Below are positions 1 through 57,596 of a stretch of DNA of 57,596 nucleotides, piece by piece. The DNA comes from Candidatus Omnitrophota bacterium (lineage in GTDB: Bacteria; Omnitrophota; Gorgyraeia; Gorgyraeales; Gorgyraeaceae), in contig JABMRA010000087.1 in the NCBI GenBank assembly GCA_013202925.1, positions 1 to 57,596 on the forward strand, written 5' to 3'. The position numbers and the translations under genes are program-made. Numbering within the stretch: the stretch's first letter is position 1; each line of letters begins with the position of its first letter. The notes under the pieces were generated by a model. The model worked only from the letters and a program-made list of their open reading frames with translations. It was not told where the DNA came from and did not search any database.

Positions 1-372
1 GCGATGCCTCAGTATATTTCTACTATTGAAAAGGCCCGCTCAGGCGAGGCAGTAGCCAATATAGGCAGTCTAAGGACATCCCTAGATAGGTATTGGTATC
101 AGAATGCTGGTGCAACTACCGCTGGTGCAACTACCAGTATACCTCTGCTGGATATAGACGACCCGAATAGCGTTACCAATGCGCTGTATAGTTATGCGAT
201 CACATCCAACACCAGTACTGCTTCGGTGAGGACATATGTTATAACAGCGACACGCACCGCCGCAAGTGGCACTATATATACGGTGTCATGGAGGCAGGTA
301 AGTAATATTGAGGGGCAGCTTTACAGGAGCGCGAATCTTGGAGGCCCTGTATACACAGCTCCTTCAGAGTAA
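1..372 (+). CDS. type IV pilin / pseudopilin, 5'-truncated by the window edge
   Basis: Frame 1 is open from nt 1 (GCG ATG CCT CAG TAT = A-M-P-Q-Y). AMPQYISTIEKARSGEA is the end of the conserved pilin N-terminal helix, so the Met at nt 4 is internal. Stop at 370-372. Paralogous to the next ORF (LPMLVKTIEKAKVGEA). Confidence 0.6.
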   Translation, partial: AMPQYISTIEKARSGEAVANIGSLRTSLDRYWYQNAGATTAGATTSIPLLDIDDPNSVTNALYSYAITSNTSTASVRTYVITATRTAASGTIYTVSWRQVSNIEGQLYRSANLGGPVYTAPSE

Positions 373-388
373 TATAGACCCTAATATA

Positions 389-817
389 ATGCAGAGATTC
401 AATATAGTATTCTTTGGCCGCAAGATAGGTTTTACCCTGACAGAGTTATTGGTCGTCGTCGTAATAGTGGCCATACTCGCTACGCTGGCGCTGCCGATGC
501 TTGTCAAGACAATCGAGAAGGCAAAGGTGGGCGAGGCACTAAGCAATCTGAATCTCATCAGGACAGGGCAGAAGATATATTTTTTGGAAAAAGCGTGTTT
601 TTCTGGCGGGGACAACGGCATAGACTTCTTAAATATAGAAGATCCCAATGATGCTACCGCTGCTTATTTTATATATTCAATAACGACAACTGCTGGCGCT
701 ACAGGTGACTTTAATGCCAAGGCTCAGAGGAAAAGTACTGCACCGGACCCTTATGACGACTATTATTATGAGATAGGAAAAGACGGCACTATCACTTCAA
801 ACGGCCCGCTTATTTAA
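389..817 (+). CDS. prepilin-type N-terminal cleavage/methylation domain protein (type IV pilin-like)
   Basis: An internal ATG at 389 gives MQRFNIVFFGRKIGFTLTELLVVVVIVAILATLALP. G/FTLTELLVV is the prepilin peptidase motif followed by the hydrophobic helix. I trimmed the ORF-track start at 308, which overlaps the upstream pilin. Confidence 0.75.
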   Translation: MQRFNIVFFGRKIGFTLTELLVVVVIVAILATLALPMLVKTIEKAKVGEALSNLNLIRTGQKIYFLEKACFSGGDNGIDFLNIEDPNDATAAYFIYSITTTAGATGDFNAKAQRKSTAPDPYDDYYYEIGKDGTITSNGPLI

Positions 818-822
818 TAATC

Positions 823-1881
823 ATGCAATTAAAAGACCTGCTGAACCTGATGGTTGAAAAAAAGGCGTCAGACCTTCATGTTACAGTAGGCCTTGCCCCT
901 CAATTAAGGATAGACGGGCGGCTGCAGATATTAGCCGATTTCCCTCCCCTAACCCCCCAGGATACAAAAGACCTGGCATATAGTATACTCACGGCTGAAC
1001 AGCGGAAAAAATTCGAGCAGGCAAAGGAACTGGATACGTCCATTGGCGTTACAGACCTGGGCCGCTTCAGGATCAATGTATACAAGCAGCGCGGGTCAGT
1101 AGGCATGGCTGTACGCCTTATCCCTTTTAAAGTCCCTGCGCTGGCCGAGCTTGGCCTGCCTAAGGCAGCGACAATATTCGCGGATAAGCCGAGCGGGCTT
1201 GTCCTGATTACAGGCACAACTGGCAGCGGAAAGTCCACCACGCTGGCCAGTATGATAGAATATATAAATTCAAAGCGAGCGTGCCATATAATCTCCATAG
1301 AAGACCCCATAGAGTACCTGCACAGACATAAAAAAAGCACCATAAATCAGAGAGAGCTCGGGACAGACACGACTTCGTTTCAGGATGCGATAAAGCATGT
1401 CTTCAGGCAGGACCCTAATATAGTGCTGATAGGAGAATTGCGTGACCTTGAGACGATCAGGGGGGCGCTGACGCTTGCTGAGACAGGACACCTTATATTT
1501 GCAACGCTTCATACGATAGATGCGGTGCATGCCATAAATAGGGTCGTGGATGTATTTCCTGCGTATCAGCAGCAGCAGATAAGGATGCAGCTTTCAATGG
1601 TGCTGGTGGGTGTCATTGTCCAGCAACTGATCCCCAAAAAGGCAGACAAGGGCAGGGTCCTTGCAGCAGAGGTCATGCATGTCATACCAGCCATACAGAG
1701 TCTCATAAGGGACAACAATCTCCATCAGATATATTCTTTGATTCAAATGGGCAAAAAATATGACATGTGCACCATGAATCAATCGCTGGCCGAACTCTAT
1801 AACAAGGGCTTCGTAACCTGGGAAGAGGTCTATTCTAGAAGCACCAATCCGCAGGAACTAGTGTCCCTCGTCAAAAGATAA
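823..1881 (+). CDS. pilT: type IV pilus twitching-motility ATPase PilT
   Basis: 352 aa. N-terminus ASDLHVTVGLAPQLRIDGRL, Walker A GTTGSGKSTT, the IISIEDPIEY box and IVLIGELRD (Walker B/Asp box) are the typical PilT/PilU layout. Confidence 0.9.
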   Translation: MQLKDLLNLMVEKKASDLHVTVGLAPQLRIDGRLQILADFPPLTPQDTKDLAYSILTAEQRKKFEQAKELDTSIGVTDLGRFRINVYKQRGSVGMAVRLIPFKVPALAELGLPKAATIFADKPSGLVLITGTTGSGKSTTLASMIEYINSKRACHIISIEDPIEYLHRHKKSTINQRELGTDTTSFQDAIKHVFRQDPNIVLIGELRDLETIRGALTLAETGHLIFATLHTIDAVHAINRVVDVFPAYQQQQIRMQLSMVLVGVIVQQLIPKKADKGRVLAAEVMHVIPAIQSLIRDNNLHQIYSLIQMGKKYDMCTMNQSLAELYNKGFVTWEEVYSRSTNPQELVSLVKR

Positions 1882-1882
1882 T

Positions 1883-2275
1883 ATGAATAATCGTAAAGGG
1901 TTGTCCCTTACAGAGATCATAGTATCAGTGCTTATCATTACTATCATGGCAGCAGGCGTGTTCGGCGCTTTTGTAGGGACTGAATATATCTTTAACCGCG
2001 CGAGGCACAGGCTGCAGGCGTTTAATTTTGCAAGAGAGGTGCAGGATAAACTGAGGAGTAATTGCGGATATAATGAGACAGATTATCCAGACATGGACTT
2101 CGGAACACACCCGGCATCGAATATAGGGGTTAGTATATTAGGAGATATGATTCCCTTAGTCGACCCTGAAAAGTTTACATATAAGGTATTTACATATGAT
2201 GAAGATGAAGGATCTAAGGTCGATGGGTATAAAAAAGTAGAGGTCAAGGTCATCTGGGAAGAGACCAGCTTCTAA
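1883..2275 (+). CDS. minor pseudopilin (prepilin-type N-terminal domain protein)
   Basis: N-terminus MNNRKGLSLTEIIVSVLIITIMAAG has the G/LSLTE methylation motif plus a hydrophobic helix. Starts 2 nt after the pilT stop. Confidence 0.65.
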   Translation: MNNRKGLSLTEIIVSVLIITIMAAGVFGAFVGTEYIFNRARHRLQAFNFAREVQDKLRSNCGYNETDYPDMDFGTHPASNIGVSILGDMIPLVDPEKFTYKVFTYDEDEGSKVDGYKKVEVKVIWEETSF

Positions 2276-2281
2276 CGTAGG

Positions 2282-2830
2282 ATGAAGATGGGCAGATTTC
2301 GCAAGAAGCGAGGCATTACACTAGTAGAGATGTTACTGGCAACGCTCCTTATTAGCGTGGTGTTTATGGCAGTGTCTGCCTTGTATATTGCAAGTCAAAG
2401 GTTTTGTCTTACAGCGAATGATAAGGTAATAATTTTATACGAATTGCAATACGCAGCTGACCATGTCTATAAAAACGTAATGACGGGCATAGGTGATAAA
2501 AATAATCCAGCAATTAGTGTAGCTTTAGGAAACTTAGAGTTTAGCGTTAGGCATATTGAAGAGACCGATCCTGCACAGTCACCGACTTATAGTGATTATA
2601 CGGATGACACAAATCTTAGGTACAAGATAGAAGATAATGCGCTTTTATTTGACGGCAATGATGATGGTGACTTTGAAGAATCTCTAGTGTCAAAGATTAC
2701 TGTAGTATCTGATGAGAGCTCTTTTTCCTTGAGCGGAGATACATTGACCATTTCTTTGACAGGTCAATACAATAATCAGAAGCTTACGGTCTACTCTGCA
2801 TGTTATCCGCGTCTCGCCTCATTTAACTAG
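2282..2830 (+). CDS. minor pseudopilin (prepilin-type N-terminal domain protein)
   Basis: N-terminus KKRGITLVEMLLATLLISVVFMAV has the G/ITLVE motif plus a hydrophobic helix. Confidence 0.65.
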   Translation: MKMGRFRKKRGITLVEMLLATLLISVVFMAVSALYIASQRFCLTANDKVIILYELQYAADHVYKNVMTGIGDKNNPAISVALGNLEFSVRHIEETDPAQSPTYSDYTDDTNLRYKIEDNALLFDGNDDGDFEESLVSKITVVSDESSFSLSGDTLTISLTGQYNNQKLTVYSACYPRLASFN

Positions 2831-2865
2831 CCCTCCAAGATTTTGTAGCCTTCTTTTGTTAAAAA

Positions 2866-2874
2866 TGGTATAAT
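2866..2874 (+). promoter_or_regulatory. extended -10 promoter element (TGGTATAAT) upstream of tRNA-Ala
   Basis: TGnTATAAT at 2866-2874. It matches the extended -10 form seen at the other predicted promoters in this window. The -35 is poor (TTGTAG with a 20-nt spacer). Confidence 0.35.
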
Positions 2875-2975
2875 AAAATTTGTTTCATAAATTTTAAGGT
2901 ATTTCAGCAGCTACAATCCTCCTATTCGTCGGATTGTTTAACGCTGCTTCAATATCAAATTTGTTTCACAAATTT

Positions 2976-3051
2976 GGGGCAGTAGTTCAGTTGGGAGAAC
3001 GCTACGTTCGCAACGTAGAGGTCGCGGGTTCGAATCCCGCCTGCTCCACCA
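2976..3051 (+). tRNA. tRNA-Ala (anticodon CGC)
   Basis: Hand-folded cloverleaf: GGGGCAG/TA/GTTC-AGTTGGGA-GAAC/G/CTACG-TTCGCAA-CGTAG/AGGTC/GCGGG-TTCGAAT-CCCGC/CTGCTCC/ACCA. The G3:U70 alanine identity pair is present and CCA is encoded. Confidence 0.9.
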
Positions 3052-3198
3052 ACGTAGTTTATCAAGGGATTTGAAACGAGCGAACGCCGAGCGAATAGCG
3101 AGGAAAAGGCCGCAATCCGCGGCCGGCAGTGAGCGAGGTGAGTCTACGCAGTCCGAGCAATCCGCGAGGGCGAAGTAGACGAATCCCGCCTGCTCCAC
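3052..3198 (+). repeat. tRNA-trailing conserved element, copy A (about 128-nt core plus a 19-nt direct repeat of the tRNA-Ala T-loop-to-acceptor 3' end)
   Basis: CGAATCCCGCCTGCTCCAC at 3031-3049 (inside the tRNA) recurs at 3180-3198. The intervening core aligns almost base-for-base with 18813-18914 downstream of tRNA-Met. It contains the hairpin GGCCGC-AATCC-GCGGCC (3108-3124). Confidence 0.6.
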
Positions 3199-3277
3199 TG
3201 TCCTGCGCTCAAACAGAGTGAATCTTCGCAGCATGCTACGGACGGTAAACCATTAAACATAAAGCGAAGGAAAGATA

Positions 3278-4015
3278 ATGCGGTTTTATGTTCCACCCGA
3301 GTCGATATTTACGGAAAGACGTATCATCGAGATAAAGGACATGGATGAGATACATCATATACGGGATGTGATGCGGCTGAAAAAGGATACCAGTGTAAAT
3401 GTGTTTGACGGCAAAGGCAAGGAATATTCAGGGGATATAAAGAAGATAGACAAGGATTCAGTGGTAATAGAGATCAATGGGGTCGTGGATAACAAAGGTA
3501 TTATCCCATACAAGGCCACGCTTTATCAGGCGATCCCCAAAAAAACCAAGATGGATTTTATAATTGAAAAGGCCGTGGAATTAGGCGCGGATACCATTGT
3601 CCCAATGGTCACCGAAAGGACCATAACAGCCCTTAAAGAAGAGAAGAGATCTGCAAAGGTGGAGCGCTGGAGGAGGGTGGGTAAGGCAGCATCCAAGCAA
3701 TGCGGCAGGGTGGAATTGTCTGAAATAGCAGATGTCACGGAATTTAATAATGCCCTGGAGGCGTCAAAGAAAAACGATCTTGTTATCTTTGCCGCGCTTG
3801 ATAAGGATGCAAGGCCATTGAGATCAATATTGAGAGATTCAAGCCAAAAAAACATAGCGATATTTGTCGGGCCAGAGGGTGACTTTAGCCAGGACGAGAT
3901 CGCCGCGGCCAAGGGGCAGGGATACAGCATCTGTTCTCTGGGGCCGAGGGTCTTAAGGGTGGATACAGCTGCAATATATATACTGTCATGCCTGAATTAT
4001 GAAGGTGCTGTGTGA
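3278..4015 (+). CDS. rsmE: 16S rRNA (uracil1498-N3)-methyltransferase RsmE
   Basis: 245 aa. MRFYVP start, LYQAIPKKTKMDFIIEKAVELGADTIVPM and the C-terminal IFVGPEGDFSQDEI are typical RsmE/SPOUT motifs. Confidence 0.85.
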   Translation: MRFYVPPESIFTERRIIEIKDMDEIHHIRDVMRLKKDTSVNVFDGKGKEYSGDIKKIDKDSVVIEINGVVDNKGIIPYKATLYQAIPKKTKMDFIIEKAVELGADTIVPMVTERTITALKEEKRSAKVERWRRVGKAASKQCGRVELSEIADVTEFNNALEASKKNDLVIFAALDKDARPLRSILRDSSQKNIAIFVGPEGDFSQDEIAAAKGQGYSICSLGPRVLRVDTAAIYILSCLNYEGAV

Positions 4016-5721
4016 TGATGGATGATAGGGCAGCCAGGAAGGACAGATATTTCATTCTTTTTATTTTCCTCGCAGCCTTTTTGGTCAGGATGATCTACAT
4101 TGTCCAGGTCCTGCAGTTCCCGTTGACAGAATATCTTGCCAGGTCTGGTACCTTTGACCAGTATGGTTTTGATAAGGCCGCCTCTTTTATCGCGTCAGGT
4201 AATTGGCTGGGCGGAGAAGGGGTCTTTGGAAAAGAGCCCTTGTATTCGTATTTTTTGGCGTCCATTTATAAGATCTTTGGATACAGCCATTTTGCAGTAT
4301 ATATTGTCCAGTCCCTTTTGACCTCGTTCGGAGTAGTCCTTCTGTATAAAATCACAAGCCAGGTCTTTAATAGGGCCAGTGGTTATATAGCGTCTTTTAT
4401 CATGGCGTTTTATTCCATATCCATTTTTTATGACGCGCTTCTCCTAAGGGCCAGCCTTATCACATTTTTGACAATCCTGACGCTTTATCTTCTTTTAGAA
4501 GCGCGCAGGAAAAAGGGTTACCTCATGTGGCTTTTCTCAGGCATTGCCCTGGGGCTTTCCGTGCTTACGAGGCACAATATACTCCTGCCTTTCATAGTAT
4601 TTTTTATCCTGGTTACAATCAGGCCTTTTAAAAGAGCGATTAAATACGCGGCGGTCTTTATTGCGGGCATGTTCATCGTATTGCTGCCGGTCCTGGCGAG
4701 GAATTATGTTGTATCAGGCACGGGAAAGATCGGCATCTCCAGCGAGATAAATGCATTCTGGGTGGGCAATACGTATAATTCATCAGGCGTGGATTTTGAA
4801 CCCTCTGATCCGGAATATCGCGACCTGGAATTTGGATCAAGGGGGAGTGTGGGGAAGACAGCGCGTCTTTTTTTTATGGAGATAAATAAGAGGCCTGCCC
4901 GCTATTTAAGATTGTATGCCAGGAAGGCATGGATGTTCTTTAATGGATACGAGGCTCCCTCGAATACAAATTATTATCTTTACAGAGAGGAATTTCCAAC
5001 GGTCTTGAGGTGGCCGCTTTTTAGTTTCCGGCTGGTTTGCAGTCTGGCTATACTGGGCATATTGTTGAGTGTGCTCAGGCAAAAAAGGCCTTATCTAGTC
5101 CTTATCTTTCTTGGGGTCCTCAGTGGTTCGGTAATGGTTTTTCATATCCAGTCAAGATTCAGATTGCCCGCAGCCCCATTGTTTATAATATTCTGCTCTT
5201 ACGCTGCCTATTTTATATTTGACAGGATTAAAGAGGGGCGTTTGATAAGGTCTCTGGTGATTGTCGCGCTGGCGATATTTTTTTACGCGCTTTTAAGACC
5301 GGATCTGACATACGCTGGTTTCAGGGATAAAGACGATATTATCAGGCATATTGACAGGACCAACCTTGCGCTGGCGTATATAGATGGTTATAAGATATAC
5401 GGAGATAACGAGGCCTTGAAACTGGCCTTGAGGCAATGCGACCTTGCGATAGAGAAAGAGATGTTTGACTATAGCCCTTATGCCGTCAAGGCACATATAT
5501 ATTTTCTGAAAGATAGATACGATGACTCGATAGACGAATATAAAAAGGCCCTTGTGTATGAGAGTCGCAATCCATTTTTATACAACGAGATAGCGGGTGT
5601 TTATTATAACCAGGGGGCCTATGAGAAGGCGCTGTTGTATGAAAAAAGGGCGCTCTATCTCTTTCCCGAAAACAAGGTCTTTGAAAAGAATCTGGACATG
5701 ATACCCGTATCCAAAAGATGA
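4012..5721 (+). CDS. GT-C fold membrane glycosyltransferase (GT39/ArnT-like) with C-terminal TPR-like repeats
   Basis: About 10 predicted TM helices in the first ~430 aa, with an ArnT/PMT-like N-terminal loop (PLYSYFLASIYKIFGYS). The C-terminal soluble part has TPR-like repeats (AVKAHIYFLKDRYDDSIDEYKKAL, AGVYYNQGAYEKAL). ATGA-type overlap with rsmE. Confidence 0.7.
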   Translation: MMMDDRAARKDRYFILFIFLAAFLVRMIYIVQVLQFPLTEYLARSGTFDQYGFDKAASFIASGNWLGGEGVFGKEPLYSYFLASIYKIFGYSHFAVYIVQSLLTSFGVVLLYKITSQVFNRASGYIASFIMAFYSISIFYDALLLRASLITFLTILTLYLLLEARRKKGYLMWLFSGIALGLSVLTRHNILLPFIVFFILVTIRPFKRAIKYAAVFIAGMFIVLLPVLARNYVVSGTGKIGISSEINAFWVGNTYNSSGVDFEPSDPEYRDLEFGSRGSVGKTARLFFMEINKRPARYLRLYARKAWMFFNGYEAPSNTNYYLYREEFPTVLRWPLFSFRLVCSLAILGILLSVLRQKRPYLVLIFLGVLSGSVMVFHIQSRFRLPAAPLFIIFCSYAAYFIFDRIKEGRLIRSLVIVALAIFFYALLRPDLTYAGFRDKDDIIRHIDRTNLALAYIDGYKIYGDNEALKLALRQCDLAIEKEMFDYSPYAVKAHIYFLKDRYDDSIDEYKKALVYESRNPFLYNEIAGVYYNQGAYEKALLYEKRALYLFPENKVFEKNLDMIPVSKR

Positions 5722-7715
5722 AGATTACCAGAAGGACCCATATCTTATTTATAGCGCTCCTGATAGTGGTTGTTTTTTCGCCCTCTTTAAAGAACGATTT
5801 TGCATGGGACGACAAGTACCTTATAACAAATAATCCTTATGCGAAAAACTGGGCATATCTTCCGCAGATCTTTACCACGCAACTGTACCAGGGCAGTCAG
5901 GTGGAGAGCAATTTTTACAGGCCCATGCAGCTTATTTCCTTTGCAGTAGACCATTCGATCTGGGGACTGAATCCCTTTGGCTATCACCTGACAAATCTGG
6001 CCCTGCATGTATTTAATTCTGTCCTTGTGTATTTTATTTTAATAGCGATCAGCGCCTCGCCTTATCTGGCGCTCTTGACAGCAATGTTTTTTGGCATCTC
6101 GCCTGCAATATCAGGCATTACCTATTATATCTCAGCGCGGTCTGACCTTTTGATGGCCCTGTTTATGTTCTTGTCGTTTTTGTTATTCGGTAGATATGTA
6201 AAGACCAAGGGGCGGGCATTATATATTTTTTCTGTTGTCTCATTCATGATCGCGCTTTTGTGTAAGGAGATGGCAGTGGTATTGTTGATGTTTTTGGGTT
6301 TGGAGATCCTTAGGTCCGGCGAAAAGAAAAGCAGACAATGGCCAGCGCTTTTGCCTTATGTGATAGTCATGTTCTTTTATGGCGCCATCAGGTATTTTAT
6401 TTTAGATTTTTCAGGAAACGCAGACCCCAGTTACACAGCCCATATACCATTATGGGGGCGCATCCTGACAGATTTTAAGATAGTGCCCAAATATCTCGGC
6501 CTGCTTTTATTTCCATACGGGCTGCACATGGAATGGTTTATAGAGCCCGCCAAAAGAATATTTGAAACGAAAGTGCTCTTTTCTTTTGGCCTCATTGTCG
6601 CGCTTGCGTTTATGCTCAGGAGGCTGTGGCGCGCGAACAAGCTGGTTTTGTTTGGCGTGCTCTGGTTTTTATTGGGGCTTGCGCCTGTCTTGAATATCTA
6701 TCCTATATCGGTCTTTTTTGGAGAAGGATGGCTCTATGTCCCGTCCGTAGGGTTCTTCATTGTCCTTGGTATTATTTTTCAGGATGTCATTGCCCCGAGA
6801 GCAGGAAGGGTATTGACTAGGGCCCTGGTAGCGCTGCTACTTGTGTATTATTCCTTCTTTACCATTAGTTATGGAAAGGTCTGGAAGGATTCAGTCAGTT
6901 TGTTCGAGAATGTATTAAAATACGAGAAGAAAAGCCCTTTTATCCACCTCACCTACAATAATATGGCCATGGCTTATTATGATAAAGGAGAGATTGCCGA
7001 ATCGATCGAACACTGCAGGAATAGCATATCCTCGAATCCCAGATATCCGGAGGCATATAACAATCTTGGCGTTGCCTATATGGCAGAGGCAAGGCCTGTC
7101 AGGGCCATGGCCAATTTTAAAAAGGCGATCAGCCTGAAAAAAGACTACACATCCGCCTATTGTAATCTGGCACATGCGTATAAGGGCATGGGCATGACAG
7201 ATAATGCAATCAGGTTTTCAATGGCTGCGATAGATATAGATCCTGATTCTTACGATGCGTATCGCAATCTGGGTTATATCTTTTCAGAGAAGGGCGATGC
7301 GGATAAAGCGATACGATTTTTTACAAAGGCCCGCGAGATCAGAAGAGAATCTTTTGAACCTTATTATTGCCTTGGGAACCTTTATATAAGGAAGAATAGA
7401 TACAAGGCTGCATTGGGCGAGTTCCAGGAGGCGCTGCGGCGCGGCGCAGGGGATTATAAGTTTTATAATGAACTGGCCTTTTTGTACATAAAAAATAACA
7501 GGTTTAAGGAGGCAGAAGGGGCGCTCATGCAGTCTCTGGAATTGAACAGCGACCAGTCAGAGCCGCATAACAATCTGGGCAATCTTTATTCCATGCTTGG
7601 ATATCTTGATCTGGCCATTGACGAATACAGGATGGCGCTCGAGCTAGAGCCTGATAACGCGGAGATGCAGGACAATCTTAGGAAGACAGAGGTTGAACTG
7701 ACGCAGCATCCTTAG
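5718..7715 (+). CDS. TMTC-like membrane glycosyltransferase (DUF1736-type N-domain) fused to multiple TPR repeats
   Basis: N-terminal motif DDKYLITNNPY...FYRPMQLISFAVDHSIWGLNPFGYHLTNLALH is typical of TMTC/PMT_2-like proteins. It has more than 8 TM helices and at least 7 canonical TPRs at the C-terminus (AYNNLGVAYM, AYCNLAHAYKG, AYRNLGYIFSEKGD and others). Confidence 0.7.
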   Translation: MKITRRTHILFIALLIVVVFSPSLKNDFAWDDKYLITNNPYAKNWAYLPQIFTTQLYQGSQVESNFYRPMQLISFAVDHSIWGLNPFGYHLTNLALHVFNSVLVYFILIAISASPYLALLTAMFFGISPAISGITYYISARSDLLMALFMFLSFLLFGRYVKTKGRALYIFSVVSFMIALLCKEMAVVLLMFLGLEILRSGEKKSRQWPALLPYVIVMFFYGAIRYFILDFSGNADPSYTAHIPLWGRILTDFKIVPKYLGLLLFPYGLHMEWFIEPAKRIFETKVLFSFGLIVALAFMLRRLWRANKLVLFGVLWFLLGLAPVLNIYPISVFFGEGWLYVPSVGFFIVLGIIFQDVIAPRAGRVLTRALVALLLVYYSFFTISYGKVWKDSVSLFENVLKYEKKSPFIHLTYNNMAMAYYDKGEIAESIEHCRNSISSNPRYPEAYNNLGVAYMAEARPVRAMANFKKAISLKKDYTSAYCNLAHAYKGMGMTDNAIRFSMAAIDIDPDSYDAYRNLGYIFSEKGDADKAIRFFTKAREIRRESFEPYYCLGNLYIRKNRYKAALGEFQEALRRGAGDYKFYNELAFLYIKNNRFKEAEGALMQSLELNSDQSEPHNNLGNLYSMLGYLDLAIDEYRMALELEPDNAEMQDNLRKTEVELTQHP

Positions 7716-7727
7716 AGGATTGGCAAT

Positions 7728-8693
7728 ATGGATAAGCCGTTTATCTCAATTATAATACCAACGCATAATTCCGCATCAACCCTTGCCGAGACCATAAAGG
7801 GCTGCATGAACCAGGATTATCCCCGGGACAGGCTGGAGATAATAGTGGTTGACGATGGCTCGAAAGACGACACAAAAAAGGTCGTCGAAGGTTTTCCGGT
7901 CAAGTATATTTATCAGAAAAAGGCCGGTCCTGCCTCAGCCAGGAACAATGGCTGGCGCAATTCAAAAGGCCAGGGTCTTTGCTTTATCGACGCTGATTGT
8001 ATACCTTACACCGACTGGGTCTCAAAATTAGCACGCCATTACGATAGAGGCGATATCGACGCAGTGGCCGGCAGTTATGCCGTAGACGGCTGCAGGTATC
8101 TATTGGATAAATCCGTGCATTATGAAATAAAATATAGACATTCAAGGATGCCTGAATATACCAATTCCTTTGGCACGTACAATGTCTTAGTAAAACGTCA
8201 CGTGTTCGAGGCCTTGGGCGGCTTTGACCCCGGGTACTGCAATGCCAGCGGCGAAGACAGCGATCTCGCTTACAGGATCATAAAGGCAGGCCATAAGATA
8301 TATTTTGAGAAGCAGGCGCTTGTCAGTCACCACAATAGCCTAAGGATTTTGAAATATTTTGCAGTCCAGTTCCGGCATAGTTACTGGAGGATGAAGTTAT
8401 ACAGGAAGAGCGCCTCGATGATTACGAGAGATGAATATGGGTACTGGAAGGATTTCGCAGAGTTATTTCTTGTGGCAGGCCTGGCTGTATGCCTGTCGTT
8501 GAATAGCTTTATGCTAGCGGCCTTATTGGCAGCACTGCTCTTTGTCATGCAGCTGCCGCTTTCTGTAAAGGTGTTTTTGGCAGAGAGAGATGTGAGGTAT
8601 CTTATTTTTTCTTTTGTTACCTTTGTCCGCGCCTTTGTGCGTATTCTGGGAGGTATATTTGGGTTTATTACATTCTGGATCATCAAAAGATAA
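7728..8693 (+). CDS. glycosyltransferase family 2
   Basis: ISIIIPTHNSASTL, IIVVDDGSKDDT and the DxD region FIDADC are present, plus a C-terminal TM tail. Confidence 0.85.
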   Translation: MDKPFISIIIPTHNSASTLAETIKGCMNQDYPRDRLEIIVVDDGSKDDTKKVVEGFPVKYIYQKKAGPASARNNGWRNSKGQGLCFIDADCIPYTDWVSKLARHYDRGDIDAVAGSYAVDGCRYLLDKSVHYEIKYRHSRMPEYTNSFGTYNVLVKRHVFEALGGFDPGYCNASGEDSDLAYRIIKAGHKIYFEKQALVSHHNSLRILKYFAVQFRHSYWRMKLYRKSASMITRDEYGYWKDFAELFLVAGLAVCLSLNSFMLAALLAALLFVMQLPLSVKVFLAERDVRYLIFSFVTFVRAFVRILGGIFGFITFWIIKR

Positions 8694-9327
8694 TCCGCGG
8701 CGTTTTTGGGATGATTTCTGGAAGGCCCGCAGCGTTAAGGACGCGGGGTCGCGGGCCAAGGCACGCATGATAGACATTGTATCGAATTACACAAAGCCCG
8801 GCGACAGCGTTCTGGATGCCGGATGCGGCTCGGGATTTTTTTCATCCCATTTTATATCCTCTGGCTGCAATGCGTATTCTCTGGATTATTCCGAACAGGC
8901 CCTATTGGTCACAAAAGGACGCACAGAAGGCAAGGCCAAGGCGTATATAAAAACGGATATTTTGGACGAAGAGGCCTTGTCGGATATCGGCACAAGGTTT
9001 GATGTTATTTTTACAGACGGACTTTTAGAGCATTATTCGAAGGAGGAGCAGGACAGGATCATTCGGAATATGAAGCGCCTCAAAAGAGAGAATGGCTGCA
9101 TGATAAACTTTGTTCCAAATAGATTTTCTTTCTGGTCTATGATACGGCCGTTTTATATAGGTATCAAGGAAAGACCTTTCCTTATGAAGGGGTTTTTGGA
9201 CCTTCATGCGAGAAACGGCCTGAAGATCATTTCGTCAGGCGGCCTTAATGTAGTGCCTTTTGGGATTTCACCCGAGAGATCATTGGGCAGGCGCCTCGGC
9301 ATGCTTTTTTATTGTGTAGCAATATAG
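8614..9327 (+). CDS. class I SAM-dependent methyltransferase (start uncertain)
   Basis: SAM motif I VLDAGCGSGFF and motif FDVIFTDGLLEHY. The track start at 8614 overlaps the GT2 gene by 80 nt. Alternative in-frame starts are TTG 8659 or ATG 8767. Confidence 0.75.
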   Translation: MLPLSAPLCVFWEVYLGLLHSGSSKDNPRRFWDDFWKARSVKDAGSRAKARMIDIVSNYTKPGDSVLDAGCGSGFFSSHFISSGCNAYSLDYSEQALLVTKGRTEGKAKAYIKTDILDEEALSDIGTRFDVIFTDGLLEHYSKEEQDRIIRNMKRLKRENGCMINFVPNRFSFWSMIRPFYIGIKERPFLMKGFLDLHARNGLKIISSGGLNVVPFGISPERSLGRRLGMLFYCVAI

Positions 9328-9331
9328 CCCA

Positions 9332-9368
9332 GGGTTTACATTTAAGTCATTGACTTAAATGTAAACCC
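9332..9368. repeat. 37-nt near-perfect palindrome (18-bp arms)
   Basis: GGGTTTACATTTAAGTCA-T-TGACTTAAATGTAAACCC lies between the methyltransferase stop and the rSAM start. No U-tract follows. Confidence 0.7.
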
Positions 9369-9382
9369 ATCCAAGGAAGAGA

Positions 9383-10825
9383 ATGAAGATATTATTTCTG
9401 AATCCATCATACGGGAAAGGGTTTTGTAAGACAGCGAGGTGGTTTGCCAAGTCCAGGGCAAGGGAACATCGCCACCCGGATTATCTCTGCACAGCAATAG
9501 CTGTTCTGGAGAGGGATGGCCATTGCTGCAGGTTTGTGGATGGCGCAGCCAAGGACGTGTCTGTCAGCGAGACAGCGCAGGTGCTCAGGGATTTTAAGCC
9601 GGAAGCTGTTGTTATCAATACGACCACGCCCTCTATAGATTCTGATCTGGGGTATGCGAGGATGTGCAAGGAGCAAGCCGGCCAGGGAGTTTTCACGATA
9701 ATGGTAGGGCCGCATGTGAGCGCTGAGCCAGAGGACGCGCTGAGAAGAGGCGGGCATTTTTTAGACGCTGCTGCGCGGAGAGAGTATGACTATACCTTAA
9801 AGGAATTTGCCAATACCGGAGGCATCTCTGATTTAAAGGGTGTGTCGTATTTAAAGGATGGCGAGGTGATACATAATCCAGACAGGCCGTTTATTGAGGA
9901 CATGGACGATCTTCCTTTTCCAGCATGGCACCACATAGATCCCCGCGATTATTATGCCCCTGCCAAAAGAAACCCTTTTCTTACCTTGATCACCGGAAGG
10001 GGCTGCGAAGGCAGATGCACTTTTTGTCTGTTTCCTCAGGTGATGTATGGCAGGCATTACAGGCCGAGGAGCCCTGAAAACGTATTGGATGAGATAGAAT
10101 ATGATATACGGCTTTTCCCTGGATTAAAGGAGATCATGTTTGAGGACGATACCTTTACGCTGGCCAGATTTCATGGGAGATTGGCGCGGATATGCCAGGG
10201 TATGCTGGATAGAAAAATAAGGATATCATGGGCATGCAATGCGAGGCCGGATATACAGGATCTCTCTCTTTTGAGATTAATGAAAAAGGCAGGCTGCAGG
10301 ATGGTGTGCGTTGGTTTTGAATCAGGGGACGAAAATATACTGGCGAATCTCAAAAAAGGGACTTCTCCCGGGGCAATGATGAACTTTGCCCGATTATGCA
10401 GGAAGGCAGGCATATCAGTGCACGGATGTTTTATAATAGGGGCCCCTGGCGAGACAGCAGATTCTATCAAAAAGACGGCCAGGTTTGCCGCAGGCATGCC
10501 GATTGATACAGTCCAGTTCAGCGGGTTATGTCCTTATCCGGGGACAGAGTTTTATAATTGGTGCAGGGAGAGCAATTATATTAGTTCAAGGACCTGGAAG
10601 GAATGGGTGGATGACAATGGAGAGCAGAGGACCATCATAGATTATCCGCATCTTTCGTGCGAGGCCATGAACAAGGCAATAGACAGGTCACTCTACAGCT
10701 TTTATCTCAGACCTCGCTATATACTCTCGCAGGTCTTTCAACCCAGATCCGCGCAAGATATCCAGGCAAGGGCAAAGGGGTTGTTTAATTTCATTAATCA
10801 TATGTGGGTAACAAGGTATATGTAG
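9383..10825 (+). CDS. B12-binding domain radical SAM protein
   Basis: N-terminal Rossmann-like B12-binding region (MKILFLNPSYG...), rSAM motif GRGCEGRCTFCLFP (CxxxCxxC), and a downstream FESGDENIL box. Confidence 0.85.
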   Translation: MKILFLNPSYGKGFCKTARWFAKSRAREHRHPDYLCTAIAVLERDGHCCRFVDGAAKDVSVSETAQVLRDFKPEAVVINTTTPSIDSDLGYARMCKEQAGQGVFTIMVGPHVSAEPEDALRRGGHFLDAAARREYDYTLKEFANTGGISDLKGVSYLKDGEVIHNPDRPFIEDMDDLPFPAWHHIDPRDYYAPAKRNPFLTLITGRGCEGRCTFCLFPQVMYGRHYRPRSPENVLDEIEYDIRLFPGLKEIMFEDDTFTLARFHGRLARICQGMLDRKIRISWACNARPDIQDLSLLRLMKKAGCRMVCVGFESGDENILANLKKGTSPGAMMNFARLCRKAGISVHGCFIIGAPGETADSIKKTARFAAGMPIDTVQFSGLCPYPGTEFYNWCRESNYISSRTWKEWVDDNGEQRTIIDYPHLSCEAMNKAIDRSLYSFYLRPRYILSQVFQPRSAQDIQARAKGLFNFINHMWVTRYM

Positions 10826-10858
10826 ATGGCCCTGATGCCCTAAAAGGTATTCCTCACC

Positions 10859-10887
10859 TTGACAAACCGCAAAGTGTATGGTATACT
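10859..10887 (+). promoter_or_regulatory. sigma70-type promoter (TTGACA, 17-nt spacer, TGGTATACT)
   Basis: -35 TTGACA at 10859-10864, 17-nt spacer, extended -10 TGgTATACT ending at 10887, 34 nt upstream of the cvpA-like start. Confidence 0.5.
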
Positions 10888-10921
10888 TCTTCTACATTCT
10901 ATTTGTTCCCCGTTTTAATAT

Positions 10922-11464
10922 ATGCCTCATATAAGGTTCAATTGGGTTGACATTCTTTTTGTAACCCTAGTAATTAGAATATGTTACATCGGCTATAAAA
11001 AAGGTCTTTTTTCTGAGCAATTTCGCCTTTTAGGCCTATTTACCGCATTCATTCTTTCTTTTAATAATTATACCAGGGTAAGTAATTTTTTGACGACCCA
11101 TACCTCATGGTCCGGTATAAAGCCGGACGCGGTCTCGTTCTTATTTATATTTTTACTTATACTTGCCATATTCAAGATCCTGACCAAAATGGCAGGTTTA
11201 TTTTTTGGCGGCGAAGAAAACGTTTCCATTTTCAACAGTCTTGCAGGGTTTGTATTGGCCCTGGCAAGAGGCCTTTTATTGATAGGCCTGATCTATGTTT
11301 TGCTGGTCAATAGTCATTTTAAATATTTATCCAATAGCGCAGAAGAAAGATCTTTTTCAGGTCAGTATGTGGCGGAGATAGCGCCTTTTGCATACAAGGC
11401 AGGAATGGCCATGTATCCGTGGAAGGCAACAGAGACACCGCTGGTGAAGCTGATAAACAGTTAA
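10922..11464 (+). CDS. CvpA-family membrane protein
   Basis: 180 aa, 4 TM helices. The N-terminal WVDILFVTLVIRICYIGYKKGLFSE is typical of the colicin V production protein family. Confidence 0.7.
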   Translation: MPHIRFNWVDILFVTLVIRICYIGYKKGLFSEQFRLLGLFTAFILSFNNYTRVSNFLTTHTSWSGIKPDAVSFLFIFLLILAIFKILTKMAGLFFGGEENVSIFNSLAGFVLALARGLLLIGLIYVLLVNSHFKYLSNSAEERSFSGQYVAEIAPFAYKAGMAMYPWKATETPLVKLINS

Positions 11465-11481
11465 GTTTAGGGAGGGATCAA

Positions 11482-12441
11482 GTGAAGCTTGGCGACATTT
11501 ATAAGAGGGCAGTGGAGTTCGGGATGCAAAAGGATCCAAGGGGTAAAGCAGGCGTCAAGGAAGAGCTTTTAAGGGCAAAGAAAGAATACGAAAACCTGAA
11601 CAAAAAAGACAAGGAAGTATACGATAAAGAAAGGCTTATTAATCCTTACAGCGATACGCGTATACTCTTTGGCAAAAAAGACATTGAGGTCAAGACGCTT
11701 CTTGTGGGCATAGATATAGAGGTGGGCGAGGTCCTTCTTGCCGATAGATTAAGAGAAAGAGGAGAAAAAATAGATCTTTTACTTGCGCATCACCCTGAAG
11801 GCACTGCGCTTGCAGGATTTTTCAACGTGATGTATATGCAGGTCGATATATTGAAAGGGGTGGGCGTGCCTGTGAATATCGCCGAGTCCCTGATGCAGGA
11901 AAGGATAAAAGAGGTCGAGAGAAAGGTGCTTCCCGCGAATCACATGAGGGCTGTTGATGCAGCCAGGCTTATGGGCATTGCCTTTATGAACTGTCATACG
12001 CCTGCGGACAATTGTGTTGCTTCGTATCTGCAGGGCCTGATGGACAAGAAAAGACCGGATACACTCGCTGATATAATAGATATCCTTAAGGTAATCCCTG
12101 AATATAAAGAATCGACAAAACAGGGCTTGCCTCCCCAGATCATAAGGGGTCACTCGTCAAGTAAGGCAGGCAAGGTGTTTGTGGACATGACAGGCGGGAC
12201 AGAGGGCTCCAAGAATATATTCAGTAAACTTTCCAATGCAGGCATCTCAACGCTGGTATGCATGCATCTTGGCGAACAGCATTTCAAGAAGGCATCTGAA
12301 GAGCATCTGAATGTGATCATTGCCGGGCATATAGCGAGCGACAACGTGGGGTTGAACCTGATGCTCGATGAACTGGGAAAAAAGGAAAGGCTTAACATAC
12401 TGAGTTGTTCAGGGTTCAGGTGCTTCTCGCGGAGGAAATAG
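11482..12441 (+). CDS. NIF3-like (dinuclear metal centre) family protein
   Basis: GTG at 11482 is preceded by GGGAGGGA, and I prefer it over the overlapping ATG at 11419. DLLLAHHPEG and the C-terminal IIAGHIASDN resemble NIF3/YbgI metal-ligand motifs. A NIF3 gene next to dnaG-rpoD is common synteny. Confidence 0.55.
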   Translation: MKLGDIYKRAVEFGMQKDPRGKAGVKEELLRAKKEYENLNKKDKEVYDKERLINPYSDTRILFGKKDIEVKTLLVGIDIEVGEVLLADRLRERGEKIDLLLAHHPEGTALAGFFNVMYMQVDILKGVGVPVNIAESLMQERIKEVERKVLPANHMRAVDAARLMGIAFMNCHTPADNCVASYLQGLMDKKRPDTLADIIDILKVIPEYKESTKQGLPPQIIRGHSSSKAGKVFVDMTGGTEGSKNIFSKLSNAGISTLVCMHLGEQHFKKASEEHLNVIIAGHIASDNVGLNLMLDELGKKERLNILSCSGFRCFSRRK

Positions 12442-12450
12442 ACACAGATC

Positions 12451-14214
12451 ATGGCTAAGATACCAGAACACATACTAAATGAGATTCAGGACAGAAGCGA
12501 TATAGTGGAGGTCATCTCCGGTTATATCCCCTTGAGGCCGGCTGGCAGGAATTTCAAGACGCTCTGTCCGTTCCATCACGAGAAGACGCCGTCTTTTATC
12601 GTGAGCCCCGATAAACAGATATATCATTGTTTCGGATGTCATTCCGGCGGAAACGTATTTAATTTTGTAAAGGAATACGAAAAGATAGATTTTATTGACG
12701 CGGTAAGGATGCTTGCCGGAAAGACTGGCGTAAAGTTACCGGCATACAAGAAGGAATCGCGCGAAGAGGATTCATTTGTAGGCACTGTTTACAGCATAAA
12801 TGATATTGCAGCAAATTTCTATAGTAGTCTATTGGAAAGGGCCCCTGCGTCTTCAGGGGTGCGGCGTTACGTAGAAAAGAGGGGGATTGAGGAGTCTGTG
12901 TTAAAAAAATTCAGGGTCGGTTGTGCGGATGCCTCCTGGAGCTCTCTAGCGGATTATTTATTGAAAAGGGGCGTAAAGATAGATATGTCGTTGAAGGCCG
13001 GCCTGATCCAAAAAGGCAAGCAGGGATCTTTTTACGACCTATTCAGGGGCAGGCTCATATTTCCTATATGCGATGTCAGGGGAAGGATCCTGGGTTTTGG
13101 CGCTAGGGTCATGGATGATTCTTTGCCAAAGTATATAAATTCCCCAGAGACCGTGATCTACAAAAAGAGCCAGCATCTATACGGCCTAAATTTCGCAAAG
13201 CCCCACATAAGGGAAAAGGGTTTTGCGATTATAACAGAAGGTTATCTTGATGTAATCACTTCTCATCAATATGGCATAAGCAATACGATCTCCTCTCTGG
13301 GCACAGCGCTGACGCTTGAACAGATAAGACTTCTCAGAAGATACACGCATAACGTGGTGATGGTATATGATGCAGACCAGGCAGGCGAGATGGCGACGCT
13401 GAGGGGCCTGGACCTGTTCCTGGAAGAGGGCATGAATGTCAAGGTGGCGACCCTGGATAAAGGCCATGACCCTGATAGTTTTATACGCAAATTTGGTCCG
13501 CGTGGTTTTACTACAGCGATAAAAAAGGCAAACAGTTTGTTTGATTATAAATTGGGGCTTTTGAATGAGAAATTCACAAAAGACGAACCTGAGCAGAAGG
13601 CCGAGATCGTAAAAGAGATGCTTTTAACAATACGGAAGGTTAGAAATTCTGTTATAAAAGCGGAATATATAAAAAGGTTATCCCAGGGGCTTTCTATAAA
13701 AGAAGATGCTGTATGGGATGAGCTAAAGAAAACCAAAAAGAAGGTCAGGGGTTATGAACTACGGACGACGGACGACGAACCGCGAACGACGATAAGTATA
13801 TCTCCGGCAGAAAAGATATTGCTAAAACTAATGCTCGAGGATGTCAACGTGGTAAACACTGTTAAAAACAGTCTCCAGCCGTTTGATTTTAAAAACCCGC
13901 AGATAAGACACCTGGTCGAAGCGCTTTTTGGCCTGGACTCGGAAGATAGTTTTATAGATGCGACGAAGCTTATCAATTACCTGGAAGACAGGGTTGCGCC
14001 CAACGTGATTTCTTTTATTGTCAATGAAGAGATGGATATAAAGGATAAGGAGCGGAACGTCTCGGACTGCATAAGGACGATCAAGAAAGAACAGAGATGC
14101 GAGGAGTTAAAGGATATTCAGAACAGATTGATCTTAGCGCAGAAGAATGGCTTTGAAGACGAGGCAAAAAATCTTTTAGAGCAGTTTAGTAAGTTGATAA
14201 AAAAAGGAGCTTAA
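12451..14214 (+). CDS. dnaG: DNA primase DnaG
   Basis: CHC2 zinc finger CPFHHEKTPSFIVSPDKQIYHCFGCHSGGNVFNF and TOPRIM motifs EGYLDVI and VVMVYDADQAG. Confidence 0.92.
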   Translation: MAKIPEHILNEIQDRSDIVEVISGYIPLRPAGRNFKTLCPFHHEKTPSFIVSPDKQIYHCFGCHSGGNVFNFVKEYEKIDFIDAVRMLAGKTGVKLPAYKKESREEDSFVGTVYSINDIAANFYSSLLERAPASSGVRRYVEKRGIEESVLKKFRVGCADASWSSLADYLLKRGVKIDMSLKAGLIQKGKQGSFYDLFRGRLIFPICDVRGRILGFGARVMDDSLPKYINSPETVIYKKSQHLYGLNFAKPHIREKGFAIITEGYLDVITSHQYGISNTISSLGTALTLEQIRLLRRYTHNVVMVYDADQAGEMATLRGLDLFLEEGMNVKVATLDKGHDPDSFIRKFGPRGFTTAIKKANSLFDYKLGLLNEKFTKDEPEQKAEIVKEMLLTIRKVRNSVIKAEYIKRLSQGLSIKEDAVWDELKKTKKKVRGYELRTTDDEPRTTISISPAEKILLKLMLEDVNVVNTVKNSLQPFDFKNPQIRHLVEALFGLDSEDSFIDATKLINYLEDRVAPNVISFIVNEEMDIKDKERNVSDCIRTIKKEQRCEELKDIQNRLILAQKNGFEDEAKNLLEQFSKLIKKGA

Positions 14215-14217
14215 CCT

Positions 14218-15825
<1,608 letters not shown>

Positions 15826-15847
15826 TCTGTTGTTTGTCTGTTCTAGA

Positions 15848-15882
15848 GGGGTCAAGCTGTTAAAGCTTGACCCCTTTTTTTT
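15848..15882 (+). terminator. intrinsic terminator of the dnaG-rpoD operon
   Basis: GGGGTCAAGC-TGTTAA-GCTTGACCCC followed by T8, 23 nt after the rpoD stop. Confidence 0.85.
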
Positions 15883-15962
15883 ATCGCAAATGCTTTACAT
15901 TTTCGACAATGTCAGAAGTGTAAAGCATTTTGTGGGCGGCTGCGAGGCAGGACAAAATATAC

Positions 15963-15991
15963 TTGTCATAGCATAGTTCAAATGGTATTAT
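15963..15991 (+). promoter_or_regulatory. sigma70-type promoter placed for a leaderless mRNA
   Basis: TTGTCA (15963-15968), 17-nt spacer, TGGTATTAT (-10 at 15986-15991). Only 7 nt separate the -10 from the ATG at 15999, and there is no Shine-Dalgarno. Confidence 0.5.
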
Positions 15992-15998
15992 AAAAGCC

Positions 15999-16964
15999 AT
16001 GAAAAATACTAAATGCCCTGTATGTGAAAATCCCGAAAATAGACTGCTCTATTCAAAAGAAGAAGATCTGGCCGCAGAAAAATTTTCCTTTAATATTCTA
16101 AGGTGCGGTAATTGCAGTCACCTCTTTTCCTTTCCATTGTCTTCTTCCGGAGAACTAAATAGCAATTATGAAGAGACAAGGGCTATATTTCTTGATGACC
16201 TGAAAAAGACAAACAAAAAGATTAAAAAATGGGATAAGGGATGGAGAAAGTTTATTTTAAAAGAATATCTAGGATATAAGAAAACCCCGTCGAGGAACAG
16301 CCTGAAATATCTATGCGCGTTCTTTATGTCGAGATTCACCTCTCTTACTCTTGTGCCATTTCACGGGGAAGGTAAAATACTGGATGTCGGCTGTTACAAC
16401 ATGCTGTACCTTCACCTGCTTAAAAATCTAGGGTGGGATGTACAGGGAGTCGAAATTGATAGAAATGCCTGCAGGCTGGCAATGGAATTAGACATCAGTA
16501 CCTTCTGCGGGGAACTAGAAAATGCGGGATTTGCTGAAGAGTCTTTTGACGTGGTACGGTTCAATCAAGTCCTTGAACATATCCCTGATCCTAAAAAAAC
16601 AATAAATGAGGCAAAGAGGGTATTGAAAAAAGGCGGAAGGCTTTACATCTCTGTTCCAAACGCAAGAAGCCTGGCCCGTCTTTTATTTGGAGATATATGG
16701 CTCGGCCCCGCAGGCCATGTCCAGGGATTTTCCCCTCGTTCCGCAACATACCTCTGCAGGCACCTGGGGTTCAAAATAAAATCTATGAGATTCAATTCAA
16801 GCAGAAATATCCTTATTAACGGTATTGATTATTTTCTCAAGGGCATGGGGAAGGATATTTCACTGAAAAACAGATTTACCCGTTATGCTATCGCTTCCCC
16901 GCTCAATTTTATTCTGAACATACTGCATCTCTCTGATACGCTCACTGTCGAGGCAGAAAAATAA
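15999..16964 (+). CDS. class I SAM-dependent methyltransferase with N-terminal Cys4 zinc ribbon
   Basis: CPVC...CGNC at the N-terminus, SAM motif ILDVGCYN, and FDVVRFNQVLEHIPDP plus GGRLYISVPN motifs. Confidence 0.75.
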   Translation: MKNTKCPVCENPENRLLYSKEEDLAAEKFSFNILRCGNCSHLFSFPLSSSGELNSNYEETRAIFLDDLKKTNKKIKKWDKGWRKFILKEYLGYKKTPSRNSLKYLCAFFMSRFTSLTLVPFHGEGKILDVGCYNMLYLHLLKNLGWDVQGVEIDRNACRLAMELDISTFCGELENAGFAEESFDVVRFNQVLEHIPDPKKTINEAKRVLKKGGRLYISVPNARSLARLLFGDIWLGPAGHVQGFSPRSATYLCRHLGFKIKSMRFNSSRNILINGIDYFLKGMGKDISLKNRFTRYAIASPLNFILNILHLSDTLTVEAEK

Positions 16965-17041
16965 TACCCATCTGTGATTGCAGGCGTCCTATTTAGGTAC
17001 ACCCTACTATTTTCTGTGCCGACTTGTTCTAAAAAATCCTC

Positions 17042-17070
17042 TTGTCAGGCACTAAACCAAATGATATAAT
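17042..17070 (+). promoter_or_regulatory. sigma70-type promoter (duplicate of the tRNA-Met promoter)
   Basis: TTGTCA (17042-17047), 17-nt spacer, TGATATAAT (-10 at 17065-17070). Same architecture as the promoter at 18652-18680. Confidence 0.5.
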
Positions 17071-17081
17071 CATCTTTCTAC

Positions 17082-17120
17082 GGGCCCATAGCTCAGTTGG
17101 TTAGAGCACCTGACTCATAA
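17082..17120 (+). pseudogene. truncated tRNA-Met(CAT) 5' half (acceptor 5' strand through the end of the anticodon loop)
   Basis: 39/39 nt identical to 18692-18730 of the intact tRNA-Met. Identity stops exactly after the anticodon loop CTCATAA. No anticodon 3' stem, T-arm or acceptor 3' strand follows. Confidence 0.8.
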
Positions 17121-17187
17121 ACCGAATCAAAGAATTTCCGTAACGCTTTGAAATTGCTGCTCCCACAATATCTTAACTAGCAAAAAC

Positions 17188-18513
17188 ATGAAAATTGCAT
17201 TAATACGTTGTTTTTGGATTCCCGTTTCATGGCCGCCTGATATAGGGCTCGCATATATCGCTGCTGTTCTTAAAAAAGACGGTCATGAAGTATCGGTATT
17301 TGATTTGAATATAGAATTCTATCACAAAATGGAAGAATTTAGAGAGAAGTTGGAACAGGGTAATCGCGTTGTATTAGAGGAGCTTGGGGAAGTATTTTTA
17401 CAAAAGCACCAACACCTCATAGGTGAGATATGCGACGATATCTTGAAACTGCAACCGGAGATTATTGGCTTCTGCATTTGGCAAACTAATACAATAGTTA
17501 GCCGGAATTTAGCCAAAAGGCTTAAAGAAATAGACCCGTCTATATTTATAATTTTCGGTGGACCTGATTCCTTTCCACTGTTTTCAGGGAAAAAGATCAT
17601 TGAAGATAAGATAGCAGATGTGGTCGTATATGGTGAAGCAGAGATTACAATCAGGAGAGTCTTGGATTCAATTAGTAAGGATAGAAAAGTTATGCCGATA
17701 CAGGGGACTATTATTAACAGAAACGGTGAAATAGTAGATTGTGGTTGGCCTGATTTAGTAGAAAATCTAGATGAGTTGCCAGTTCCAGCATGGGATGACT
17801 TTCCGCTGCAATTGTACATTGATAAAAACACCATACCGATATCTTTTAGTCGAGGCTGCGCGTATAAATGCGAGTATTGCCCAAGAGAAACATATCCGAG
17901 ATATCGCTGTCGTTCAGCTGAAAATATAGTTTCTGAAATAGAGAGTTGGTTACATGGACATCCGAATAGACGTACCTTTTCTGTCTCTGACAGCGCACTT
18001 AATAACAACCCCAGGCAAGTAGAAAAGTTATGCGACTTAATTATCGATAGAAATCTTCATATCAAATTCGGAGGTTTTGCTATCCCTCATCCACGGATGG
18101 ATTGTAAGTTTCTTTTAAAGATGAAAAAGGCAGGATTTGACGGACTTTGTTATGGAGTGGAAAGTGGCTCTGATAGAATACTTGCTAAACTGGGAAAAAA
18201 AATAAAACTTGAAACTATACAAAGAGTAATAAAAGATACATATGAAGCCGGTATATCTGTTACCGTAGATCTTTTAGTAGGATTGCCCGGTGAATCAGAA
18301 GACGATTTCGACAGATCGCTGGATTTTTTAATTCAGAATAGAAAATATATAACTGATGTAGGGGCCAACCGTTATGGGGTGGCAGAGTATAGCTATGTCA
18401 AATCACATAGAGAAGAATTTGAATTTATACCTGAGGAAGTTATAAATAGTCGCTTTACCAGGCTTAAAGGAATAATCGATTCTCTAAATCTTTCTGTGAC
18501 TAACAAGTATTGA
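17188..18513 (+). CDS. B12-binding domain radical SAM protein (stand-alone, bracketed by tRNA-Met 5'-half repeats)
   Basis: N-terminal MKIALIRCFWIPVSWPPDIGLAYIAAVLKKDGHEVSVFDLN (B12-binding-like), rSAM motif SRGCAYKCEYCPR, and YGVESGSDRIL. Confidence 0.85.
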   Translation: MKIALIRCFWIPVSWPPDIGLAYIAAVLKKDGHEVSVFDLNIEFYHKMEEFREKLEQGNRVVLEELGEVFLQKHQHLIGEICDDILKLQPEIIGFCIWQTNTIVSRNLAKRLKEIDPSIFIIFGGPDSFPLFSGKKIIEDKIADVVVYGEAEITIRRVLDSISKDRKVMPIQGTIINRNGEIVDCGWPDLVENLDELPVPAWDDFPLQLYIDKNTIPISFSRGCAYKCEYCPRETYPRYRCRSAENIVSEIESWLHGHPNRRTFSVSDSALNNNPRQVEKLCDLIIDRNLHIKFGGFAIPHPRMDCKFLLKMKKAGFDGLCYGVESGSDRILAKLGKKIKLETIQRVIKDTYEAGISVTVDLLVGLPGESEDDFDRSLDFLIQNRKYITDVGANRYGVAEYSYVKSHREEFEFIPEEVINSRFTRLKGIIDSLNLSVTNKY

Positions 18514-18651
18514 ATTGAAGGTAAAGACTGCATTGCTCAGGATATCAAAATATCCAGACAGCCTTTAAGTATTTGCAATAAGATAGACCCTTCTTTTATT
18601 ATCGAAAAATACAGGCTGTTCACTCCAAAAAAAGAACTAGGCCAATATCTC

Positions 18652-18680
18652 TTGTCATGATTCGAGTTAGGTGGTATAAT
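18652..18680 (+). promoter_or_regulatory. sigma70-type promoter of tRNA-Met
   Basis: TTGTCA (18652-18657), 17-nt spacer, TGGTATAAT (-10 at 18675-18680), 11 nt upstream of the tRNA 5' end. Confidence 0.55.
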
Positions 18681-18691
18681 TATTTTTCTAT

Positions 18692-18768
18692 GGGCCCATA
18701 GCTCAGTTGGTTAGAGCACCTGACTCATAATCAGGGTGTCCAAGGTTCAAGTCCTTGTGGGCCCACCA
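18692..18768 (+). tRNA. tRNA-Met (anticodon CAT; elongator-type, could alternatively be lysidine-modified tRNA-Ile2)
   Basis: Hand-folded: GGGCCCA/TA/GCTC-AGTTGGTTA-GAGC/A/CCTGA-CTCATAA-TCAGG/GTGTC/CAAGG-TTCAAGT-CCTTG/TGGGCCC/ACCA. G1:C72 is paired, so it is not an initiator. Confidence 0.88.
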
Positions 18769-18935
18769 TATTGTCATAGTAGTTGTAGTGTTTGGACCTG
18801 TAAGGACTTGAAGCGAGCGAGCACCGAGCAAAGCGAGGAAAAGTCCGCAATCCGCGGACGACAGCGAGCGAGGTGAGACTACGCAGCCCGAGCAATCAGC
18901 GAGGGCGTAGTAGCCAAGTCCTTGTGGGCCCACCA
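18769..18935 (+). repeat. tRNA-trailing conserved element, copy B (about 146-nt core plus a 21-nt direct repeat of the tRNA-Met T-loop-to-CCA 3' end)
   Basis: CAAGTCCTTGTGGGCCCACCA at 18748-18768 recurs at 18915-18935. The core is homologous to 3076-3179. Hairpin GTCCGC-AATCC-GCGGAC (18843-18859) shows a compensatory change relative to copy A. Confidence 0.6.
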
Positions 18936-19021
18936 TCCGCCACCAAAGGTGGCGAGATGGTGAGGTCTCGCCCTCCGTCAAAGGCAGAGAGGCGGACCCA
19001 CCAATCCGCCGTAGGCGGATT

Positions 19022-19136
19022 GATCCTGAGGATGCGACGAATAGTAGCATCCGAAGGACCTTCAAAGACGATTAAGGTCCTTCGGTGCCTAAAATGCTTA
19101 TTATTCATTCGCATTTTTTAACGGCACCTCAGGATC
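19022..19136 (+). ncRNA. candidate structured RNA (10-bp closing helix enclosing three hairpins) in the tRNA-Met/tRNA-Val spacer
   Basis: GATCCTGAGG (19022-19031) pairs with CCTCAGGATC (19127-19136). Inside are GATGC..GCATC, CCGAAGGACCTT..AAGGTCCTTCGG (12 bp), and TGCC[AAAATGC..GCATTTT]GGCA. Function unknown. Confidence 0.4.
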
Positions 19137-19157
19137 AAATTTTGCTTCGCAAATTTG

Positions 19158-19234
19158 GGGCGATTAGCTCAGTTGGTTAGAGTGCTGCCCTCACATGGCA
19201 GAGGTCACTGGTTCGAGTCCAGTATCGCCCACCA
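19158..19234 (+). tRNA. tRNA-Val (anticodon CAC)
   Basis: Hand-folded: GGGCGAT/TA/GCTC-AGTTGGTTA-GAGT/G/CTGCC-CTCACAT-GGCAG/AGGTC/ACTGG-TTCGAGT-CCAGT/ATCGCCC/ACCA. Confidence 0.88.
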
Positions 19235-19273
19235 TCCGCCTAAGGCGGACGAGGGGCCAAAGGAGGAAGATAG

Positions 19274-20011
19274 TTGAGCCAGGCAAAGACGATTAAGGAA
19301 CAGATTGGATTTTTGATAGGGCTCCAGGTTATTGATAGAGAGATTTATTCATTGAATAGAGAAAAAAAAGAGATGCCCGCTAGAATCAAGACAATAGATG
19401 AGACATTAGGTAGCAAGAAAACTGGCATTAAGCAGGCAGAAGAAGATTTAAAGTCCTTGCAGGTAAAATTGAAAGACAGGGAGGTCAGCTTGCAGCAGAA
19501 GGAAGATCAGATTAAAAAGCTGCAGCTCCAGCTTTATCAATTAAAGAGCAACAAGGATTATTCTGCGATGCTGACAGAGATAGAAGGGGTGAAGGCGGAT
19601 AATTCTCTCATGGAAGAAGAGATAATAAAATTAATGGACGAGATAGAGGCGGCCAGGAAGAAGATAGCAGAGGAAAAGGAGCTGTTTAAGAAAGAAGAGG
19701 TAAGTTCTCAGAAGGAGAAAGAGGCAATCAAGGCAAGGGGAAAAGAGGTTGATTCGCGGCTTTCCGACCTTTCCTCTCAGCGAGAGAATGTAGTGCCCAA
19801 TATTGAAAAGCAGATCCTGGCGAGATATGAGAGGGTGCTTGAAAACAGGGAAGGCCTTGCGATTGTGGCGGTAGATGATGGCGCGTGCAGCGGATGTCAC
19901 ATGAATCTCCCGTCGCAGGTTGTGAGCGAGGCGAAGATAAAAGAGAGCATTGTTGTTTGCGGGAGTTGTTCAAGGATCCTTTATGTGGAGGACAGCGTTG
20001 AAATCAATTGA
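19274..20011 (+). CDS. coiled-coil protein with C-terminal C4 zinc ribbon (COG1579-like)
   Basis: TTG start preceded by AAGGAGGAAG. Long heptad-rich region, then CSGCHMNLPSQ...CGSCSRILY as the terminal Zn ribbon. Confidence 0.7.
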   Translation: MSQAKTIKEQIGFLIGLQVIDREIYSLNREKKEMPARIKTIDETLGSKKTGIKQAEEDLKSLQVKLKDREVSLQQKEDQIKKLQLQLYQLKSNKDYSAMLTEIEGVKADNSLMEEEIIKLMDEIEAARKKIAEEKELFKKEEVSSQKEKEAIKARGKEVDSRLSDLSSQRENVVPNIEKQILARYERVLENREGLAIVAVDDGACSGCHMNLPSQVVSEAKIKESIVVCGSCSRILYVEDSVEIN

Positions 20012-20423
20012 GATATTTATAGACGGTGCTTCAAGAGGAAATCCCGGGCCTTCGGGCATAGGCATAGTATTCTTCGACGACAAAAAGAACGTCGTTAAAA
20101 AAATATTTAAATTTATAGGGAATGCGACAAATAACGTTGCGGAGTATACCGCGTTTATCTACGCATTGCAGGAGGCGCTTATAGATAGATATGAAGATGT
20201 AAAGATCGCCTCAGACAGTGAATTGTTGACCAGGCAGCTCAGAGGAGAATATAGAGTTAAAAACGAGAATCTAAAACCGTTTTACGATCAGTTTTTACAT
20301 CTTTCGCGAGGATTCAACAGGATCGAGGTAGTTTCAATAGGCAGAAAAGATAATAGCATAGCGGATAAACTCGCCAACAAGGCAATAGATTCGCGGGTAG
20401 ACGGTTCATTAAAAATTGAATAG
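19983..20423 (+). CDS. rnhA: ribonuclease HI
   Basis: IEIFIDGASRGNPGPSGIGIV, NNVAEYTAFIYALQEA, SDSELLTRQL and NSIADKLAN carry the DEDD catalytic-residue context of RNase H1. The ATG at 19983 (or TTG at 19998) is preferred over the track start at 19950. Confidence 0.8.
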   Translation: MWRTALKSIEIFIDGASRGNPGPSGIGIVFFDDKKNVVKKIFKFIGNATNNVAEYTAFIYALQEALIDRYEDVKIASDSELLTRQLRGEYRVKNENLKPFYDQFLHLSRGFNRIEVVSIGRKDNSIADKLANKAIDSRVDGSLKIE

Positions 20424-20785
20424 GCGCAGGTTGGATGGTCGCCTCTGTCTTTAGACAGGGGAGGAAAGTCCGGGCTCCACAGGGTAGCATAGCGGGTAAT
20501 GCCCGTCTCCGCCAAAAAAACACGGCGGAAGGATTAGAGCCACAGAGACGAGTCTGAGAGGCGTTTTATGGTAACGTAGTAGCTTAAGCGTACGTTGCCT
20601 GCTTTTCAGGGTGAAACGCGGTAATCTCTATGCGGAGCAAAACCAAATAGGTCTCGCTAGGAAGAACGGCCCGTTCAGTAGAGCGAGACGGGTAGGTTGC
20701 ACGATCCCGGCAGCAATGTCGGGGCAAGATAGATGACTATCATCCGCCAAATGCGGAGACAGAACCCGGCTTACAGGCCTGCGCC
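20423..20785 (+). ncRNA. rnpB: RNase P RNA, bacterial type A
   Basis: P1 GGCGCAGG (5') pairs with CCTGCGCC (3'). Universal GGAGGAAAGTCCGGGCTCC (P4 5' strand) at about 20458-20477 and ACAGAACCCGGCTTAC (P4 3' strand) at about 20758-20773. Confidence 0.9.
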
Positions 20786-20801
20786 GTATTCATCCAACCC
20801 C

Positions 20802-20830
20802 TTGTATTTACCCAAAAAATATGATATATT
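20802..20830 (+). promoter_or_regulatory. sigma70-type promoter placed for a leaderless mRNA
   Basis: TTGTAT (20802-20807), 17-nt spacer, TGATATATT (-10 at 20825-20830). There are 7 nt to the ATG at 20838 and no Shine-Dalgarno. Confidence 0.45.
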
Positions 20831-20837
20831 TTGACAT

Positions 20838-21800
20838 ATGCGTATAATAGCAAATGTTATAATAATATCGTTTTTTATAGCGACCACCCTCTACGCAGAT
20901 ACTGTTGTTATGAAGGACAGGACAGAGGTCAAAGGCCTGGTCGTTGATGAATACACAGACAGGATTACTTTTAATACTGTTGACGGCGAAAAGACCATTT
21001 TCAGGGATGATATAGAGAGGGTCGAATACGATACGCCTGAGCAGAATTTCATGCAGCTTGGACGGGCCTACGATGAGAAAGGGTGGTATGATAAGGCAGC
21101 GTTTTATTACAAGAAGGCAATGGAGATAAACCCGGAGTATAAAGACGCCAGAGAGGCATATCTTGCGAGCCACACAAAGGCATGGCGGCAGGAAGAAAAG
21201 ATGACCATGAAGGAACTGGAGCACCGGAACATGGTAATGGACTGGTGGAAGAACAGGAATAAGGAAACTGTTTCACCGGCCAAGGACAAGGCGCTATTAT
21301 TGAAAGATACGCTCGGTATTTCTTTGATAAAAAAAGACGGGATTTTTACAATAGACGAGGTCAGGCCTTATTCCAGCGCAGCCAGTTCTGGTATTAAAGA
21401 CGGGGATATGCTTGTGGGTATCTGGGGCAAGCTTATACGCTACAGCAGGATAGAGGATGTGCTTGAGGAGCTCTTGGGCCCCGCGCATTCAGAGGTCAGG
21501 GTTTTAGTGGATAAGGAGATTGTTGTTGCGGTCGAGGTAAACGACAAGGATACATATAAAGGATTGGGGATTTTGCTGGGTTTTGAATACGAGGACCTTA
21601 CTGTAATGGATGTTGTGGGCGGCGCAAAGGGAGACGCAGCTGGTTTTAAAAAAGGCGACCTTGTAATAGCCGTGGATAAAAATATTACCCGATATCTGCC
21701 TCTTGATAGCGTTATAGCGCTTATAAATAGTTCAGGAGATAATAAAAATATTATTTTTGGTGTCAGGCGGACTGTAAATTTGAGGAGAGAAGGTAAATAA
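20838..21800 (+). CDS. secreted TPR + tandem PDZ domain protein
   Basis: Signal peptide MRIIANVIIISFFIATTLYA, a TPR-like LGRAYDEKGWYDKAAFYYKKAMEINP, and two PDZ-like segments (GISLIKKDGIFTIDEV..SSGIKDGDMLVGI and GILLGFEYEDLTVMDVV..AGFKKGDLVIAV). Confidence 0.65.
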   Translation: MRIIANVIIISFFIATTLYADTVVMKDRTEVKGLVVDEYTDRITFNTVDGEKTIFRDDIERVEYDTPEQNFMQLGRAYDEKGWYDKAAFYYKKAMEINPEYKDAREAYLASHTKAWRQEEKMTMKELEHRNMVMDWWKNRNKETVSPAKDKALLLKDTLGISLIKKDGIFTIDEVRPYSSAASSGIKDGDMLVGIWGKLIRYSRIEDVLEELLGPAHSEVRVLVDKEIVVAVEVNDKDTYKGLGILLGFEYEDLTVMDVVGGAKGDAAGFKKGDLVIAVDKNITRYLPLDSVIALINSSGDNKNIIFGVRRTVNLRREGK

Positions 21801-22402
21801 TGCCGACAAAACCTGGTTTTAGAAGAAGGCAGTATATAATAAAGAAAGGACTGCAGTACCGCTACATAGGCATAGTGTTTGCCATTGCCCTTTTAGCGTC
21901 GATAGTCACAGGTTATACTGTGTTTGCAACCGGATGGACGCTTCTCGGAGAAAAACTGGCAAATGTATATCCCCAGGGCAGGCTTGTGGTTGTGTTAAGG
22001 GCGACAAACCTTGCCTTGATCAGGAATCTATTATTTGCCTCGCCGCTTATTTTTATTTTGGGGCTATTATTTTCTCACAGGATAGCAGGGCCTGTTTACA
22101 GGATCGAAAAAAGTGTTTACGAGATCGCCAATGGCAACCTTGGGATGAGGATAAAACTAAGACAAGGGGATGAGCTCTGGGACCTTGCCAATATGATAAA
22201 TAACATGACGGAAAAACTCGATAAGGGCATTGCCTTAAATAAAGAGAGTGTATCGGCAATCCAGAAAGACCTGGATGAGATTAAAAAGACGATCTCCGGC
22301 CAGCCATTTGACCTGAAAAAGGTAGACGCATCCATAAACGGCCTCCAGTCAAAGATAAAAGACCTTGATTCTTCCCTCAACATCTGGACCACCGCAGCCT
22401 AA
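21800..22402 (+). CDS. membrane protein with HAMP domain
   Basis: Two TM helices followed by HRIAGPVYRIEKSVYEIANGNLGMRIKLRQGDELWDLANMINNMTEKL (HAMP). TAATG overlap with the upstream gene. Confidence 0.65.
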   Translation: MPTKPGFRRRQYIIKKGLQYRYIGIVFAIALLASIVTGYTVFATGWTLLGEKLANVYPQGRLVVVLRATNLALIRNLLFASPLIFILGLLFSHRIAGPVYRIEKSVYEIANGNLGMRIKLRQGDELWDLANMINNMTEKLDKGIALNKESVSAIQKDLDEIKKTISGQPFDLKKVDASINGLQSKIKDLDSSLNIWTTAA

Positions 22403-22627
22403 TCCCACCAAAGGTTATACTTTTAACATTGTTTTGCTTCGCTGAAATGTTTTCACTTTCAGCTTCGCAGAAACCCGGTATTCCTACGAAGCCAAGCGCA
22501 TAAGCTGCTTGGCGGAGTAGAATTGCAAAAAATATAAACCCTTGCGTATAATACTTTCAATATTTGGCTACGCTCTGCACTGGCCGGACCGTGCAAGGTG
22601 CAACATAACTATTCAAATAGTACACGT

Positions 22628-22693
22628 AAAACCCCTATGCGTGCGACAAAAACCCCTATGCGTGTTGACAATCGAGGGTTTCTTTGTTATACT
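22628..22693 (+). promoter_or_regulatory. two 16-nt direct repeats abutting a sigma70-type promoter of the glycan/rSAM locus
   Basis: AAAACCCCTATGCGTG at 22628-22643 and 22649-22664, immediately followed by TTGACA (22665-22670), a 17-nt spacer and TGTTATACT (-10 at 22688-22693). ATG at 22705. Confidence 0.5.
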
Positions 22694-22704
22694 GGCAGGC
22701 GTCT

Positions 22705-23838
22705 ATGCGAGTGTGCCATGTTATAACAAAACCTGAACTGGGTGGGGCACAGCTTTCCACTCTTAATATCCTCTCCGGCCTTCCAAGAGATAGATACGAT
22801 ATTTCCGTTATTACCTCACCAAAAGGCATACTTAGCGCTGAATTTAGAGACCTAAAGGATGCAAAAGCCTTTTTCTCGCCATTTCTGACACGCCCTATAA
22901 ATATCCTGTCTGATATATTGGCATTCATACATATATTTCTTATATATAGAAGCAATAAATACGCAATAGTACATACGCATAGTTCAAAGGCCGGTATTAT
23001 CGGACGTCTGGCAGCTCGTCTTGCAGGCGTGCCTGTGATCATACACACAGTGCATGGCTGGTCTTTTAATGATTGCCAGGGCTGGGTCAGAAAACGGCTC
23101 TTTATGTCCCTGGAAAGGGCAATGGCGAGATTTACCACAAGGATCATATGTGTTTCCAAAAAGGACATGGAAACAGGATTGAAATATAAGATAGCAGGCC
23201 CGGATAAGTTTGTTCTAATAAAATACGGCATACCTCTTGCTGAATTCAGAAGATCATCGGTTGATCCATTGGTAAAGAAAAAGGAATTGGGCATTACCAA
23301 TAGCGGCCCTGTAATAGGGATGGTATCCTGCCTTAAGCCCCAGAAATCCCCCCTGGATTACATAAAGGCATGCATAAAGATTTATGAAAAGATGCCTGAT
23401 GTAAATTTCCTGCTGGTGGGGGACGGCGCATTGAGAAGCAAATGCGAAAAACTCCTAGCCCCTACGCCACTAAACGGAAGATTTATATTTACCGGATGGA
23501 GGAGGGATGTCTCGGAGATCCTGGATATCCTGGATGTGGCAGTCCTGACAAGTAAATGGGAAGGCATGCCTATTTCTGTTATAGAGGCGCTTTGTAAAGG
23601 TTGTCCTGTTGTTGCTACGAATGCAGGCGGTACCCCTGAACTTATCAAGGGCGGGGTCACAGGTTATGTTACCCAGCCTGGCACATATGAAGAAACAGCT
23701 GAAAAGGTATTAAGGATACTTGGGGATCCGCTCTCTTTCAATAATATGAAAAGGCAGGCGTCTTTATCCATAGACGAATCCTTCGGGGTAGATAGAATGG
23801 TAAACGAGACAGAAAATTTATACAGGAGGTTGGTATGA
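22705..23838 (+). CDS. glycosyltransferase family 4 (GT-B fold)
   Basis: MRVCHVITKPELGGAQ N-terminus and the C-terminal E-x7-E region SKWEGMPISVIEALCKGCPVVATNAGGTPELI. ATG at 22705 is preferred to the track start at 22684. Confidence 0.85.
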   Translation: MRVCHVITKPELGGAQLSTLNILSGLPRDRYDISVITSPKGILSAEFRDLKDAKAFFSPFLTRPINILSDILAFIHIFLIYRSNKYAIVHTHSSKAGIIGRLAARLAGVPVIIHTVHGWSFNDCQGWVRKRLFMSLERAMARFTTRIICVSKKDMETGLKYKIAGPDKFVLIKYGIPLAEFRRSSVDPLVKKKELGITNSGPVIGMVSCLKPQKSPLDYIKACIKIYEKMPDVNFLLVGDGALRSKCEKLLAPTPLNGRFIFTGWRRDVSEILDILDVAVLTSKWEGMPISVIEALCKGCPVVATNAGGTPELIKGGVTGYVTQPGTYEETAEKVLRILGDPLSFNNMKRQASLSIDESFGVDRMVNETENLYRRLV

Positions 23839-24833
23839 TTTACGCCTCGACATTTTTTATCGCCTTTCTTTTGGCGCTATTTTTATCGCCAGTCAGCGTC
23901 AAGATAAGCAAGCGCTTTAATATCTTCTCCAAGCCAAAAAAGGGAGAGACAGGCGGCAAGCCGTGCCTTGGGGGTATTGCTATATATATGGCCTTTATCG
24001 TGACTGTCCTCCTTATGGCCTTTTTTAAAGTAATACATGGCCCCGGGTTTGCAGGGTTGATAATCGCCTCAGGCATGATAGTTTTATTAGGGCTGATAGA
24101 TGACGCAAAGGACTTGAGCCCCCTTAAAAAGATAATAGTAGAGTTGATAGCAATAGGGGTGTTGATATTATTTGGCGTCTTTACCGGGATCTCATTCCTG
24201 CCGATATGGACGAATATCCTGATCACGCTTATATGGGTACTTTTTATAACCAATGCGTTTAATCTACTGGATATTGCGGACGGATTGACCTCGGGACTTG
24301 TGATCATTATTTCCCTGACACTATTGGTCATTTCACTGGTGAACAGGGATATCTTTTCAGCAATCGTTCTGGTCGCATTGCTCGGGTCGCATCTGGGATT
24401 TCTGAAATATAATTACCCGCCGGCAAGGATCTACATGGGCGATACGGGGAGCCTGTTTTCGGGATTCGTATTGGCAGCAGTGGCAATAAACATCAGTTAT
24501 GCGCCGCTCGAACGCCCTGTTGCCCTGATCACGCCGATACTCGCGATGAGCCTGCCTATATACGATACGCTTTTTTTGATAATAATGCGTATAAAAAAAG
24601 GCAAGCCGATTTTTAGCAAGACCAATGACCACTTTACATTGAGGCTGGTTACCATGGGGAATGGAGTGCGTAAAAGTATCTGGATCATGTATCTTTTCAG
24701 CATCTTTTTGGCAGTCTCGTCATTGATAGTGGCCTTTGGTCCCAACAGGACAGGTGTGGTTATGTTGATCGTCGTGGTTCTTGTGTTTATTCTAATGGGG
24801 AAGAAGGTCGGGATGGTCAAGGTAGAGGATTGA
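23835..24833 (+). CDS. WecA/MraY-family polyprenyl-phosphate sugar-1-phosphate transferase (initiating enzyme)
   Basis: About 10 TM helices, with the motifs NAFNLLDIADGL and MGDTGSLFSGF that are characteristic of this family. Confidence 0.85.
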   Translation: MIYASTFFIAFLLALFLSPVSVKISKRFNIFSKPKKGETGGKPCLGGIAIYMAFIVTVLLMAFFKVIHGPGFAGLIIASGMIVLLGLIDDAKDLSPLKKIIVELIAIGVLILFGVFTGISFLPIWTNILITLIWVLFITNAFNLLDIADGLTSGLVIIISLTLLVISLVNRDIFSAIVLVALLGSHLGFLKYNYPPARIYMGDTGSLFSGFVLAAVAINISYAPLERPVALITPILAMSLPIYDTLFLIIMRIKKGKPIFSKTNDHFTLRLVTMGNGVRKSIWIMYLFSIFLAVSSLIVAFGPNRTGVVMLIVVVLVFILMGKKVGMVKVED

Positions 24834-26167
24834 TGTATAAGAGACAAGAGACAAGAGACAAGAGACAAGGCGAAGTTGTTATTTTGGGCGCGGGCATGGC
24901 CGGCCTTAGCACGGCATACCACCTGCAGAACAATTATTCCCTGTATGAAAAAGAGGCAGAGCCGGGCGGAATGGCCAGGACTATAGATAAGGACGGCTAC
25001 AGATTCGACTATGACGGTCATCTCCTGCATTTTAGGGACGAATACGCATTTTCATTGATCAGCGATCTTCTGGACGGGAACCTTGCCCCTCACAAGCGCA
25101 ATTCCTGGATATACTCAAAAGGCAGCTATACGCGATATCCGTTCCAGGCGAATTTTTACGGCCTGCCAAAGGACGTAATAAAGGAGTGCCTCGTCGGCCT
25201 TATAAGGGCAAGGCTCAATCTGGTCAATGTCTATGGAAAAAGGGATCTGAATGGAAATTTTGACAACTGGATAAGGATGACCTTCGGAGAAGGCATAGCA
25301 GAGCACTTTATGCTGAGTTATAATAAAAAATTCTGGACCGTAGAACCAAAAGAGCTTGTGTGTGACTGGCTGGACGGATTTGTGCCGGTGCCGGCCATTG
25401 AGGACGTGGTCACAGGGGCCATATCGAGCAGCACAAAGCCATACGGCTACAACTCAAGATTCTGGTATCCTGTAAAAGGCGGCATATCCGAAGTGGTGGA
25501 TGGATTTTTGCAAAAGACCAGCAATCTTCACGTGAACAAAAAGGTGGTCACCATAGACCAGCACAGAAAAGAGATCGTGTTTGAGGACGGCACCATAAAA
25601 GGATTCAAACACCTGGTTAGTACAATACCATTGCCTGAACTGTGGAAGATTCTTGTAAACATCCCGGATAAGGTAAAAGAGGCCTTTTCAAGGCTCAGGC
25701 ATACCTCTATCTTTGTAGTGAATCTGGGCATCAAAAGAGATGACGTTACGGACAGGCATTGGGTGTATTATCCCGAGGAAAGCATAGCCTTTTACAGGAC
25801 AGGTTTTCCTACGAATTTTTCCATGGATGTGGCGCCTTCCAACAGGACATCTCTATATGCCGAGATATCTTATTCAGACAACAAAAAGATAGATAAGGAG
25901 AAGGCGATCAGGGATACTGTAAGGGATCTGAAGCTGCTGGGGATTATTTGCAGGGAGGACGAGATCGAGGTCTGTCAGCCCATAGATATCAAGTATGGCT
26001 ACGTGATCTATGATTCAAACAGGAAATCAGCAGTGCAGACCATAAAGAATTATCTACAGAGATTCGGCATCCACACTATAGGCAGATATGGAAGCTGGAG
26101 TTATATGTCAATGGAAGACGTGATCCTTGAAGGAAGGGAAATGGCGAGATGTCTACTTACATCTTAG
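24833..26167 (+). CDS. FAD-dependent oxidoreductase (UDP-galactopyranose mutase / amine-oxidase-like)
   Basis: Dinucleotide-binding VVILGAGMAGLSTAYHL and YEKEAEPGGMAR. TGATG overlap with the upstream gene. The 5' end carries a 7-nt tandem repeat. Confidence 0.7.
   Translation: MYKRQETRDKRQGEVVILGAGMAGLSTAYHLQNNYSLYEKEAEPGGMARTIDKDGYRFDYDGHLLHFRDEYAFSLISDLLDGNLAPHKRNSWIYSKGSYTRYPFQANFYGLPKDVIKECLVGLIRARLNLVNVYGKRDLNGNFDNWIRMTFGEGIAEHFMLSYNKKFWTVEPKELVCDWLDGFVPVPAIEDVVTGAISSSTKPYGYNSRFWYPVKGGISEVVDGFLQKTSNLHVNKKVVTIDQHRKEIVFEDGTIKGFKHLVSTIPLPELWKILVNIPDKVKEAFSRLRHTSIFVVNLGIKRDDVTDRHWVYYPEESIAFYRTGFPTNFSMDVAPSNRTSLYAEISYSDNKKIDKEKAIRDTVRDLKLLGIICREDEIEVCQPIDIKYGYVIYDSNRKSAVQTIKNYLQRFGIHTIGRYGSWSYMSMEDVILEGREMARCLLTS
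24839..24869 (+). repeat. heptanucleotide tandem repeat (GAGACAA x4, with partial flanking units) inside codons 3-12
   Basis: aaGAGACAAGAGACAAGAGACAAGAGACAAgg read directly from 24839-24870. The unit length is not a multiple of 3. Confidence 0.85.
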
Positions 26168-27963
26168 GGATTTCGTGTTTTTATCATGATAGTGCTGCGG
26201 CATTGATCAAAGACGGAGAGATAATCGCAGCAGCGCAGGAAGAGCGTTTTACGCGCAAAAAGCACGATTTCAATTTTCCGGTGAATGCATTGAAATACTG
26301 CCTGGAAGAGGGAGACATAAAGGCCAGGGATTTAGCGTTCATTGCATTTTACGACAAGCCGCTTTTGAAATTCGAGAGAATACTATTTACGTACCTTTCT
26401 TATGCACCTTCGGGCTTCAGGTCTTTTTGTAAGGCCATTCCCTTGTGGCTGAAGGAAAGGTTGTGGATGTCGCACTTGATAGCTGAGAAGTCGGGTTTCA
26501 AGGGCAAGATCTTGTTTACGGAACATCATGAGTCGCATGCAGCATCCTGTTTCTATCCTTCTCCTTTTAAAGAGGCCGCGATCCTTACGATGGATGGGGT
26601 AGGGGAATGGACCACCGCAAGTATCGGGATCGGTAAAGATAATGATTTTAATCTGCTCTACGAGATAAAATTCCCGCATTCCCTGGGGCTTTTATATTCC
26701 GCGTTTACGTATTATACGGGATTCAGGGTCAACTCAGCAGAATACAAGGTCATGGGCCTGGCGCCTTACGGCGAGCCAAAATACGCTGATCTGATCTTAA
26801 ATGAGCTCATGGACTTGAAAGAGGACGGCTCTTTTAAGCTGGATATGAAATATTTCAATTATTGCGCCGGGCTTACAATGACGAATAATAGATTTAATAG
26901 GCTATTTGGCGGACCACCAAGAAAACCTGAGACAAAGATCACCCAGAAGGAAATGGACCTGGCAAGGTCTGTCCAGGCAGTAACCGAAGAGGTAATGCTC
27001 AGGACAGCAAGGCATGTTTATAAGCTTACAGGTATGAAGAATCTTTGCCTGGCCGGAGGGGTGGCGTTGAACTGCGTGGCCAATGGCAGGATCTTGCGGG
27101 ATGGGCCTTTTGACAAGATATGGATACAACCAGCCGCAGGTGACGCAGGGGGCGCAATCGGGGCAGCGCTGAGGATATGGTATAGATATTTGGGCAATAA
27201 GCGTGATGCAGACAATACCAAGGATAAACAGAAAGGTTCTTATCTGGGTCCGGTTTATACCGATGATTATATCGAAGATTATTTAAAGAAGCACAATGGC
27301 CCTTATCAGAAATTTTCGCAAGATGAATTATTAAAAAGGACAGCAGGTTTTATTGCTGCCAACAAGGTAATCGGCTGGTTTCAGGGCAGGATGGAGTTTG
27401 GGCCCAGGGCATTGGGCGCAAGGAGCATAATAGGCGATGCCCGTTCGCCGGATATGCAGTCACGCATGAACCTCAAGATAAAATTCAGGGAGTCATTCAG
27501 GCCGTTCGCGCCCACGGTTTTATCAGAGAATGCAAAGGAATATTTTGAGATCAGCTGCGACAGCCCTTACATGCTTCTGGTGGCAAATGTCAAAAATGGC
27601 CACTTAAAGGCAAGACCGGATAAAGAACCAGGGGGCTTTGGTAGGTTGAAAATAATACGTTCTGATATCCCTGCTGTTACGCATGTTGACAATTCCGCAC
27701 GGATTCAGACCGTATCAAAAGACAGCGAAAACAATATGTATTACGGACTTTTAAAGGAGCTTTACAGTAAAACAGGCTGTCCTGTAACAATAAATACGTC
27801 CTTTAATGTGAGAGGCGAGCCAATAGTATGCACGCCTGAGGATGCCTATAGGTGCTTTATGCGCACTGACATGGACTATCTTGTAATGGGGAGCTTTATC
27901 CTGGACAAAAAGGCACAGCCACTGGAGAGGCACGAGACAAGACAGTACTTTGAGCTCGACTAG
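26149..27963 (+). CDS. carbamoyltransferase (NodU/CmcH family)
   Basis: MSTYILGISCFYHDSAAALIKDGEIIAAAQEERFTRKKHD is the canonical family N-terminus. About 600 aa with an internal HHESHAASCF. Confidence 0.9.
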   Translation: MSTYILGISCFYHDSAAALIKDGEIIAAAQEERFTRKKHDFNFPVNALKYCLEEGDIKARDLAFIAFYDKPLLKFERILFTYLSYAPSGFRSFCKAIPLWLKERLWMSHLIAEKSGFKGKILFTEHHESHAASCFYPSPFKEAAILTMDGVGEWTTASIGIGKDNDFNLLYEIKFPHSLGLLYSAFTYYTGFRVNSAEYKVMGLAPYGEPKYADLILNELMDLKEDGSFKLDMKYFNYCAGLTMTNNRFNRLFGGPPRKPETKITQKEMDLARSVQAVTEEVMLRTARHVYKLTGMKNLCLAGGVALNCVANGRILRDGPFDKIWIQPAAGDAGGAIGAALRIWYRYLGNKRDADNTKDKQKGSYLGPVYTDDYIEDYLKKHNGPYQKFSQDELLKRTAGFIAANKVIGWFQGRMEFGPRALGARSIIGDARSPDMQSRMNLKIKFRESFRPFAPTVLSENAKEYFEISCDSPYMLLVANVKNGHLKARPDKEPGGFGRLKIIRSDIPAVTHVDNSARIQTVSKDSENNMYYGLLKELYSKTGCPVTINTSFNVRGEPIVCTPEDAYRCFMRTDMDYLVMGSFILDKKAQPLERHETRQYFELD

Positions 27964-27967
27964 TAAT

Positions 27968-28032
27968 CGCGGAACCACGCGGAACCTCTCGACTTCGCTC
28001 GGGGTAAACTCCCCGCGGAACTAACGCGGAAG
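27968..28032 (+). promoter_or_regulatory. four CGCGGAA(C/G) octamer repeats around a short hairpin in a 75-nt intergenic spacer
   Basis: CGCGGAAC at 27968, 27978 and 28014, and CGCGGAAG at 28025. Hairpin CGGGG-TAAACT-CCCCG at about 27999-28015. Confidence 0.4.
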
Positions 28033-28038
28033 GAAACA

Positions 28039-28422
28039 ATGAGGCAAGAACTGAGAAGATTCGGGTTTAATCTAGGATTGGGCTTAAATATACTGGGATG
28101 CATCATGTTCTACAGGGGCAGGGGGCATTTTATATGGTTTACAGGCATTGGGTCTTTGAATCTGCTCCTTGCTATTCTGTGCCCGAAGGTATTAATACCT
28201 CTGAAGAAGGCCTTGGATCTTGTTATCCTTCTGGTCGGCCGCACAATAAACACGGTAAGTTTGACGATCGTCTTTTATTTGATATTCGCGCCTATCGGAA
28301 TCCTGCTGCGACTATTTGGCAGGGACCTGCTGCACCGGAGAATAGATAAGACAGCCGGTTCTTACTGGATCAAAAGGAAAGAGACGGCTTTTACACCGGA
28401 TTCTTACGAACGTATGGGTTGA
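28039..28422 (+). CDS. small membrane protein, SxtJ-like (commonly follows carbamoyltransferase genes)
   Basis: 127 aa with 3-4 TM helices, directly downstream of the carbamoyltransferase. The family call is from memory of gene context and general sequence character only. Confidence 0.45.
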   Translation: MRQELRRFGFNLGLGLNILGCIMFYRGRGHFIWFTGIGSLNLLLAILCPKVLIPLKKALDLVILLVGRTINTVSLTIVFYLIFAPIGILLRLFGRDLLHRRIDKTAGSYWIKRKETAFTPDSYERMG

Positions 28423-28429
28423 TTTTTAT

Positions 28430-29254
28430 ATGGGAATAATAATGACCGCAATAAAAGACCTGATTAGTTACCGCCATTTAGTCTGGGACTTGGCTATAAA
28501 AGACATCAAGGTCCGCTATAGAAGCCCTGTTCTGGGTTTTTTGTGGGCAATCATTGTCCCCTTGGTCATGGTCTTTATCTATAAGTTTGTGTTTTCGAAT
28601 ATTATCCGGGCAGGCTTTGTGGAAAATTTCCCATTTTTTATATACCTGATGACCGCGATCTTTCCATGGACGTATTTTTCGTCTTCGGTCAACGCTGCCA
28701 CTGAAAGCATATGCAGCAACAGGGAATTGATAAAGAAGACGTATTTCCCGCGCCAGATCATACCGGTCTCCGTGGTATTGGCAGGCCTGATAAATTTTAT
28801 TCCTGCCTTGGTCGTTATGCTTATCATCCTTGCCTTTTTCAGGATACAGTTTACGATTTTAATCCTTTTGCTGCCGGTCATCCTTCTTGTTCAGACAATC
28901 TTTACGATCGGCCTTGCCCTTATTGTCTCCACCCTGCAGGTTATTTTGCGGGATGTGAAGTATATGGTGGAATTGATAATTATGGCATGGCTCTTTCTTA
29001 GTCCAGGTTTTTATTCATTGGCGATGGTGTTGAATATATCTGAAATATTCTTTAAGTGCTATATCCTTAATCCTTTTGTGGGATTTTTCTCCCTTTATCG
29101 CATAGCGCTTCTTAAGGGATTTAGCGATACGCTGCCGCCACAGGTCAATATCTATGGCCTGTCGTGCTGGCTGATCATAGTTTCTGTTATAGTCTTGGTG
29201 GTTGGCCTTTTGGTCTTTAAGAAATTCGAACAACGTTTTTCTGATTTAATTTAG
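28430..29254 (+). CDS. wzm: ABC-2 type polysaccharide export permease (Wzm/TagG-like)
   Basis: 274 aa with 6 TM helices. The N-terminal LISYRHLVWDLAIKDIKVRYRSPVLGFLWAIIVPL is the canonical ABC-2 permease signature. Confidence 0.8.
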   Translation: MGIIMTAIKDLISYRHLVWDLAIKDIKVRYRSPVLGFLWAIIVPLVMVFIYKFVFSNIIRAGFVENFPFFIYLMTAIFPWTYFSSSVNAATESICSNRELIKKTYFPRQIIPVSVVLAGLINFIPALVVMLIILAFFRIQFTILILLLPVILLVQTIFTIGLALIVSTLQVILRDVKYMVELIIMAWLFLSPGFYSLAMVLNISEIFFKCYILNPFVGFFSLYRIALLKGFSDTLPPQVNIYGLSCWLIIVSVIVLVVGLLVFKKFEQRFSDLI

Positions 29255-29259
29255 TATTT

Positions 29260-30987
29260 ATGAATGCGATCAGACTGGAAAATGTAGGTAAGAGGTTTAT
29301 ACTGACGCACCAGGGGGATAGTGCGACGAGAGGTTTTTTTCATTCTTTCCCTGGGCAGAAAATAGCCACTGAATTCTGGGCCTTAAGAGATATAAGCATG
29401 GAAATCGAAAAAGGCAGGGTGATCGGTGTAATAGGAAGGAATGGGGCAGGCAAGAGCACGCTGTTAAATTTACTCGCCGGGACATCGTCACCTACAAAAG
29501 GCAAGATTGAGATCAATGGCAGGGTTTCCAGTCTCCTTACTCTAGGAGCTGGTTTTCAGGATGAATTAACGGGAAAAGAGAATATATTCCTCAACAGTTC
29601 TATTCTAGGAATGAGCCGTAATGAGATAAATAAAAAATATCGCAGCATTGTGGAGTTTTCCGAACTGGATGGATTTTTAGATTCTCCGCTTCAGGTGTAT
29701 TCTCAGGGAATGCGGCTGCGTTTGGGTTTCAGCGTGGCCATTCATGTGGATTTTGATATCTTGCTGATTGACGAAATCCTGTCCGTGGGAGATGTATCAT
29801 TTCAGAAGAAGTCCTTTGACAAGATAGAGCAGCTCAGGAAACAGGGAAAAACTATGGTTGTCGTTACTCAGTCATTGGACATTGTTGAGAGGTTTTGCGA
29901 AGAGGCATATTTATTGGAGAACGGCGAAGTTGTTGAAAATGGAAATCCACAGAAGGTCGCCGGCCGCTATATAGAGCTATTAAGTGAAAAGAAGTTGCCT
30001 GAGACATTCCGGCAGAGATACGGAAATCTGAAATGGTGGGCTGATAAAAGGTTCTGGGATATGAGGGAGGGGAGCAAGGAGGTGCGGATTGTTGATGTCA
30101 GGATGTTTAATTCGCAGAAAAGAGAGACAAATCGATTTAAATCAGGAGAAAAGGTTACTGTCAAGGCCCAGTTTGTAGTAGATGAAGAGGTTAGCGAGCC
30201 CCATTTTGGTATAGCTATATTCCGCGAAGACGGACTTTATTGCTACGGGCCAAATACATTATTCGACGGCCATAAAATAGATAAACTTAACAAAGGAACA
30301 GGTTTTTTTGGCGTCGAGTACAAATCCTTGGATCTAAGGCCTGGTAAATATCGTTTTTCTATTGCCATCTGGGACAAAAACGAACTCTGGGCCTATGACT
30401 ATCATGTCGGTTTTTATAAATTTGAGATTACTGGTGAAGGCAGCGATGGGGAGTTGCTAAATTTAAAATATAGGTGGGAGCCGGAAAATTGGTGGCAAAG
30501 GTTTAAGATACCGCAGCTAGAAAAGACGGATCCCCTCCCCATTTTAAATCCTCATATGCAAGACAATATCTTATCTCCAGATATGGAGCTTGCCTCGGTT
30601 GAAATTTTAGATTCGTCAGATAATGTAAAGTCAGTTTTTAAAACCGGAGAGGATATCAAGATAAAGATGCGGTTTAAATACCTTAAAGAGCCCCATGACT
30701 CTTATCTATGGCTAGGATTATTTCGCAGCGATGATGTATATTGCCACGGGGTATCAAAAAGATTAAAAGAGGATGAGATTGTATTGGCCTATCCTCAAAT
30801 GCCCCTATTAACCGGAGACTATTATCTATCCGTAGGTGTATGGAAAAAGGATAAAAAGGAACCTTTACTGTATGGATATAAGCCGTCTTTATTTAAGATG
30901 TCTTTTTTGGGCCAGGACCACGGGACAGTATATCTAGAACATTCCTGGAATTGGGAACTTCCAAAGAATATAAAGGAGGATGCATAA
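29260..30987 (+). CDS. wzt: polysaccharide ABC transporter ATP-binding protein (Wzt/TagH-like) with two tandem C-terminal beta-sandwich (Wzt_C-like) domains
   Basis: Walker A GRNGAGKSTLL, signature YSQGMRLRLGF, Walker B ILLIDEIL. Two similar C-terminal segments follow, at aa 272-392 (VRIVDVRMFN..KSGEKVTVKAQF) and aa 441-560 (ASVEILDSSDN..KTGEDIKIKMRF). Confidence 0.85.
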   Translation: MNAIRLENVGKRFILTHQGDSATRGFFHSFPGQKIATEFWALRDISMEIEKGRVIGVIGRNGAGKSTLLNLLAGTSSPTKGKIEINGRVSSLLTLGAGFQDELTGKENIFLNSSILGMSRNEINKKYRSIVEFSELDGFLDSPLQVYSQGMRLRLGFSVAIHVDFDILLIDEILSVGDVSFQKKSFDKIEQLRKQGKTMVVVTQSLDIVERFCEEAYLLENGEVVENGNPQKVAGRYIELLSEKKLPETFRQRYGNLKWWADKRFWDMREGSKEVRIVDVRMFNSQKRETNRFKSGEKVTVKAQFVVDEEVSEPHFGIAIFREDGLYCYGPNTLFDGHKIDKLNKGTGFFGVEYKSLDLRPGKYRFSIAIWDKNELWAYDYHVGFYKFEITGEGSDGELLNLKYRWEPENWWQRFKIPQLEKTDPLPILNPHMQDNILSPDMELASVEILDSSDNVKSVFKTGEDIKIKMRFKYLKEPHDSYLWLGLFRSDDVYCHGVSKRLKEDEIVLAYPQMPLLTGDYYLSVGVWKKDKKEPLLYGYKPSLFKMSFLGQDHGTVYLEHSWNWELPKNIKEDA

Positions 30988-30988
30988 A

Positions 30989-33900
30989 ATGAAGAAGAAT
31001 TATCCTAACGTAGGCATAATCACGGTAAATTTCAATGGCAGGAAACACCTCAAGGAACTCTTTGATTCTGTCTTTCGCCTGCAATACCCAAAAGATAAAA
31101 TGGAAGTCATCCTTGTGGATAATGCCTCTACAGATGATTCAGTTAGATTTGTGAAAAAGAATTATCCTAAGGTAAGGATTATAAAAAATGACGTTAATAA
31201 TTACACTAAAGCAGTTAATTTAGGAATAGACTCAGCAGAAAAGGCTGAATATGTAGCATTGGTGAATAATGACACCAGGATGTCTAAGAATTGGCTTGTA
31301 GAGCTCATAGGCGTAATTTCTAAAGATAAGAAGATTGCCGCAGTCGGCAGTAAGATATTAAATATGAAAGGCAAGGTTCAGAACGCAGGCCATTATGAGC
31401 TCCCTAATTTTTACTGGGGAGAAAGGGGCGCTGGACAGAAGGCCAAGAGGTATACCACCGTTGAAGAAGTGCCCAGTTTATGCGGCGCTGCAGTGCTATA
31501 CAGAAAGGACCCCCTTTTTGAAACAGGCTTATTTGATGAAGACTTTGTCATATACGGTGAGGATGTGGATATGGCTTTAAGATTGCGGAAAAAGGGTTAT
31601 AAGCTGATGTTTGTTCCAAAGAGTATTATTTATCATGAATTTCATGGCACAGCCAGCGAAGACCTCGCTCATTATTATATTGAGAGGAATAGGTTGCTAT
31701 TTTTGGCAAAGCATTATCCATATAAGTTGAGTAACAGTCTTTTGGGAAGCGGATATTTTACTGCAGAAAAATCCATTGATTCCTGCAGCAAGATTTATTC
31801 CATATTTCCCGATGTAATCAAGAAGTTAATCAAGGCCCACCCGTTGGATATAGCAAGCGAGGTTGCCTCAGAGGTATTTGAAGAGATGGGCAAGATTATT
31901 AATTATGAAAATGATTTACTGGCAAAAGAGATAAACAAGATTACGGAAGACAGAAACAATACGTATCTTAACCACGCCCATGTGCTTAAAAAATTGGAAG
32001 AGGAAACAAGTAATGTTTTCAAAAAGGATAAGGAATTATCAGCGCTAAGGGATAAATACAGCAATCTTTCCGAACAACTCAAAAGTCGAACAGGCGAAGC
32101 TTCTCGTCAGCTCAAGATTATTTCAGATAAAGAAAAAGAGATCTCCACTCAGCTACGCCAGAGGATGGACGAGGTCCTTATAAAGGACGGACAACTAATT
32201 GAAAAGGATAGCCATATTACTGGTCTAGGCAATCAAATCAACCAATTAAATGCAGAGGTCCAAGAACACCTAAATTCTCTGCAAGCTAAGGAGTCTCTCT
32301 TAGCCGAAAGAGAGGCCGATCTTACCAACCTCAGGAATGAACTAAACAATATCTCCACTCAGCTACGCCAGAGAATGGACGAGGTCCTTATAAAGGATAA
32401 CCATATCACTGGTCTAGGCAATCAAATAGTCCAATTGAATTCACAGATAGCTGTCCTTAAAGAAGAGCTTGATAATCTTTCTGATCAGCTTCACAGAAGA
32501 ATGGACGAGGTCTTGTTAAAAGACAGTGAAATAAATTGTCTAAAAGACGAACTCAGTGGAATCTATAATTCAGAAGGATTTCGCTTTGTCCTACGTCCTC
32601 TCTGGACCATTCTTTGGCATTCACGTAAATTTTTGAGGGCAGCAAAAAGAAAACTAGGTCAGGCGTTCTGGCTAACAATTACAATTATATTGACACCAGT
32701 TTTCATAGTTTTAAGTTTATGCTTTTTCCTTGAGCACATAACCTGGTCTATCCTTAAACCATTGCTGAAAAGGGTATCCCCAAAAAGAAAAATAATGCCG
32801 ATCAAGGATAGTAAAATAAGCCTGGTTATGCCCAATTACAATGGAGTTGATTGCCTGAGGGAATGTCTTCCTTCTGTCTTTAGCGCTGATGGCTTCACTG
32901 ATGGCCAGAATGAAGTGTTGATAGTCGACGATGGAAGCACAGACGGAAGCGTGGATTTCATAAGAGAGCATTTTCCGCAAGTCAGGCTTATTCAGAATAA
33001 TAGGAACAGAGGGTTTGGTTTTACCTGTAATAGAGGCGTGAAGAGTGCCAGAAACGAGATCGTGGTTTTAATAAACAACGATATCATCCTGACCAAGGAT
33101 TTTCTGCAACCTTTAGTCGGCCATCTTCAAAAAGAGGATGTTTTCGCGGTGACCCCAAAACTCTACGCCTGGGACAGAAAGACGTTTAATTGGGGGATGC
33201 ATATGGGCCACTTTAAAAAGGGCTATATAAGTCTATGGAACGAGGCAGAGACGGGAAACGGAGATAGGATTAGTCAAACCTCACCTTCAATATTTGCCAT
33301 TGGTGGAGCAATGGTATTCAGAAAAAGTGACTTTCTCTGGCTGGGCGGGTTTGACAGTATCTATCGTCCGAATTGCTGGGAGGATATAGATATCTCTTAT
33401 CAGGCGTGGAAGAGGGGGCTGAAGGTCTTATATGAGCCAAAAAGCCTTATGTATCACAAGGCAAGGGCGACCCTTACTTATGAAAGGCCGAAGGAGATAA
33501 AGAATGAGCTCTTGTTTACATGGAAGAACATCACTGACTCCGAGATATTGAAGGATCATTTGAATCTATTGCCTATGAATTTCTATCGGAATAGACTTAA
33601 CTTCCTGAAGGGCTTTTTTTGGGCATTAGATTATTTGCCGCAGATGCTTCTGCACCGTCTTCTTAATAGAAGCTATTTAAAGGCCAGCGACAGGGGCATA
33701 TTCAGCAACTGTATGCGTTACTACAGGAATTTCATGCGACGCGGTTTTCGTCATTTAGAGGAGAACGAGAGGAAGAAAGTGCTGCTCATCACCCCATTTA
33801 TGCCTTATCCGCTTAAGCAGGGCGGAAAAATAAGGATCCACGCGTTGGCATCCCTGCTTAAAGATAAATTTGATATATCCCTCTTGGCCCTGATCCATCA

Positions 33901-36900
33901 TAAGGGAGAAGCGGATTACGCGCTTGAGCTGAAAGGGGTATTCAGGGATATCCACACCGTATATCCCAAGACAGATATAAAGAGTAGATTATATCCCCAG
34001 CGCTATAAATATGCGCACAGTCATGCCCTGATCGATAAGCTCAAAGAGATCCAGAAAAATCAACCGATCGACCTTATCCAGATAGAGTCAAATGAGTTAT
34101 TGTATCTCGTCAATTATGTAAAACACATCCCTATCATCTATACCGAGCACGATTCAAGCGTTTTGTTTTTCAGGGACTCTTACTATCAGATAAAGGACGG
34201 GACGGCCTTTTCTAATCTATTTGACTACCTCAAGAGGGTGCGCCTGCATCATTCGCTTTATAAGAAGTTAGACAGGGCCATATTGTTATCCCGGGAAGAC
34301 GAGGAGGTCCTGCGCCCATTTTTCCCCAAGACCAATTTCTCTTTTATTCCTACAGGAGTCGATATCGAGAAGTTTTCGTTTGTCCACCCCGACAGGCCTA
34401 AGGCAAAGAGATTGATTTATGTGGGTCATTATCCGCACTATCCAAATGAGGATGCGGTCATATATTTTATAAAAAAAATATTCCCCCGCATACAGAAGAG
34501 GATTCCGGAGATCGAATTTTTAATAGTCGGCTCAGGCCCTACGGAGAAGATTAAACAGATCTCTAATCAGCACAATATCAGGCTGATACCTGACGTGGAG
34601 GACGTGTGGTCGTATCTTCGCGAGTCAGCGATCTTTGTCAATCCGATAAGGATCAGCGCAGGCATCAAAGGCAAGGTCCTGGAGGCAATGGCCGCTGGCA
34701 TACCAGTGGTTTCTACAAGGGTCGGGTCGTCAGGTATAATGGCCAGAAACAAACAGGAGATCCTGATAGCAGATACGCCTTCTGCCTTTGCTCGCGCCGT
34801 AATAAAACTCTTAAAAGACGACACTTTGTATTCCGGACTTGCACATAATGCGAGGAATCTGGTTGAACAAAAATATGACTGGTGCAGGATATCGCAGTTA
34901 TTGAGCCAGGCCTATGACGAGACCATGGCATTTGATGCCTTGTCTCCGGTCAAGGAAGAGATGTCTTTCGATAAGATCGTGGATTTAAGCAACAGGATCG
35001 TAGAAGAGGCGGTCGAGAAAGGCAGGTTTTGTTCCGGCTTTAAATACGGGCCGGAAGAGCTGCATATAGAACTTACATATCGCTGCGACAGCAAGTGCGT
35101 CATGTGCGACCTCTGGGATCAGCACATAAGAGTCCCCAAGCAGGAAAAAGAGATGACCCTGGACGAGATCAGGAGATTTGTAGATCAATCGGAACATCTA
35201 AAAAAGATAAAGACAGTGGTCTTGTCCGGAGGCGAACCTTTTCTCCGCAAGGATTTAATAGAGATCAGCGGTTATTTTATAGAAAGATTTCCTGGTATTT
35301 CCCTGGGGATACTTACCAATGGGATCAACACAAAGGCCATAATCAAAACCACAAAAGAGATCATAAAGAGGCACAGGCCAAAGAATATCTGGCTGGGCAG
35401 TTCTCTCGATGGTATTGGCGAGGCGCACGACAGGATCAGGGGGAAGAGAGGGGCGTTTTCTGCCATTGAAAAAACCATCCAGGTCTGCAAAAAAGAAGGC
35501 ATAAACATCACCCTTACCTTTACCCTCTCAAGCAGGAATTACGACCAGTTGATTCCCGCGAAGAGGTTTGCCGAAAGCTACGGCATAGAGTTTTACATCC
35601 AGTTTGTAGTACCTAAAGAGACCAGGGAAAAAGGCGTTTTCAGCTTTACGCCTACTCAGTTAAAGAGGATCGAAGCCGATCTCCATAAGATGATGCAGGA
35701 AGAAATCAAAGATGTGGATTATCAAAGGCTTTCAAGGGAGCTTGAGAGCGATTCTTACCAGGGCCTTGTAGGAAAATTATATTACCTTTCGAACCTTGTA
35801 AGGTATCAAAAAAATCCAAAGAGATATTTCAGAAAATGTGTAGCAGGGACAAAGTTTGCGATGTTTTCGCCGTCCGGGGATCTGTATTTCTGCCCGGGGC
35901 TTAAAAATGGCAGTGTGGGCAGTATCCGAAAAGAGAAGTTCGACAGTCTTTGGACTTCAAAGAAGGCAGATAGCATAAGGGAGTTTATCTCGCATGAGCT
36001 CTGTCATTGCTGGCTGGTCTGCGTCGTCTTTCCGGTCATAGACCAGGCACGTTCATCCATAAAGGGCGCTGCTGAAAAGGATACGCTCGATATCTTAGTA
36101 AAGACAGAAGATAGAAAGGAAAAGATAGCCGCCTTTTTAGAAGAGGATATGCGCCTCGCGGAGAAAAACAGCAGTCTTAACGAAAGAGAATATCGCCTCG
36201 GGAAGATCGACCTGGAATCAACGCCGCAGGGCATCGGCATAGGCGCGCACTGGAAGTGCGATGCCAATTGCGTCTTTTGCCTGGGCGGTCATCCCAGACT
36301 TTTCGATCTAAATACCTATAATCAGTTCTTCGAGAGGAGGCTTTTTAATGTCCTGCCAAAGGCGGAATTTATAAACCTCTGCGGTTTTGGAGAGCTGCTC
36401 CTGATGCCCCGCTGTGACGAATTCCTGGATTACATGAACAAGAGCCTTCCGTTCAGCAACAAGATACTTACCACAAACGGCACAGCTTTGTCAGACAGGA
36501 TCAATCAAAGATTGACCGAGGGCAGGTATAGTGTGCAGATCTCTTTACATGCTTCAGAAAAGAGATTGCATAAGACGCTTACCCATATGGATTCCTTTGA
36601 CCGGATCATTGAACAGACACGGAACCTCCTTGAGATCCGGAAGAAACAGCAATCCCCGTCTGTAAATCTTGTCTCCGTGGTCAATAGTTTAAACATAGAG
36701 AATCTGCCTCAGCTCGTTGAATTCGCCGCTAAATTGAGAGTGGACAGCGTACTTGTTAATTATATGACGATATACAGCCCGGCGCATCTGAAGCTGTCAT
36801 GTTTCTTCAAGCAGAAGATCACCAACCGTATGTTTTCCATGGCAGAGGAAAAGGCGTCCAAGCACGGGCTTTCATTGACGCTCCCGCCGAAGTTTGGGGG

Positions 36901-37213
36901 CAACGGCAATGGTTCAAAATATCCAAGATGCTCTGATCCATGGAAATATCTCTACGTGGAGACAGAGGGCTCTATCCTGCCGTGCTGTTATGCAGGGGCC
37001 CATATCGGATATCTTTATAGAGATGACTTCCAGGAGGTCTGGAACGGGGAATTCTATAGAAATCTAAGAAAGTCATTGGCAGAGGGAAGGGCAGAGGGGT
37101 GGTGTAAGTACTGTTACAAAAACAAACCCTCGAATGTAAACGATATCCGTTCGCATGTGAGTTTCAGGCCTGATCTGCAACAGAAGATCCTGAAAGGGGT
37201 TAGCCTCAAATGA
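30989..37213 (+). CDS. giant multidomain protein: GT2, coiled-coil, TM, GT2, GT4, radical SAM, radical SAM/SPASM-like
   Basis: Residue numbers follow the track ORF that starts at 30980. GT2-A aa 10-235 (IITVNFNG..VDNASTDDS..YGEDVDM). Coiled coil aa about 300-530. TM aa 561-585. GT2-B aa 612-835 (VMPNYNG..VDDGSTDGS..WEDIDIS). GT4 aa 932-1310 (GIKGKVLEAMAAGIPVVST). rSAM-1 CDSKCVMC, first Cys at nt 35084, then GGEPFL. rSAM-2 CDANCVFC, first Cys at nt 36257, with the C-terminal Cys cluster CSDPW..PCCYAG..WCKYC. The ATG at 30989 sits about 9 nt after AAGGAGG and is preferred to 30980. Confidence 0.85.
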   Translation: MKKNYPNVGIITVNFNGRKHLKELFDSVFRLQYPKDKMEVILVDNASTDDSVRFVKKNYPKVRIIKNDVNNYTKAVNLGIDSAEKAEYVALVNNDTRMSKNWLVELIGVISKDKKIAAVGSKILNMKGKVQNAGHYELPNFYWGERGAGQKAKRYTTVEEVPSLCGAAVLYRKDPLFETGLFDEDFVIYGEDVDMALRLRKKGYKLMFVPKSIIYHEFHGTASEDLAHYYIERNRLLFLAKHYPYKLSNSLLGSGYFTAEKSIDSCSKIYSIFPDVIKKLIKAHPLDIASEVASEVFEEMGKIINYENDLLAKEINKITEDRNNTYLNHAHVLKKLEEETSNVFKKDKELSALRDKYSNLSEQLKSRTGEASRQLKIISDKEKEISTQLRQRMDEVLIKDGQLIEKDSHITGLGNQINQLNAEVQEHLNSLQAKESLLAEREADLTNLRNELNNISTQLRQRMDEVLIKDNHITGLGNQIVQLNSQIAVLKEELDNLSDQLHRRMDEVLLKDSEINCLKDELSGIYNSEGFRFVLRPLWTILWHSRKFLRAAKRKLGQAFWLTITIILTPVFIVLSLCFFLEHITWSILKPLLKRVSPKRKIMPIKDSKISLVMPNYNGVDCLRECLPSVFSADGFTDGQNEVLIVDDGSTDGSVDFIREHFPQVRLIQNNRNRGFGFTCNRGVKSARNEIVVLINNDIILTKDFLQPLVGHLQKEDVFAVTPKLYAWDRKTFNWGMHMGHFKKGYISLWNEAETGNGDRISQTSPSIFAIGGAMVFRKSDFLWLGGFDSIYRPNCWEDIDISYQAWKRGLKVLYEPKSLMYHKARATLTYERPKEIKNELLFTWKNITDSEILKDHLNLLPMNFYRNRLNFLKGFFWALDYLPQMLLHRLLNRSYLKASDRGIFSNCMRYYRNFMRRGFRHLEENERKKVLLITPFMPYPLKQGGKIRIHALASLLKDKFDISLLALIHHKGEADYALELKGVFRDIHTVYPKTDIKSRLYPQRYKYAHSHALIDKLKEIQKNQPIDLIQIESNELLYLVNYVKHIPIIYTEHDSSVLFFRDSYYQIKDGTAFSNLFDYLKRVRLHHSLYKKLDRAILLSREDEEVLRPFFPKTNFSFIPTGVDIEKFSFVHPDRPKAKRLIYVGHYPHYPNEDAVIYFIKKIFPRIQKRIPEIEFLIVGSGPTEKIKQISNQHNIRLIPDVEDVWSYLRESAIFVNPIRISAGIKGKVLEAMAAGIPVVSTRVGSSGIMARNKQEILIADTPSAFARAVIKLLKDDTLYSGLAHNARNLVEQKYDWCRISQLLSQAYDETMAFDALSPVKEEMSFDKIVDLSNRIVEEAVEKGRFCSGFKYGPEELHIELTYRCDSKCVMCDLWDQHIRVPKQEKEMTLDEIRRFVDQSEHLKKIKTVVLSGGEPFLRKDLIEISGYFIERFPGISLGILTNGINTKAIIKTTKEIIKRHRPKNIWLGSSLDGIGEAHDRIRGKRGAFSAIEKTIQVCKKEGINITLTFTLSSRNYDQLIPAKRFAESYGIEFYIQFVVPKETREKGVFSFTPTQLKRIEADLHKMMQEEIKDVDYQRLSRELESDSYQGLVGKLYYLSNLVRYQKNPKRYFRKCVAGTKFAMFSPSGDLYFCPGLKNGSVGSIRKEKFDSLWTSKKADSIREFISHELCHCWLVCVVFPVIDQARSSIKGAAEKDTLDILVKTEDRKEKIAAFLEEDMRLAEKNSSLNEREYRLGKIDLESTPQGIGIGAHWKCDANCVFCLGGHPRLFDLNTYNQFFERRLFNVLPKAEFINLCGFGELLLMPRCDEFLDYMNKSLPFSNKILTTNGTALSDRINQRLTEGRYSVQISLHASEKRLHKTLTHMDSFDRIIEQTRNLLEIRKKQQSPSVNLVSVVNSLNIENLPQLVEFAAKLRVDSVLVNYMTIYSPAHLKLSCFFKQKITNRMFSMAEEKASKHGLSLTLPPKFGGNGNGSKYPRCSDPWKYLYVETEGSILPCCYAGAHIGYLYRDDFQEVWNGEFYRNLRKSLAEGRAEGWCKYCYKNKPSNVNDIRSHVSFRPDLQQKILKGVSLK
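32141..32540 (+). repeat. about 210-bp periodic intragenic repeats encoding the coiled-coil (ISTQLRQRMDEVLIKD...HITGLGNQI.QLN)
   Basis: ATCTCCACTCAGCTACGCCAGAG(G/A)ATGGACGAGGTCCTTATAAAGGA at 32141 and 32351. A third degenerate copy (CAGCTTCACAGAAGAATGGACGAGGTCTTGTTAAAAGAC) lies near 32487. Confidence 0.75.
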
Positions 37214-38805
37214 AAATAGCCCTTGTTCAATGTCCGGGATGGGGAAGAGACTGCCCTCCTTATAGCCTGGCACTTTTTTCTGCCATATTGCGCAATGCCG
37301 GCCATAAAGTTTCCTGCTTTGACCTAAATATCGCCCTTTATTGCAGCGGCCCAGAGAAATATCAAAGGTTCTGGGACGATAAGGATCTTTATAGTTTCTG
37401 GTCTAGCAAGGATTTGGTAGAAAAGTTTCTACAGGATAATAATAAGATGGTTGAATTTCAAGTCGAGCAGATTCTTGATACAGACGCAAGGATAATCGGC
37501 TTTACAGTGCATTTCAGCTCGCTTCTTGTAAGCCTGGAGATTGCGAGGAGGATCAAAGCGGCGGACAGGAAAAGGATTATTGTTTTTGGCGGTTCAGACT
37601 GTTGTCGCCAATTAAGAGGATTCGAGCTTATAAAAGAGGATGCGGTGGATATAGTCAATGTGGGCGAGGGCGACCTTAGCATCCTGGAATTGGTTAAGCA
37701 AGTGGAGACCAAGGGTGAAGTCGATTTTCTGAAGGGCGCCCTGGTCAAGAAAAATGGCAGTTTTATTGATTGCGGGGATATAGATGTAGTAGGCGACCTT
37801 GATAAGCTGCCCTTTCCTGATTATTCTGACTTTAGCGATGATATATCAGCAGGCATTTACAGGCAGCCTGAAAGGCTCGAGATACTGGATAGCCGCGGTT
37901 GCCCTACCAGGTGCCATTTCTGCAGCGAGTGGCAGTTCTGGAAGCGCTTTCGCTCCATGAGCGGGGAAAGGATGTTTGCCGAGATATCCTATCAGGTAAA
38001 AAACCATCCAGGCGTTGACTATTTTTATTTTATTGGTTCATTGCTCAATGGCAACATCAGGGCCCTGTCTGATTTTTGCGACCTTGTGATCAAGAACGGC
38101 TTGAAGATAAGATGGCTGGGTCAGCCGGTTATCAGAAAAGAAATGACAAGGGAATTTTTACAAAAGATGAGAAAGGCGGGCTGTGAGTGGCTTGGTTATG
38201 GCATTGAGAGCGGTTCCCAGAGGGTAGTTAACAGCATGAACAAGAAATTTTCATTAAAATTAGCGGAACAGGTCTTAAAGGATACTCATGACGCTGGCAT
38301 CATGGTCCAGGCGAATTTCATGTTCGGGATACCTACCGAAACAGAAAAAGATTTCAAAGAGACATTGAGTTTTTTGAAAAGGAACAGGGGTAGTATGGAT
38401 TCTGTCCTGGCGAGCCAGTCCTTCTGTGTCATAGACAAGGACACCTATCTTTACAATCATCCCGCAGAGTTTGATATAACAGACAGGGAGCACCATCTTT
38501 ACTGGGAATCAACAGGCAGTACCTATCCAGAGAGATTTCGTAGATACGAAGAATTTTGCAGATTAGCGCTGTCGCTGGGGATCCCTGAGACCTCAGGCGT
38601 GCTAAGAGTGAAGCCAGATAAGTGGAGGCTTTTAGGAGATTATTATTTATATAAGAAAGATTATCCAAAGGCAATAGATTGTTTTCATAAGGCACTGGAG
38701 GTCGAATCGCAGGAAGATTCTATATTGGAGAAGATCAATCATTGTCAGCAGAAGCTGGAGGGGTTAAGTCGTGACTATGCTGGAGTCCGCGAAGCAGGGG
38801 CTTGA
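37210..38805 (+). CDS. B12-binding domain radical SAM protein with C-terminal TPR-like tail
   Basis: MKIALVQCPGWGRDCPPYSLALFSAILRNAGHKVSCFDLNI, rSAM SRGCPTRCHFC (first Cys near nt 37900), YGIESGSQRV, and tail LGDYYLYKKDYPKAIDCFHKALEV. ATGA overlap with the giant gene. Confidence 0.85.
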   Translation: MKIALVQCPGWGRDCPPYSLALFSAILRNAGHKVSCFDLNIALYCSGPEKYQRFWDDKDLYSFWSSKDLVEKFLQDNNKMVEFQVEQILDTDARIIGFTVHFSSLLVSLEIARRIKAADRKRIIVFGGSDCCRQLRGFELIKEDAVDIVNVGEGDLSILELVKQVETKGEVDFLKGALVKKNGSFIDCGDIDVVGDLDKLPFPDYSDFSDDISAGIYRQPERLEILDSRGCPTRCHFCSEWQFWKRFRSMSGERMFAEISYQVKNHPGVDYFYFIGSLLNGNIRALSDFCDLVIKNGLKIRWLGQPVIRKEMTREFLQKMRKAGCEWLGYGIESGSQRVVNSMNKKFSLKLAEQVLKDTHDAGIMVQANFMFGIPTETEKDFKETLSFLKRNRGSMDSVLASQSFCVIDKDTYLYNHPAEFDITDREHHLYWESTGSTYPERFRRYEEFCRLALSLGIPETSGVLRVKPDKWRLLGDYYLYKKDYPKAIDCFHKALEVESQEDSILEKINHCQQKLEGLSRDYAGVREAGA

Positions 38806-39850
38806 CGAGAAACAAAAAAAGATTATTCAGGCCCTGAGTAAGCGCGATCTAAAGAAAAAACTGGAGAATTTTGTCCTCGTAGAAGAAGAAAAGGCAAGAA
38901 GAGAGGAGATCGTCTCTGGTTATCCCTACTGGCTCATAATCGATCCGGTTAATTTCTGCAACCTCAAATGCCCCTTTTGTCCTACCGGGCAGGAGAGGGG
39001 GTCGCGAAAGAGGGCAATACTTTCTTTTGACAATTTCAGGAAGATAATAGATGAGATAGGCCCTTACCTGATCCATATAGATTTCTGTAATTGGGGCGAG
39101 CCTTTTCTGAACAGGCAATTGCCGGAAATGATCAAATATGCCGAGAGGCATTATGTTGATACCAAGGTCGACACCAACCTTAATCTTCTCACTGAGGAAG
39201 ACGCTGAGAAAATAGTCCTCTCCGGACTTGATAAGATCATCGTATCCATAGACGGTATAACGCCCGAGACCTATTCTCGGTACAGGGTAGGAGGGGATTT
39301 TGATAAGGTCATGGAAAATCTCGGGATACTGGTCAAGAAGAAAAAGGAGCTCAAAAAGGCCACGCCTTATATCACATGGCAGTTTTTGGTGTTCAGGCAT
39401 AATGAGCATGAGGTAGAAGAGGCGAAAAAGATAGGTTGTGACTTAGGCGTAGACCACGTAGGTATTACCAAGGCATTTATTGGCGAAAAAGATTGGATCC
39501 CTTTAAACGAGGAGCTAAGCAATTACAGGCAGGAAGGACTAGGCAGCGGCTACACATCAGACGGCCTCAAGAAACCGCAGGGTACAATGTGCAACTGGCC
39601 CTGGGAGGCAATAACAATGAATCCCAATGGCTCTGTTTCGCCCTGCTGCTCTGTTGAAGACGAGAAAGATGACTTTGGCAATATCTTCCAGCAGCCATTC
39701 AGAGAGGTGTGGAATAATGAGAAATACAGGATGGCAAGGAGATATATCAAGGATAACGCGACGCAGGTTACGGGTGAGAATATCTGTGTAAACTGCGGGC
39801 ATTCAGGGATGATCAATATAGATATACTTTCGTGCCACAGTTTATTTTAG
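38771..39850 (+). CDS. radical SAM / SPASM domain protein
   Basis: DPVNFCNLKCPFCPTG (first Cys at nt 38957), NWGEPFL, and C-terminal SPASM-like CNWPWEAITMNPNGSVSPCCS...CVNCGHSG. GTG start at 38771 lies 7 nt after GGAGGGG. ATG at 38777 is the alternative. Confidence 0.8.
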   Translation: MTMLESAKQGLDEKQKKIIQALSKRDLKKKLENFVLVEEEKARREEIVSGYPYWLIIDPVNFCNLKCPFCPTGQERGSRKRAILSFDNFRKIIDEIGPYLIHIDFCNWGEPFLNRQLPEMIKYAERHYVDTKVDTNLNLLTEEDAEKIVLSGLDKIIVSIDGITPETYSRYRVGGDFDKVMENLGILVKKKKELKKATPYITWQFLVFRHNEHEVEEAKKIGCDLGVDHVGITKAFIGEKDWIPLNEELSNYRQEGLGSGYTSDGLKKPQGTMCNWPWEAITMNPNGSVSPCCSVEDEKDDFGNIFQQPFREVWNNEKYRMARRYIKDNATQVTGENICVNCGHSGMINIDILSCHSLF

Positions 39851-39978
39851 CGCAGATAAAACAAAAAATGTTTAAACAAATCAGTATCTAGTTATTTGTA
39901 AAGTAGTAAAAGATTTACAAATTCCCAGTGTTAAAAGGTCTCTAGCCATATTTTAACTGATTTATTAAATAGTGACTT

Positions 39979-41676
39979 ATGAATGCACGCGGTTTTCTTA
40001 GCAAGTTCGATAGAAGAGAAGTTGTTACTTTGTTATTGTTTGTTTCCGTTTATCTGGTGTTAGAATTGAGCCAAATTAAACTTCCTGGCTTATATTGTGA
40101 TGAAGCACATGATGCAGTAGGAACCTTACAAATTATGAAACATGTCAGTAGTGGATATTTGCAATCTATCCAATTTTTTGGTAGATATTTTCCATTGGTA
40201 AGGGGCACTTATCACGGCGCAGTAGGTTCTTATTTTATACTGCCATTTTTTTTGCTATTCGGAGTTAATATTGTCTCTCTACGACTTATGCCAATATTTA
40301 TCGGTATATTAACCTTAGTGTTTACCTATCTTTTTTCAAAGAGATTTTTTAGTCAGAAAGTGGCGTATTTAACAATTTTATTATTGGTTATCAGTCCAAA
40401 TTTTATCCTAGGGACAAAATTAGGCAATGATAATGGCTCTATAATGCAAATGATGTCCATGGCAAGTTTGTTTTGCCTTTTAATGTGGTACAGAAAGAAA
40501 AAGAATATTTTATTTTATACAGGTATGTTTTTCCTTGGTCTAGGCATTGCTACAAGGATTTGGTTTTTCTGGTTTATTGTCGCGCTCTTTTTGGCCAGTC
40601 TAATTTATATAAAAGATATTAATGAAATGATACGGAAAAATAAGCTAAATTATTTTAACCTATTTTTAGCAGGAATATTTGCTTTTTGTCTTGGTGCTTT
40701 TTTAATTATCTGCTTTAATTTTAAACATAATTTCATTACTTTAAGATACATCCTTTCCCATGCTGGCCAGAGTGTCGAGGGGGTCAGTAACCTTGATTAT
40801 TTTAATAATTTACTAATACGTATCCAGGATCTTGTTGTTTTGCTTAAAGAGCAATGGTTCGCATGGGTGATAGTAGGGTCTAAGGGGAATGAGCTAAGAT
40901 ATATATCCAGGAATGATCTTTGTCTTTGGGCATTTAACCTTTGTTTAATTTGGTTAGTTTTTTCTATTTTATTTATTAGAAAAAAGAGAGACATAAAACA
41001 GAGGAAAATTTTATTTTTATTATTATTGGTCTCTTTTATTTTTCTACAAAGCCCAATTACTCTTAGAGCTTTTGGGGGAAGTCACCTATTTATTTTATTT
41101 CCACTTTTACAATTGGTAATAGGTCTTGCGTTAGTCGATATGGTAAATTTTTTCAAAGGTAGTAAATTACTCGTTGCTGTAATCTCAAGCATTTTATTGG
41201 TGTTAATAATAACCGATCTGAATGTAATTATAAAAGAGTATTCTCGTCATAAAGAAACTGGAGGAGGCCCTAGTTATTCTGATAGTATAAATCAACTTGC
41301 CAGGTGGCTAAAGGAAAAAGAGATCGCTGTTCCTCTGGCTATGGATTGGGGATTGTGTCATAACCTTATTGTTCTTACAGATGGCAAAGTAAGGCCCCGA
41401 ACTTTTAGATATATTGAGGAGAGTGGAATTATTGAACCTGAACTAACATTAGTCAGAAATGAATTTATTAAGGATTTAAAAAAAGAAATAGAGGATAGAG
41501 ATAGATTGTTTTTGATTTTTCGCGCTCCCGAGATTAGTAATCGTGACCGCCATGATGATGTTTTGAAGATAACCAAAGAAACAAATAGGGATTATATTGA
41601 GGAAAAGAGATTTTACAGCAGAAATGGCCAGTTGATATATTTAGTCAATTCAATCAATTTATTAACTGATAAATAA
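39979..41676 (+). CDS. GT-C fold membrane glycosyltransferase (GT39/ArnT-like), strongly AT-rich gene
   Basis: 565 aa with about 12 TM helices. N-terminal PGLYCDEAHDAV loop, and a soluble C-terminal domain of about 130 aa. Hand-counted lines give about 30% GC, against about 45-50% in the flanking genes. Confidence 0.65.
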   Translation: MNARGFLSKFDRREVVTLLLFVSVYLVLELSQIKLPGLYCDEAHDAVGTLQIMKHVSSGYLQSIQFFGRYFPLVRGTYHGAVGSYFILPFFLLFGVNIVSLRLMPIFIGILTLVFTYLFSKRFFSQKVAYLTILLLVISPNFILGTKLGNDNGSIMQMMSMASLFCLLMWYRKKKNILFYTGMFFLGLGIATRIWFFWFIVALFLASLIYIKDINEMIRKNKLNYFNLFLAGIFAFCLGAFLIICFNFKHNFITLRYILSHAGQSVEGVSNLDYFNNLLIRIQDLVVLLKEQWFAWVIVGSKGNELRYISRNDLCLWAFNLCLIWLVFSILFIRKKRDIKQRKILFLLLLVSFIFLQSPITLRAFGGSHLFILFPLLQLVIGLALVDMVNFFKGSKLLVAVISSILLVLIITDLNVIIKEYSRHKETGGGPSYSDSINQLARWLKEKEIAVPLAMDWGLCHNLIVLTDGKVRPRTFRYIEESGIIEPELTLVRNEFIKDLKKEIEDRDRLFLIFRAPEISNRDRHDDVLKITKETNRDYIEEKRFYSRNGQLIYLVNSINLLTDK

Positions 41677-41768
41677 CTATCAGTAAGATTTATGATTATT
41701 TAATGTCAAATATTTTAATGAAAGAGTTTGAATAGTTTATTGGAATTTATAAAAGGATTGTATTTACA

Positions 41769-43340
41769 ATGAAAATTGCACTTATTCAATGCCCGGTCTG
41801 GGGAACATATGATCCGCCTGTTGCCCTGGCGCAGCTTTCGGCCTGTCTCAAGAGGGAAGGCCATGAGGTTTGCGTCTTTGACTTAAATATAAAACTATAC
41901 CGCAACCGCACAGAGAATTATAAAAACATGTGGGCCTGGGAGCAGAGTTTATTCTGGTATGATGCGGAACAGGTAAAAAAGTTCTTCAGGGACAATGAAG
42001 ATGATATCAGGCGTTATGCGGCAGGTATAGTTAAGGCAGGGGCCAGGATTGTAGGGTTTTCAGTAAGCGCGGCTTCGTGGTTGGCCAGCATTGAACTGGC
42101 CAAGAGACTCAAGGATATAGACAACAGACTGATAATTGTTTTTGGTGGCCCGCTCTTCTTCGAGAGAAGATACGTAGACTCCATATTAAAGGAGGCGGCT
42201 GTAGATATAGTCATCCCTGGCGAAGGTGAAGTCACTTTTTGCGAACTTGCTGGGGCGATCGAGAACAACAATGATATTTCTTGCTGTAAAGGTATAGCGT
42301 TTAAGAAGGACGGTGAAATCATAAAGACCCAGCCCAGGAAACTTCTGGCGAATCTTGACGATCTGCCGTTTCTGGATTTTTCGGATCTTCCCCTGAAGGA
42401 TTACGATGACTCAAGGCATATCCCTTTTATGGCCAGTCGCGGATGCGTGCAGACCTGCGCCTTTTGCAGCTCCCGCACGTTCTGGCCCGGATACAGGGCC
42501 ATGAGCGGAGAGAGGATGTTCAGGGAGTTTGAGTTCCACAAAAAGACGCAGGGCAGGATAAACCCGGATTTCGGGCATATAGATTTCCTGGATCTACTGG
42601 TAAATGGCAATATGGAATCATTAAATACTTTTTGTGATTTGATGGGCAAGGCCAGACTGAATATCTACTGGAGCGCCAATATGATCATCAGGCCGGAGAT
42701 GACGCCCGACGTGATCAGTAAGATGAAAGAGGCCGGGTGCGAGCATGTTATCTTTGGCATCGAGTCCGGTTCGCAGAGAGTTTTGAATCTGATGAAAAAG
42801 CATTATCGGATCCAGGATGCGGATCGAATAATTAGATGGCTGCATGAAGCGGGCATACTTGTCACCTGTAATTTTATGTTTGGTTTCCCGGGCGAGACAG
42901 AAGAGGATTTTAAGGAGACACTTGATTTTATAAGGAGGAACGCCGGATTTTTAGGCCGGGTCTATCCCAGCAGGACTTTTTGCGCAATAGAAGAATACAG
43001 TTATTTTCACGGCCACCTGGAGGAATTTGGGGTCAAGCCGAACCCGCCGAATCATCTATACTGGGAGAGCATGGACGGCGAGAGCACGTATCCTGTGCGT
43101 TTGGAGCGCTGTGAACAGTTTTGCAATCTTGCTTTGTCTTTGGGTATTGAGGTCGGCTGCGGGGTGCAGACCTCTGTCGAGCTGGATAAATGGCACAATC
43201 TGGGTTTTTATTATGAAGCCAAAAAGGACTACAAGAACGCGATGGACTGCTTTTTAAAATACAATAAACTGGATTCGGCTAATGAAGTGATCCTGAATAA
43301 AATCAATCTTTATTGCCATGAGCTAAAGGAGAGTAGATAG
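41769..43340 (+). CDS. B12-binding domain radical SAM protein (paralogue of 37210-38805)
   Basis: MKIALIQCPVWGTYDPPVALAQLSACLKREGHEVCVFDLNI, SRGCVQTCAFC (first Cys at nt 42444), FGIESGSQRV, and tail LGFYYEAKKDYKNAMDCFLKYNKLD. Confidence 0.85.
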   Translation: MKIALIQCPVWGTYDPPVALAQLSACLKREGHEVCVFDLNIKLYRNRTENYKNMWAWEQSLFWYDAEQVKKFFRDNEDDIRRYAAGIVKAGARIVGFSVSAASWLASIELAKRLKDIDNRLIIVFGGPLFFERRYVDSILKEAAVDIVIPGEGEVTFCELAGAIENNNDISCCKGIAFKKDGEIIKTQPRKLLANLDDLPFLDFSDLPLKDYDDSRHIPFMASRGCVQTCAFCSSRTFWPGYRAMSGERMFREFEFHKKTQGRINPDFGHIDFLDLLVNGNMESLNTFCDLMGKARLNIYWSANMIIRPEMTPDVISKMKEAGCEHVIFGIESGSQRVLNLMKKHYRIQDADRIIRWLHEAGILVTCNFMFGFPGETEEDFKETLDFIRRNAGFLGRVYPSRTFCAIEEYSYFHGHLEEFGVKPNPPNHLYWESMDGESTYPVRLERCEQFCNLALSLGIEVGCGVQTSVELDKWHNLGFYYEAKKDYKNAMDCFLKYNKLDSANEVILNKINLYCHELKESR

Positions 43341-44468
43341 ATGTCAGTCAGGCCGACCGCAGAGATAGACAAAAATCAGAGTTTTTCATTGCTGAGACAA
43401 AGGCAGAGTGATAACTCCAGATTGAATGACGCTGAATTTGAATCCAGGAAAATAATACTCGAGTCTTCGCCAAAGGTCTTTTTTCTACAGGCGGCCGGGC
43501 CCTGCAATTCCCAGTGTGTTTTCTGTTCAAGGGGGAAGGATTATGAATTTTTTGACCTGGAAACGCACAGGCGTCGCTTCGAAAAGAAACTCAGCATATC
43601 TCTTTTAAAGGCAGAGCAGATTGTGCTGACCGGTTCAGGGGAGTATCTCCTTCTTCCTGATGCCGAAAAGATACTGGATTATTTCGAGGATGGCTTCTCG
43701 CATGTAGAGAAGGTGTTTTCCACTAACGGTTCTGGCCTTACGCGTAAAATATGCGATAAGATAACAGGCGGCAAAAGCAAGTATACTATACATCTGAGCC
43801 TTCATTCTTCCAATAAAGACACTCATAAGACTATGACCCGCACGGATAATTTCGATAAGATCATAGATCAGTTGAATTATTTAGTCAGGACAAGAAAAGA
43901 TATGACCATGCCTACATTAAGGCTTATCTTTGTTGCCACCACCCTTAACATAGAAGACCTGCCTGATTTTGTAAGACTGGCAGCGGATCTGGGTGTGGAC
44001 AGGGTGGTCTGTTATTACAATTATATATATGTCCCTGCCCAGAAATACCTTTCCTGTTTCTTTAAGCAGGCGCTAACCAATAGGATGCTGGACGATGCAG
44101 ACAGGATAGCAACCAGGTCAGGCATAGCTATAGACCTGCCTCCGAGGTTCGGGCTGAAGCATTATGCTGCCAATACAGGCATTTGCAGAGAACCATGGAG
44201 TCAGATCATGCTCAATGCCGAAGGCCATGTCCTTCCGTGTGATGCGGCAGAGGATGGCAGCGAAAGCCTGGAAGGAAAGGATTTTATGGATGTCTGGAAC
44301 GGGACCTATTATCAGGATCTGAGAAAAAATATGATAGAGAGCAATAAATCATGCTTCAGGCATTGTTTCAGGGCCAACCCCGTTTCGGTAAACGACTTTC
44401 GCTCGCACGTAATCCGCAGGGGCAAGCAGGGATCAGAGATAGATATAACATGGGGAGATAATTTCTAG
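43341..44468 (+). CDS. radical SAM / SPASM-like protein
   Basis: QAAGPCNSQCVFCSRG (first Cys at nt 43503), TGSGEYLL, and C-terminal CREPWSQIMLNAEGHVLPCD..CFRHC..NDFRSHV. Starts the nucleotide after the upstream stop. Confidence 0.8.
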   Translation: MSVRPTAEIDKNQSFSLLRQRQSDNSRLNDAEFESRKIILESSPKVFFLQAAGPCNSQCVFCSRGKDYEFFDLETHRRRFEKKLSISLLKAEQIVLTGSGEYLLLPDAEKILDYFEDGFSHVEKVFSTNGSGLTRKICDKITGGKSKYTIHLSLHSSNKDTHKTMTRTDNFDKIIDQLNYLVRTRKDMTMPTLRLIFVATTLNIEDLPDFVRLAADLGVDRVVCYYNYIYVPAQKYLSCFFKQALTNRMLDDADRIATRSGIAIDLPPRFGLKHYAANTGICREPWSQIMLNAEGHVLPCDAAEDGSESLEGKDFMDVWNGTYYQDLRKNMIESNKSCFRHCFRANPVSVNDFRSHVIRRGKQGSEIDITWGDNF

Positions 44469-44471
44469 AAA

Positions 44472-46460
44472 ATGATAAAGAGAGACAGAGATTTAGAAGC
44501 ATATTATAAGAATCCGGCAATAGAATCCTGGACTTATGTACACATTGGGATGGAAAATCTACAATTCCACGATCCAGAGATGTATAGTAAGATAAAAGAA
44601 AAACAGGTTATGTTACTTACTGAGATCGATAAGCGAGTTAAGATTATTAGCCAGATTTGTGAGAGATTAGGATTGAATAATTATACAGAAATAAGATTTT
44701 ATATTGACCAGTTTTTACAAAAGTTTCCACTAGGCTTAAGAGATCATGTGGCTTGGGATGATGTTAATTTTATTTTTTTATATCTCCTAACTAAGATGCT
44801 CAGACCAAGGATAATAATCGAAACTGGCTGTAATGTTGGATTTAGCAGCACTTTTATTGCATTAGCAATTAAAGAAAACGATAATGGATGTATGTTTTAT
44901 ACTATGGATCCTCGCCTTGAACACTACCCACAGGGAAGCCCAATTTCTTTTAAATATAGCCATGAAAGACAGCAAGAGATTAATTATTATAGTCTAAGTC
45001 TAAGAGGGAAACATGAACCACTAGGTATTGTTCCACAAGATTTGAGGAAATATATAATTTTTAAGGCTGGAAGATCAAGTAATATTTTACCAGATCTACT
45101 TAAGGATAATCCCAAGATAGATATTTTTTTTCATGATTCAGATCATAGTTACAGAAACGCGATATGGGAATGTACGACAATTTGGCCTTACCTGAGAACT
45201 GGGGGTTATGTTTTGGTTCATGATGTAAGTCATAATTTAGCTTTTAAAGAAGCGTTTAGTAAAATGGAAATCTCAACCAAAGAAGATAACATGGGCATAG
45301 TTAAAAAAACAGATAAGGATTCTATTATGGAAGACCCATGGGCTGATTCACTTGATAATTCCAGACTCAATGATATTGAATATCTATCAAAGAAGCTTAA
45401 ATTAGAGTCATCCCCGCAGAAAATTATTATCCAACTGATGGATTCTTGTAGTTTAAATTGCGTTTTTTGTGCAGGAAGGAAAAGCAATGTAGTATCCAAT
45501 TTCGATAATTTTCGCTGTGGGTTGGAAGGTAAAATCTCGCGTTATATTTCCCAAGCTGATAAAATTATTTTTAAAACCTGTGGAGGGATTTTTCAATCAT
45601 TCGAAATAGAAAATATGATTGTACATTCCTATATTGATTATTTCCAAGAATCCTTTCCTGAAGTAGAAAGAATTTATTTTACTAACGGATTGGAATTAAC
45701 TCCCAGGCTATGTGATTTCATCATCTATTCACAAGGCATAAATAATGCACTGGATATAAATATTAAGAAAAGTACTTTTAATATTTTGTTATATGCTTCA
45801 AATAGTTGTTTGCACAAGATTTTGACAAACAGTGATAGTTTTTCTAGAATCATAGCCCAGGTCCAATATTTTCTTAAGTTAAGAAAGGATAATAATAATT
45901 CTAACATTCATCTTATCTTTGTAGCCACCACTCTCAATATTGAAGATCTGCCTGATTTTGTAAGATTGGCAGCAGATCTTGGAGTTGATAGAGTGATTTG
46001 TTATTATAATTATATATATGTCCCTGCCCAGAAATACCTTTCTTGCTTTTTCAAGCAAGGGCTTACTAATAAAATGCTGGATGAGGCTGAAAAGATAGCT
46101 CACAAATTGAATATAGCAATAGACCTACCGCCTAGATTTGGACTAAAGGATTACCCCATTACTACAGACATTTGTCGAGAGCCTTGGAGTCAAATCATGC
46201 TCAATGCTCAAGGTCACATCCTTCCCTGCGATGCATCAGAGGACACCAATGAGAGCTTGGAAGGAAAGGATTTCATGGATGTCTGGAATGGCTTTTATTA
46301 CCAGAACCTAAGAAAAGGCTTAATCAAGGGAAGTTGTTCGTGTTTCAAGCATTGCTTCCGCGCCAATCCTGCCTCAGTAAATGACTTTCGTTCGCATGTG
46401 ATCCATCGGGGAAAAGGAGGAGCGGATATAGATATATCATGGGGGGATAATTTTCAATGA
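44472..46460 (+). CDS. fusion of a class I SAM-dependent methyltransferase (CmcI/Methyltransf_24-like) and a radical SAM/SPASM-like domain
   Basis: N-terminal half: IIETGCNVGFSSTFIALAI...IFFHDSDHSY...GGYVLVHDV. C-terminal half: MDSCSLNCVFCAGR (first Cys at nt 45447) and a C-terminal region of about 190 aa that is near-identical in protein to the 43341 ORF. Confidence 0.8.
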   Translation: MIKRDRDLEAYYKNPAIESWTYVHIGMENLQFHDPEMYSKIKEKQVMLLTEIDKRVKIISQICERLGLNNYTEIRFYIDQFLQKFPLGLRDHVAWDDVNFIFLYLLTKMLRPRIIIETGCNVGFSSTFIALAIKENDNGCMFYTMDPRLEHYPQGSPISFKYSHERQQEINYYSLSLRGKHEPLGIVPQDLRKYIIFKAGRSSNILPDLLKDNPKIDIFFHDSDHSYRNAIWECTTIWPYLRTGGYVLVHDVSHNLAFKEAFSKMEISTKEDNMGIVKKTDKDSIMEDPWADSLDNSRLNDIEYLSKKLKLESSPQKIIIQLMDSCSLNCVFCAGRKSNVVSNFDNFRCGLEGKISRYISQADKIIFKTCGGIFQSFEIENMIVHSYIDYFQESFPEVERIYFTNGLELTPRLCDFIIYSQGINNALDINIKKSTFNILLYASNSCLHKILTNSDSFSRIIAQVQYFLKLRKDNNNSNIHLIFVATTLNIEDLPDFVRLAADLGVDRVICYYNYIYVPAQKYLSCFFKQGLTNKMLDEAEKIAHKLNIAIDLPPRFGLKDYPITTDICREPWSQIMLNAQGHILPCDASEDTNESLEGKDFMDVWNGFYYQNLRKGLIKGSCSCFKHCFRANPASVNDFRSHVIHRGKGGADIDISWGDNFQ

Positions 46461-48190
46461 TAGTAAAACTTGAAAAACCTTTGATGCGCTTTACCTGGAA
46501 TATAGTCTATGACTGTAATTATCGCTGTTCCTACTGTTTCTTTGAAGGCAAGTGGGAGGAGTATGGGAAAAGAAATGTCTATCTTTCACCGGATGAATGG
46601 TTGCAGTACTGGAAGAGGATTCATGATAAATACGGCCCTCCTTATATAGTTATAACCGGAGGAGAACCTTTTAATTACCCGCATTTTATTGAATTGATAA
46701 AGAAAATTTCACAGATCAGCACACATGTAAATATTTCGAGCAACTCTTCGGGTGATCTGAATAAATTTGTAAAGGAGGTAGATCCGCAGAATGTTTCATT
46801 ATCGCTTAGTTTTCAGCCAGAATTTGACAGCTTAGAGGATTTTATCGATAGACTCCTTTTTATTAGAAAACATAAATTTGATGGTTGCGTAAACTTTGTT
46901 GCCTATCCGCCTTTTTTAAAAGATATAACTTATCACAAGGAGAAGATCTCCTCTATAGGCGAAACCTTGAAGGTTATCCCATTTTTCGGCGAATACAAAA
47001 GAACAGGTTATCCAGAGGGATATACTCAGGAACAGAGGCAGCTGGTTGGCATCGATGATAACTGGTTTAAGAAGGTAAGAAGGAAAGGATCCCTTTGTTC
47101 GGCAGGCCAGAAGACCGCGCTTGTTTTTCCTGATGGAAAGGTTGCCCGCTGTGGCCAGATTGGCGAAGAGATGGTTTTAGGAAGTTTTTTTGACTCAGAT
47201 TTTAAGTTGCTGGATAACCCCTTAGCCTGCGAGGCTGAGTATTGCCCCTGTGATGAAGGAAAGGTCGCGCCTGAAGATGACGAACCCGACACTTTGCCAG
47301 CCAATGCACAGGATTCGGGGAGCAAAGTGGAGTCGAAGACCGGATCAGTATCTTCCGGCCCTCCAAATGGCAGAGATGTGCGTTTTACATGGGACATTCA
47401 TTATAAATGTAATTTTCGCTGTCCTTACTGCTGGTTTTATGAAGGATGGGCTGAGGCAGGCAGGAGGAATCTATATCTTTCTCCTGAGGAGTGGTTAGCG
47501 CATTGGTCAAGGATCTACGATAGGTATGGTTGTGTCCATATAGAGATTACAGGAGGAGAACCCTTCTTATATCCTAAATTTGTAGAATTGGTCAAATCAT
47601 TATCCGCTATCCACACGGTTAAGGTCACTACTAACCTGTCCGGGGATGTAGAGAGGTTTGCCAGAGAGATAGACCCTAAAAGGGTAAACATGGATCTGAA
47701 TTTTCACGTGCTCTTTATTGATCTCGAGACAGTTACAAATAAGGCCCTGATTTTAAAGAAAGTTGGTTTTAAAGTGGGTATTTGTTACCTTGCCTATCCT
47801 CCTCAAATGCAGGCAGATAAGATAAAATTTTATGACGAACATTTTAGAAATTTAGGAATAGGTTTTGCATTGGCTGCGTTTTGGGGCGAATACCAAGGAA
47901 AAAGATATCCTGAGAGCTACTCTACTTCGGAAAGAGAATTTATGCGCCCTTTCCTGGGAGACATAGACAGGTTTACTTATCACTTAAATGCTGAAAGCCC
48001 AAGAGGAAAATTGTGTAATGCCGGGCATATATATGCCGGCATCCATTCCAACGGGGATGTGGTTAGGTGCGGGCCTTTGGCAGATAAGGTAATAGGCAAT
48101 ATCAGAAACGAGGATTTTCGGCTTTTGGATAAACCTTTGCCTTGCGAGGCAGATACCTGTCCCTGCAATGAATATGTAAATTTACTTTAA
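46457..48190 (+). CDS. tandem didomain protein of a compact radical-SAM module (CNYRC-type), modules 1 and 2
   Basis: FTWNIVYDCNYRCSYC (Cys at nt 46514) and FTWDIHYKCNFRCPYC (Cys at nt 47408). Each module continues with TGGEPF..YP, AYPP, YP(E)(G/S)Y, and LC.AGQ/H...G.V.RC...C....CPC. An acidic/Ser-rich linker spans aa 268-307. ATGA overlap upstream. Confidence 0.8.
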   Translation: MIVKLEKPLMRFTWNIVYDCNYRCSYCFFEGKWEEYGKRNVYLSPDEWLQYWKRIHDKYGPPYIVITGGEPFNYPHFIELIKKISQISTHVNISSNSSGDLNKFVKEVDPQNVSLSLSFQPEFDSLEDFIDRLLFIRKHKFDGCVNFVAYPPFLKDITYHKEKISSIGETLKVIPFFGEYKRTGYPEGYTQEQRQLVGIDDNWFKKVRRKGSLCSAGQKTALVFPDGKVARCGQIGEEMVLGSFFDSDFKLLDNPLACEAEYCPCDEGKVAPEDDEPDTLPANAQDSGSKVESKTGSVSSGPPNGRDVRFTWDIHYKCNFRCPYCWFYEGWAEAGRRNLYLSPEEWLAHWSRIYDRYGCVHIEITGGEPFLYPKFVELVKSLSAIHTVKVTTNLSGDVERFAREIDPKRVNMDLNFHVLFIDLETVTNKALILKKVGFKVGICYLAYPPQMQADKIKFYDEHFRNLGIGFALAAFWGEYQGKRYPESYSTSEREFMRPFLGDIDRFTYHLNAESPRGKLCNAGHIYAGIHSNGDVVRCGPLADKVIGNIRNEDFRLLDKPLPCEADTCPCNEYVNLL

Positions 48191-48211
48191 AAGAGTCGCT
48201 TAAATAAAGCA

Positions 48212-50107
48212 ATGAAGAATTTAAAATCAAAAAAGAAAAAAATAAATAAAAGAAAGGTCTCTTTCACCTGGAATATACATTTCGCCTGCAATTACCGGTG
48301 CCCGTATTGCTGGTTTGATGAGAACTGGCATCACCTGGCCAAATTTAACACTACTTTTGGAGTCAGGGAGATAGTGAGATGCTGGAACAGGGTGTACAGA
48401 AAATACGGCAGTACCCATATTGATATTCTGGGCGGAGAGCTGTTTCTTTATCCAAATTTTGTAGATATAGTAAAGGAATTGTCGCGGCGTCACAGTATCA
48501 GTGTGTCCACGAATTTAACGACAGATGTAAAGAGGTTTATTAAAGAGGTAAGTTCTGCCAATGTGAAGATAACCGCCTCCTTTCATCCTATATTCGCAGA
48601 CACGGAGTTATTTATAAAGAAGGTGTCTCTCTTCAAAGACAGCAAGTTTGATATAAATATCTCATATCTCGCGTACCCGCCGCACTTAAAGCTGATAGGA
48701 TATTATAAAAAAATATTTGATAGGGCGGGGCTTTCAATCGGACTGAGTACCTTTTGGGGAAAATATAATGGTATGGATTATCCTCAGAGTTACACAAAAG
48801 AAGAGAAGGAATTGATAAGGCCTTACCTGGGAAGTCGTTCGGGAAGGCCTTTTCAGGTAGAGCCTAAAAAGATAAAAAAGGGCTCTCTTTGCAGGGCAGG
48901 CCAGATTTATGCTGTTATTCAAACAGACGGCAGGGTTCAGCGATGCGGCATGGATTCTTTTGAAGGTCATTTGGGTAATATATTTGATAAGGGGTTCAAT
49001 CTGTTAGAAGAACCAGGACCCTGTAATTCTGAAAGCTGCCCGTGTAATGAATGGGCATTTTTACTTGTTGAAAAAGATAGTAGTTTGGATCTGTCCGGGG
49101 TTGCAACGGCAGACAAGAAGCCCGTGGCCTCAAAGGCCCGTGGATCCTTAAGCCCAAGATTTCCCAGGATCGATCCTCCTTATAAGGTGTTCTGGAACTG
49201 GGAGATTACCTACGCCTGTAATTATAAATGCACTTATTGTTATTTTTGGAAGATCAAGGAAAGGCACGCGCCTATTGATGTGGATAGATGGAGCGGTATA
49301 TGGGATGATATATTCGATAAATACGGTTGTTGCCATATTCGTTTTTCGGGGGGAGAACCTACCCTGTACCCCGGTTTTTTTGATCTACTGGCTGAATTAT
49401 CCAGTAAACACACTATAGATATAACTACTAATTTCAGTTTCGACATCTATGAGTTAATTGAAAAGGTAAATCCTCAACCCCTGATGATCTCCCCCAGCTT
49501 TCATCCCGAATTTGATGAAATAAAAGATTTTTTGAAAAAGATAGCCATCTTACGTAAGCACAATTTTCTTGCAAGCGGCATAGCCTACGTAGCATACCCG
49601 CCGCATCTTTCAAAGTTAAAAAAAGTCATGAAAACAACCGAAAGAAATAATGTCGAGTTCAAAATAATACCATTCAACGGTGAATTTAATGGCCGGCAGT
49701 ACCCACAAGGTTATAATGACAAAGAGAAAGGCCTGTTAAAGGATGCGGCTGAGGATTCTAGTTCAAAAGAGCTGAACACCCGATGGCTAAATTGGCATGT
49801 AAATGATAATGATTTGGACAAAAAAGATAAAGGGGCCAAAGAGATCTCGCATTTATGTAGAATGGGGCAGATGTATGCAAGGATTGGTCCGGATGGAAAG
49901 GTCACCAGATGCTGTCATCCGCAAAGTGATGTTTTAAGCAGTATTTTTGGCGATGATTTTAGAATTCTGGATGAACCAAAGCTATGCAATATTGCAAATT
50001 GCCCTTGTTTTAAGGCGATGTTTGTAGGAGAAGAGGGGTCCTGGTTGCCTCATTGGGGAGCGCCCGAACATCCTCTTTTGCCCAAGGTTAATAATATAGA
50101 GGTGTAA
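48212..50107 (+). CDS. tandem didomain protein of the compact radical-SAM module, modules 3 and 4
   Basis: FTWNIHFACNYRCPYC (nt 48287) and FWNWEITYACNYKCTYC (nt 49217). LCRAGQIYAVIQTDGRVQRC..CNSESCPC and LCRMGQMYARIGPDGKVTRCC..CNIANCPC. Confidence 0.8.
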   Translation: MKNLKSKKKKINKRKVSFTWNIHFACNYRCPYCWFDENWHHLAKFNTTFGVREIVRCWNRVYRKYGSTHIDILGGELFLYPNFVDIVKELSRRHSISVSTNLTTDVKRFIKEVSSANVKITASFHPIFADTELFIKKVSLFKDSKFDINISYLAYPPHLKLIGYYKKIFDRAGLSIGLSTFWGKYNGMDYPQSYTKEEKELIRPYLGSRSGRPFQVEPKKIKKGSLCRAGQIYAVIQTDGRVQRCGMDSFEGHLGNIFDKGFNLLEEPGPCNSESCPCNEWAFLLVEKDSSLDLSGVATADKKPVASKARGSLSPRFPRIDPPYKVFWNWEITYACNYKCTYCYFWKIKERHAPIDVDRWSGIWDDIFDKYGCCHIRFSGGEPTLYPGFFDLLAELSSKHTIDITTNFSFDIYELIEKVNPQPLMISPSFHPEFDEIKDFLKKIAILRKHNFLASGIAYVAYPPHLSKLKKVMKTTERNNVEFKIIPFNGEFNGRQYPQGYNDKEKGLLKDAAEDSSSKELNTRWLNWHVNDNDLDKKDKGAKEISHLCRMGQMYARIGPDGKVTRCCHPQSDVLSSIFGDDFRILDEPKLCNIANCPCFKAMFVGEEGSWLPHWGAPEHPLLPKVNNIEV

Positions 50108-50191
50108 GATGCATGCTTGTAGATAAGGAAGAATACTGGCCGGCTTACTGGAGCAGCCCTAACAGCCTTAATTTAAAAGGGAAAGAATAAA

Positions 50192-51640
50192 ATGTGTGAA
50201 GCAATTTCTCCTCGTGTCTTTTTCACGTGGGATATTCATTATAAATGTAATTATTACTGCAGTTATTGCTTTTTGCATTTTGAGCCTGAAACGGCAAATA
50301 TTGAAGCAGTTTATTTAGAGGTCGAAGAGTGGGTTAAAATCTGGACAGATATTTATAAAAGATATGGTCCTTGCCATATCTTGGTGACCGGAGGAGAGCC
50401 GTTTACTTACCCGAATTTTATGGATTTGGTTTCTTCTTTATCAGAGATGCATACGTTTGGTTTTTCGACAAACCTTTCATGGGATATCAACGAGTTTATA
50501 AAAAAGGTGAACAGGCTTAAGGTAGAGATAGAGGCAAGTTTTCACCCGGAATTTATAGGCGCCGAAGAGTTTTTGAAGAAAATAAAATTATTAAAAAAGA
50601 AGGATTATTTGGTGAGCGCCACGGTTGTGGCATATCCTCTCTTGCTGGATAAGATTATAAAGTATAAAGAGATATTTAAAAAAGAAGGCGTCAGGTTGAA
50701 CCTCTATCCTTACAGGGGGCCGCATGATTCCAGGAATTATCCGGATGCATACTCAGAGTCAGAGAGGCAGCTCTTGAAAAAACTGGGTCTTGAGATCGGC
50801 ATAAAGGCCAGCAGGGGACTTATGGATGTATATAAATTAACGCAGGATGGCAATGCTCAGGAGAAAAAACAAGAAGGCAAGATCTGTAGGATGGGACAGA
50901 GATACGCAAAGATCATCCCGAACGGGGAGGTCTACAGGTGCTGTGCAGCTGTAAATAAAAAATGGGGAGATCTGGGCAATGTCATAAAAAAGACATTTGA
51001 ACTGCTTGATAGGCCTGGACTCTGTCCAGACCCCATGAACTGCACCTGTTATAAATCTATGGTCATGGGAGAAGAAGATAGATGGCTGGGGTATTGGAAG
51101 ATCCCCAATGACTTTAGGGCCGAAAAAAAGATGAGGGATGAATTAGGGGTCGCCAAGAAACTTCGTGACACTGGGAAAATAGAAGAGGCTGTTGATAAGA
51201 TAAACCAAATCTTGAAGACGCGGCCCGGGAACGTCAGGGCACTTACGTTACTCGGAGAAGTTTATTTACAAAAAAAAGATTTTGTAACTGCCGGTAATAC
51301 ATTGCAAGAGGCCTTAAAAAATAATTCTAACCCTGATGACGCCTCATGGATTTACAGGACGCTGGGCAGGTTTTATTTTGAGTCAGCCATGAATAATAAC
51401 GATACAAAAAAAGAAGGGTTCGGTCAATCTCTGGATTGCCTGGAAAAGGCAATAAGATTCGCAGATAAATCCAATAATGTCGCAGATAAAGCGTGGGCAC
51501 ACTATGAGATTGCCACTGTATATCATAATAAAAAGAATTACCCCAAGGCTCAGGAGAATCTAAAGATGGCCCTTGAATATGAGCCCGAAAACGGGCATTT
51601 TAGAGAACTTCGTACATTGTTGGAAAAGGACGCAAGGTGA
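50192..51640 (+). CDS. compact radical-SAM module (module 5) fused to C-terminal TPR repeats
   Basis: FTWDIHYKCNYYCSYC (nt 50246), TGGEPFTYP, ICRMGQRYAKIIPNGEVYRCC..CPDPMNCTC. TPR-like repeats from about aa 320 (LTLLGEVYLQKKDFVTAGNTLQEAL, AHYEIATVYHNKKNYPKAQENLKMAL). Confidence 0.8.
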   Translation: MCEAISPRVFFTWDIHYKCNYYCSYCFLHFEPETANIEAVYLEVEEWVKIWTDIYKRYGPCHILVTGGEPFTYPNFMDLVSSLSEMHTFGFSTNLSWDINEFIKKVNRLKVEIEASFHPEFIGAEEFLKKIKLLKKKDYLVSATVVAYPLLLDKIIKYKEIFKKEGVRLNLYPYRGPHDSRNYPDAYSESERQLLKKLGLEIGIKASRGLMDVYKLTQDGNAQEKKQEGKICRMGQRYAKIIPNGEVYRCCAAVNKKWGDLGNVIKKTFELLDRPGLCPDPMNCTCYKSMVMGEEDRWLGYWKIPNDFRAEKKMRDELGVAKKLRDTGKIEEAVDKINQILKTRPGNVRALTLLGEVYLQKKDFVTAGNTLQEALKNNSNPDDASWIYRTLGRFYFESAMNNNDTKKEGFGQSLDCLEKAIRFADKSNNVADKAWAHYEIATVYHNKKNYPKAQENLKMALEYEPENGHFRELRTLLEKDAR

Positions 51641-51686
51641 GAGAGTCAAGCAGTGAAAGGCTGGGCTATTGCTGCGGGAGACTAAG

Positions 51687-53582
51687 ATGTTGACAGAGAA
51701 AATTTGTTTTTGCTGGAATATAAATTACCGGTGTAATTATCGATGTCCGTATTGTTTCTTTTATAACAGATGGGATAGGGTTGTAAAAGATAACGGAAAT
51801 TTTCCAGCCGAGGACTGGATAAAGAGCTGGCGCCGCATTTATGATATTTATGGAAGCGCAAAGATAGAGACAGCAGGGGGGGAGCCGTTTACTTTTCCTT
51901 CTTTCGTGAGATGCATAAATGAGATATGTAAATTGCACAGCCTTAGGATTACAACAAATCTTTCCTGTTCAACAGAGATTCTGAAGACGATTATCGGACA
52001 AAACAGTCCCGAGAGACTAAAATGGAACATAACCTTCCATCCGAGTTTCGCTAATGTCGATGATTTTTTAAAAAAGGCCCTGCTTTTGAAGCGCAACAAA
52101 TTTGAAGTTTTGACAATGTATGTTGGTTATCCCCCTCAGTTAAAGATGATGCCGCATTTTAGGAGTATATTTCAAGAAAACGGGATCACCTTTTTTGCAC
52201 AGGCATTTCAGGGAGAACATAACAGGATAGCCTATCCTCAGGGTTATACAGAAGAGGAAAGGCAGCTGATGGGCGATCTCAAGAAGGACGATTGTCACGG
52301 AGGGTTAAAGAGACTAATAGAAAATCAATTGCTTAAAAAACAAACAAAGGGCAAATTATGTCTTGCCGGATCGAAATATGCATTTGTTGATTCCACGGGA
52401 GAGGTATACAAATGTTCCCGTGAAAGAAAGAATTCAATGGGGAATTTTCTGGAGCATGATTTTAGATTATATGATCGGCCGCTGCCGTGCGAGTTTGAAT
52501 ATTGCCCTTGTGAATTTACATGGCTGGTTGAAGAAGAGGCGATTCGAGAAAAGCAAGACATGAAGGACCAGGATAAAATCGAGGCGGATCTGCCTTTGAC
52601 GGAATTATCCGGTAAAGCAGCAGTTTGTCAGACGCAGGATAAATATCCTGCCCCTGGTCGAGTCTATTGGTGCTGGGATATACATAATGCATGTAATTAT
52701 AAGTGCCCATATTGCTGGCTTAACACTCCTCACGAAGATGCCCCAAAGGACGTTCATCCTTATCCCGGGATTGATAAACTGGTAAAGATCTGGGCCGATA
52801 TTTATAAGAAATATGGAAGATGCCATATTCATATTTCCGGAGGCGAACCTTCTATCTACCCGTCTTTCTTTGAGTTGATAGGTAAACTTTCGCAATTGCA
52901 TTATGTAGAATTCGACACCAACCTATCTTTTGACCCAGTTGATTTAGTAAGGAATACAGAAGAAGGCCGTAGATTAAAGATAGGGGCTACATTGCACCCA
53001 GAATTTACTGACTTAAATACCTTCTTTTCGAAAGTGCTCCAGTTAAAGGGCGGCGGTTTTAGAATCGGGATGACGTGCGTAGGTTATCCGCCACACTTGA
53101 AAGATATTCGCAGATATAAAGATATATGCGATAAGAATAACGTTGAATTTAATATCCAGGCCTTTAGAGGGGCTTTTAATGGCAAGGAATATCCAACAGC
53201 GTATGACGATGCAGAAAAAGAACTTATTGGCATACAGGCTGAAGATGTTACCAGTCGGATATTAGATTATCACATCAGTGAGAGAGACAAGAAAAAGGAA
53301 AAAGTCCGGAGGTTATGCAGAATGGGTCAAATGGGCGCCAAGATCTATCCGAACGGAGATGTTTTTAGATGTTGTATGCCTGAGGACGATCATAGGATAG
53401 GCAATATTTTCAATGACGATGATTTTAGGTTATTTGATGGACCAAGATATTGTGAGAAGAGTCCGTGTCCTTGTTGGAGGGCCATGATTATTGGCAAGGA
53501 AGATGATTGGCAGCATTACTGGTATCGCATGGAAACAGATAGTAGGTATTGTGATAGAAATTTACAAACTAAGCAAGATTGA
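51687..53582 (+). CDS. tandem didomain protein of the compact radical-SAM module, modules 6 and 7
   Basis: CWNINYRCNYRCPYC (nt 51732) and CWDIHNACNYKCPYC (nt 52692). LCLAGSKYAFVDSTGEVYKC..CEFEYCPC and LCRMGQMGAKIYPNGDVFRCC..CEKSPCPC. ATG at 51687 is preferred to TTG at 51669. Confidence 0.8.
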   Translation: MLTEKICFCWNINYRCNYRCPYCFFYNRWDRVVKDNGNFPAEDWIKSWRRIYDIYGSAKIETAGGEPFTFPSFVRCINEICKLHSLRITTNLSCSTEILKTIIGQNSPERLKWNITFHPSFANVDDFLKKALLLKRNKFEVLTMYVGYPPQLKMMPHFRSIFQENGITFFAQAFQGEHNRIAYPQGYTEEERQLMGDLKKDDCHGGLKRLIENQLLKKQTKGKLCLAGSKYAFVDSTGEVYKCSRERKNSMGNFLEHDFRLYDRPLPCEFEYCPCEFTWLVEEEAIREKQDMKDQDKIEADLPLTELSGKAAVCQTQDKYPAPGRVYWCWDIHNACNYKCPYCWLNTPHEDAPKDVHPYPGIDKLVKIWADIYKKYGRCHIHISGGEPSIYPSFFELIGKLSQLHYVEFDTNLSFDPVDLVRNTEEGRRLKIGATLHPEFTDLNTFFSKVLQLKGGGFRIGMTCVGYPPHLKDIRRYKDICDKNNVEFNIQAFRGAFNGKEYPTAYDDAEKELIGIQAEDVTSRILDYHISERDKKKEKVRRLCRMGQMGAKIYPNGDVFRCCMPEDDHRIGNIFNDDDFRLFDGPRYCEKSPCPCWRAMIIGKEDDWQHYWYRMETDSRYCDRNLQTKQD

Positions 53583-53627
53583 TAGTTATATATTAAAAGT
53601 TTTTTAAACTGAACAAAGGAGCTAAAG

Positions 53628-54440
53628 TTGAAATTTACTTTTGGCTGGGATTTATGTTATACATGCAATTACCGCTGTCCGTATTGTGGCATTTGGGAAA
53701 ACAGGTCAGATAGCGATCTTTTTCTGTCTGCCGAAGAATGGGGTGCGATTTGGGACAGGGTCCATGCCAAGTATGGAAGCTGCCACATCTACATGTCAGG
53801 GGGCGAACCGTCTTTTTACCCTGGTTTTTATGACCTAGCGTTAAGATTGGCGCAGAGGCATTCGATAGAGATATGCACCAACCTGTCCTGGGATATAGAT
53901 AGATTGGTGCCGCAGATCCCGGCTGGCACATTAAAGATAGCCGCGACCTTTCATCCAACGTTTGCCAGGTTTGAGGAATTTTTTGAAAATGCGGTAAGGG
54001 TAAAGGAGTATCTACCTAATTCGCAGATATATTATGTGGCGCATCCAGGCCAGATCAGGGAAATGCCTGAAAGGAGCAGGAGATTAAAAGAGCAAGGCGT
54101 AGATCTTATACCATTACCTCTTAGGGGAGACGGATATGTGCTTAACTCAGACGAAGAAAAAAGGATAGTTGAGGAGGTAAGTCCTTACAAAGGCGAGAAG
54201 ATAGAATATCAGTTACAGAGGATCTCGCCTAAAGGCAAGCTGTGCAGGGCAGGCCAGTTTTACGCTGTTATCAGGGCAAATGGCGCGGTGGACCGCTGCA
54301 GTCAGCATAGAAACGGAGGGCTTGGAAATTTTTTGTCAGAGGAGTTTGGTTTATTCGACAAACCTGTTCTTTGCGAGAAGGACTACTGTCCAATAGAATC
54401 ACAATGGATAATAAATGAACAAAGAATTAGAACTAACTGA
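53628..54440 (+). CDS. single compact radical-SAM module (module 8)
   Basis: TTG start 6 nt after AAGGAG. FGWDLCYTCNYRCPYC (nt 53664), SGGEPSFYP, LCRAGQFYAVIRANGAVDRC..CEKDYCP. Confidence 0.75.
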   Translation: MKFTFGWDLCYTCNYRCPYCGIWENRSDSDLFLSAEEWGAIWDRVHAKYGSCHIYMSGGEPSFYPGFYDLALRLAQRHSIEICTNLSWDIDRLVPQIPAGTLKIAATFHPTFARFEEFFENAVRVKEYLPNSQIYYVAHPGQIREMPERSRRLKEQGVDLIPLPLRGDGYVLNSDEEKRIVEEVSPYKGEKIEYQLQRISPKGKLCRAGQFYAVIRANGAVDRCSQHRNGGLGNFLSEEFGLFDKPVLCEKDYCPIESQWIINEQRIRTN

Positions 54441-55014
54441 AAACAAAATCAGGAAAGTAATTGATGAACTAAGGCAATATTATAGAAGTCTAGAATTCGG
54501 CCCTGTTAGCGATGAGGAAGGCCGCATCTTGCAGATATTGATTGAAATTTCAAATGCTAAAGATGTTTTAGAAATAGGTACATCACTCGGGGTTTCTTCG
54601 CTTTGGATGACCTTAGGTCTTTTAAAGACAAAGGGGAAATTGATAACCTTTGAAGCTATGCCTGAACATGCGCAGTTTGCAAGACAAAATTTTGAAAAAG
54701 CCGGCGTACAGGATATTATTACTCTTATAGAGAGAGACGCTGTATATTTTAGTCCATTATTAAAAGACAAATTTGATTTCATATTTATGGACGGACTCGA
54801 AAGAGAATATTTAATGTTCTTTAATCTTTTTTTCCCTTTGTTGAAGGAAGGAGGCATTATTGTTGCTCATGATGTTATAACAAAGGCGAATGATGCGCAG
54901 GATTACATTGAAACATTAAACAAAGATAGGCGTGTTACTAATTGTATTATCAGAGGCCCTGAGATAGCAACGGGCATGCTTATAACTTATAAGAATAAGG
55001 AATTGACAGGTTAA
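54415..55014 (+). CDS. class I SAM-dependent O-methyltransferase (caffeoyl-CoA OMT / Methyltransf_3-like)
   Basis: VLEIGTSLGVSSLWM (motif I), FDFIFMDGLEREY, and GGIIVAHDV. 26-nt overlap with the upstream gene. Confidence 0.75.
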   Translation: MNKELELTENKIRKVIDELRQYYRSLEFGPVSDEEGRILQILIEISNAKDVLEIGTSLGVSSLWMTLGLLKTKGKLITFEAMPEHAQFARQNFEKAGVQDIITLIERDAVYFSPLLKDKFDFIFMDGLEREYLMFFNLFFPLLKEGGIIVAHDVITKANDAQDYIETLNKDRRVTNCIIRGPEIATGMLITYKNKELTG

Positions 55015-55020
55015 AACAGG

Positions 55021-57596
55021 ATGGGCAAAAGGCAGACAGGTAATTTACAAGTAGCTTTTCCGCGAAAAACCCCTCCTTACAGAGTTTTTTTCACATGGGA
55101 GATAACATACAATTGTAACTATCGCTGCACTTATTGCCATGCCCCAAAACCAGGGAATCCTGATACAAGAAAAACGACTTCTCTGGACGCAAAGAAATGG
55201 ATAGGGATATGGGACGATGTGTATAAGAATTACGGGGCATGTTTTATTCTTATAAGCGGCGGGGAGCCCTTTGCCTACCCGTCTTTTATGGATCTGGTAA
55301 CGCAGCTTCATAAAAAACACATAATCGAACTTTGCACAAATCTGGAATGGGATGTGAAGCCATTTGTAAAAAATATGGATCCAAAAAGGATAAAGGTCGC
55401 GACCAGCCTGCACCCGGAGTTTGCCGATCTGGACAGGTTTTTGCATAGGCTGAAACTTCTGAAGGACAATGGCTTCAGGACGCATGTGAATTTTGTCCCA
55501 TGGCCCCCGTTTTTAGAAAGAATGGCGGAATACAAGGAAAAGGTGGAGGCGCTGGGCGTTCAATTTATATTGCAGCCTTTTATAGGAGATTATGAGGGCA
55601 GGAGATATCCTCAGGGTTACACTGAATCCGAAAGAGAATATTTTAAGATATTCAAGGATTCCTGTAATATAAGCACGCTCGATTTCAAGACGACCAACGA
55701 ATCCAACAAGAAAGGCAAACTCTGCAGAATGGGACAGAATTACGCATTTATTCATCCTGACGGGGCTGCAGACAGGTGCTGTAAGGATCACAGCGTAGCA
55801 TTGGGTAATGTGATAGACAAGACATTTAGGTTGCTGGAAGAGCCGGCTGCCTGCACAATCGAAGAATGCAACTGCTGGCGGTGCATGCTCGTAGAGAAAG
55901 AACCTGAATGGGTAAATCACTGGGGCTGGGCCGAGATAGAAGACATAGAGCCAGTCGCTATAAAATCAGAACCCTCCGGAGCGAGGCAGGGCGAGGTTTT
56001 GGATGGAAGGGATTCTGGTGCGAGGGTGGCGCTGGTACAGCTGCCGCCATGGGGAGTCTTTGATCCCCCTAACGCGCTTGCGCAGATGTCCAGCTATATA
56101 AAGCGGGACGGTCACAAGGCGGCAGTGTTTGATGTCAATGTCGGATTGTATAATAGCAAAAGAGAGCAGTATAAGACAGTATGGGCCATAGAGCAGAGCG
56201 GATTCTGGCATAATCAGGAGAATGTTTTAAAGTTCTTCAATGATAACAGCGAGACAATCAATGATTTCATCCAAAGGATTATTGCTGTTGAGCCAGAAGT
56301 CGTCGGCCTTTCCGTAAGCTCGGCTTCTTTGCACTTTGCGATGGAGTTTGTTAAGAAGATAAAAGAGAAGAGGCCTCAGGTAAAGATTGTTTTTGGAGGG
56401 GCCATGTTTTTTGTCCAGGTGGATATGGAATCCATTTTAAATAATGGCTGTGTGGACATAATTATTCTCGGGGAAGGAGAAGAATCCTTTTCCGAATTGC
56501 TGCAGATATTAAGGGATGGCAGGGACCTTGGATTATGCAGGGGGATATGCTTTAAAAAAGGCGGCAAGATAGTGAATACAGGGCCAAGGGAATACATGAA
56601 AAATCTGGATGAACTTCCGTTTCTGGATTTCAGTGATTTGCCTCTGGACAGATATGACCCGCCAGGGCATCTGGGCAGACATATTTCCCTTATGACAAGC
56701 CGCGGGTGCATACAGAATTGCGTGTTCTGTGGCCCAAAGGCCTACTGGCAGGGATTCAGGACAATGAGCGGTAAGCGCATCTATGATGAGATAAGGTACC
56801 ATATTGCCTTAAACCCAGATATAGAGCATATAGAATTCCTTGATCTGCTTTTTAATGGAAGCATTAAGACCTTAAATGACTTCTGTGATTTAATGATCAG
56901 CGACCCGCCTAAGCCGGGCTTAAAATGGCACGTCAATGCGATCATCAGGCCAGAGATGACTTTGGAGGTATTTCAGAAGATGAAGCGTGCCGGGTGCCAT
57001 CACATAACTTATGGCATTGAATCTGGCTCTCAAAGGGTCTTGGGCCTGATGAAAAAACGTTATAAGGTAAAAGATGCGGATGATGTCCTTGAGAATAATC
57101 ATAAGGCAGGCATAGAGGTTACCTGCAATTTTATGTTTGGCTTCCCCGGAGAGACAGAGGAGGATTTTCAAGAGACCCTTGATTTTTTAAGGCGCAATTC
57201 GAGATATATCACAACCGCCTATCCCAGTCGCACGTATTGCACAGTAGAGCCTTTTAGTTACATGGAAAAACAGATGGAAGAGTTTGATATGGTGCCGAAT
57301 AAGGATTATCCTATCTATTGGGAGTCGCGGGACAGCCGCAATAATTATCCTGAGAGGCTCAGGAGGTGCGAGGTGTTTTCCAGCCTGGCCTTATCCCTGG
57401 ACGTAGCAGTTGGGAGCGGGCTTCAGACCTCGGTGGAATTGGATAAATGGTTCAGTCTCGGTTTTTACTATCTTGCCAAAAAGGACAGCGGGTCAGCCAA
57501 AAGGTCTTTCCAGAATTACCTGAAACTGGACCCCAAAAATGAGGTTATAAATAATAAGATTCACGAGCTTGATAATGCGCTCAATGCAGACAGGCC
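55021..57596 (+). CDS. fusion of compact radical-SAM module 9 and a B12-binding radical SAM domain, 3'-truncated by the window edge (not in the supplied ORF track)
   Basis: My own translation from ATG 55021 has no stop to nt 57596. MGKRQTGNLQVAFPRKTPPYRVFFTWEITYNCNYRCTYC (Cys at nt 55114) ...LCRMGQNYAFIHPDGAADRCC..CTIEECNC.. linker ..VALVQLPPWGVFDPPNALAQMSSYIKRDGHKAAVFDVNV...SRGCIQNCVFC (Cys at nt 56707)...YGIESGSQRV...LGFYYLAKKDSGSAKRSF. The minus-strand track ORFs here are antisense artefacts. Confidence 0.8.
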   Translation, partial: MGKRQTGNLQVAFPRKTPPYRVFFTWEITYNCNYRCTYCHAPKPGNPDTRKTTSLDAKKWIGIWDDVYKNYGACFILISGGEPFAYPSFMDLVTQLHKKHIIELCTNLEWDVKPFVKNMDPKRIKVATSLHPEFADLDRFLHRLKLLKDNGFRTHVNFVPWPPFLERMAEYKEKVEALGVQFILQPFIGDYEGRRYPQGYTESEREYFKIFKDSCNISTLDFKTTNESNKKGKLCRMGQNYAFIHPDGAADRCCKDHSVALGNVIDKTFRLLEEPAACTIEECNCWRCMLVEKEPEWVNHWGWAEIEDIEPVAIKSEPSGARQGEVLDGRDSGARVALVQLPPWGVFDPPNALAQMSSYIKRDGHKAAVFDVNVGLYNSKREQYKTVWAIEQSGFWHNQENVLKFFNDNSETINDFIQRIIAVEPEVVGLSVSSASLHFAMEFVKKIKEKRPQVKIVFGGAMFFVQVDMESILNNGCVDIIILGEGEESFSELLQILRDGRDLGLCRGICFKKGGKIVNTGPREYMKNLDELPFLDFSDLPLDRYDPPGHLGRHISLMTSRGCIQNCVFCGPKAYWQGFRTMSGKRIYDEIRYHIALNPDIEHIEFLDLLFNGSIKTLNDFCDLMISDPPKPGLKWHVNAIIRPEMTLEVFQKMKRAGCHHITYGIESGSQRVLGLMKKRYKVKDADDVLENNHKAGIEVTCNFMFGFPGETEEDFQETLDFLRRNSRYITTAYPSRTYCTVEPFSYMEKQMEEFDMVPNKDYPIYWESRDSRNNYPERLRRCEVFSSLALSLDVAVGSGLQTSVELDKWFSLGFYYLAKKDSGSAKRSFQNYLKLDPKNEVINNKIHELDNALNADR

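Follow-up and report, generated by a model that had tools for sequence, protein, structure and literature searches.

Two tRNA genes in the window, the 57,596-nucleotide (57.6-kb) stretch of Candidatus Omnitrophota DNA analyzed in this study, are each followed by an insert of the same kind, referred to as copy A behind tRNA-Ala(CGC) and copy B behind tRNA-Met(CAT) (Table 1). As a sequence-only reading of this DNA had proposed, the repeat CGAATCCCGCCTGCTCCAC is present inside tRNA-Ala(CGC) and again at the distal end of copy A, and the tRNA-Met locus carries its own exact repeat of 22 nt, CAAGTCCTTGTGGGCCCACCAT. The distal tRNA-Ala copy in the window ends without CA; in L004, a 90% relative, the equivalent copy reaches CCA and then runs into the native trailer. 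The two cores align base for base, much as that reading had claimed (86% identity over 104 core columns, one 2-nt indel), and the second hairpin becomes GTCCGC-AATCC-GCGGAC in copy B, a compensatory change in which U-A replaces G-C. A 24-base core pattern matched twice in the window, with 0 matches expected from 100 shuffles. Near its 5' end, each copy moreover carries the reverse complement of the T-loop region of its own tRNA, hereafter the anti-T segment: in copy A, GGGATTTGAA (3066-3075) pairs with TTCGAATCCC, i.e., T54-C63 of tRNA-Ala, through 10 pairs with one G.U, and in copy B, TAAGGACTTGAA pairs 12/12 with T54-G65 of tRNA-Met, a pairing that can be extended to 19 nt over 18794-18812.

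Table 1. Position and anatomy of the two inserts and their host tRNA genes in the window
Feature	Position	Strand	Basis
tRNA-Ala(CGC) with encoded CCA, intact; host gene of copy A	2976-3051	+	ARAGORN; Rfam tRNA model, 72 bits
Upstream copy of the duplicated segment, tRNA-Ala C56-A76	3031-3051	+	Exact repeat over 3031-3049
Copy A, 5' end (..GTAGTTTATC)	3052-3063	+	Left-end comparison among copies; alignment
Copy A, anti-T segment	3064-3075	+	5' strand of closing helix, partner 3180-3188
Copy A, conserved core	3076-3179	+	RNAalifold, pair counts on 8 copies, single-sequence folds, covariance model (146 bits)
Hairpin 1 of copy A core: CCGAGC-GAAUA-GCGAGG, tandem G.A	3087-3103	+	
Hairpin 2 of copy A core: GGCCGC-AATCC-GCGGCC	3108-3124	+	
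Long arm of copy A core: CUAC/GUAG stem and distal hairpin with tandem G.A	3142-3180	+	
Downstream copy of tRNA-Ala C56-C74	3180-3198	+	Exact repeat; comparison with L004
tRNA-Met(CAT), intact; host gene of copy B	18692-18768	+	ARAGORN; Rfam
Upstream duplicated segment: tRNA-Met C56-A76 + T (18748-18769), then native trailer ATTGTCATAGTAGTTGTA (18770-18787)	18748-18787	+	
Copy B, 5' end (GTGTTTGGACCTG) and anti-T segment TAAGGACTTGAA (18801-18812)	18788-18812	+	
Copy B, conserved core, helices as in copy A	18813-18914	+	Alignment, RNAalifold, pair counts; covariance model, 141 bits
Downstream copy of tRNA-Met C56-A76 + T	18915-18936	+	Exact repeat

The description of copies A and B as a two-member family stands for the window only, since six further copies were found in other Candidatus Omnitrophota assemblies, also behind other tRNAs. 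The resulting 8 copies, two of them partial because they are stopped by contig ends, come from a few related assemblies and belong to tRNA-Ala (two unrelated sequences), tRNA-Met (three strains), tRNA-Ser(GGA), and tRNA-Thr(UGU), with one orphan. The family is carried by the NCBI metagenome-assembled genome of the window, by GCA_975039995.1 (CDGNAR01), JAHJHC01, and JBHPHW01, and by the JGI and Logan samples 3300032737, 3300013089, SRR27205362-66, and SRR11548473. Seven of the 8 lie at a tRNA 3' end, four of them with the upstream tRNA visible in the contig and the other three placed by the second tRNA copy, and every copy with a visible upstream flank has the same orientation as the tRNA. They share a common layout of about 125 to 130 nt, consisting of a 5' end G(Y)GTTT.., the anti-T segment, and a core of ~105 nt ending in ..GTAGN, followed by the copy of the tRNA from C56 to CCA. 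The 5' end of copy A, whose junction lies 1 to 2 nt beyond CCA, is the counterpart of the GYGTTT.. ends found elsewhere. The core recurs with 77 to 91% identity behind six different tRNA sequences, with an identical boundary at C56. The orphan retains its copy of the tRNA 3' end (T-copy), which ends in CCA, and is followed by a terminator-like hairpin (L002). Short-read contigs break within the element, as is expected of a multicopy repeat.

The two junctions of the element behave differently. Its 3' end is joined to C56 of a second, local tRNA copy in all 8 copies, and this second copy continues into the native trailer. The 5' junction is variable and lies 0 to 18 nt beyond the CCA end of the intact tRNA (A76 +0, +0, +1, and +18), with duplication lengths of 21, 21, 22, and 40 nt. 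In the case of tRNA-Met, native trailer makes up the first 18 nt of what appears to be the insert; the same ATTGTCATAGTAGTTGTA also follows the second copy in the relative L019. The two tRNA-Ala genes are very different, yet each second copy matches the local gene, while the 3' parts of the two elements are identical at 36 of 37 positions; this argues that the duplication derives from the target. Judged from these alignments, the flanking direct repeat is thus a target-derived duplication, one boundary of which is fixed (T-loop 55/56) and the other variable. That two or three loci have their left junction exactly at A76 is coincidental under a purely "variable stagger" model.

The anti-T segment matches its own tRNA at 12/12 positions for Ser, Thr, and Met, at 10 for Ala, and at 9 for the orphan, and it pairs with the start of the duplicated copy, closing the whole element into one domain. 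In copy A, the first 8 to 9 nt of the downstream copy form the 3' strand of this closing helix, and the remainder is a single-stranded tail. Simple transposition would bring the old anti-T along, so an additional step has to be invoked for the match to each new tRNA, either a prior specialization of element lineages or a correction after insertion, for example, by selection or by template switching at quasi-palindromes. In the 5' ends of the Ala, Ser, and Thr copies, the complementarity is not extended to the acceptor 3' strand, as only 2 to 4 of 9 to 10 positions match; the 19-nt pairing at tRNA-Met is therefore not general and partly reflects the palindromic GGGCCC of this tRNA. Two further pairings were considered and dropped: a T-box-like pairing of the invariant GGUG with NCCA, which shows no covariation with the discriminator base, and a kissing of the AAUCC loops with anti-T, as the loops are unchanged in the Thr copy.

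The suggestion that the insert is a structured element gained strength from the larger alignment. Over the 8 copies, 87% of the cells of the predicted pairs are paired and 11 base pairs show compensatory double changes, a degree of covariation reached by 0 of 500 shuffles, with slid controls giving 0 to 3. The distal hairpin is wholly rebuilt in L002 (GCGUUUG/CAAACGC) and in L019 (GUCCGCC/GGCGGAC), and the single-sequence folds have z-scores of -2.9 to -5.1. The unpaired joining strands are almost invariant, the strand ..CAGYGAGCGAGGUGAG of the core being fully so. Tandem G.A pairs, together with 5 G.U cells versus 2 A.C cells, point to the tRNA-sense strand. From these signs in the alignment, the folding strand appears to be the tRNA-sense strand, and its predicted fold is a conserved multihelix junction.

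Close relatives carry clean empty sites at both the tRNA-Ala and the tRNA-Met loci, the very comparison that the sequence-only reading had called for. In L027, the tRNA-Ala end CGACTCCCGGTGGCTCCACCA is directly followed by ATCCGAGGAAAGATTATG; in the filled allele of L004, ..GTAGA precedes the same CGACTCCCGGTGGCTCCACCA and ATCCGAGGAAAGATTATG. Before rsmE, tRNA-Ala stands without the element in L006, with a spacer of 15 nt, and in L011, with another flank of ~170 nt instead. In L028, tRNA-Met is separated from tRNA-Val by 21 nt. Two near-identical strains, L023 and L024, show 3 differences in 2,118 nt, yet an indel of about 225 nt, with the element inside it, sets them apart. This indel also includes a duplicated neighboring module and a 3-nt discrepancy at the junction, and neither a clean insertion or excision nor a repeat-mediated deletion accounts for it. 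Comparison of alleles thus showed that close relatives differ, at one and the same site, in whether they carry the element, which we take as apparent mobility. Its spread between strains could occur by ordinary homologous recombination of the flanking DNA, with no active transposition needed.

No mobilizing enzyme is encoded near any copy. Among the 40 main open reading frames of the window, Pfam detected no recombinase, transposase, or reverse transcriptase domain, the sole reverse transcriptase-like match being an ordinary RNase HI. As for the inserts themselves, the minus-strand open reading frames 2938-3234 and 18703-19065 were rejected as coding candidates: both overlap the tRNAs, and indels of 2 nt and 1 nt distinguish the copies from one another. 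Promoter-like sites lie upstream of the tRNAs, including a strong sigma-70-like promoter at 18652-18680 ahead of tRNA-Met, and neither side of the element showed a terminator-like site on the sense strand. At gathering thresholds, Rfam 15 recognized only tRNA and RNase P RNA in the window, and no Rfam model overlapped the element in L001 to L003 even at E<=1. A core pattern matching all five copies then known had no match in metagenome or viral contigs, a second core pattern had none in viral contigs, and blastn of the element found no match in plasmids and phages. Two proteins of the window had no record in exact look-ups. Six viral-contig matches to a 16-base core pattern are due to chance, as none fits the covariance model. 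So is a covariance-model match in L028 (11164-11260; 12.8 bits, E=0.15), which falls in a 450-nt gap after an RNase H gene, the site of RNase P RNA in the window.

Altogether, the further copies and the covariation support the central idea that the inserts are structured, tRNA matched, and not due to chance. On balance, we think that they probably represent a family of ~125- to 130-nt noncoding, nonautonomous, structured insertion elements at tRNA gene 3' flanks, known so far only from one clade of Candidatus Omnitrophota, and they look like an apparently undescribed kind of miniature mobile element. Among the options left by the sequence-only reading, the miniature nonautonomous integrative element fits best, given the empty sites and the presence/absence in near-identical strains; a tRNA-trailer RNA is compatible with this mobile-element reading, since cotranscription with the tRNA is probable. 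We propose a model in which the element would be transcribed together with its tRNA, because of the promoters upstream of the tRNAs and the lack of a sense-strand terminator around the element. The mobilizing machinery would recognize the folded single-stranded form, most likely the RNA, and would be provided in trans by an enzyme encoded elsewhere and acting at T-loop position 55/56, and either a staggered second break or a template jump could create the duplication. When the upstream tRNA folds, the closing helix may keep the spare tRNA 3' half sequestered, so that it would not compete with the genuine 3' end. Candidates for the enzymology are an RNA-mediated (TPRT-like) process, a folded-single-stranded DNA (ssDNA) or att-type process, and a transposase making long duplications.

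An RNA-mediated version of the mobile-element reading, in which a bacterial SINE-like retroelement reads its target with both strands of the closing helix, is an unlikely but specific proposal. The anti-T/T-copy helix would reproduce in RNA form the T-arm segment of the tRNA gene; anti-T would pair with the sense DNA strand of the target and the 3' T-copy with the antisense strand nicked opposite 55/56. Reverse transcription, primed by the nicked strand, would then begin at the last core nucleotide, and a second break 0 to 18 nt beyond CCA would give the variable duplication. This sequence of events would account for the fixed core/C56 junction, the local second copy, the orientation, the RNA-type fold, and the CCA-ending T-copy of the orphan. 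Like SINEs mobilized by LINE TPRT, the element is short, noncoding, nonautonomous, and linked to tRNA sequences and transcription units, with one precise and one variable junction and a long target duplication of variable length. In contrast to them, it resides in a bacterial host with no known partner reverse transcriptase and is known here from its DNA sequence, it has no A-rich or repeat tail, and it sits behind a real tRNA instead of having a tRNA-derived promoter head.

A doubtful but still serious alternative is a miniature integrative element moved by a tyrosine or Xer-like site-specific recombinase through a small circle composed of C56-A76, the 5' end, anti-T, and the core. A crossover in the 21-nt identity block would rebuild the tRNA, as does the attP of phages and islands, and the closing helix would be a folded ssDNA att site mimicking the T-arm, as in CTXphi attP(+) and integron attC. 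The order of the parts, i.e., tRNA(1-55), C56-A76, 5' end, anti-T, core, C56-A76, and native trailer, is that of a Campbell integration. The modules stacked behind tRNA-Met resemble tandem accretion at att sites, the tRNA-Val insert of L019 has a repeat typical of att identity blocks, and the orphan carries its own T-copy. Moreover, the folding strand is the coding strand, and nearly all genes of the window are co-oriented, so that it is probably the lagging-strand template, where ssDNA folds. However, such a carried identity block would need its own element lineage for each tRNA specificity, yet the two unrelated tRNA-Ala genes share near-identical element ends with locally matched repeats. 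The Met repeat also takes in 18 nt of the trailer, none of the copies has a recombinase gene nearby, a 150-bp double-stranded circle is mechanically unfavorable, and the element has none of the inverted core-binding or arm sites of attP but highly conserved unpaired strands.

tRNA genes are classic landing sites for prophages and genomic islands, and their known occupants are kilobase sized and bring their own integrase. A T-loop sublocation class of tRNA-targeting integrative elements was reportedly described by Williams in 2002. With such integrative elements (tyrosine-integrase islands and prophages) and their derivatives lacking an integrase, the cis-mobilizable elements (CIMEs), the element shares the tRNA 3' insertion site, the intact tRNA, the presence/absence polymorphism, the tandem stacking, and a direct repeat running from the T-loop over the tRNA 3' end (here exact, 19 to 22 nt, from C56). 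Unlike them, it is only ~130 nt long, gene free, and without an integrase nearby, its core occurs behind six tRNA sequences with locally matched repeats, and it has an antisense copy of the T-loop, a covarying single-strand fold, and a repeat of 21 to 40 nt with one fixed boundary. Integron attC and CTXphi attP(+) sites are likewise ~60 to 150 nt long, with one folding strand, some helices that conserve structure more than sequence, and a stem that mimics a double-stranded recombination site, but the highly conserved unpaired strands of the element and its target, the tRNA T-loop and not attI or dif, set it apart. Neither the R/L boxes of attC (RYYYAAC...GTTRRRY) nor its G/TT junction was found: the second copy starts at C56, without T54 and T55, it is preceded by GTAGN, and there is no RYYYAAC box.

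Quite improbable, in our view, is a host-beneficial tRNA-trailer small RNA that spreads by ordinary recombination only and serves either as a signal for processing of the downstream transcript or as a decoy for enzymes or toxins whose targets are tRNA 3' ends or T-loops. Such a role would fit the purifying selection on the structure with its nearly invariant joining strands, the strand and transcription unit shared with the tRNA with no terminator ahead of the downstream gene, and the L002 orphan, which with its terminator-like hairpin resembles an independent RNA gene. Furthermore, helices that resemble an acceptor/T-stem and end in ACCA can form in the Met copies and in the second insert family found behind tRNA-Val. 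On the other hand, the element varies among near-identical strains and is missing in relatives with 68 to 74% amino acid identity in the flanking genes, only some tRNAs bear it (two of the three in the window, one of the two in L001), and a host gene is not expected behind six different tRNAs with a precisely target-matched repeat. In the Ala, Ser, and Thr copies, the acceptor 3' tail has no pairing partner, and there is thus no tRNA-like acceptor end. For the same reason, and because the closing helix has no T-loop and ARAGORN and the Rfam models do not recognize the element, it differs from tRNA-like structures, t-elements, and tmRNA, although its 3' end copies the T-loop and acceptor strand with CCA as theirs do.

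Neutral scars or local duplications, i.e., functionless remnants of larger tRNA-integrated islands or of replication template switching, are very improbable and strongly disfavored. The attL/attR-like geometry and the abundance of small modules and duplications in the tRNA flanks of this clade would suit them, but the same core recurs with the same boundary behind six tRNA sequences, the compensatory substitutions in 11 base pairs speak against a recombination scar, and searches of viral contigs, phage records, plasmids, and species-representative genomes yielded no larger element with the core in it. Least credible of all is a T-loop intron-like insertion, with the downstream copy as the true 3' half and the RNA from T55 to the second C56 removed: the repeat formally permits this parsing, and in the minimum-free-energy fold of the Ala precursor it is the distal copy that the acceptor 5' strand pairs with, but the upstream tRNA already has its full length with CCA and does not require splicing, the distal Ala copy in the window lacks CA, no group I, group II, or self-cleaving ribozyme model matches even at E<=1, known self-splicing introns are larger than the core, and the archaeal bulge-helix-bulge endonuclease is, to our knowledge, absent from bacteria.

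Other small mobile sequences resemble the element in part. Like MITEs and REP/REPIN sequences, it is small, noncoding, multicopy, hairpin rich, extragenic, and, in the proposed model, mobilized in trans. In contrast to these, it is tRNA associated and in a single orientation, at odds with a REP/MITE family inserting at random. It has no terminal inverted repeats of its own, since GYGTTT.. and ..GTAGN are not inverted repeats and the sole end-to-end pairing uses the target-derived copy, so that the closing helix has a left arm that varies from one target tRNA to another. Its duplication of 21 to 40 nt differs from the fixed 2 to 10 nt of MITEs, and its CUAC...GUAG stem differs from the 5'-GTAG...CTAC of REP. 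Some casposons target tRNA gene 3' ends, and casposon and CRISPR spacer integration by Cas1 duplicates a defined target segment beside a recognized "leader"; casposons, however, make duplications of 14 to 15 bp and have terminal inverted repeats and genes, and there is no Cas1 here.

Compared with the known occupants of tRNA genes, the element stands out as ~130 nt of noncoding, structure-conserved sequence found behind many tRNAs at the same T-loop break, with an antisense image of its target. If mobile by itself, it would constitute a minimal tRNA-targeting system, in which recognition by a target-copying helix could be programmable. If its movement is RNA mediated, it would be a prokaryotic counterpart of SINEs and, should the SINE-like reading be true, a new class of RNA-guided, tRNA-anchored mobile element mobilized in trans. 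In more practical terms, the element is a candidate new Rfam family, it disrupts short-read assembly at tRNA loci, and it inflates Omnitrophota tRNA operons, as illustrated by the spacer from tRNA-Met to tRNA-Val, which is 21 nt in L028 and 389 nt in the window.

The tRNA flanks of this Omnitrophota clade also hold many other small modules and duplications. Modules are stacked behind tRNA-Met, where the element is followed by a module X and each one terminates with a duplicate of the tRNA 3' end. In L019, the repeat of the second insert family, located behind tRNA-Val, is 27 nt long and spans the entire T-arm through CCA.

The sequence-only reading had placed behind tRNA-Ala a ~128-nt non-coding element (copy A) closed by a second copy of the tRNA 3' end, with a related insert (copy B) behind tRNA-Met. 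Both repeats are present as described, each starting at tRNA position C56, and the sequences between them align readily, with 86% identity over 104 core columns and one 2-nt indel. Within the window, a 24-base core pattern hits these two copies alone; shuffles give an expectation of zero. The compensatory change in a core hairpin (G-C in copy A, U-A in copy B) and the complement to its own tRNA carried by copy A were equally confirmed.

The suspected family extends beyond the window. With one genome scanned per species, three further copies came to light, all in Candidatus Omnitrophota; orthologues of both window loci, reached via the flanking RsmE, Zn-ribbon, and pilin proteins, brought the family to eight copies (six complete, two partial), drawn from a few related assemblies. 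The tail of the orphan copy, which lacks an upstream tRNA, resembles a tRNA-Asn 3' end; chimeras are common in single-cell assemblies, the source of this copy. Five copies were used to build a covariance model, which scores the complete ones at 138 to 152 bits and gave no additional match, either in the window or across ~300 kb of sequence from related contigs. Rfam returned no family even at E<=1, and the element was not found in phage or plasmid records, viral contigs, or JGI metagenome contigs. Among the collections searched, the family is confined to one Candidatus Omnitrophota clade.

Features of the element, its relatives, and its surroundings (window positions unless a locus is named; L numbers are loci or contigs of other Candidatus Omnitrophota assemblies)
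Feature	Location	Remark
tRNA-Ala(CGC)	2976-3051	ARAGORN + Rfam
Repeat at tRNA-Ala, CGAATCCCGCCTGCTCCAC	3031-3049, 3180-3198	
Anti-T segment, copy A, GGGATTTGAA	3066-3075	pairs with TTCGAATCCC, one G.U
tRNA-Met(CAT)	18692-18768	ARAGORN + Rfam
Repeat at tRNA-Met, CAAGTCCTTGTGGGCCCACCAT	18748-18769, 18915-18936	
Promoter-like site	18652-18680	11/12 consensus positions plus TG
tRNA-Val(CAC)	19158-19234	ARAGORN + Rfam
RNase P RNA	20423-20789	Rfam
Element copy	JAHJHC010000059 (L001)	behind tRNA-Ser(GGA)
Element copy	JAHJHC010000044 (L003)	behind tRNA-Thr(UGU)
Orphan element copy	L002, minus strand	no upstream tRNA; single-cell assembly
tRNA-Met element copy	L024 (= L025, L026)	98% relative
tRNA-Met element copy, partial	L019	89% relative
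tRNA-Ala element copy, partial	L004 (= L005)	90% relative
Closing helix		anti-T + first 8-9 nt of second copy; RNAalifold/pair counts
Hairpin 1		CCGAGC-GAAUA-GCGAGG, tandem G.A; RNAalifold/pair counts
Hairpin 2	3108-3124 (copy A)	GGCCGC-AAUCC-GCGGCC, perfect; RNAalifold/pair counts
Joining strand		17 nt, near-invariant, ..CAGYGAGCGAGGUGAG; RNAalifold/pair counts
Long arm		CUAC/GUAG stem, 3x3 purine-rich internal loop, distal hairpin with tandem G.A; RNAalifold/pair counts
GAGGUGA of joining strand	3135-3142, 18870-18877	
Hairpin 2 then TTTTCC, minus strand	3108-3130, 18843-18865	
2077-aa multidomain protein	30980-37213	several glycosyltransferase domains + radical SAM/SPASM
Radical-SAM/SPASM and B12-binding radical-SAM gene series	37210-53582	follows the 2077-aa protein
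Minor pilins	4-372; L006 6079-6982	
Leader module (..CAGCAGCTACAATCCTCCTATTCGTCGGATTGTTTAACGCTGCTTC..)	insert 2895-2953, within 2873-2975	~59-nt hairpin module
Leader hairpin AAATTTGTTTCAYAAATTT	2873-2894, 2954-2975	19-22-nt direct repeat
Related leader modules	~19020-19157; L011 ~620-707	5' of tRNA-Val; 5' of tRNA-Ala
GTCCTNCGCTCAAAYAGRGTGAATCTTCGMAGYATGCTACGGACGG.. module	3199-3262; L001 482-545, 703-765	
Module X (CCGCCACCAAAGGTGGCGAGATGGTGAGGTCTCGCC...GAGGCGGACCCACCA)	18937-19003; L023 1-64; L024 1-64, 241-303	
tRNA-Val insert	L019 250-427; related L010 5266-5480	~150 nt, behind tRNA-Val (173-249)

On the tRNA strand, an intact tRNA with CCA is followed by the element 5' end (G(Y)GTTT.. 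behind tRNAs, GCCTGG.. in the orphan), an anti-T segment complementary to the local T-loop and 3' T-stem and terminating in ..GAA, a core starting (A/G)CGAG.. and finishing ..GTAGN, and the second tRNA copy from C56 onward, which runs on into the native trailer. The junction between core and C56 is the same in 8/8 copies, whereas the 5' junction lies immediately past A76 for Ser and Thr, 1 to 2 nt past it for Ala, and 18 nt past it for Met. Thus, the repeat is a local target duplication with one fixed and one variable end. At the Met locus, ATTGTCATAGTAGTTGTA is the native trailer and in the 89% relative is also found after the second copy, so that the Met repeat would be ~40 nt long.

Insertion, one of the readings proposed from sequence, is borne out by element-free sites at both loci. 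The L027 contig reads tRNA-Ala..CGACTCCCGGTGGCTCCACCA|ATCCGAGGAAAGATT-ATG(rsmE), a clean empty site with flanking genes ~88 to 90% identical, and the filled right junction of L004, from the same lineage but another study, reads ..GTAGA|CGACTCCCGGTGGCTCCACCA|ATCCGAGGAAAGATT-ATG. At RsmE identities of 68 to 70%, tRNA-Ala is element-free with a 15-nt spacer to rsmE in L006 and with a different ~170-nt flank in L011; L010, among more distant relatives, has a different 3' flank. In a 74% relative (L028), tRNA-Met and tRNA-Val stand 21 nt apart, versus 389 nt in the window. Two strains (L023 and L024), with 3 differences over 2118 positions compared, are separated by an indel of ~225 nt that takes in the element. 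Compared with L024, the window diverges at 8.8% of sites in the element but at 1.1% in the adjacent gene, which suggests turnover or import rather than quiet vertical descent. Several short-read contigs start or stop inside the element, as expected for a multi-copy repeat.

The tRNA-Ala(CGC) at this locus is very different in the window (GGGGCAG..CUGCUCC) and in the L027/L004 lineage (GGGGCCA..UGGCUCC); in both, the second copy is local tRNA sequence, and a single position distinguishes the final 37 nt of the element between the lineages. Hence, the target, rather than the element, is the source of the flanking repeat. These unlike genes (L027 2026-2099 for the counterpart) lie between near-identical flanks in closely related lineages, implying that the tRNA gene has itself been replaced.

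The structured nature argued from the first two copies holds in the larger alignment. With RNAalifold and our own pair counts on the tRNA-sense strand, standard pairs fill 87% of cells across the eight copies, and 11 pairs (21 cells) have changed on both sides, counts that are strong but not independent events, given related sequences and an alignment fitted to the model. Both values were matched by 0/500 shuffles, and sliding the partners by 1 to 3 columns left 0 to 3 doubly changed pairs. Depending on the copy, U-A, C-G, or G-C forms the pair next to the CUAC/GUAG stem; hairpin 2 of L024 is compensated (GGCUGC/GCAGCC), and the orphan and L019 have rebuilt distal hairpins (GCGUUUG/CAAACGC and GUCCGCC/GGCGGAC, respectively). 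Single complete copies fold better than their own shuffles (z, -2.9 to -5.1), with the closing helix recovered in 5/6 folds. Tandem G.A motifs, together with G.U cells outnumbering A.C cells (5 versus 2), identify the folding strand as the tRNA-sense one. The invariant GAGGUGA is complementary over 7 nt to the usual 3' end of 16S rRNA (UCACCUC), with no start codon at a usable distance after it in either window copy.

The window is ordinary chromosome, with almost all genes on one strand, including type IV pilus genes, rsmE, glycosyltransferases, many radical-SAM enzymes, dnaG, rpoD, RNase HI, and rnpB. Promoter-like sites upstream of both tRNAs, and no sense-strand terminator-like site found between tRNA and next gene, make cotranscription of the element with its tRNA probable. 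On the minus strand of both copies, hairpin 2 with TTTTCC after it (the conserved sense-strand GGAAAAG) resembles a weak terminator and scores as intrinsic-terminator-like. The minor pilins match the ComP_DUS family, a DNA-uptake-sequence receptor (window E=5.8e-5, just under the Pfam gathering score). This match hints at natural transformation in this lineage, which, if present, could help small modules to spread between strains.

Any explanation must account jointly for the fixed 55/56 junction, the variable junction past the tRNA, the local repeat, the single orientation, the covarying fold with conserved unpaired strands, the lack of genes, the recent gain and loss, and the target-matched antisense. 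On balance, we lean toward a non-autonomous mobile insertion specialized for tRNA genes and moved in trans, its folded single-stranded form being functionally important. We take the anatomy, the insertion status, the target derivation of the repeat, and the fold with its strand as demonstrated. The mobilizing machinery would act at T-loop position 55/56, and the closing helix would also neutralize the leftover 3' half of the tRNA. A long, variable duplication between a precise junction and a loose one matches the geometry of target-primed insertion, and hence an RNA route is our preferred submodel. The anti-T segment is the main weakness of every model. Against its own tRNA T54-N65, it pairs at 12/12 positions for Ser, Thr (one G.U), and Met (one U.G), with 10 pairs for Ala and 9 for the orphan, and its T-stem portion is tRNA specific (CAGGG/CCCUG, AGAGG/CCUUU, and UAAGG/CCUUG). 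Element lineages may be preadapted to particular tRNAs, or the segment may be corrected after insertion; quasi-palindrome template switching, an established route for perfecting imperfect hairpins, is a candidate.

A recombinase-driven mini-circle with a 21-nt identity block, which predicts exactly the part order seen and fits stacked modules each bearing a terminal tRNA 3' copy, appears rather unlikely: it poorly fits two unrelated tRNA-Ala targets and the 40-nt Met repeat, and no recombinase stands among the 40 main window ORFs, for which Pfam returned no integrase, transposase, reverse transcriptase, or Cas1. Selection on structure would suit a purely host-beneficial trailer RNA, an improbable reading at odds with the patchy, strain-level distribution. 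Scars, contradicted by the covariation, are very improbable, and a T-loop intron is scarcely credible given the intact upstream tRNA.

Among known systems, the element most resembles tRNA-targeting integrative elements in location and in what stays preserved, and SINEs in size, non-autonomy, and junction pattern. It lacks the defining features of MITEs (it has no terminal inverted repeats of its own, and the duplication is long), REP/REPIN, integron attC, and known tRNA introns, and no Rfam family fits. It is thus filed under tRNA-targeting mobile insertions, as a new variant outside any named family. That the mobile insertion favored here might be a bacterial, RNA-guided, SINE-like element, the closing helix being an RNA replica of the DNA target, is an unlikely extension.

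Other small modules occupy tRNA flanks. A second family lies in 5' leaders; its leader hairpin directly adjoins the tRNA-Ala +1, and L027 has a single leader copy without the module. A third family (GTCCTNCGCTCAAAYAGRGTGAATCTTCGMAGYATGCTACGGACGG..) lies immediately 3' of tRNA 3' ends, following the second copy in the window (where it takes the place of CA in CCA) and, in L001, both the element and an element-free tRNA-Ser(UGA); L027 and L004 lack it at the orthologous site. Module X follows the element's second copy, ends in an imperfect tRNA-Met 3' end copy (GGACCCACCA), carries ATGGTGAG, a near-complement of CCCACCAT, and in L024 is present twice, with one copy to each side of the element. 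A different insert, missing at tRNA-Val in L023, L024, L028, and the window, is followed in L019 by a 27-nt second tRNA copy (C50-CCA) and the native trailer. Pairing of its 5' end (GUGGCGA) with the acceptor 3' strand of the second copy allows it to form an acceptor stem and a full T-arm that terminates in ACCA (fold z = -5.7); its geometry is the same as that of the element, with an unrelated core.

Follow-up and report, generated by a model that had tools for sequence, protein, structure and literature searches.

The 5' half of a tRNA gene, complete with a strong promoter, stands upstream of the intact gene in this Omnitrophota genome, with a single radical S-adenosylmethionine (rSAM) gene between the two copies. 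How such an arrangement arose, and what was inserted where, is the question raised by this locus in the window (the whole stretch of DNA analyzed, 57,596 nucleotides [nt]). An earlier note on the same DNA had proposed an insertion event at the anticodon loop, with the rSAM gene as the inserted item. Here, we compared the locus with independent assemblies, with a second species, with the corresponding locus in relatives, and with complete integrated elements. The following features are referred to throughout.

15963-15991, + strand: P1, a tRNA-Met-type promoter (TTGTCA-17-TGGTATTAT) directly after the rpoD terminator (promoter scan)
15999-16964, + strand: class I SAM-dependent methyltransferase gene (Pfam Methyltransf_23/11)
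17042-17070, + strand: P2, the promoter of the half copy (TTGTCA-17-TGATATAAT; promoter scan)
17082-17120, + strand: displaced 5' tRNA fragment (tRNA positions 1-38; 39/39 identical to 18692-18730)
17121-17174, + strand: probable remnant of an element's left arm (P' arm), with motif GTAACGCTTTGA at 17140-17151; aligned with the attL of contig L209 and the attP-like junction of contig L206
17171-18525, + strand: rSAM cassette, consisting of the gene at 17188-18513 and the ∼16 nt upstream and ∼12 nt downstream that travel along with it
18589-18691, + strand: block with P3 (TTGTCA-17-TGGTATAAT, 18652-18680) ahead of the intact tRNA gene (promoter scan; 87% identity to contig L001)
18692-18768, + strand: intact tRNA gene with CAT anticodon (Met according to ARAGORN), with a G1-C72 pair and without three G-C pairs in the anticodon stem (read from the sequence)
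18769-18936, + strand: structured trailer element, whose last 22 nt (18915-18936) exactly repeat the 3' end of the tRNA itself

The tRNA half and its promoters

The repeat proved to be as the earlier note had described it. Positions 17082-17120 and 18692-18730 are identical at 39/39 positions, and identity stops after CTCATAA, which is the 3' edge of the anticodon loop in the ARAGORN/Rfam tRNA at 18692-18768. No chance matches to the 39-nt repeat were seen in 100 shuffles, and the window holds no third copy. Including its upstream extension, the repeat spans 59 nt at 93% identity (17062-17120 versus 18672-18730). The exact 39-mer was also detected in more than 120 metagenome contigs, which represent many lineages. 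Because this tRNA half is so extremely conserved, the 39/39 identity gives little information about the age of the event. The presence of an exact 39-nt target in many lineages may ease movement between species.

Both copies stand behind TTGTCA, a 17-nt spacer, and a TG-extended TATAAT (11/12 consensus), 11 nt before the tRNA +1 position, and the reported divergence of the spacers was borne out, with identity at only 5/17 positions. P2 is intact, no terminator follows it, and it is presumed to drive the rSAM transcript, most likely with a 106-nt leader that would begin with the tRNA half. P1 occupies the position of the tRNA promoter in relatives and now lies 7 nt ahead of the methyltransferase ATG, a distance that suggests a leaderless methyltransferase mRNA. 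Relative to the native tRNA-Met promoter of a sister clade (L196, L090), the P1 spacer is identical at 14/17 positions, the best match among the three promoters. The P2 spacer matches the L196 native promoter at 9/17 positions, and the bases upstream of the P2 −35 box (AAAAAATCCTC) differ by one mismatch from AAAAAATCCCC in that promoter (read directly). These comparisons do not single out one copy as the original: it is the spacer of P1 that comes nearest to the native promoter of the sister clade, and the bases ahead of P2 are near-identical to that promoter.

The intact tRNA is of a non-initiator type and could be tRNA-Ile2. The trailer element that follows it begins with a stretch antisense to the tRNA 3' end (18793-18812) and is separate from the 5' scar. 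Three core patterns of this element had no match in a scan of IMG/VR, and Rfam searches at gathering and permissive thresholds returned only tRNAs and RNase P RNA. We considered, and rejected, split or trans-spliced tRNA halves of the archaeal type: the only other piece of tRNA-Met, at 18915-18936, covers 22 nt from the T loop to the 3' end, is a member of a different repeat family, and lacks the 3' strand of the anticodon stem, and a complete tRNA gene is present.

Empty sites and integrase-bearing elements

In distant Omnitrophota (L009, L011, L012, and L013), tRNA-Met and tRNA-Val come directly after rpoD, and sister-clade contigs (L147, L193, and L196) carry a single tRNA-Met within 0.5 to 2.8 kb of rpoD and no half copy. 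The site is thus empty in relatives, but the uninterrupted order is not the one previously expected, in which the methyltransferase gene would directly precede tRNA-Met: relatives show rpoD, tRNA-Met, and tRNA-Val, and the methyltransferase gene is itself an insert behind P1 at 15963. This insert, lying between rpoD and the half copy, is specific to the lineage; its slot holds an unrelated GDSL-like 299-aa gene in the second species (L001) and is vacant in distant relatives.

Counterparts of the half copy were found in complete integrated elements. In the layout of this family, a tyrosine integrase gene lies ∼24 nt upstream of the tRNA gene in the same orientation, and a perfect copy of tRNA nt 1-38 lies at the far left end of the element. 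For example, in the complete element L209/L210, the native promoter and a perfect half copy are followed by the arm, by 10.5 kb of genes (NYN, Rep_O, and HTH_17 excisionase-like), and then by a 355-aa integrase. The full tRNA-Met begins 24 nt past the integrase, and tRNA-Val, a CT398-like gene, RNase H, and a TPR/PDZ gene lie downstream, which is the synteny of the window. The arrangement of integrase and tRNA recurs in L148, L205, L211, and L218. The block seen in the window, with an unchanged end point, also occurs in complete elements at tRNA-Met (L209), tRNA-Thr (L216), and tRNA-Ala (L217) genes; in the latter two, the 5' fragment is 38 nt long and perfect, lies 8.2 and 5.6 kb upstream, respectively, and stops at the 3' edge of the anticodon loop. 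The family's promoter overlaps the 3' end of the integrase gene, whose stop codon lies ∼24 nt from the tRNA +1 position. In L206, integrase, half copy, and arm follow one another on one molecule, an attP-like junction that represents either attP or a tandem array. In L113, the native tRNA position is occupied by the same half copy and arm, with NYN and AlbA_2-like cargo and no rSAM gene; this contig comes from the same metagenome as L148, although the two are not proven to be one genome. A search with the L148 integrase at E ≤ 0.001 retrieved more than 6,500 proteins, a set that may include unrelated tyrosine recombinases, whereas an IMG/VR scan with the integrase gave a single distant match. 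As far as we know, such a family has no description in the literature on Omnitrophota integrases and tRNA.

Positions 17082-17120 correspond to the piece of tRNA found at attL, the left junction of an integrated element. Immediately past the half copy, 17121-17174 is identical to the L113 junction at 38/54 ungapped positions (hand count), and ∼20 nt past the half copy it carries the motif GTAAC.C.TTGA, as do L209-type left arms. This motif occurs once in the window and flanks the tRNA half on both sides in the L206 junction. A second left-arm motif (GGACACTATTTGGACACC / GGACAC-N5-GGACACC), located ∼120 nt into the arm, had no match in the window at up to 3 mismatches; the rSAM gene occupies its position. 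We also considered GGACACTATTTGGACACC in L113 as a 3' remnant of an integrase gene, but since the motif is found on both arms of L209 and L206, it is an arm-type repeat. On the right side, the motif GTAACTCATTGATAATA and the TTGTTT-17-TAGAAT promoter of the complete elements are absent upstream of 18692, where the native-type P3 stands instead. The block at 18589-18691 is conserved with L001 and dissimilar to the integrase-bearing right end of complete elements, and the P3 spacer is identical at 16/17 positions between the window and L001, compared with 4/17 between P3 and the element's own promoter.

Together, these data lead us to conclude, with a probability of roughly 75%, that the half copy and the next 54 nt are the attL of an element whose tyrosine integrase targets the anticodon loop of the tRNA(CAU) gene. 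In the proposed mechanism, attP would lie directly downstream of the integrase gene and contain a promoter as well as the 5' half (positions 1-38) of the tRNA. Integration, by a crossover that would fall within the 39 nt, would put the element upstream of the tRNA. Because attP has both parts, the host's promoter and 5' half would be stranded at the left end, and the restored tRNA would have its 5' half from the element and its 3' half from the host. The lineage of the window would subsequently have lost the module for integration and replication, and an imported single-gene rSAM cassette would have joined the remaining arm at 17171-17174.

Two aspects of the locus require more than this scheme. 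Since the right side of the window, with its strong, native-type P3 and without GTAACTCATTGATAATA or GGACAC..GGACACC, is unlike the right end of the elements, at least one further rearrangement must be assumed. Likewise, P1 has no half copy after it, so the history of the locus is more complex than one integration followed by decay. Against the attL reading stands the lack of any integrase, excisionase, or recognizable integrase remnant between the copies. The absence of an integrase, already remarked upon in the earlier note, held up in a tblastn search with the family integrase (word size 2, E up to 10), in which the best match in the window had an E value of 2.9. When integrase remnants were sought by tblastn in the window, L001, and L113, this match (18521-18574) was the only one, and we took it as chance. 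With no integrase in the interval, the window contains a remnant and not an island in the operational sense.

The rSAM cassette and its exchange between species

The only plausible gene between the copies is the one previously pointed out, at 17188-18513, with Pfam B12-binding and Radical_SAM domains. It has the features of a class B radical SAM protein, including an N-terminal B12-binding domain (PF02310, 6.8e−15), a radical SAM domain (PF04055, 2e−22), and the CxxxCxxC motif as CAYKCEYC at 17857-17880 (read from the sequence). No NCBIfam equivalog reached its cutoff, the best being an ApyD-like model with 155 bits versus a cutoff of 750. The gene indeed has no Shine-Dalgarno-like motif, as had been stated, but this is unremarkable: 15/33 genes in the window have none, and neither does this gene in its native cluster. 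It is only 29 to 34% identical to the other rSAM genes of the window, which marks it as imported rather than as a paralogue of local origin, and it lies outside the host's core rSAM repertoire. Homology to a native multi-rSAM cluster (L003) extends from TCTTAACTAGCAAAAA to shortly past the stop codon. The cassette junction at 17171-17174 therefore lies inside the left arm, at a TCTT microhomology 51 to 54 nt past the half copy. Thus, the earlier proposal stands with respect to an insertion at the anticodon loop that duplicated the 5' half, given the empty site in relatives and the junctions beside a tyrosine integrase. However, the inserted item was not the rSAM gene: the 54-nt arm carries other cargo in L113, L209, and L206, and the rSAM gene joins it only 51 to 54 nt in.

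The layout was reproduced in other assemblies. A JGI contig (L212) differed from the window by 6 mismatches in 20,966 nt. Two Logan assemblies, made from other runs (L213 and L214), contained rpoD, the methyltransferase gene, and the upstream promoter and ended 31 nt into the repeat, a break that is expected at repeats. A second species (L001 from JGI, L002 from ENA) had the same layout as the window. The agreement of independent assemblies and a second species shows that the duplication is not an assembly artifact.

Between the window and L001, the rSAM gene showed a pS of 0.124, a dS of 0.136, and a dN/dS of 0.26, and rpoD showed a pS of 0.626 and a dS of 1.35. These values indicate that the unit of half copy, arm, and rSAM gene was exchanged between the species after their divergence. 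All noncoding blocks in the stretch that runs from the rpoD terminator as far as the trailer element were 87 to 91% identical between the two, and therefore the exchange may reflect homologous recombination of a larger block rather than site-specific integration; with flanks about as similar as the neutral sites of the rSAM gene, the two modes are indistinguishable. An attempt to place recombination tract boundaries was rejected, as an insertion in the L001 half copy alone accounts for where the high-identity block begins on the left (17096). In L001, the strong promoter is kept, but the half copy is disrupted by a palindromic insertion of 50 nt and has 5 substitutions within 25 nt. In this comparison, the promoter, and not the half copy, is the conserved part.

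Alternative explanations and known systems

An extended version of the attL reading, which we regard as speculative, would make the tRNA(CAU) locus an "upstream island" of serial integrations with 5' polarity. Each integration would supply a fresh promoter and 5' half, P1 and P2 would have been turned into expression signals for the methyltransferase and rSAM cargo, and the unit from half copy to P3 would be an integrase-less cassette moved in trans between species by family integrases. If true, the locus would amount to a naturally occurring system of promoter-capture cassettes at a tRNA gene.

Among explanations that compete with attL decay, the best surviving, though unlikely, is that the rSAM gene with its promoter and 5' half copy is itself a minimal element inserted at the anticodon loop, perhaps integrase-less and mobilized in trans. 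The whole unit, from half copy through arm and rSAM gene to P3, is common to two species at a dS of 0.14 (versus 1.35 for rpoD), and the geometry fits attL plus attR of the integrase family, with P3 as the promoter supplied by the unit. Yet the sequence beside the half copy is an element arm known with unrelated cargo, rSAM homology to the native cluster begins only at 17171, and the equally similar flanking noncoding blocks fit homologous exchange. Recognition by the integrase is doubtful as well, because the unit lacks every right-arm motif and the second of the left-arm motifs.

It is considerably less probable that promoter and 5' half were duplicated locally by illegitimate or replication-slippage events when genes were inserted, with no site-specific recombinase, and that gene conversion from the intact tRNA followed. 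Three native-type promoters in tandem (P1, P2, and P3) are consistent with such a process. So is the finding that from −10 to +15 each genome's half is nearer to its own full copy than to the half of the other species (tRNA position 17 is T in the window and C in L001), a likeness that does indicate some gene conversion. Local slippage, however, would not yield the same structural end point at Met, Thr, and Ala genes, and the junction at which CTCATAA passes into ACCGA, together with the arm that follows, recurs in elements that carry an integrase as well as in the attP-like L206.

A slightly poorer candidate still is retention of the tRNA half as an RNA leader that acts as a processing, stability, or regulatory signal of the rSAM mRNA. 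P2 should indeed set the half copy at the 5' end of the transcript, and the half is perfect in the window, L113, L209, L216, and L217; perfect halves nevertheless precede unrelated cargo too, as expected of a young scar in a very conserved sequence. The predicted fold of the leader is weak (−19.7 kcal/mol over 134 nt), no match to an Rfam family was seen, and L001 has promoter and rSAM gene but a disrupted half copy. Finally, although tandem tRNA genes are common in bacteria and misassembly can create repeats, a leftover tandem tRNA gene or an assembly artifact can largely be dismissed, as none of the relatives examined has a second complete tRNA at the site of the half copy, the sequence after 17120 is element arm and not tRNA, and agreement extends over two species and over four assemblies that derive from different read sets.

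We therefore return to the attL of a tyrosine-integrase element. The locus is a decayed example of an uncommon but documented type of genomic island, carrying a recently imported gene, and the region is best annotated as a decayed integrative-element hotspot rather than as a novel tRNA-related mechanism. The integrase family redirects the host's strong tRNA promoter to the element's left end, and this redirection offers a simple route to strong expression of imported genes in these poorly known bacteria.

Islands with a 5' tRNA fragment are a minority in the Islander collection (159/3919, versus 3760 with a 3' fragment), in which 2083 sites are anticodon centered (PMC4383910). The minority 5' polarity was found in every family member whose neighborhood was read (L148, L205, L209/L210, L211, L216, L217, and L218). 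As in 5'-fragment islands, with their intact restored tRNA gene, same-strand upstream fragment ending at the anticodon loop, and tyrosine integrase, the fragment at 17082-17120 lies upstream of the intact gene at 18692-18768 on the same strand and terminates at the anticodon loop, a recognized crossover sublocation. Unlike those islands, the interval in the window is 1.6 kb long and has no integrase, so it would fail the integrase and length filters of Islander.

Prochlorococcus tycheposons show serial tRNA-adjacent integration, partial tRNAs, degenerate elements, and cargo left behind (10.1101/2020.12.28.424599). The present locus resembles them as a hotspot beside a tRNA gene with partial tRNA copies between units, integrases lost from older units, and cargo kept, and in its variable content between close lineages (the window versus L001, L113, L193, and L196). 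It differs in phylum and integrase family, in its growth upstream of the tRNA, and in the displacement of the tRNA's own promoter onto cargo.

The cis-mobilizable elements of streptococcal integrative and conjugative elements (ICEs) are integrase-less remnants flanked by att sites that can be mobilized in trans. They share with the window a cargo between attachment-site remnants and the absence of an own recombinase, but the window lacks right-hand arm sites. Classical phages and islands that integrate into tRNA genes have the 3' part of the gene in their attP, and crossover takes place at a symmetric stem-loop of that gene. Such elements, like the Omnitrophota family, bring along the gene part that they displace. 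The Omnitrophota family, in contrast, has the mirror-image polarity: its elements must supply a promoter, and the promoter of the host is redirected into the element.

The tRNA repeat and its locus

The interval from rpoD to the tRNA genes holds the following features (forward-strand coordinates):

15963: P1, a tRNA-Met-type promoter right after the rpoD terminator, ending 7 nt before the methyltransferase ATG
17042: P2, a second promoter of this type
17082-17120: half copy, a displaced 5' fragment of the tRNA(CAT) gene
17121-17174: arm remnant
17188-18513: gene for a B12-binding radical SAM protein (rSAM)
18652: P3, a third promoter of this type
18692-18768: tRNA gene with a CAT anticodon (ARAGORN, Rfam)

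The half copy exactly repeats tRNA nucleotides 1 to 39 (39/39), and identity ends with CTCATAA, at the 3' edge of the anticodon loop. Upstream, the repeat extends to 59 nt in total at 93%, and both copies are preceded by TTGTCA, a 17-nt spacer, and TG-TATAAT, with the promoter ending 11 nt before +1. No third copy of the 39-nt half was detected in the window at ≤3 mismatches, where none is expected by chance. The rSAM gene is the single credible gene between the copies, confirming the earlier note's description of a lone gene bracketed by repeat and promoters. That note also named an assembly artefact as an outcome that would count against its reading; related contigs contradict such an artefact: L212, a JGI contig with the same arrangement, differs from the window by 6 mismatches over 21 kb, and a different species (L001, L002) shares the layout. 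Two Logan assemblies built from separate runs (L213, L214) include the upstream promoter and end 31 nt inside the repeat. The half-copy arrangement is not an assembly artefact.

The locus runs dnaG, rpoD; methyltransferase; half copy, rSAM; tRNA(CAT), tRNA-Val; CT398-like zinc-ribbon protein, RNase H, and RNase P RNA, with top protein matches in Omnitrophota. The methyltransferase had been proposed as the ancestral neighbor of tRNA-Met; instead, in four distant Omnitrophota (L009, L011, L012, L013), tRNA-Met and tRNA-Val come immediately after rpoD. In the sister clade (whose rpoD shares 76-78% identity with that of the window), 0.5 kb separates rpoD from the tRNA in L147, and two or three unrelated genes lie between rpoD and a single tRNA in L193 and L196. 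Given these variable states, the rpoD-to-tRNA interval is a variable hotspot; its uninterrupted state lacks the half copy. In L001, an unrelated GDSL-like gene fills the methyltransferase slot, and P1 and P2 have diverged. A fragment in L147 (~200-330, reverse strand; ..LIPNHVHFIVVPEND.., frame read by eye), between rpoD and the tRNA-Met promoter, resembles a REP-associated/IS200-type transposase and may be a further sign of an insertion hotspot there.

The tRNA at 18692-18768 is Met by the ARAGORN call and is not of the initiator type. A 54-bit score links its reverse strand to Rfam RF04354 (plastid ycf2 5' UTR), a family that overlaps plastid trnI-CAU. In an Omnitrophota preprint, "Ile2, Val" appears as a pair among the four tRNAs named on one element. 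The gene may encode tRNA-Ile2 (lysidine) rather than elongator Met.

Structured trailer elements follow tRNA genes in the window (18769-18936 and 3052-3199), L001 (3651-3831), L193, L009, and L011. Downstream of tRNA-Met and tRNA-Ala(CGC), the copies have in common a core of ~105 nt (~88% identity); each opens with a stretch antisense to the T-arm and acceptor 3' strand of its own tRNA and closes with an exact copy of that tRNA's T-loop-to-3' end (Met, 22 nt; Ala, 19-20 nt). Compensatory changes occur in 7/38 predicted pairs, among three sequences only. Distant Omnitrophota have the same architecture with different cores; in L011 it follows both tRNA-Met and tRNA-Val and also stands in tandem. 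The element was absent from L209, L196, L148, and L115, and neither Rfam nor IMG/VR gave a match. Candidate explanations are a mini mobile element duplicating its target and a processed RNA mimicking a tRNA minihelix. A hairpin, AAATTTG-loop-CAAATTT, ends 2 nt before +1 of tRNA-Ala and tRNA-Val (2950-2975, 19125-19157), precedes tRNA-Met in related contigs (L115 and L113 tRNA leaders), and resembles a conserved element of the 5' leader that adjoins the site of RNase P cleavage. The spacer from trailer element to tRNA-Val (18937-19157) contains dense structure, including long-range inverted repeats (e.g., 19020-19031 with 19127-19138 and 19051-19062 with 19074-19085) and no Rfam match.

An integrase-borne element family

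In the sister-clade contig L113, a perfect half copy lies behind the native promoter where L193 has the full tRNA, and the sequence after it matches window 17121-17174 at 38/54 ungapped positions (hand count). Its cargo comprises NYN, two hypothetical genes, and an AlbA_2-like gene, without rSAM. In L148, from the same metagenome, a full tRNA-Met begins ~50 nt past the end of a tyrosine integrase gene, which is accompanied by a helicase and two HTH genes. Homologues of this integrase led to the complete element on contigs of 72-87 kb (L209, L210), ordered as native promoter with perfect half copy, arm, 10.5 kb of element genes, integrase, 24 nt, and tRNA-Met; tRNA-Met is followed by tRNA-Val, CT398-like, RNase H, and TPR/PDZ genes, as in the window. 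The integrase-to-tRNA-Met arrangement recurs in L205, L211, and L218. The same integrase family was found at tRNA-Thr (L216) and tRNA-Ala (L217), with perfect 38-nt 5' fragments 8.2 kb and 5.6 kb upstream, respectively, each ending at the anticodon loop 3' edge. L206 unites integrase, half copy, and arm on one molecule, a junction that would represent either attP or a tandem array.

In element sites, the direct repeats GTAAC.C.TTGA and GGACAC-N5-GGACACC flank the tRNA half on both sides and resemble arm-type integrase binding sites. The window retains the former at 17140-17151; the latter is absent from it. A promoter-like TTGTTT-17-TAGAAT overlaps the integrase stop codon at the element's right end, so the element brings a promoter as well as the tRNA 5' half. 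We infer that the window junction (half copy plus 17121-17174) belongs to an integrase-borne element. The earlier insertion reading holds for a 5'-polarity scar of integration at the anticodon loop, but not for rSAM as the inserting entity, since rSAM joins 51-54 nt inside the arm.

The half-copy geometry was also observed independently in L097 (reverse strand, 45-2778), whose upstream sequences resemble many Bacteroidota-like contigs carrying this tRNA. There, a native upstream region and perfect 39-nt half copy come first, then a 2.66-kb insert, and then the full tRNA behind a new upstream region; the insert, which has no integrase, encodes PEGA/SHOCT, Lcl_C, and a 335-aa unknown protein.

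The radical SAM gene and the three promoters

The closest rSAM outside this layout (L003, 83% amino acid identity) lies in a radical SAM/SPASM gene cluster that has no tRNA sequence close by. The window and L003 are homologous from TCTTAACTAGCAAAAA, 16 nt before the ATG, to a few bases past the stop codon, and homology of the window to the element arms ends at ..ATATCTT. These two boundaries place the join at 17171-17174, on TCTT microhomology. At 29-34% identity to the window's remaining B12-rSAM genes, rSAM is not a local duplicate. The gene is secondary cargo and moved recently.

Divergence between the window and L001
Gene	pS	dS	dN/dS	Third-position identity
rSAM	0.124	0.136	0.26	0.92
rpoD C terminus	0.626	1.35	about 0.02 (0.024/1.35)	0.61

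The contrast between rSAM and rpoD divergence shows that the unit was exchanged between the two species long after their split and is under purifying selection. Across the non-coding blocks, rpoD terminator through trailer element, the two species share 87-91% identity, similar to the neutral divergence of rSAM; thus, the exchanged tract may exceed the unit, and homologous recombination may have been the route. L001 also has a 49-aa ORF after rSAM (MDIDKVFKK...SSVYCSSPLPDS..., within 3211-3360), a stretch missing from the window, which could encode a precursor peptide.

Relative to the sister-clade native tRNA-Met promoter, spacer identity was 14/17 for P1, 9/17 for both P2 and P3, and 4/17 for the element's own promoter (L209 right end). 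The bases upstream of the P2 -35 (AAAAAATCCTC) differ from the L196 native promoter by a single mismatch. The three promoters fit serial events, each leaving a promoter copy; P1 has no half copy after it. The methyltransferase ATG lies 7 nt past the P1 -10 (15963-16002), and its mRNA is probably leaderless, driven by this displaced tRNA promoter. Because P2 is an intact, near-consensus extended -10 promoter with no terminator before the rSAM ATG, transcription from the tRNA +1 is expected. It would yield a 106-nt leader (tRNA nucleotides 1-38 plus arm remnant) ahead of a start codon with no Shine-Dalgarno motif; an rSAM transcript led by a tRNA half is most likely. The motif is missing from 15/33 window genes, a native trait of the rSAM gene too. 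In L001, where a 50-nt palindromic insertion and several substitutions disrupt the half copy, the promoter is kept, which argues that the promoter, not the half tRNA, is maintained. The insert (1711-1760) looks like a miniature inverted-repeat element.

Comparison with known islands

Integration into tRNA genes by elements that restore the gene is classical. From a limited check of the literature on Omnitrophota integrases and tRNAs, the integrase family of L209-type elements appears undescribed. Islander accepts both 5' and 3' fragment configurations, counting 159 islands with a 5' fragment versus 3760 with a 3' fragment; anticodon-centered sites occur in 2083 (PMC4383910). In tycheposons, islands grow as one integration follows another, and partial tRNAs and degenerate elements are left behind (10.1101/2020.12.28.424599). 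With no integrase and only 1.6 kb, the window feature falls outside the operational island definition; given the Islander counts and the remnants left by tycheposon growth, it is a decayed member of the known minority (5'-fragment) kind. Its three-promoter pattern is like island-growth models with repeated integration.

Follow-up and report, generated by a model that had tools for sequence, protein, structure and literature searches.

Why should the 3' end of an intact tRNA gene be encoded a second time, a short distance downstream, with the complement of its own T-arm placed between the two copies? This question is raised by a tRNA-Met locus of an Omnitrophota bacterium, here called copy B, which lies in the window (the whole stretch of 57,596 nt that was analysed). 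The observation made in the earlier note on this DNA proved correct as a whole in its coordinates and sequences. The tRNA-Met 3' end, CAAGTCCTTGTGGGCCCACCA(T), is found at 18748-18769 and a second time, with 100% identity, at 18915-18936, an insert of ~146 nt separates the two tRNA-end copies, and the repeat measures 22 nt instead of the 21 nt first given. As had been stated, AAGGACTTGAA (18802-18812) within the insert is the exact reverse complement of TTCAAGTCCTT (18746-18756), and the complementarity extends further than had been noticed, to 20 nt (18793-18812 against 18746-18765), with 80% Watson-Crick pairs; 17 of 18 positions pair once plus-strand G.U is counted. The locus is composed of the following parts:

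18652..18680, + strand: sigma-70-like promoter of the tRNA-Met/cassette/tRNA-Val unit (TTGTCA, 17 nt, TATAAT, extended -10 TG; 11/12 positions)
18692..18768, + strand: host tRNA-Met(CAT), intact, with encoded CCA (ARAGORN; Rfam tRNA, 74.4 bits)
18748..18768, + strand: first copy of the duplicated segment, tRNA positions 56-76, within the functional tRNA (100% identity)
18769..18792, + strand: AT-rich spacer of 24 nt, homologous among orthologous tRNA-Met copies and otherwise unconserved in the family
18793..18812, + strand: 5' arm TGGACCTGTAAGGACTTGAA, 20 nt, complementing tRNA positions 54-73
18813..18914, + strand: conserved core of ~102 nt, a three-way junction (covariation)
18814-18822 with 18864-18872: long helix of the core, G-C pairs interleaved with tandem G.A
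18824-18838 and 18843-18859: hairpins on the long helix, the latter being P2 (loop AAUCC)
18877-18882 with 18910-18915: P3, second arm of the core
18886-18893 with 18899-18906: P4, second arm of the core (loop AAUCA)
18915..18935, + strand: exact second copy of tRNA positions 56-76, providing the 3' strand of P1 and then a free acceptor-strand/CCA tail
18936..19003, + strand: separate secondary insertion of 68 nt with two strong hairpins (flanking repeat CCCACCA(A)TCCGCC; z = -8.7)
19004..19157, + strand: native trailer of tRNA-Met followed by the inter-tRNA spacer, with an ATCCGCC-GTA-GGCGGAT hairpin; homologous to L034, a locus that lacks the element
19158..19234, + strand: downstream tRNA-Val(CAC) of the same unit

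The model favoured here, to which a probability of about 0.55 is assigned, proposes that copy B is a genuine non-coding RNA cassette attached to a tRNA tail, similar to the RtT element of Escherichia coli, co-transcribed with its host and spreading by duplication. The plus strand from the promoter to tRNA-Val is devoid of terminator-like sites, and this arrangement suggests that tRNA-Met, cassette and tRNA-Val share one transcript from the upstream promoter, which is a strong one. The host tRNA has the anticodon CAT and is called Met, but is possibly a tRNA-Ile2 instead. The proximal 11 nt of the arm (18802-18812) are perfectly complementary to the tRNA, and the distal 9 nt vary among lineages, with changes that mostly preserve G.U pairing; in the register of the family consensus, P1 pairs 18803-18809 with 18916-18922. 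The spacer sequence TATTGTCATAGTAG is also found in L015 and L025, and in a diverged form in L008 and L031. Although the spacer and the distal arm have diverged, the second tRNA-end copy shows no difference among the five orthologous tRNA-Met copies. The 68-nt insertion is outside the cassette family, and L034 shows the native tRNA-Met trailer without it.

The window harbors a related unit, copy A, behind a tRNA-Ala gene:

2976..3051, + strand: host tRNA-Ala(CGC)
3052..3198, + strand: cassette copy A, comprising spacer, arm, core and tRNA-end copy (142 bits)
3066-3072 with 3181-3187: P1 of copy A
3031-3049 and 3180-3198: first and second copy of tRNA-Ala positions 56-74

A degenerate 42-nt core pattern matches only copies A and B in the window, with 0 matches expected, which bears out the claim that the tRNA-Ala and tRNA-Met units have a core in common. 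About 18 distinct copies were found, a count that includes three with host tRNA unknown, all of them in Omnitrophota assemblies. Their hosts comprise at least nine tRNA species, namely Ala, Met, Thr(CGT), Thr(TGT), Tyr, Val(GAC), Val(TAC), Val(CAC) and Gly(TCC), and the cassette lies on the strand of the tRNA wherever an upstream tRNA is visible. All named records that bear a copy belong to Omnitrophota, as do the named relatives of a neighbouring window protein. Cassettes are found within tRNA operons (L005, L010) and as arrays and partial units (L003, L010, L011, L025).

Covariation supports the RNA fold of the unit. The family core, of ~105 nt, folds into a three-way junction with highly conserved junction nucleotides, four tandem-G.A motifs and two hairpins with AAUCN loops. 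The fold is closed by P1, a helix of arm and duplicate that stacks on P3. In the core, 96.8% of the alignment cells are paired, compared with 26-43% when the partners are slid by 1-3 columns; compensatory changes affect 16 of the 34 pairs, and none of 500 shuffles was as good. The closing helix built by the arm and the T-stem copy is 94.6% paired, with four of its seven pairs changed on both sides. The hairpin GTCCGC-AATCC-GCGGAC described at 18843-18859 is present and covaries across the family. The second helix that had been suggested exists too, in another register than the proposed ACTAC/GTAGT, the consensus being G-A-CUAC (18877-18882) with GUAG-C-C (18910-18915). The tandem G.A of P4 is replaced by Watson-Crick pairs in L031 and L025, and peripheral expansions occur in L013, L014 and L010. 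A minus-strand terminator at the P2 hairpin was also considered and rejected, as its T-run is unconserved across copies. Searches of Rfam with the insert, both at the gathering threshold and at E<=10, returned nothing, and the cassette is a well-supported new class of structured RNA, so far restricted to Omnitrophota and absent from Rfam 15.

The arm follows the host. Cognate arm and duplicate pair over a mean of 9.4 contiguous positions, versus 3.6 for non-cognate combinations (16 pairs), and the observed total was reached by none of 20,000 permutations. This agrees with the proposal that the core stays constant while the flanks go with the host tRNA (arm/host permutation p<5e-5), and in the larger alignment the arm segment does covary with the host. 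However, what is tracked is mainly the T-loop class, of which there are four (CGAAU, CGAUU, CGAGC and CAAGU), rather than the identity of the individual tRNA, and arms are nearly interchangeable within a class. Long arms occur only at tRNA-Met and tRNA-Val(GAC), and it would be insecure to take them as proof of templated antisense copying, because both hosts have the palindromic acceptor end TGGGCCCA, so that a fragment derived from the sense strand would look identical.

Orthologous tRNA-Met and tRNA-Val loci exist both without the element (L028, L032, L033, L034) and with it (L031, L025, L008, L015), and the element is therefore an insertion. The orthologous tRNA-Met loci were reached through a neighbouring Zn-ribbon gene; homologues of the radical-SAM neighbour were found in paralogous clusters that lack the tRNA. 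The left junction, core|C56, is exact in every copy. On the right, the duplicate stops at a variable point, between -3 and +37 relative to CCA, giving duplications of 18-57 nt. In L014, hosted by a tRNA-Gly without encoded CCA, the duplicate takes in 8 nt of trailer, and the 57-nt duplicate of L009 runs through 36 nt of trailer. As a duplicate may thus hold trailer other than CCA, the copying took place at the DNA level and not from mature tRNA, and tRNA-primed reverse transcription of a mature tRNA is ruled out. One metagenome contains three cores that are 98% identical, placed behind tRNAs of three T-loop classes with matching arms, which calls for either gene conversion of the core alone or re-templating of the arm.

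The closest known counterpart of this architecture is RtT, the tyrT repeats of E. coli, which were described decades ago. To our knowledge, RtT is known only in enterobacteria, and we are aware of no explanation for its origin. Both RtT and the Omnitrophota cassette are located directly 3' of tRNA genes and on the same strand, where the cassette would share the transcription unit of its host. Each RtT unit (178-bp repeats at the tyrT-tyrV locus) finishes with the 19 nt at the 3' end of its host tRNA, CCA included, as the copy B unit ends in 21-22 nt of its own host at 100% identity, and the relatives of copy B do likewise. The 5' arm of RtT, GGGGAAGGAU, closes the structure by pairing with the T-stem/acceptor portion of the tRNA copy (GgGaaGGAU:AUCCuuCcC in RF00391), as the arm and T-stem do in the cassette. 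Both occur in tandem arrays, RtT reaching 1-10 copies per E. coli genome. The two also agree in a GA-rich core and a multi-branched interior, which in RtT has a GA-rich hairpin (CGAGCG..AGCGAG), an A-rich linker, a GC hairpin and a small hairpin beside the duplicate.

The two elements nevertheless differ in detail. The RtT duplicate starts at A58, with an arm covering positions 59-68, whereas that of the cassette starts at C56; the RtT copies examined are all behind tRNA-Tyr, whereas the Omnitrophota family sits behind at least nine tRNA species, with arms that change accordingly. RtT further contains a sense copy of the 5' half of the T-arm and a small ORF (tpr), and the Omnitrophota core, unlike RtT, has its two AAUCN loops and four tandem-G.A motifs. 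The resemblance does not extend to the core sequence: RF00391 did not reach its gathering threshold of 45 bits anywhere in the window, and at E<=10 it had no match in 18650-19300 or in the tRNA-Tyr-hosted copies of L010, while in the E. coli control it recovered four copies at 133-138 bits. Conversely, the Omnitrophota family model R1 scored only 7-11 bits on E. coli RtT, and local alignment of the cores gave z = 0.2-1.6 against dinucleotide shuffles, which is not significant. The rtT RNA is said to come from a unit of the tyrT repeats, and how it acts is still described as unknown (PMC3318445; bioRxiv 10.1101/2024.07.17.603846). Its release as a discrete RNA from the E. coli tRNA precursor was reported by Bosl and Kersten 1991, as cited in PMC3318445.

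The cassette model proposes that read-through from the tRNA promoter would yield a tRNA-cassette(-tRNA) precursor, in which the duplicated tRNA end would supply a tRNA-type ...NCCA terminus and P1 would close the cassette fold. The tRNA-processing machinery could then free the cassette as a discrete small RNA, a release proposed in Omnitrophota by analogy with E. coli rtT. As the arm has an identical partner on either side, such a precursor would have two mutually exclusive folds: the tRNA followed by a closed cassette, or the arm on the real T-arm with the 5' strand of the tRNA closing on the second copy. The unit would have originated through duplicative, homology-dependent DNA events at the conserved T-loop, for instance ectopic recombination or template switching, with neither copying of mature tRNA nor a recombinase encoded locally for the purpose; it could later be amplified or lost as its two tRNA-end copies recombine. 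Several observations strain this model. Template switching alone accounts neither for the exact core|C56 junction in all copies nor for the three near-identical cores of one metagenome with their class-matched arms. In addition, the acceptor/CCA tail of the second copy, although unpaired, is invariant in five lineages in which the distal arm varies, and this implies a constraint that the model explains only partly.

There is a minor but real chance that the unit is instead an active mobile element, which would pair its arm with the tRNA T-loop and insert at U55|C56, with arm and duplicate being remade at each insertion. An RNA or single-stranded DNA form would be guided by the arm to the T-loop of tRNA genes or transcripts, using either its own catalysis or an enzyme provided in trans, be it a reverse transcriptase (target-primed, with snap-back) or a recombinase that recognizes the folded hairpin as a mimic of the target duplex. 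The invariant C56 junction, the strict orientation, the arm/T-loop covariation, perfect across four classes, the near-identical cores behind three different tRNAs of one metagenome and the coexistence of empty and filled orthologous sites all agree with such a mechanism. Furthermore, the variable duplication resembles that of target-primed insertion, the junction nucleotides are conserved as in catalytic or protein-binding RNA, and pairing of arm and duplicate would rebuild the 54-73 duplex of the tRNA gene. However, the genes neighbouring the two window copies are housekeeping genes, with no recombinase, reverse transcriptase, transposase or nuclease next to either copy, and neither guide-directed insertion machinery nor an enzyme for it was found. 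No autonomous relative appeared in viral, phage and plasmid collections, as three viral-contig scans and phage/plasmid BLAST gave no real copies (L019 and L020, as well as L001 and L004 of the genome scan, are chance matches). The arms are just 6-10 nt long and specific to a class rather than to a tRNA, the tRNA-Met insertion is old and vertically inherited, with spacers homologous across lineages, and ordinary recombination can explain the partial units and arrays. The earlier note's idea of a site-specific element, one copying its target or pairing with it, is upheld as regards insertion and host-matched flanks, but class-level arms, the lack of a nearby enzyme, the variable duplicate end and the RtT precedent weaken the rest. 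MITEs, other non-autonomous transposons and REP/BIME sequences are, like the cassette, short, multi-copy, non-coding, structured, intergenic and prone to break assemblies. In the cassette, by contrast, the terminal inverted repeat consists of host tRNA sequence and its complement and is not a constant of the family, a long target duplication of variable length (18-57 nt) is present, and position and orientation are strictly tied to tRNA 3' ends; the constant inverted repeats and fixed-length duplication typical of MITEs and DDE transposons were thus not found.

It is unlikely, though in keeping with several features of the locus, that the unit is a cis-acting bistable switch on tRNA maturation that tunes the output of functional tRNA. 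In the switch, the arm would sequester the T-arm and the 3' half, the second copy would be the anti-sequestor, and the core would sense a protein or ligand and act on P1, a logic that fits the order of copy 1, arm and copy 2. The folding comparison called for in the earlier note gave a divided answer. In the element alone the arm pairs with the second copy, but in the full transcript of tRNA and element it pairs with the first, true tRNA copy in five of the eight loci (P 0.85-1.0), and this topology is 3-13 kcal/mol (about 10 in seven of the eight loci) better than tRNA plus P1, in nearest-neighbour energies, which take no account of modifications, of the tertiary structure of the tRNA or of the order of folding during transcription, where the tRNA folds before the arm is made. 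Both pairings of the arm are hence energetically plausible by computation, and the E. coli tRNA-Tyr+RtT precursor likewise favours the arm on the first copy. The arm of L018 fits the tRNA and not its mutated second copy, and the invariance of the acceptor strand and CCA of the second copy, which do not pair with the arm, could reflect the same function. Nevertheless, covariation does not separate copy 1 from copy 2, there is no known ligand or protein, it is hard to explain why the same sensor should be found behind many unrelated tRNAs, and the lineage divergence of the distal arm would weaken the trap. Three-segment attenuators and riboswitch platforms are similar in that one segment has two partners and a structured domain is closed by a switching P1, but in the cassette the competing partner is the upstream tRNA body, by computation only, and not a terminator or a ribosome-binding site.

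It is more doubtful still that the cassette is a self-propagating RNA-level element, catalytic or dependent on reverse transcriptase, whose arm guides the joining of a 3' end to C56; such an element would be intron-like, residing in the T-loop and carrying a substitute for the 3' exon, or else a SINE-like retroelement of bacteria. Were this true, E. coli RtT would be a fossil of the same process, and the fold that places the tRNA body on the second copy would be a functional intermediate. Rfam models of self-cleaving ribozymes, group I/II introns and guide RNAs matched only tRNA and noise, the best intron-related match being group-II-D1D4-1 (13.3 bits, E = 9.7). A likeness by eye to hammerhead, HDV or group I RNAs is not supported either, as the cassette RNA lacks their conserved cores, is too small and has no match in Rfam.

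Tyrosine integrases, which insert at T-loop sites of tRNA genes, classically leave a duplication that runs from the T-loop to the tRNA 3' end. It is nonetheless highly improbable that the tRNA-end copies of this locus are the attL and attR of a degenerate island or prophage, of which 146 nt were left after a deletion. The duplicate does span the tRNA from T-loop to 3' end, as in such islands; both also have occupied and empty orthologous sites, and in both the direct duplication of the tRNA segment keeps the tRNA gene intact. However, only the attL/attR-like duplication was found, with neither integrase nor cargo between the repeats. The unit measures ~146 nt instead of kilobases, lacks any integrase fragment or ORF, and places the same ~105-nt core, with RNA structure under selection, behind at least nine tRNAs in several species; its right end is variable, its core|C56 junction lacks an inverted core-type site, and it occurs in tandem arrays.

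An artefact, whether two tRNA loci joined into a chimera during assembly or a genuine minus-strand protein gene, has a negligible probability, for although the element breaks many short-read contigs (L006, L011, L013, L025 and L036-L038 end in or near it) and ORFs of 98-120 aa can be drawn over both copies, the same order recurs in over 10 independent assemblies that come from four sources (NCBI, JGI, ENA and Logan), with spanning contigs in L005, L009, L010, L012 and L031, the shared frame is broken by 1-2-nt indels and by in-frame stops in four of 13 copies, so that the ORFs are spurious, in line with the earlier note, which ascribed their shared peptide to nucleotide conservation, and the minus-strand peptide profile matches a single database protein, which led to locus L018.

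If the RtT-like cassette is the correct reading, the combination of an arm, a structured core and a copy of the tRNA tail would be a recurring design and not an enterobacterial oddity. The Omnitrophota family, an independent one in a distant phylum, varies naturally in arm, duplicate and host tRNA, and a comparison along this series could separate passengers, switches on tRNA maturation and mobile RNAs from each other.

The cassette behind the CAT-anticodon tRNA of the window repeats the 3' end of that gene. Three tRNAs, each found by both ARAGORN and Rfam, set the scene:

2976-3051, tRNA-Ala(CGC), host of copy A
18692-18768, tRNA with anticodon CAT, host of copy B
19158-19234, tRNA-Val(CAC)

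The 22-mer CAAGTCCTTGTGGGCCCACCAT at 18748-18769 recurs at 18915-18936, and the intervening insert carries AAGGACTTGAA (18802-18812), the exact reverse complement of TTCAAGTCCTT in the T-arm (18746-18756). Complementarity of the arm in copy B reaches 20 nt (18793-18812), the mismatches being mostly G.U on the plus strand. Copies A and B, the former behind tRNA-Ala, are 82% identical when aligned, and a 42-nt degenerate core pattern matches these two copies alone within the window (expected, 0). The earlier note's account of copy B holds throughout, save that the register of its second helix has to be corrected. ARAGORN calls the host tRNA Met, yet it has C4-G69, C5-G68 and the T-loop TTCAAGT, which resembles that of E. 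coli ileX; it also gives an antisense match (54 bits) to Rfam RF04354, a family that overlaps the plastid trnI-CAU region. This tRNA, called tRNA-Met here, may therefore be the lysidine-dependent tRNA-Ile2.

Every copy is composed of four parts: an AT-rich spacer that lacks conservation, an arm ending in GAA that complements the host T-loop and 3' T-stem, a core of about 105 nt, and a tRNA duplicate that begins exactly at C56. Both RNAalifold and pair counting point to a three-way junction, in which helix P1, formed by arm and duplicate, runs on continuously into P3. The long core helix alternates G-C pairs with tandem G.A (a CGAG/CGAG motif, four times) and bears a small hairpin as well as hairpin P2, with loop AAUCC, while the terminal loop of P3/P4 is AAUCM. 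Pairing occurs in 96.8% of alignment cells, falling to 26-43% in the control in which partners were slid by 1-3 columns; 16 of the 34 pairs show compensatory changes, and the observed covariation was attained in none of 500 shuffles. L031 and L025, both tRNA-Met-hosted loci, have Watson-Crick pairs in P4 in place of the tandem G.A. Their hairpin is UCCGCC-AAUCC-GGCGGA (L031 2262-2286, L025 73-97), elsewhere CCCGAGC-AAUCA-GCGAGGG, and this altered P4 looks like P2 and also like the common trailer hairpin. Three variant cassettes show peripheral points at which the fold tolerates expansion:

L014, 496-667, extra hairpin domain of about 50 nt after P2
L013, 1044-1195, extra hairpin domain of about 50 nt after P2
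L010, one copy, 2410-2556, about 25 nt extra inside P3/P4

The core is 75-98% identical between genomes versus only about 70-90% for the neighboring Zn-ribbon protein, and it is therefore strongly constrained. The minus-strand ORFs are spurious: 1-2-nt indels and stop codons in four copies reject a coding sequence on either strand. P2 also has a terminator-like score on the minus strand (18843-18869, then TTTTCC), but the T-run varies among copies and the resemblance is probably incidental.

The family was first searched with a 23-nt core pattern over one genome per species, and in that scan true copies were confined to Candidatus Omnitrophota MAGs. A second pattern gave ten further loci in a metagenome scan, the spurious minus-strand peptide, used as a profile, yielded one additional locus, and the Zn-ribbon neighbor led to orthologous loci with more copies. 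Scored with R1, a covariance model of the family, the copies reach 87-151 bits; the exceptions are one truncated at a contig end (59 bits) and a partial unit that has decayed (38 bits). On the window the model finds the two known copies and no others, and the names of the window's protein relatives place it, too, in Omnitrophota. The hosts to date are Ala(CGC), Met(CAT), Thr(CGT), Thr(TGT), Tyr(GTA), Val(GAC), Val(TAC), Val(CAC) and Gly(TCC), three more copies cut by contig ends being counted apart, and in all cases the cassette lies on the strand of its tRNA. As a non-coding element the cassette is real, present in multiple copies and strongly structured; it is tied to tRNA 3' ends, and its closing helix joins host tRNA sequence with the complement of that sequence. 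A literature search found no publications on this family.

The proposal that the variable parts track the host tRNA is upheld for cognate pairing, although the match is to T-loop class. Contiguous arm/duplicate pairs average 9.4 for cognate and 3.6 for non-cognate combinations, and none of 20,000 permutations attained the observed total. Matching follows four classes (CGAAU/AUUCG, CGAUU/AAUCG, CGAGC/GCUCG and CAAGU/ACUUG), within each of which arms are nearly interchangeable. Long arms of 11-17 pairs are restricted to tRNA-Met and tRNA-Val(GAC), a mismatch shortening the run to 6 in one tRNA-Met copy. Since the acceptor end TGGGCCCA of both long-arm hosts is palindromic, their distal arm is compatible with an antisense copy and a sense fragment alike. 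An active guide-directed mobile RNA is a live rival reading of the cassette; no recombinase, transposase or reverse transcriptase adjoins either window copy, and no relatives were found in viral, phage and plasmid collections.

Which tRNA copy the arm pairs with depends on what is folded. The element by itself closes P1 with the second copy (z = -3.15). With the full tRNA plus element, the minimum-energy fold at 5 of 8 loci instead has the arm paired to the first copy, which is the real T-arm (P 0.85-1.0), and the tRNA 5' acceptor strand then pairs with the second copy. This topology beats native tRNA plus P1 by 3-13 kcal/mol (about 10 in seven of the eight loci). These nearest-neighbor energies take no account of tRNA tertiary structure, of modification or of the order of transcription, and therefore show the existence of a competing fold and not its formation. 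A tRNA-maturation switch stays a live alternative. Covariation does not discriminate between the two copies. At L018, the sole informative locus, the arm fits the tRNA rather than the second copy, which has mutated; this speaks either for first-copy pairing or for decay.

The cassette is present or absent at orthologous tRNA-Met/tRNA-Val sites:

L028, empty, 21-nt spacer
L032, L033 and L034, empty
L031, L025, L008, L015 and the window, occupied

Homology among the spacers of the occupied tRNA-Met loci makes this insertion an old one, passed down vertically. Distal arms vary by lineage, yet the second copy (21 nt), its unpaired tail included, is invariant across the five tRNA-Met lineages, being either constrained over its full length or repeatedly re-copied from the tRNA. 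In one other metagenome, three near-identical cores (98% for the two compared) lie behind tRNAs of three T-loop classes, which indicates core-only gene conversion or else a recent spread. The right end of the duplicate varies relative to CCA:

L018, -3
copy A, -2
L005a, -1
L007, copy B and L005b, 0 or +1
L012, +5
L014 (tRNA-Gly without encoded CCA), +8
L025, +18
L009, +36/37

As these ends can reach into the trailer, the duplication covers gene plus trailer and is a DNA-level one. Arrays, which include partial units, comprise 1.5 units at L010, at least three in tandem at L003 and at least two at L011.

The neighbors are housekeeping genes: type IV pilin-like proteins and RsmE at copy A; at copy B, a radical-SAM/B12 enzyme upstream and a CT398-like Zn-ribbon protein, RNase HI and class A RNase P RNA (20423-20789, 215 bits) downstream. 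The order from tRNA-Met through tRNA-Val to these three downstream genes (window 19274-20789) is conserved in Omnitrophota relatives (L025, L028, L031-L034). The tRNA-Met promoter matches 11 of 12 consensus positions, no plus-strand terminator-like site was found ahead of tRNA-Val, and further cassettes sit between tRNAs of a Tyr-Gly-Thr operon. Integrase remnant, coding ORF and assembly artefact are effectively excluded as readings. By comparison with L034 the native tRNA-Met trailer starts at 19004, so that 18936-19003 (68 nt), between the second tRNA-end copy and that trailer, is a separate small insertion. The repeat CCCACCA(A)TCCGCC borders this insertion on both sides (18929-18941 and 18997-19010), and the insertion forms two very stable hairpins (z = -8.7); its only two other copies found lie in L015, on either side of the cassette. 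tRNA trailers of this lineage typically open with a (A)TCCGCC-NNN-GGCGGA(T) hairpin straight after CCA (window 19004-19020 and 19235-19250; L006; L034 9199-9216), which may be a common 3'-processing or protection signal. A conserved 5' leader precedes tRNA-Ala and tRNA-Val in the window (2897-2978, 19085-19159) and tRNA-Val in one relative (L033 9500-9597). It consists of a nested hairpin of about 60 nt (e.g., CAGCAGC..ACAATCC..GGATTGT..GCTGCTT), then TCAAATTT-N7-9-AAATTT touching the tRNA 5' end, and had no Rfam family at gathering threshold.

In E. coli, 178-bp repeats lie behind tyrT/tyrV. On this K-12 locus (L035, NC_000913.3 1286000-1288200) the RtT model RF00391 finds four units at 133-138 bits, and genomes of the species carry 1-10. 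The layout is the same as that of the cassette: the RtT consensus ends in AUCCuuCcCccaCCACCA, the tRNA-Tyr 3' end, just as the cassette ends in its host tRNA tail; the closing helix GgGaaGGAU:AUCCuuCcC is the counterpart of P1; and the interior holds a GA-rich hairpin, an A-rich linker and a GC hairpin. When folded, tRNA-Tyr plus RtT favors first-copy pairing of the arm (P = 0.99), the preference also seen for the cassette. Homology, by contrast, could not be shown: the RtT model gave no match to the Omnitrophota copies at E<=10, R1 reached only 7-11 bits on E. coli RtT, and local alignment was no better than shuffles. A sense copy of the variable-arm and 5' T-arm region of tRNA-Tyr, CTTCGACCAAGGTTCGA, is also found in each E. 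coli unit, which therefore looks like the 3' portion of a tRNA whose T-loop holds a 67-nt insert.

The cassette fits best as a distant and new variant of the RtT kind and is not unprecedented; the observation of the earlier note was correct and its core idea partly right. The proposed model is that the cassette would be transcribed together with its tRNA, and that an RtT-like small RNA bearing a tRNA-type 3' end would then be released. Spread may have occurred through homology at the conserved T-loop, after which arrays would grow or shrink by recombination between the two tRNA-end copies. The cassette is a well-supported addition to known RNA families, and through it an old E. coli curiosity becomes a comparative, testable class.

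Follow-up and report, generated by a model that had tools for sequence, protein, structure and literature searches.

A 35-kb, operon-like locus of an uncultivated bacterium, a Candidatus Omnitrophota MAG, most probably encodes the assembly of a furanose-containing surface glycan by the Wzm/Wzt route with an unusually large built-in radical-SAM (rSAM) tailoring stage, a reading to which we give a probability of roughly two in three. The locus holds at least 17 rSAM domains of five subfamilies. Since these are partly fused to glycosyltransferases, in an O-antigen-type locus, the radical enzymes most likely tailor the polysaccharide.

Extent and integrity of the locus

The window analysed is the entire 57,596-bp contig. 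Gene calls gave 21 ORFs from 22684 to 57596, all on the plus strand, in agreement with the single direction described by an earlier sequence-only reading, and the contig end cuts the last gene, g21. The short overlaps and ATGA junctions of that reading were found as four 4-nt overlaps (ATGA at g1/g2, g8/g9 and g14/g15, TTGA at g2/g3); the junctions across g1-g21 span the full range of -35 to +128 nt. This spacing suggests that the locus is co-transcribed. The promoter proposed upstream of g1 exists as a site, the best of its region, but it is no more than a match to the consensus, and promoter-like sites are no more numerous here than in shuffled sequence. As this match overlaps the listed TTG start of g1, the true start is likely the ATG at 22705.

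22665-22693, +: sigma-70-like promoter match, TTGACA-17-TATACT with TG, 11/12 consensus

An assembly chimera had been named beforehand as an alternative. The domain boundaries show no GC break, the GC minima being 0.33 across the GT-C gene g11 and 0.35 at 44-47 kb. Independent assemblies reproduce the backbone order g9-g10, g12-g13, g14, g15, g16, which argues that the locus is not a chimera. The closest relative also reproduces the order g16, g17, g19, g21, and the positions of g11, g18 and g20 are peculiar to this window.

Glycan assembly and export genes

The following genes are of glycan assembly and export type:

22684-23838, +: g1, GT4 glycosyltransferase (PF00534, E 2e-31; PF13439, E 1e-19)
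23835-24833, +: g2, polyprenyl-phosphate sugar-1-phosphate transferase, WecA/MraY family (PF00953, E 4e-33)
24830-26167, +: g3, amine-oxidase-like flavoprotein, homologue of eukaryote-type UDP-galactopyranose mutase (UGM; PDB 4dsg/3uka)
26149-27963, +: g4, carbamoyltransferase, NodU/CmcH type (Carbam_trans_N, E 2e-103; Carbam_trans_C, E 4e-71)
28039-28422, +: g5, small SxtJ-like membrane protein (PF19588, E 7e-5, just under cut-off; hydrophobic segments)
28430-29254, +: g6, Wzm ABC-2 permease (PF01061, E 1e-12)
29260-30987, +: g7, Wzt ATPase with two C-terminal carbohydrate-binding Wzt_C domains (PF00005, PF14524)
39979-41676, +: g11, GT-C (PMT_2/ArnT-like) membrane glycosyltransferase (PF13231, E 3e-13)

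The complete set of Wzm/Wzt parts thus lies adjacent (PF00953, PF01061, ABC_tran, two Wzt_C, GT2/GT4), which counts for the glycan reading. The top NCBIfam match of g1, TIGR03088, is under its cut-off. The g2 protein, with multiple hydrophobic segments, scores 78 bits against TIGR02380 WecA (cut-off 326) and is the predicted initiating enzyme. With an E value of 2e-45 over residues 15-426, g3 is a full-length homologue of 4dsg/3uka and is predicted to supply a furanose nucleotide sugar. Among the related loci, designated here by L numbers, its orthologue immediately precedes Wzm in L006 and L008, and a single GT2 gene comes between the two in L007. The carbamoyltransferase has an orthologue at 47% in L010, and SxtJ-like proteins such as g5 are the usual partners of these enzymes. 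Orthologues of g6 (40-63%) adjoin Wzt in L006, L007 and L008. In g7, PF14524 is matched by two stretches (E 7e-36) and the top PDB match, C-terminal domain included, is 8dku/7k2t (E 3e-70), ABC transporter chains which we take to be the A. aeolicus Wzm-Wzt entries. The g11 protein has about nine TM segments; its gene is a low-GC cassette (GC 0.33) with spacers of GC 0.20-0.26 on either side, in a variable slot where relatives have other genes or none. No WaaL ligase gene is present in this window, a point against the glycan reading; in its favour, Wzy_C (O-antigen-ligase family) genes were found near the locus in L007, L008 and L012.

The radical-SAM domains

The rSAM proteins and the associated O-methyltransferase are:

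30980-37213, +: g8, 2077-aa GT2/GT2/GT4/rSAM/rSAM protein
37210-38805, +: g9, B12-binding rSAM with C-terminal TPR (Pfam, NCBIfam)
38771-39850, +: g10, rSAM/SPASM, subfamily B, partner of g9 (PF04055, E 6e-18; SPASM, E 3e-13)
41769-43340, +: g12, B12-binding rSAM with TPR (PF04055, E 1e-22; PF02310, 39 bits)
43341-44468, +: g13, rSAM/SPASM, subfamily A
44472-46460, +: g14, Methyltransf_24 + rSAM/SPASM (subfamily A) fusion (Pfam, NCBIfam)
46457-48190, +: g15, two small twitch-type rSAM modules, m1 and m2 (Pfam)
48212-50107, +: g16, two small rSAM modules, m3 and m4 (Pfam)
50192-51640, +: g17, small rSAM module m5 with C-terminal TPR (Pfam)
51669-53582, +: g18, two small rSAM modules, m6 and m7 (Pfam)
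53628-54440, +: g19, one small rSAM module, m8 (Pfam)
54415-55014, +: g20, class I O-methyltransferase, Methyltransf_3 (PF01596, E 5e-26)
55024-57596, +: g21, small rSAM module m9 + B12-binding rSAM, cut by the contig end (Pfam)

A motif scan found all 17 CxxxCxxC boxes where the sequence-only reading had placed them, with the first Cys at nt 35084, 36257, 37900, 38957, 42444, 43503, 45447, 46514, 47408, 48287, 49217, 50246, 51732, 52692, 53664, 55114 and 56707, and every domain that it had named was recovered in Pfam, NCBIfam or PDB searches. In NCBIfam, all rSAM domains of the locus score under the curated cut-off of every family.

The giant g8 protein comprises a GT2 domain (1-260), a repeat-rich coiled coil (about 300-525), a hydrophobic anchor (559-592), a second GT2 (610-840), a GT4 (935-1305) and two C-terminal rSAM/SPASM domains (Cys boxes at nt 35084 and 36257), of which the second is assigned from NCBIfam and SPASM matches and from a separate rSAM gene in L008. 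Orthologues of g9 and g10 are fused (900-911 aa) in L003, L005, L006, L007 and L008, and those of g12 and g13 (924-926 aa) in L003, L005 and L008; in our window g12 and g13 are separated merely by an in-frame TAG followed at once by ATG. The top PDB match of g12 is 9ccb, listed as MgmA (E 3e-18). Pfam did not report PF04055 in g14, whose C-terminal rSAM domain is recognised by its CxxxCxxC box, a TIGR04317 match and 56% identity to g13, together with a sub-threshold SPASM match (19.8 bits, cut-off 21.5). The g14 and g13 DNA is 73-84% identical along about 490 nt, and g14 orthologues are present in L005 and L008.

The small modules, nine in number, share 30-42% identity and are old paralogues. 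Several of them, m8 of g19 included, form their own cross-genome orthologue clades and have therefore been retained individually. The AF2 model of g15 (pLDDT 88.5) shows a disordered linker between its two modules, and complete g21 orthologues of 1118-1167 aa have the architecture small::B12::small, with one extra small rSAM module. A hydrophobicity scan covered four of the rSAM proteins, g8, g9, g15 and g21; leaving aside the g8 anchor, they are without a hydrophobic segment and hence cytoplasmic, which fits a pathway that finishes the whole polymer ahead of export.

Domain fusions and conservation of gene order

The GT + rSAM fusion of g8 is kept in about 40 orthologous Omnitrophota clusters, and 11 of these join the GT2-GT2-GT4 giant straight to a small rSAM module (246-288 bits). 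Further fusions join an O-methyltransferase of the g20 type to a small rSAM (P0247, P0250, P0251), Methyltransf_24 (MT24) to a SPASM rSAM as in g14, and the three modules of the g21 orthologues. The domains fuse and split freely from genome to genome, and from these varying points we infer that the enzymes work together. On an Ignavibacteriales contig a GT::rSAM giant adjoins flagellin genes, so glycan-linked rSAMs also occur outside Omnitrophota.

A gene-order search, as had been suggested for this DNA, showed that the core order recurs in independent Omnitrophota assemblies (JGI, NCBI, ENA and Logan) at 35-70% identity: UGM-like, Wzm, Wzt, GT giant, B12::SPASM, B12(::SPASM), MT24-SPASM and small-rSAM doubles. 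L006, L007 and L008 show the synteny from the UGM-like gene through Wzm, Wzt and the GT giant to the rSAM array, and L012 has a reduced version (Wzm, Wzt, GT::small-rSAM giant) without the UGM-like gene. All four relatives sampled on that side thus keep the Wzm/Wzt core order, and three of them the UGM-like gene. On the 3' side of the g21 orthologues, more rSAM genes follow in 4/4 relatives and GT9, GT2 and GT4 genes in 3/4, with a carbamoyltransferase in L010 and a sulfatase-family protein in L009, where the 5.5 kb up to the contig end lack a glycosyltransferase.

Proposed pathway

In the pathway that we propose, g2 would prime polyprenyl phosphate at the cytoplasmic face, and g1 and g8 would lengthen the chain and probably also cap it, with donors that would include the furanose nucleotide sugar from g3. 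rSAM enzymes of five subfamilies, namely both SPASM domains of g8, three B12-rSAM + SPASM-rSAM pairs and a set of nine to ten small modules of the twitch type, would then modify the chain or the sugar donors while still in the cytoplasm. The pairs would most likely carry out C-methylation and a second radical step, and the small modules may abstract H atoms, e.g. for oxidation, epimerisation, dehydration or C-C/C-S coupling. The substrate would be the polymer, a sugar donor or the lipid carrier. The conventional methyl- and carbamoyltransferases would act at this same cytoplasmic stage. The carbohydrate-binding domains of Wzt would recognise the finished terminus, Wzm/Wzt would export the polymer, and g11 may add a periplasmic decoration. 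The final acceptor would be lipid A-core or protein.

Alternative explanations

The rSAM enzymes could instead methylate, epimerise or cross-link a proteusin-like, heavily modified RiPP encoded elsewhere, the glycosyltransferases glycosylating the peptide or being mere neighbours. Proteusins typically have a high rSAM density, as here, and TPR domains could bind peptides. By sequence and by fold, the small module comes closest to the peptide-acting enzymes SkfB, SuiB and anSME, and the sugar- or nucleotide-acting BlsE, SpeY, viperin and MoaA score similarly. In NCBIfam, g9, g12 and g21b are best matched by RiPP C-methyltransferase families, TIGR03975 and ApyD, but at 150-161 bits (161 for g12 with TIGR03975) these matches fall far under the cut-off of 282. 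A PqqD/ScmC/rSAM cassette lies about 6 kb from the glycan locus in L012, whereas Pfam found no PqqD/RRE match in the 21 proteins of our locus; the distance to the first cluster Cys, counted from the protein N-terminus or the start of the module, is 13-63 residues in g10, g13 and the small modules, which leaves too little room for an N-terminal RRE. The intergenic gaps of the locus hold no precursor-sized ORF. The downstream precursor and peptidase exporter that the sequence-only reading had named as pointing to a RiPP were absent, as were an RRE domain, a leader peptidase, C39 exporter and Nif11/NHLP gene, from the 5.5-10 kb 3' of the g21 orthologues in four relatives. The absence of this machinery from the regions searched, the covalent joining of rSAM domains to polymerase-type glycosyltransferases and the Wzm/Wzt order of the four relatives sampled make a peptide improbable and support a glycan or glycolipid as rSAM substrate, as had been proposed.

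It is just as doubtful that the enzymes tailor a lipid (the polyprenyl carrier, a glycolipid anchor or a ladderane-, hopanoid- or tetraether-like membrane lipid), with the glycan genes providing only a head group. Weak matches to HpnJ (143 bits), the ladderane-associated TIGR04072 (70-78 bits), HpnR and Tes would fit it, but all are far under their cut-offs (577, 360, 450). The small-module profile also weakly matches the GDGT/macrocyclic archaeol synthase 7tol (E 0.0017), and BGC surveys reported 'ladderane-like' clusters in Omnitrophota (PMC9902471). However, Pfam finds nothing in the locus for making fatty acids, isoprenoids or glycerol ethers, the fusion partners are polymerase-type GT2/GT4 domains and sugar-type methyltransferases, and Wzt bears carbohydrate-binding domains. 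Least probable of all is the chance adjacency of a standard O-antigen export locus and an independent rSAM pathway, e.g. for cofactor, metalloenzyme or sulfatase maturation. For SPASM subfamily A the best-scoring families are 'tungsten cofactor oxidoreductase rSAM maturase' and 'metalloenzyme maturase'. In L009 and L012 the rSAM genes are followed by a sulfatase-family gene, anSME-type rSAMs mature sulfatases and anSME is a fold neighbour; in the Endomicrobiales locus L002 the rSAM array stands without glycan genes within the 23 kb available. Nevertheless, the covalent GT::rSAM fusions in more than 40 clusters are hard to square with mere adjacency, the g8/g9 stop/start overlap of 4 nt spans the GT-to-rSAM boundary, gene order is kept across 35-70% sequence divergence, and glycosyltransferases are interleaved in or after the array (g11 here; GT2/GT4/GT9 in L003, L007, L010 and L011).

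Comparison with known Wzm/Wzt loci

To our knowledge, Wzm/Wzt loci normally contain no rSAM enzyme, or at most one. Non-exhaustive literature searches found neither a counter-example nor a description of this locus. If the surface-glycan reading is true, the locus would represent a previously undescribed rSAM tailoring of polysaccharide.

Organisation of the locus

The locus, which runs on the plus strand from 22684 to the window end, comprises 21 open reading frames (g1-g21), whose junctions either overlap by 4-35 nt or leave gaps of 0-128 nt. Four junctions are overlaps of 4 nt, with ATGA at g1/g2, g8/g9 and g14/g15 and TTGA at g2/g3, and the two widest gaps lie on both sides of the GT-C gene g11.

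Genes of the locus in order (22684 to window end, plus strand; rSAM, radical SAM). Assignments are from Pfam, those of g14 and g21 being treated further in the text.
g1, GT4 glycosyltransferase
g2, PF00953, WecA/MraY family
g3, amine-oxidase-like flavoprotein
g4, carbamoyltransferase, N and C domains
g5, SxtJ-like membrane protein
g6, ABC-2 permease
g7, ABC ATPase with two Wzt_C stretches
g8, 2077 aa, GT2/GT2/GT4/rSAM-SPASM/rSAM-SPASM
g9, B12-rSAM with TPR
g10, rSAM-SPASM
g11, PMT_2 GT-C
g12, B12-rSAM with TPR
g13, rSAM-SPASM
g14, Methyltransf_24 with rSAM-SPASM
g15, two small rSAMs
g16, two small rSAMs
g17, small rSAM with TPR
g18, two small rSAMs
g19, lone small rSAM
g20, O-methyltransferase
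g21, small rSAM with B12-rSAM, cut by the window end

The sequence-only reading had reported 17 CxxxCxxC boxes in this region. A regular-expression scan gave exactly 17, each first-Cys codon falling where it had been placed, and its domain list was recovered by Pfam, so the observation held in every particular. The promoter that it had proposed at 22665-22693 is present as a consensus match (11/12), of a kind not enriched in the region; as the match overlaps the listed TTG start of g1, the ATG at 22705 is the likelier start. The window spans its whole contig, a MAG contig of 57,596 bp. Among the housekeeping genes of the upstream 22 kb are those for type IV pilus parts, RsmE, DnaG and RpoD, which places the locus on the chromosome. 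Between these genes and the locus, 19274-20423 encodes first a CT398-like coiled-coil/zinc-ribbon protein and then an RNase H-like (RVT_3) protein. An exact look-up of the g20 protein returned only a 2.4-kb Logan contig.

Upstream of the locus there is another, smaller set of glycan and rSAM genes, in two parts (4012-10825 and 15999-18513).

Features of the upstream group.
4012-5721, PMT_2 GT-C with TPR, followed by a TPR protein
7728-8693, GT2
8614-9327, methyltransferase
9383-10825, B12-rSAM
15999-16964, further methyltransferase
17188-18513, B12-rSAM, 33-34% identical to g9 and g12

Glycan assembly and export genes

The permease g6 (Wzm; PF01061, E = 1e-12) adjoins the ATPase g7 (Wzt), and its sole NCBIfam match is to the galactan Wzm family, at 49 bits, under the equivalog cut-off. 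g7 matches PF00005 and, in two stretches, PF14524 (123.8 bits against a cut-off of 30.4). Its best PDB match, 8dku (E = 3e-70), covers residues 37-375, with the C-terminal carbohydrate-binding domain included. The ABC transporter chains 8dku and 7k2t are the best solved relatives of g7, and we take both to be Aquifex aeolicus O-antigen Wzm-Wzt entries. The initiating transferase g2 scores 115 bits against PF00953, the WecA equivalog TIGR02380 not being reached (78 against 326). The flavoprotein g3 resembles the eukaryote-type UDP-galactopyranose mutases (UGMs) of T. cruzi and A. fumigatus over its full length (residues 15-426, E = 2e-45). This homology implies a furanose sugar in the product, for which g3, as a putative UGM, would supply the donor.

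The polymerising glycosyltransferase domains, two GT2 and one GT4, are found in g8. This protein consists of an N-terminal GT2, a repeat-rich stretch of about 230 residues poor in Pro and Gly, a hydrophobic stretch, the second GT2, the GT4 and two rSAM/SPASM domains. The Pro/Gly-poor stretch carries internal repeats at the DNA level; within the coiled coil, at 32127-32534, direct repeats of 50-61 nt (72-89% identity) recur with periods of 126-210 nt, and a change in repeat number could alter length if the coiled coil acts as a ruler. The hydrophobic stretch is single, spans 34 residues and contains Pro. A transmembrane helix placing the GT domains on opposite sides of the membrane was considered and judged unlikely, because those on either side need cytoplasmic donors; the stretch is more plausibly a re-entrant anchor.

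The GT-C gene g11 has a GC content of 0.33, and the spacers that flank it (GC 0.26 and 0.20; gene and spacers together 39851-41768) are the only long, very AT-rich spacers of the locus. The slot looks like a cassette insertion site, since some relatives have nothing between g10 and g12 and others a Methyltransf_24 gene or a GDSL-TPR gene.

Radical SAM domains

The rSAM domains of the locus fall into five subfamilies, namely the nine small modules (m1-m9, in g15-g19 and g21; mutual identity 30-42%), the B12-rSAMs with TPR (g9, g12 and g21b, the second half of g21; 37-52%), SPASM-A (the second g8 domain, g13 and the C-terminus of g14; 37-56%), SPASM-B (g10) and the first g8 domain, which forms a subfamily of its own. 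In g14, where PF04055 is unmatched, the rSAM core was called from the Cys box, a sub-threshold SPASM match, TIGR04317 and 56% identity to g13. The second rSAM domain of g8 was called from NCBIfam and SPASM matches and from its occurrence as a separate rSAM gene in one relative (contig L008).

The small modules are about 270-300 residues long and all nine share invariant C20, C24, C27, GGE68-70, C214, C232, C258 and C263, the box W-x5-C-N-x2-C-x-Y-C being itself invariant. These are the features of the SPASM/twitch subclass (CxxxCxxC, the SAM-binding GGE and a C-terminal Cys-rich motif), for which PF13186 matches were also obtained in the locus, and the four invariant C-terminal cysteines fit a predicted twitch or partial-SPASM auxiliary cluster. 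The B12-binding domain (PF02310) scores 39.4 bits in g12 and 51.2 in g21b, over the cut-off of 32.1, and 27.3 in g9, under it; its position N-terminal to the rSAM core is the layout of class B (cobalamin-dependent) methyltransferases, the putative class of these enzymes.

None of the rSAM domains of the locus reached a curated NCBIfam cut-off. NF038073 (STM4011 family) is the top-scoring named family for every small module; the match spans nearly all 278 positions of the profile, at about 60-76 bits per module and 61-129 per protein (129 for a two-module protein), below the cut-off of 200. A literature search found no functional work on STM4011. A profile of the small modules retrieved 708 representatives (50%-identity clusters, E <= 1e-30) among 1.84 billion proteins. 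By sequence, the Omnitrophota small modules are a family of their own, distinct from NF038073.

The AlphaFold2 model of g15 (92 homologues, pLDDT 88.5) presents two independent modules joined by a disordered linker. A PDB profile search and a Foldseek search of this model gave neighbours at no more than 20% identity, SkfB, SuiB, anSME and EpeE, which act on peptides, and BlsE, SpeY, viperin and MoaA, which act on sugars or nucleotides. Both searches returned generic SPASM/twitch neighbours only; since some of these act on peptides and some on sugars or nucleotides, the fold does not settle the substrate. No hydrophobic segment was detected in the rSAM proteins g9, g15 and g21, and g8 has only its single anchor, which points to a cytoplasmic location.

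In a neighbour-joining tree of 53 small modules, m1, m2, m8 and m9 are among the window modules that have orthologue clades of their own. Such clades across genomes indicate that the paralogues are old and individually retained. Recent tandem amplification of one rSAM gene was rejected in view of the low identity among the modules (30-42%) and of the separate clades that several of them form. The C-terminal halves of g13 (43923-44423) and g14 (45912-46412), spaced by 1989 nt, share 73-84% DNA identity, which indicates that this part of the locus was duplicated, or underwent gene conversion, fairly recently. Additionally, g12 and g13 lie in the same frame, split only by a TAG and then an ATG in a variable linker (43338-43343), and g9 and g10 overlap in different frames (38771-38805); each pair is one fused gene in several relatives. 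Genuine gene fission within the variable linkers may explain these splits; for g9/g10 a frameshift is another possibility.

Related loci and gene fusions

Homologues of g15 number 306 (E <= 1e-5) and close relatives of g8 about 44, the named ones being nearly all from Omnitrophota. Gene contexts were compared for eleven relatives (BLASTP). The core order (UGM-like gene, Wzm, Wzt, GT giant, i.e. g8 or its orthologue, B12::SPASM, B12::SPASM, Methyltransf_24-SPASM and small-rSAM doubles, "::" denoting a protein fusion) is kept at 35-70% identity across JGI, NCBI, ENA and Logan assemblies. An assembly chimera, which the sequence-only reading had named as a way in which its observation could fail, was rejected because the shared backbone order recurs in independent assemblies.

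The points of fusion vary among these loci. g9::g10 is a single gene of 900-911 aa in five loci and g12::g13 one of 924-926 aa in three; the second g8 rSAM is a gene of its own in L008, L006 has a fusion of a small module with a g13-like domain, and O-methyltransferase::small-rSAM fusions occur in three proteins (P0247, P0250 and P0251). In eleven g8-like proteins of 1530-1656 aa, GT2-GT2-GT4 is fused straight to a C-terminal small rSAM module, which scores 246-288 bits against the small-module profile, other rSAMs scoring below 45 bits. Full-length orthologues of g21 (1118-1167 aa) are built as small::B12::small, which implies that the window loses a tenth small module and thus an eighteenth rSAM domain.

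A minimal locus (L012) consists of Wzm, Wzt, one of these eleven GT2-GT2-GT4::small-rSAM giants and a sulfatase-family gene. A few kb further, at 19515-24872, lies a RiPP-like cassette (NTP_transf_5, PqqD, ABC ATPase and permease, ScmC, rSAM/SPASM), separate from the system described here. Downstream of the g21 orthologue in L009 there are a sulfatase-family gene, a B12::small rSAM and an aldo-keto reductase. The sulfatase-family proteins of these two contigs (PF00884, soluble, about 455 aa; L009 13396-14775 and L012 15031-16398) directly follow rSAM genes; sulfatases are matured by rSAM/SPASM enzymes of the anSME type, and anSME itself is among the fold neighbours of the small modules. In L010 the downstream genes encode TPR and GDSL proteins and a carbamoyltransferase with small membrane partners, followed by a protein of about 350 aa without Pfam match, an rSAM-SPASM, GT9, GT2 and GT4; in L011, a 349-aa protein without Pfam match, an rSAM-SPASM, a small rSAM, GT9, GT2 and GT4; and in L003, a 352-aa protein without Pfam match, an rSAM-SPASM, GT2, GT4, GH5, GT9 and GT2. 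In these three relatives the Pfam-less protein (L003 16047-17105, L010 18493-19560, L011 13403-14452) directly precedes an rSAM-SPASM gene of 355-357 aa, downstream of the array.

Array content differs even in the closest relative (83-90% identity), where g18 and g20 are missing and four additional rSAM genes are present; such turnover of the array is expected of a variable surface-glycan locus. A scan of GTDB genomes with g21 gave a single locus, an rSAM array with little flanking sequence, in an Endomicrobiales MAG (L002). There, B12-rSAM and small-rSAM genes alternate (CAWCFT010000013.1, 1-13324), 41-57% identical to the Omnitrophota genes, and their presence in a different phylum suggests horizontal transfer. 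An Ignavibacteriales contig (L013, JGI 3300007351, 1214-18198) encodes a 2486-aa rSAM/GT2/GT4 giant, a separate rSAM, a Methyltransf_24 protein and a GT4 beside two flagellin genes, FliS and FliD, and looks like a flagellin-glycosylation island containing rSAM enzymes. The Ignavibacteriales giant and the Endomicrobiales array together suggest that glycan-linked rSAMs are broader than one phylum.

Candidate substrates of the radical SAM enzymes

The main alternative to a glycan substrate is that the rSAM enzymes mature a ribosomal peptide (RiPP). Family names of low score and fold neighbours lean this way, the best name for the B12 enzymes being TIGR03975, a RiPP maturation rSAM C-methyltransferase (150.8 bits for g9, 161.2 for g12 and 152.7 for g21, against a cut-off of 281.85). 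Against it, the rSAMs are fused to polymerase-type GTs, and precursor, RRE and peptidase are absent from the window and from four relatives. No plausible precursor-like ORF lies in any intergenic gap of the locus, and no precursor peptide was recognised in the 5.5-10 kb downstream of it in L003, L009, L010 and L011, the small ORFs of L010 being DUF5989/SxtJ-type partners of the carbamoyltransferase; a precursor could still act in trans. PF05402 (PqqD/RRE) matched no protein of the locus in Pfam, a search that divergent RREs could escape, and no PqqD/RRE gene was seen downstream in the four relatives; moreover, each small or SPASM module has its first cluster Cys at residue 13-63, too near the start for an N-terminal RRE to fit. 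Neither a leader peptidase nor a peptidase-containing exporter was found in the locus or downstream in the same relatives, and the M6 peptidase of L002 is encoded separately, 3 kb beyond the array. The precursor and peptidase exporter that, according to the sequence-only reading, would turn the locus into a RiPP cluster were thus not encountered where they could be looked for, downstream in these four relatives.

If lipids were instead the molecules tailored, the matches to HpnJ, to a ladderane-associated B12-rSAM family and to Tes would be in keeping, but these are far sub-threshold and the locus has no lipid-synthesis genes. The idea that two unrelated systems are merely adjacent is contradicted by the GT::rSAM fusions and by the conserved, interleaved gene order. 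The covalent fusions, the moving fusion points and the overlapping junctions, taken together, argue that the rSAM enzymes and the polymerase would act on one and the same molecule.

Proposed pathway and its significance

An ABC-transporter-dependent glycan pathway is most likely, being the simplest model that uses all parts. g2 would initiate on polyprenyl phosphate, g1 and g8 would extend the chain with the furanose donor from g3, tailoring would occur in the cytoplasm, the Wzt carbohydrate-binding domains would recognise the finished terminus, and export via Wzm/Wzt is predicted from the genes, with a possible periplasmic decoration by the GT-C protein g11. In a Wzm/Wzt-type pathway the whole polymer is finished in the cytoplasm, and this is the only compartment where the oxygen-sensitive, reductant-dependent rSAM enzymes can work. 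By analogy with characterised classes, methylation of unactivated carbons is the most likely reaction of the B12 enzymes, and H-abstraction chemistry (oxidation, epimerisation, dehydration or coupling) that of the SPASM/twitch enzymes.

The rSAM substrate may be the growing or finished polymer or, alternatively, the nucleotide-sugar donors; classical nucleotide-sugar dehydratase, epimerase and aminotransferase genes were not found in the locus, which leaves room for rSAM action on the donors instead of the polymer. The final acceptor would be lipid A-core or a protein. No Wzy_C ligase-family match was found in the window (Pfam); such genes lie beside the locus in three relatives, directly upstream in L007 and L008 and nearby in L012, about 3 kb on, past a transposase. 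The family covers both WaaL ligases and O-oligosaccharyltransferases.

A more radical and tentative reading, to which we give a probability of about 40%, is that an Omnitrophota polysaccharide backbone is rewritten, during or after polymerisation, by a dedicated battery of rSAM enzymes before ABC export. As one joint claim, this comprises C-methylation, epimerisation, oxidation or cross-linking of the sugars of a lipid-linked glycan, a carbohydrate counterpart of proteusin-type peptide maturation, and tandem twitch-type rSAM modules that form a hitherto unrecognised family and are physically linked to the polymerase.

To our knowledge, radical SAM chemistry on carbohydrates is confined almost wholly to single enzymes of small-molecule antibiotic pathways, and we know of polymer-level radical tailoring in peptides (RiPPs), not in polysaccharides. 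Neither an rSAM array in a Wzm/Wzt locus nor this locus was found described in the literature searched, in which subscription journals were partly covered; the rSAM tailoring stage is without described counterpart among polysaccharide loci in that literature, an earlier description being possible. If true, the reading would introduce a new class of bacterial surface glycan chemistry, with large-scale functionalisation of non-activated sugar C-H, and assign a role to the unannotated rSAM proteins of a large family found throughout the phylum. It would also bear on the cell-surface biology of the Omnitrophota, a phylum that is widespread but uncultivated and whose members are very small and possibly depend on hosts. 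Programs that mine biosynthetic gene clusters could plausibly mislabel such rSAM-dense loci as RiPP or "ladderane-like" clusters.

Comparison with known systems

The rSAM enzymes that act on sugars or sugar nucleotides (BtrN, SpeY, BlsE, DesII, AprD4, GenK and NeoN) and on nucleotides (viperin and MoaA) share with the small modules an rSAM core with a C-terminal Cys-rich auxiliary-cluster motif and no N-terminal RRE. However, identity is at most 20%, with TM-scores of about 0.45-0.6, and these are single enzymes of small-molecule pathways, not 9-10 tandem paralogues in a polysaccharide export locus. With proteusin-type RiPPs (polytheonamide PoyB/C/D) and other rSAM-rich RiPPs, the locus has in common many rSAMs, here predicted to act in series on one polymer, among them class B (cobalamin) C-methyltransferase-like and SPASM/twitch enzyme types. 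It differs from them in having no precursor, leader, RRE or protease and in scores under the family cut-offs; the GT fusions and the synteny with Wzm/Wzt suggest that the polymer, unlike theirs, is most likely a glycan.

The Wzm/Wzt systems compared were E. coli O9a WbdA/WbdD, the Klebsiella O2a galactan locus (wzm-wzt-wbbM-glf-wbbN-wbbO), Klebsiella O12/Raoultella WbbB and the mycobacterial galactan Wzm-Wzt. Relative to these, the locus stands out by its rSAM domains, which number at least 17 and are in part joined to the polymerase in one protein, with three B12-dependent enzymes, as well as by a doubled Wzt_C, no ligase gene in the window and none of the classical nucleotide-sugar dehydratase, epimerase or aminotransferase genes. 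The common ground consists of a WecA-family initiating transferase, multidomain GT2/GT4 enzymes with complete cytoplasmic polymerisation (predicted for the locus), a UGM for a furanose sugar (putative in the locus), and Wzm together with a Wzt that has a carbohydrate-binding C-terminus. In the "ruler" proteins WbbB and WbdD a coiled coil sets GT domains apart, in a terminator-ruler-polymerase layout (WbbB, WbdD/WbdA), and the GT/coiled coil/GT order of g8 is reminiscent of it. As judged from its genes, the predicted assembly and export chassis has the defining features of a Wzm/Wzt pathway that were tested.
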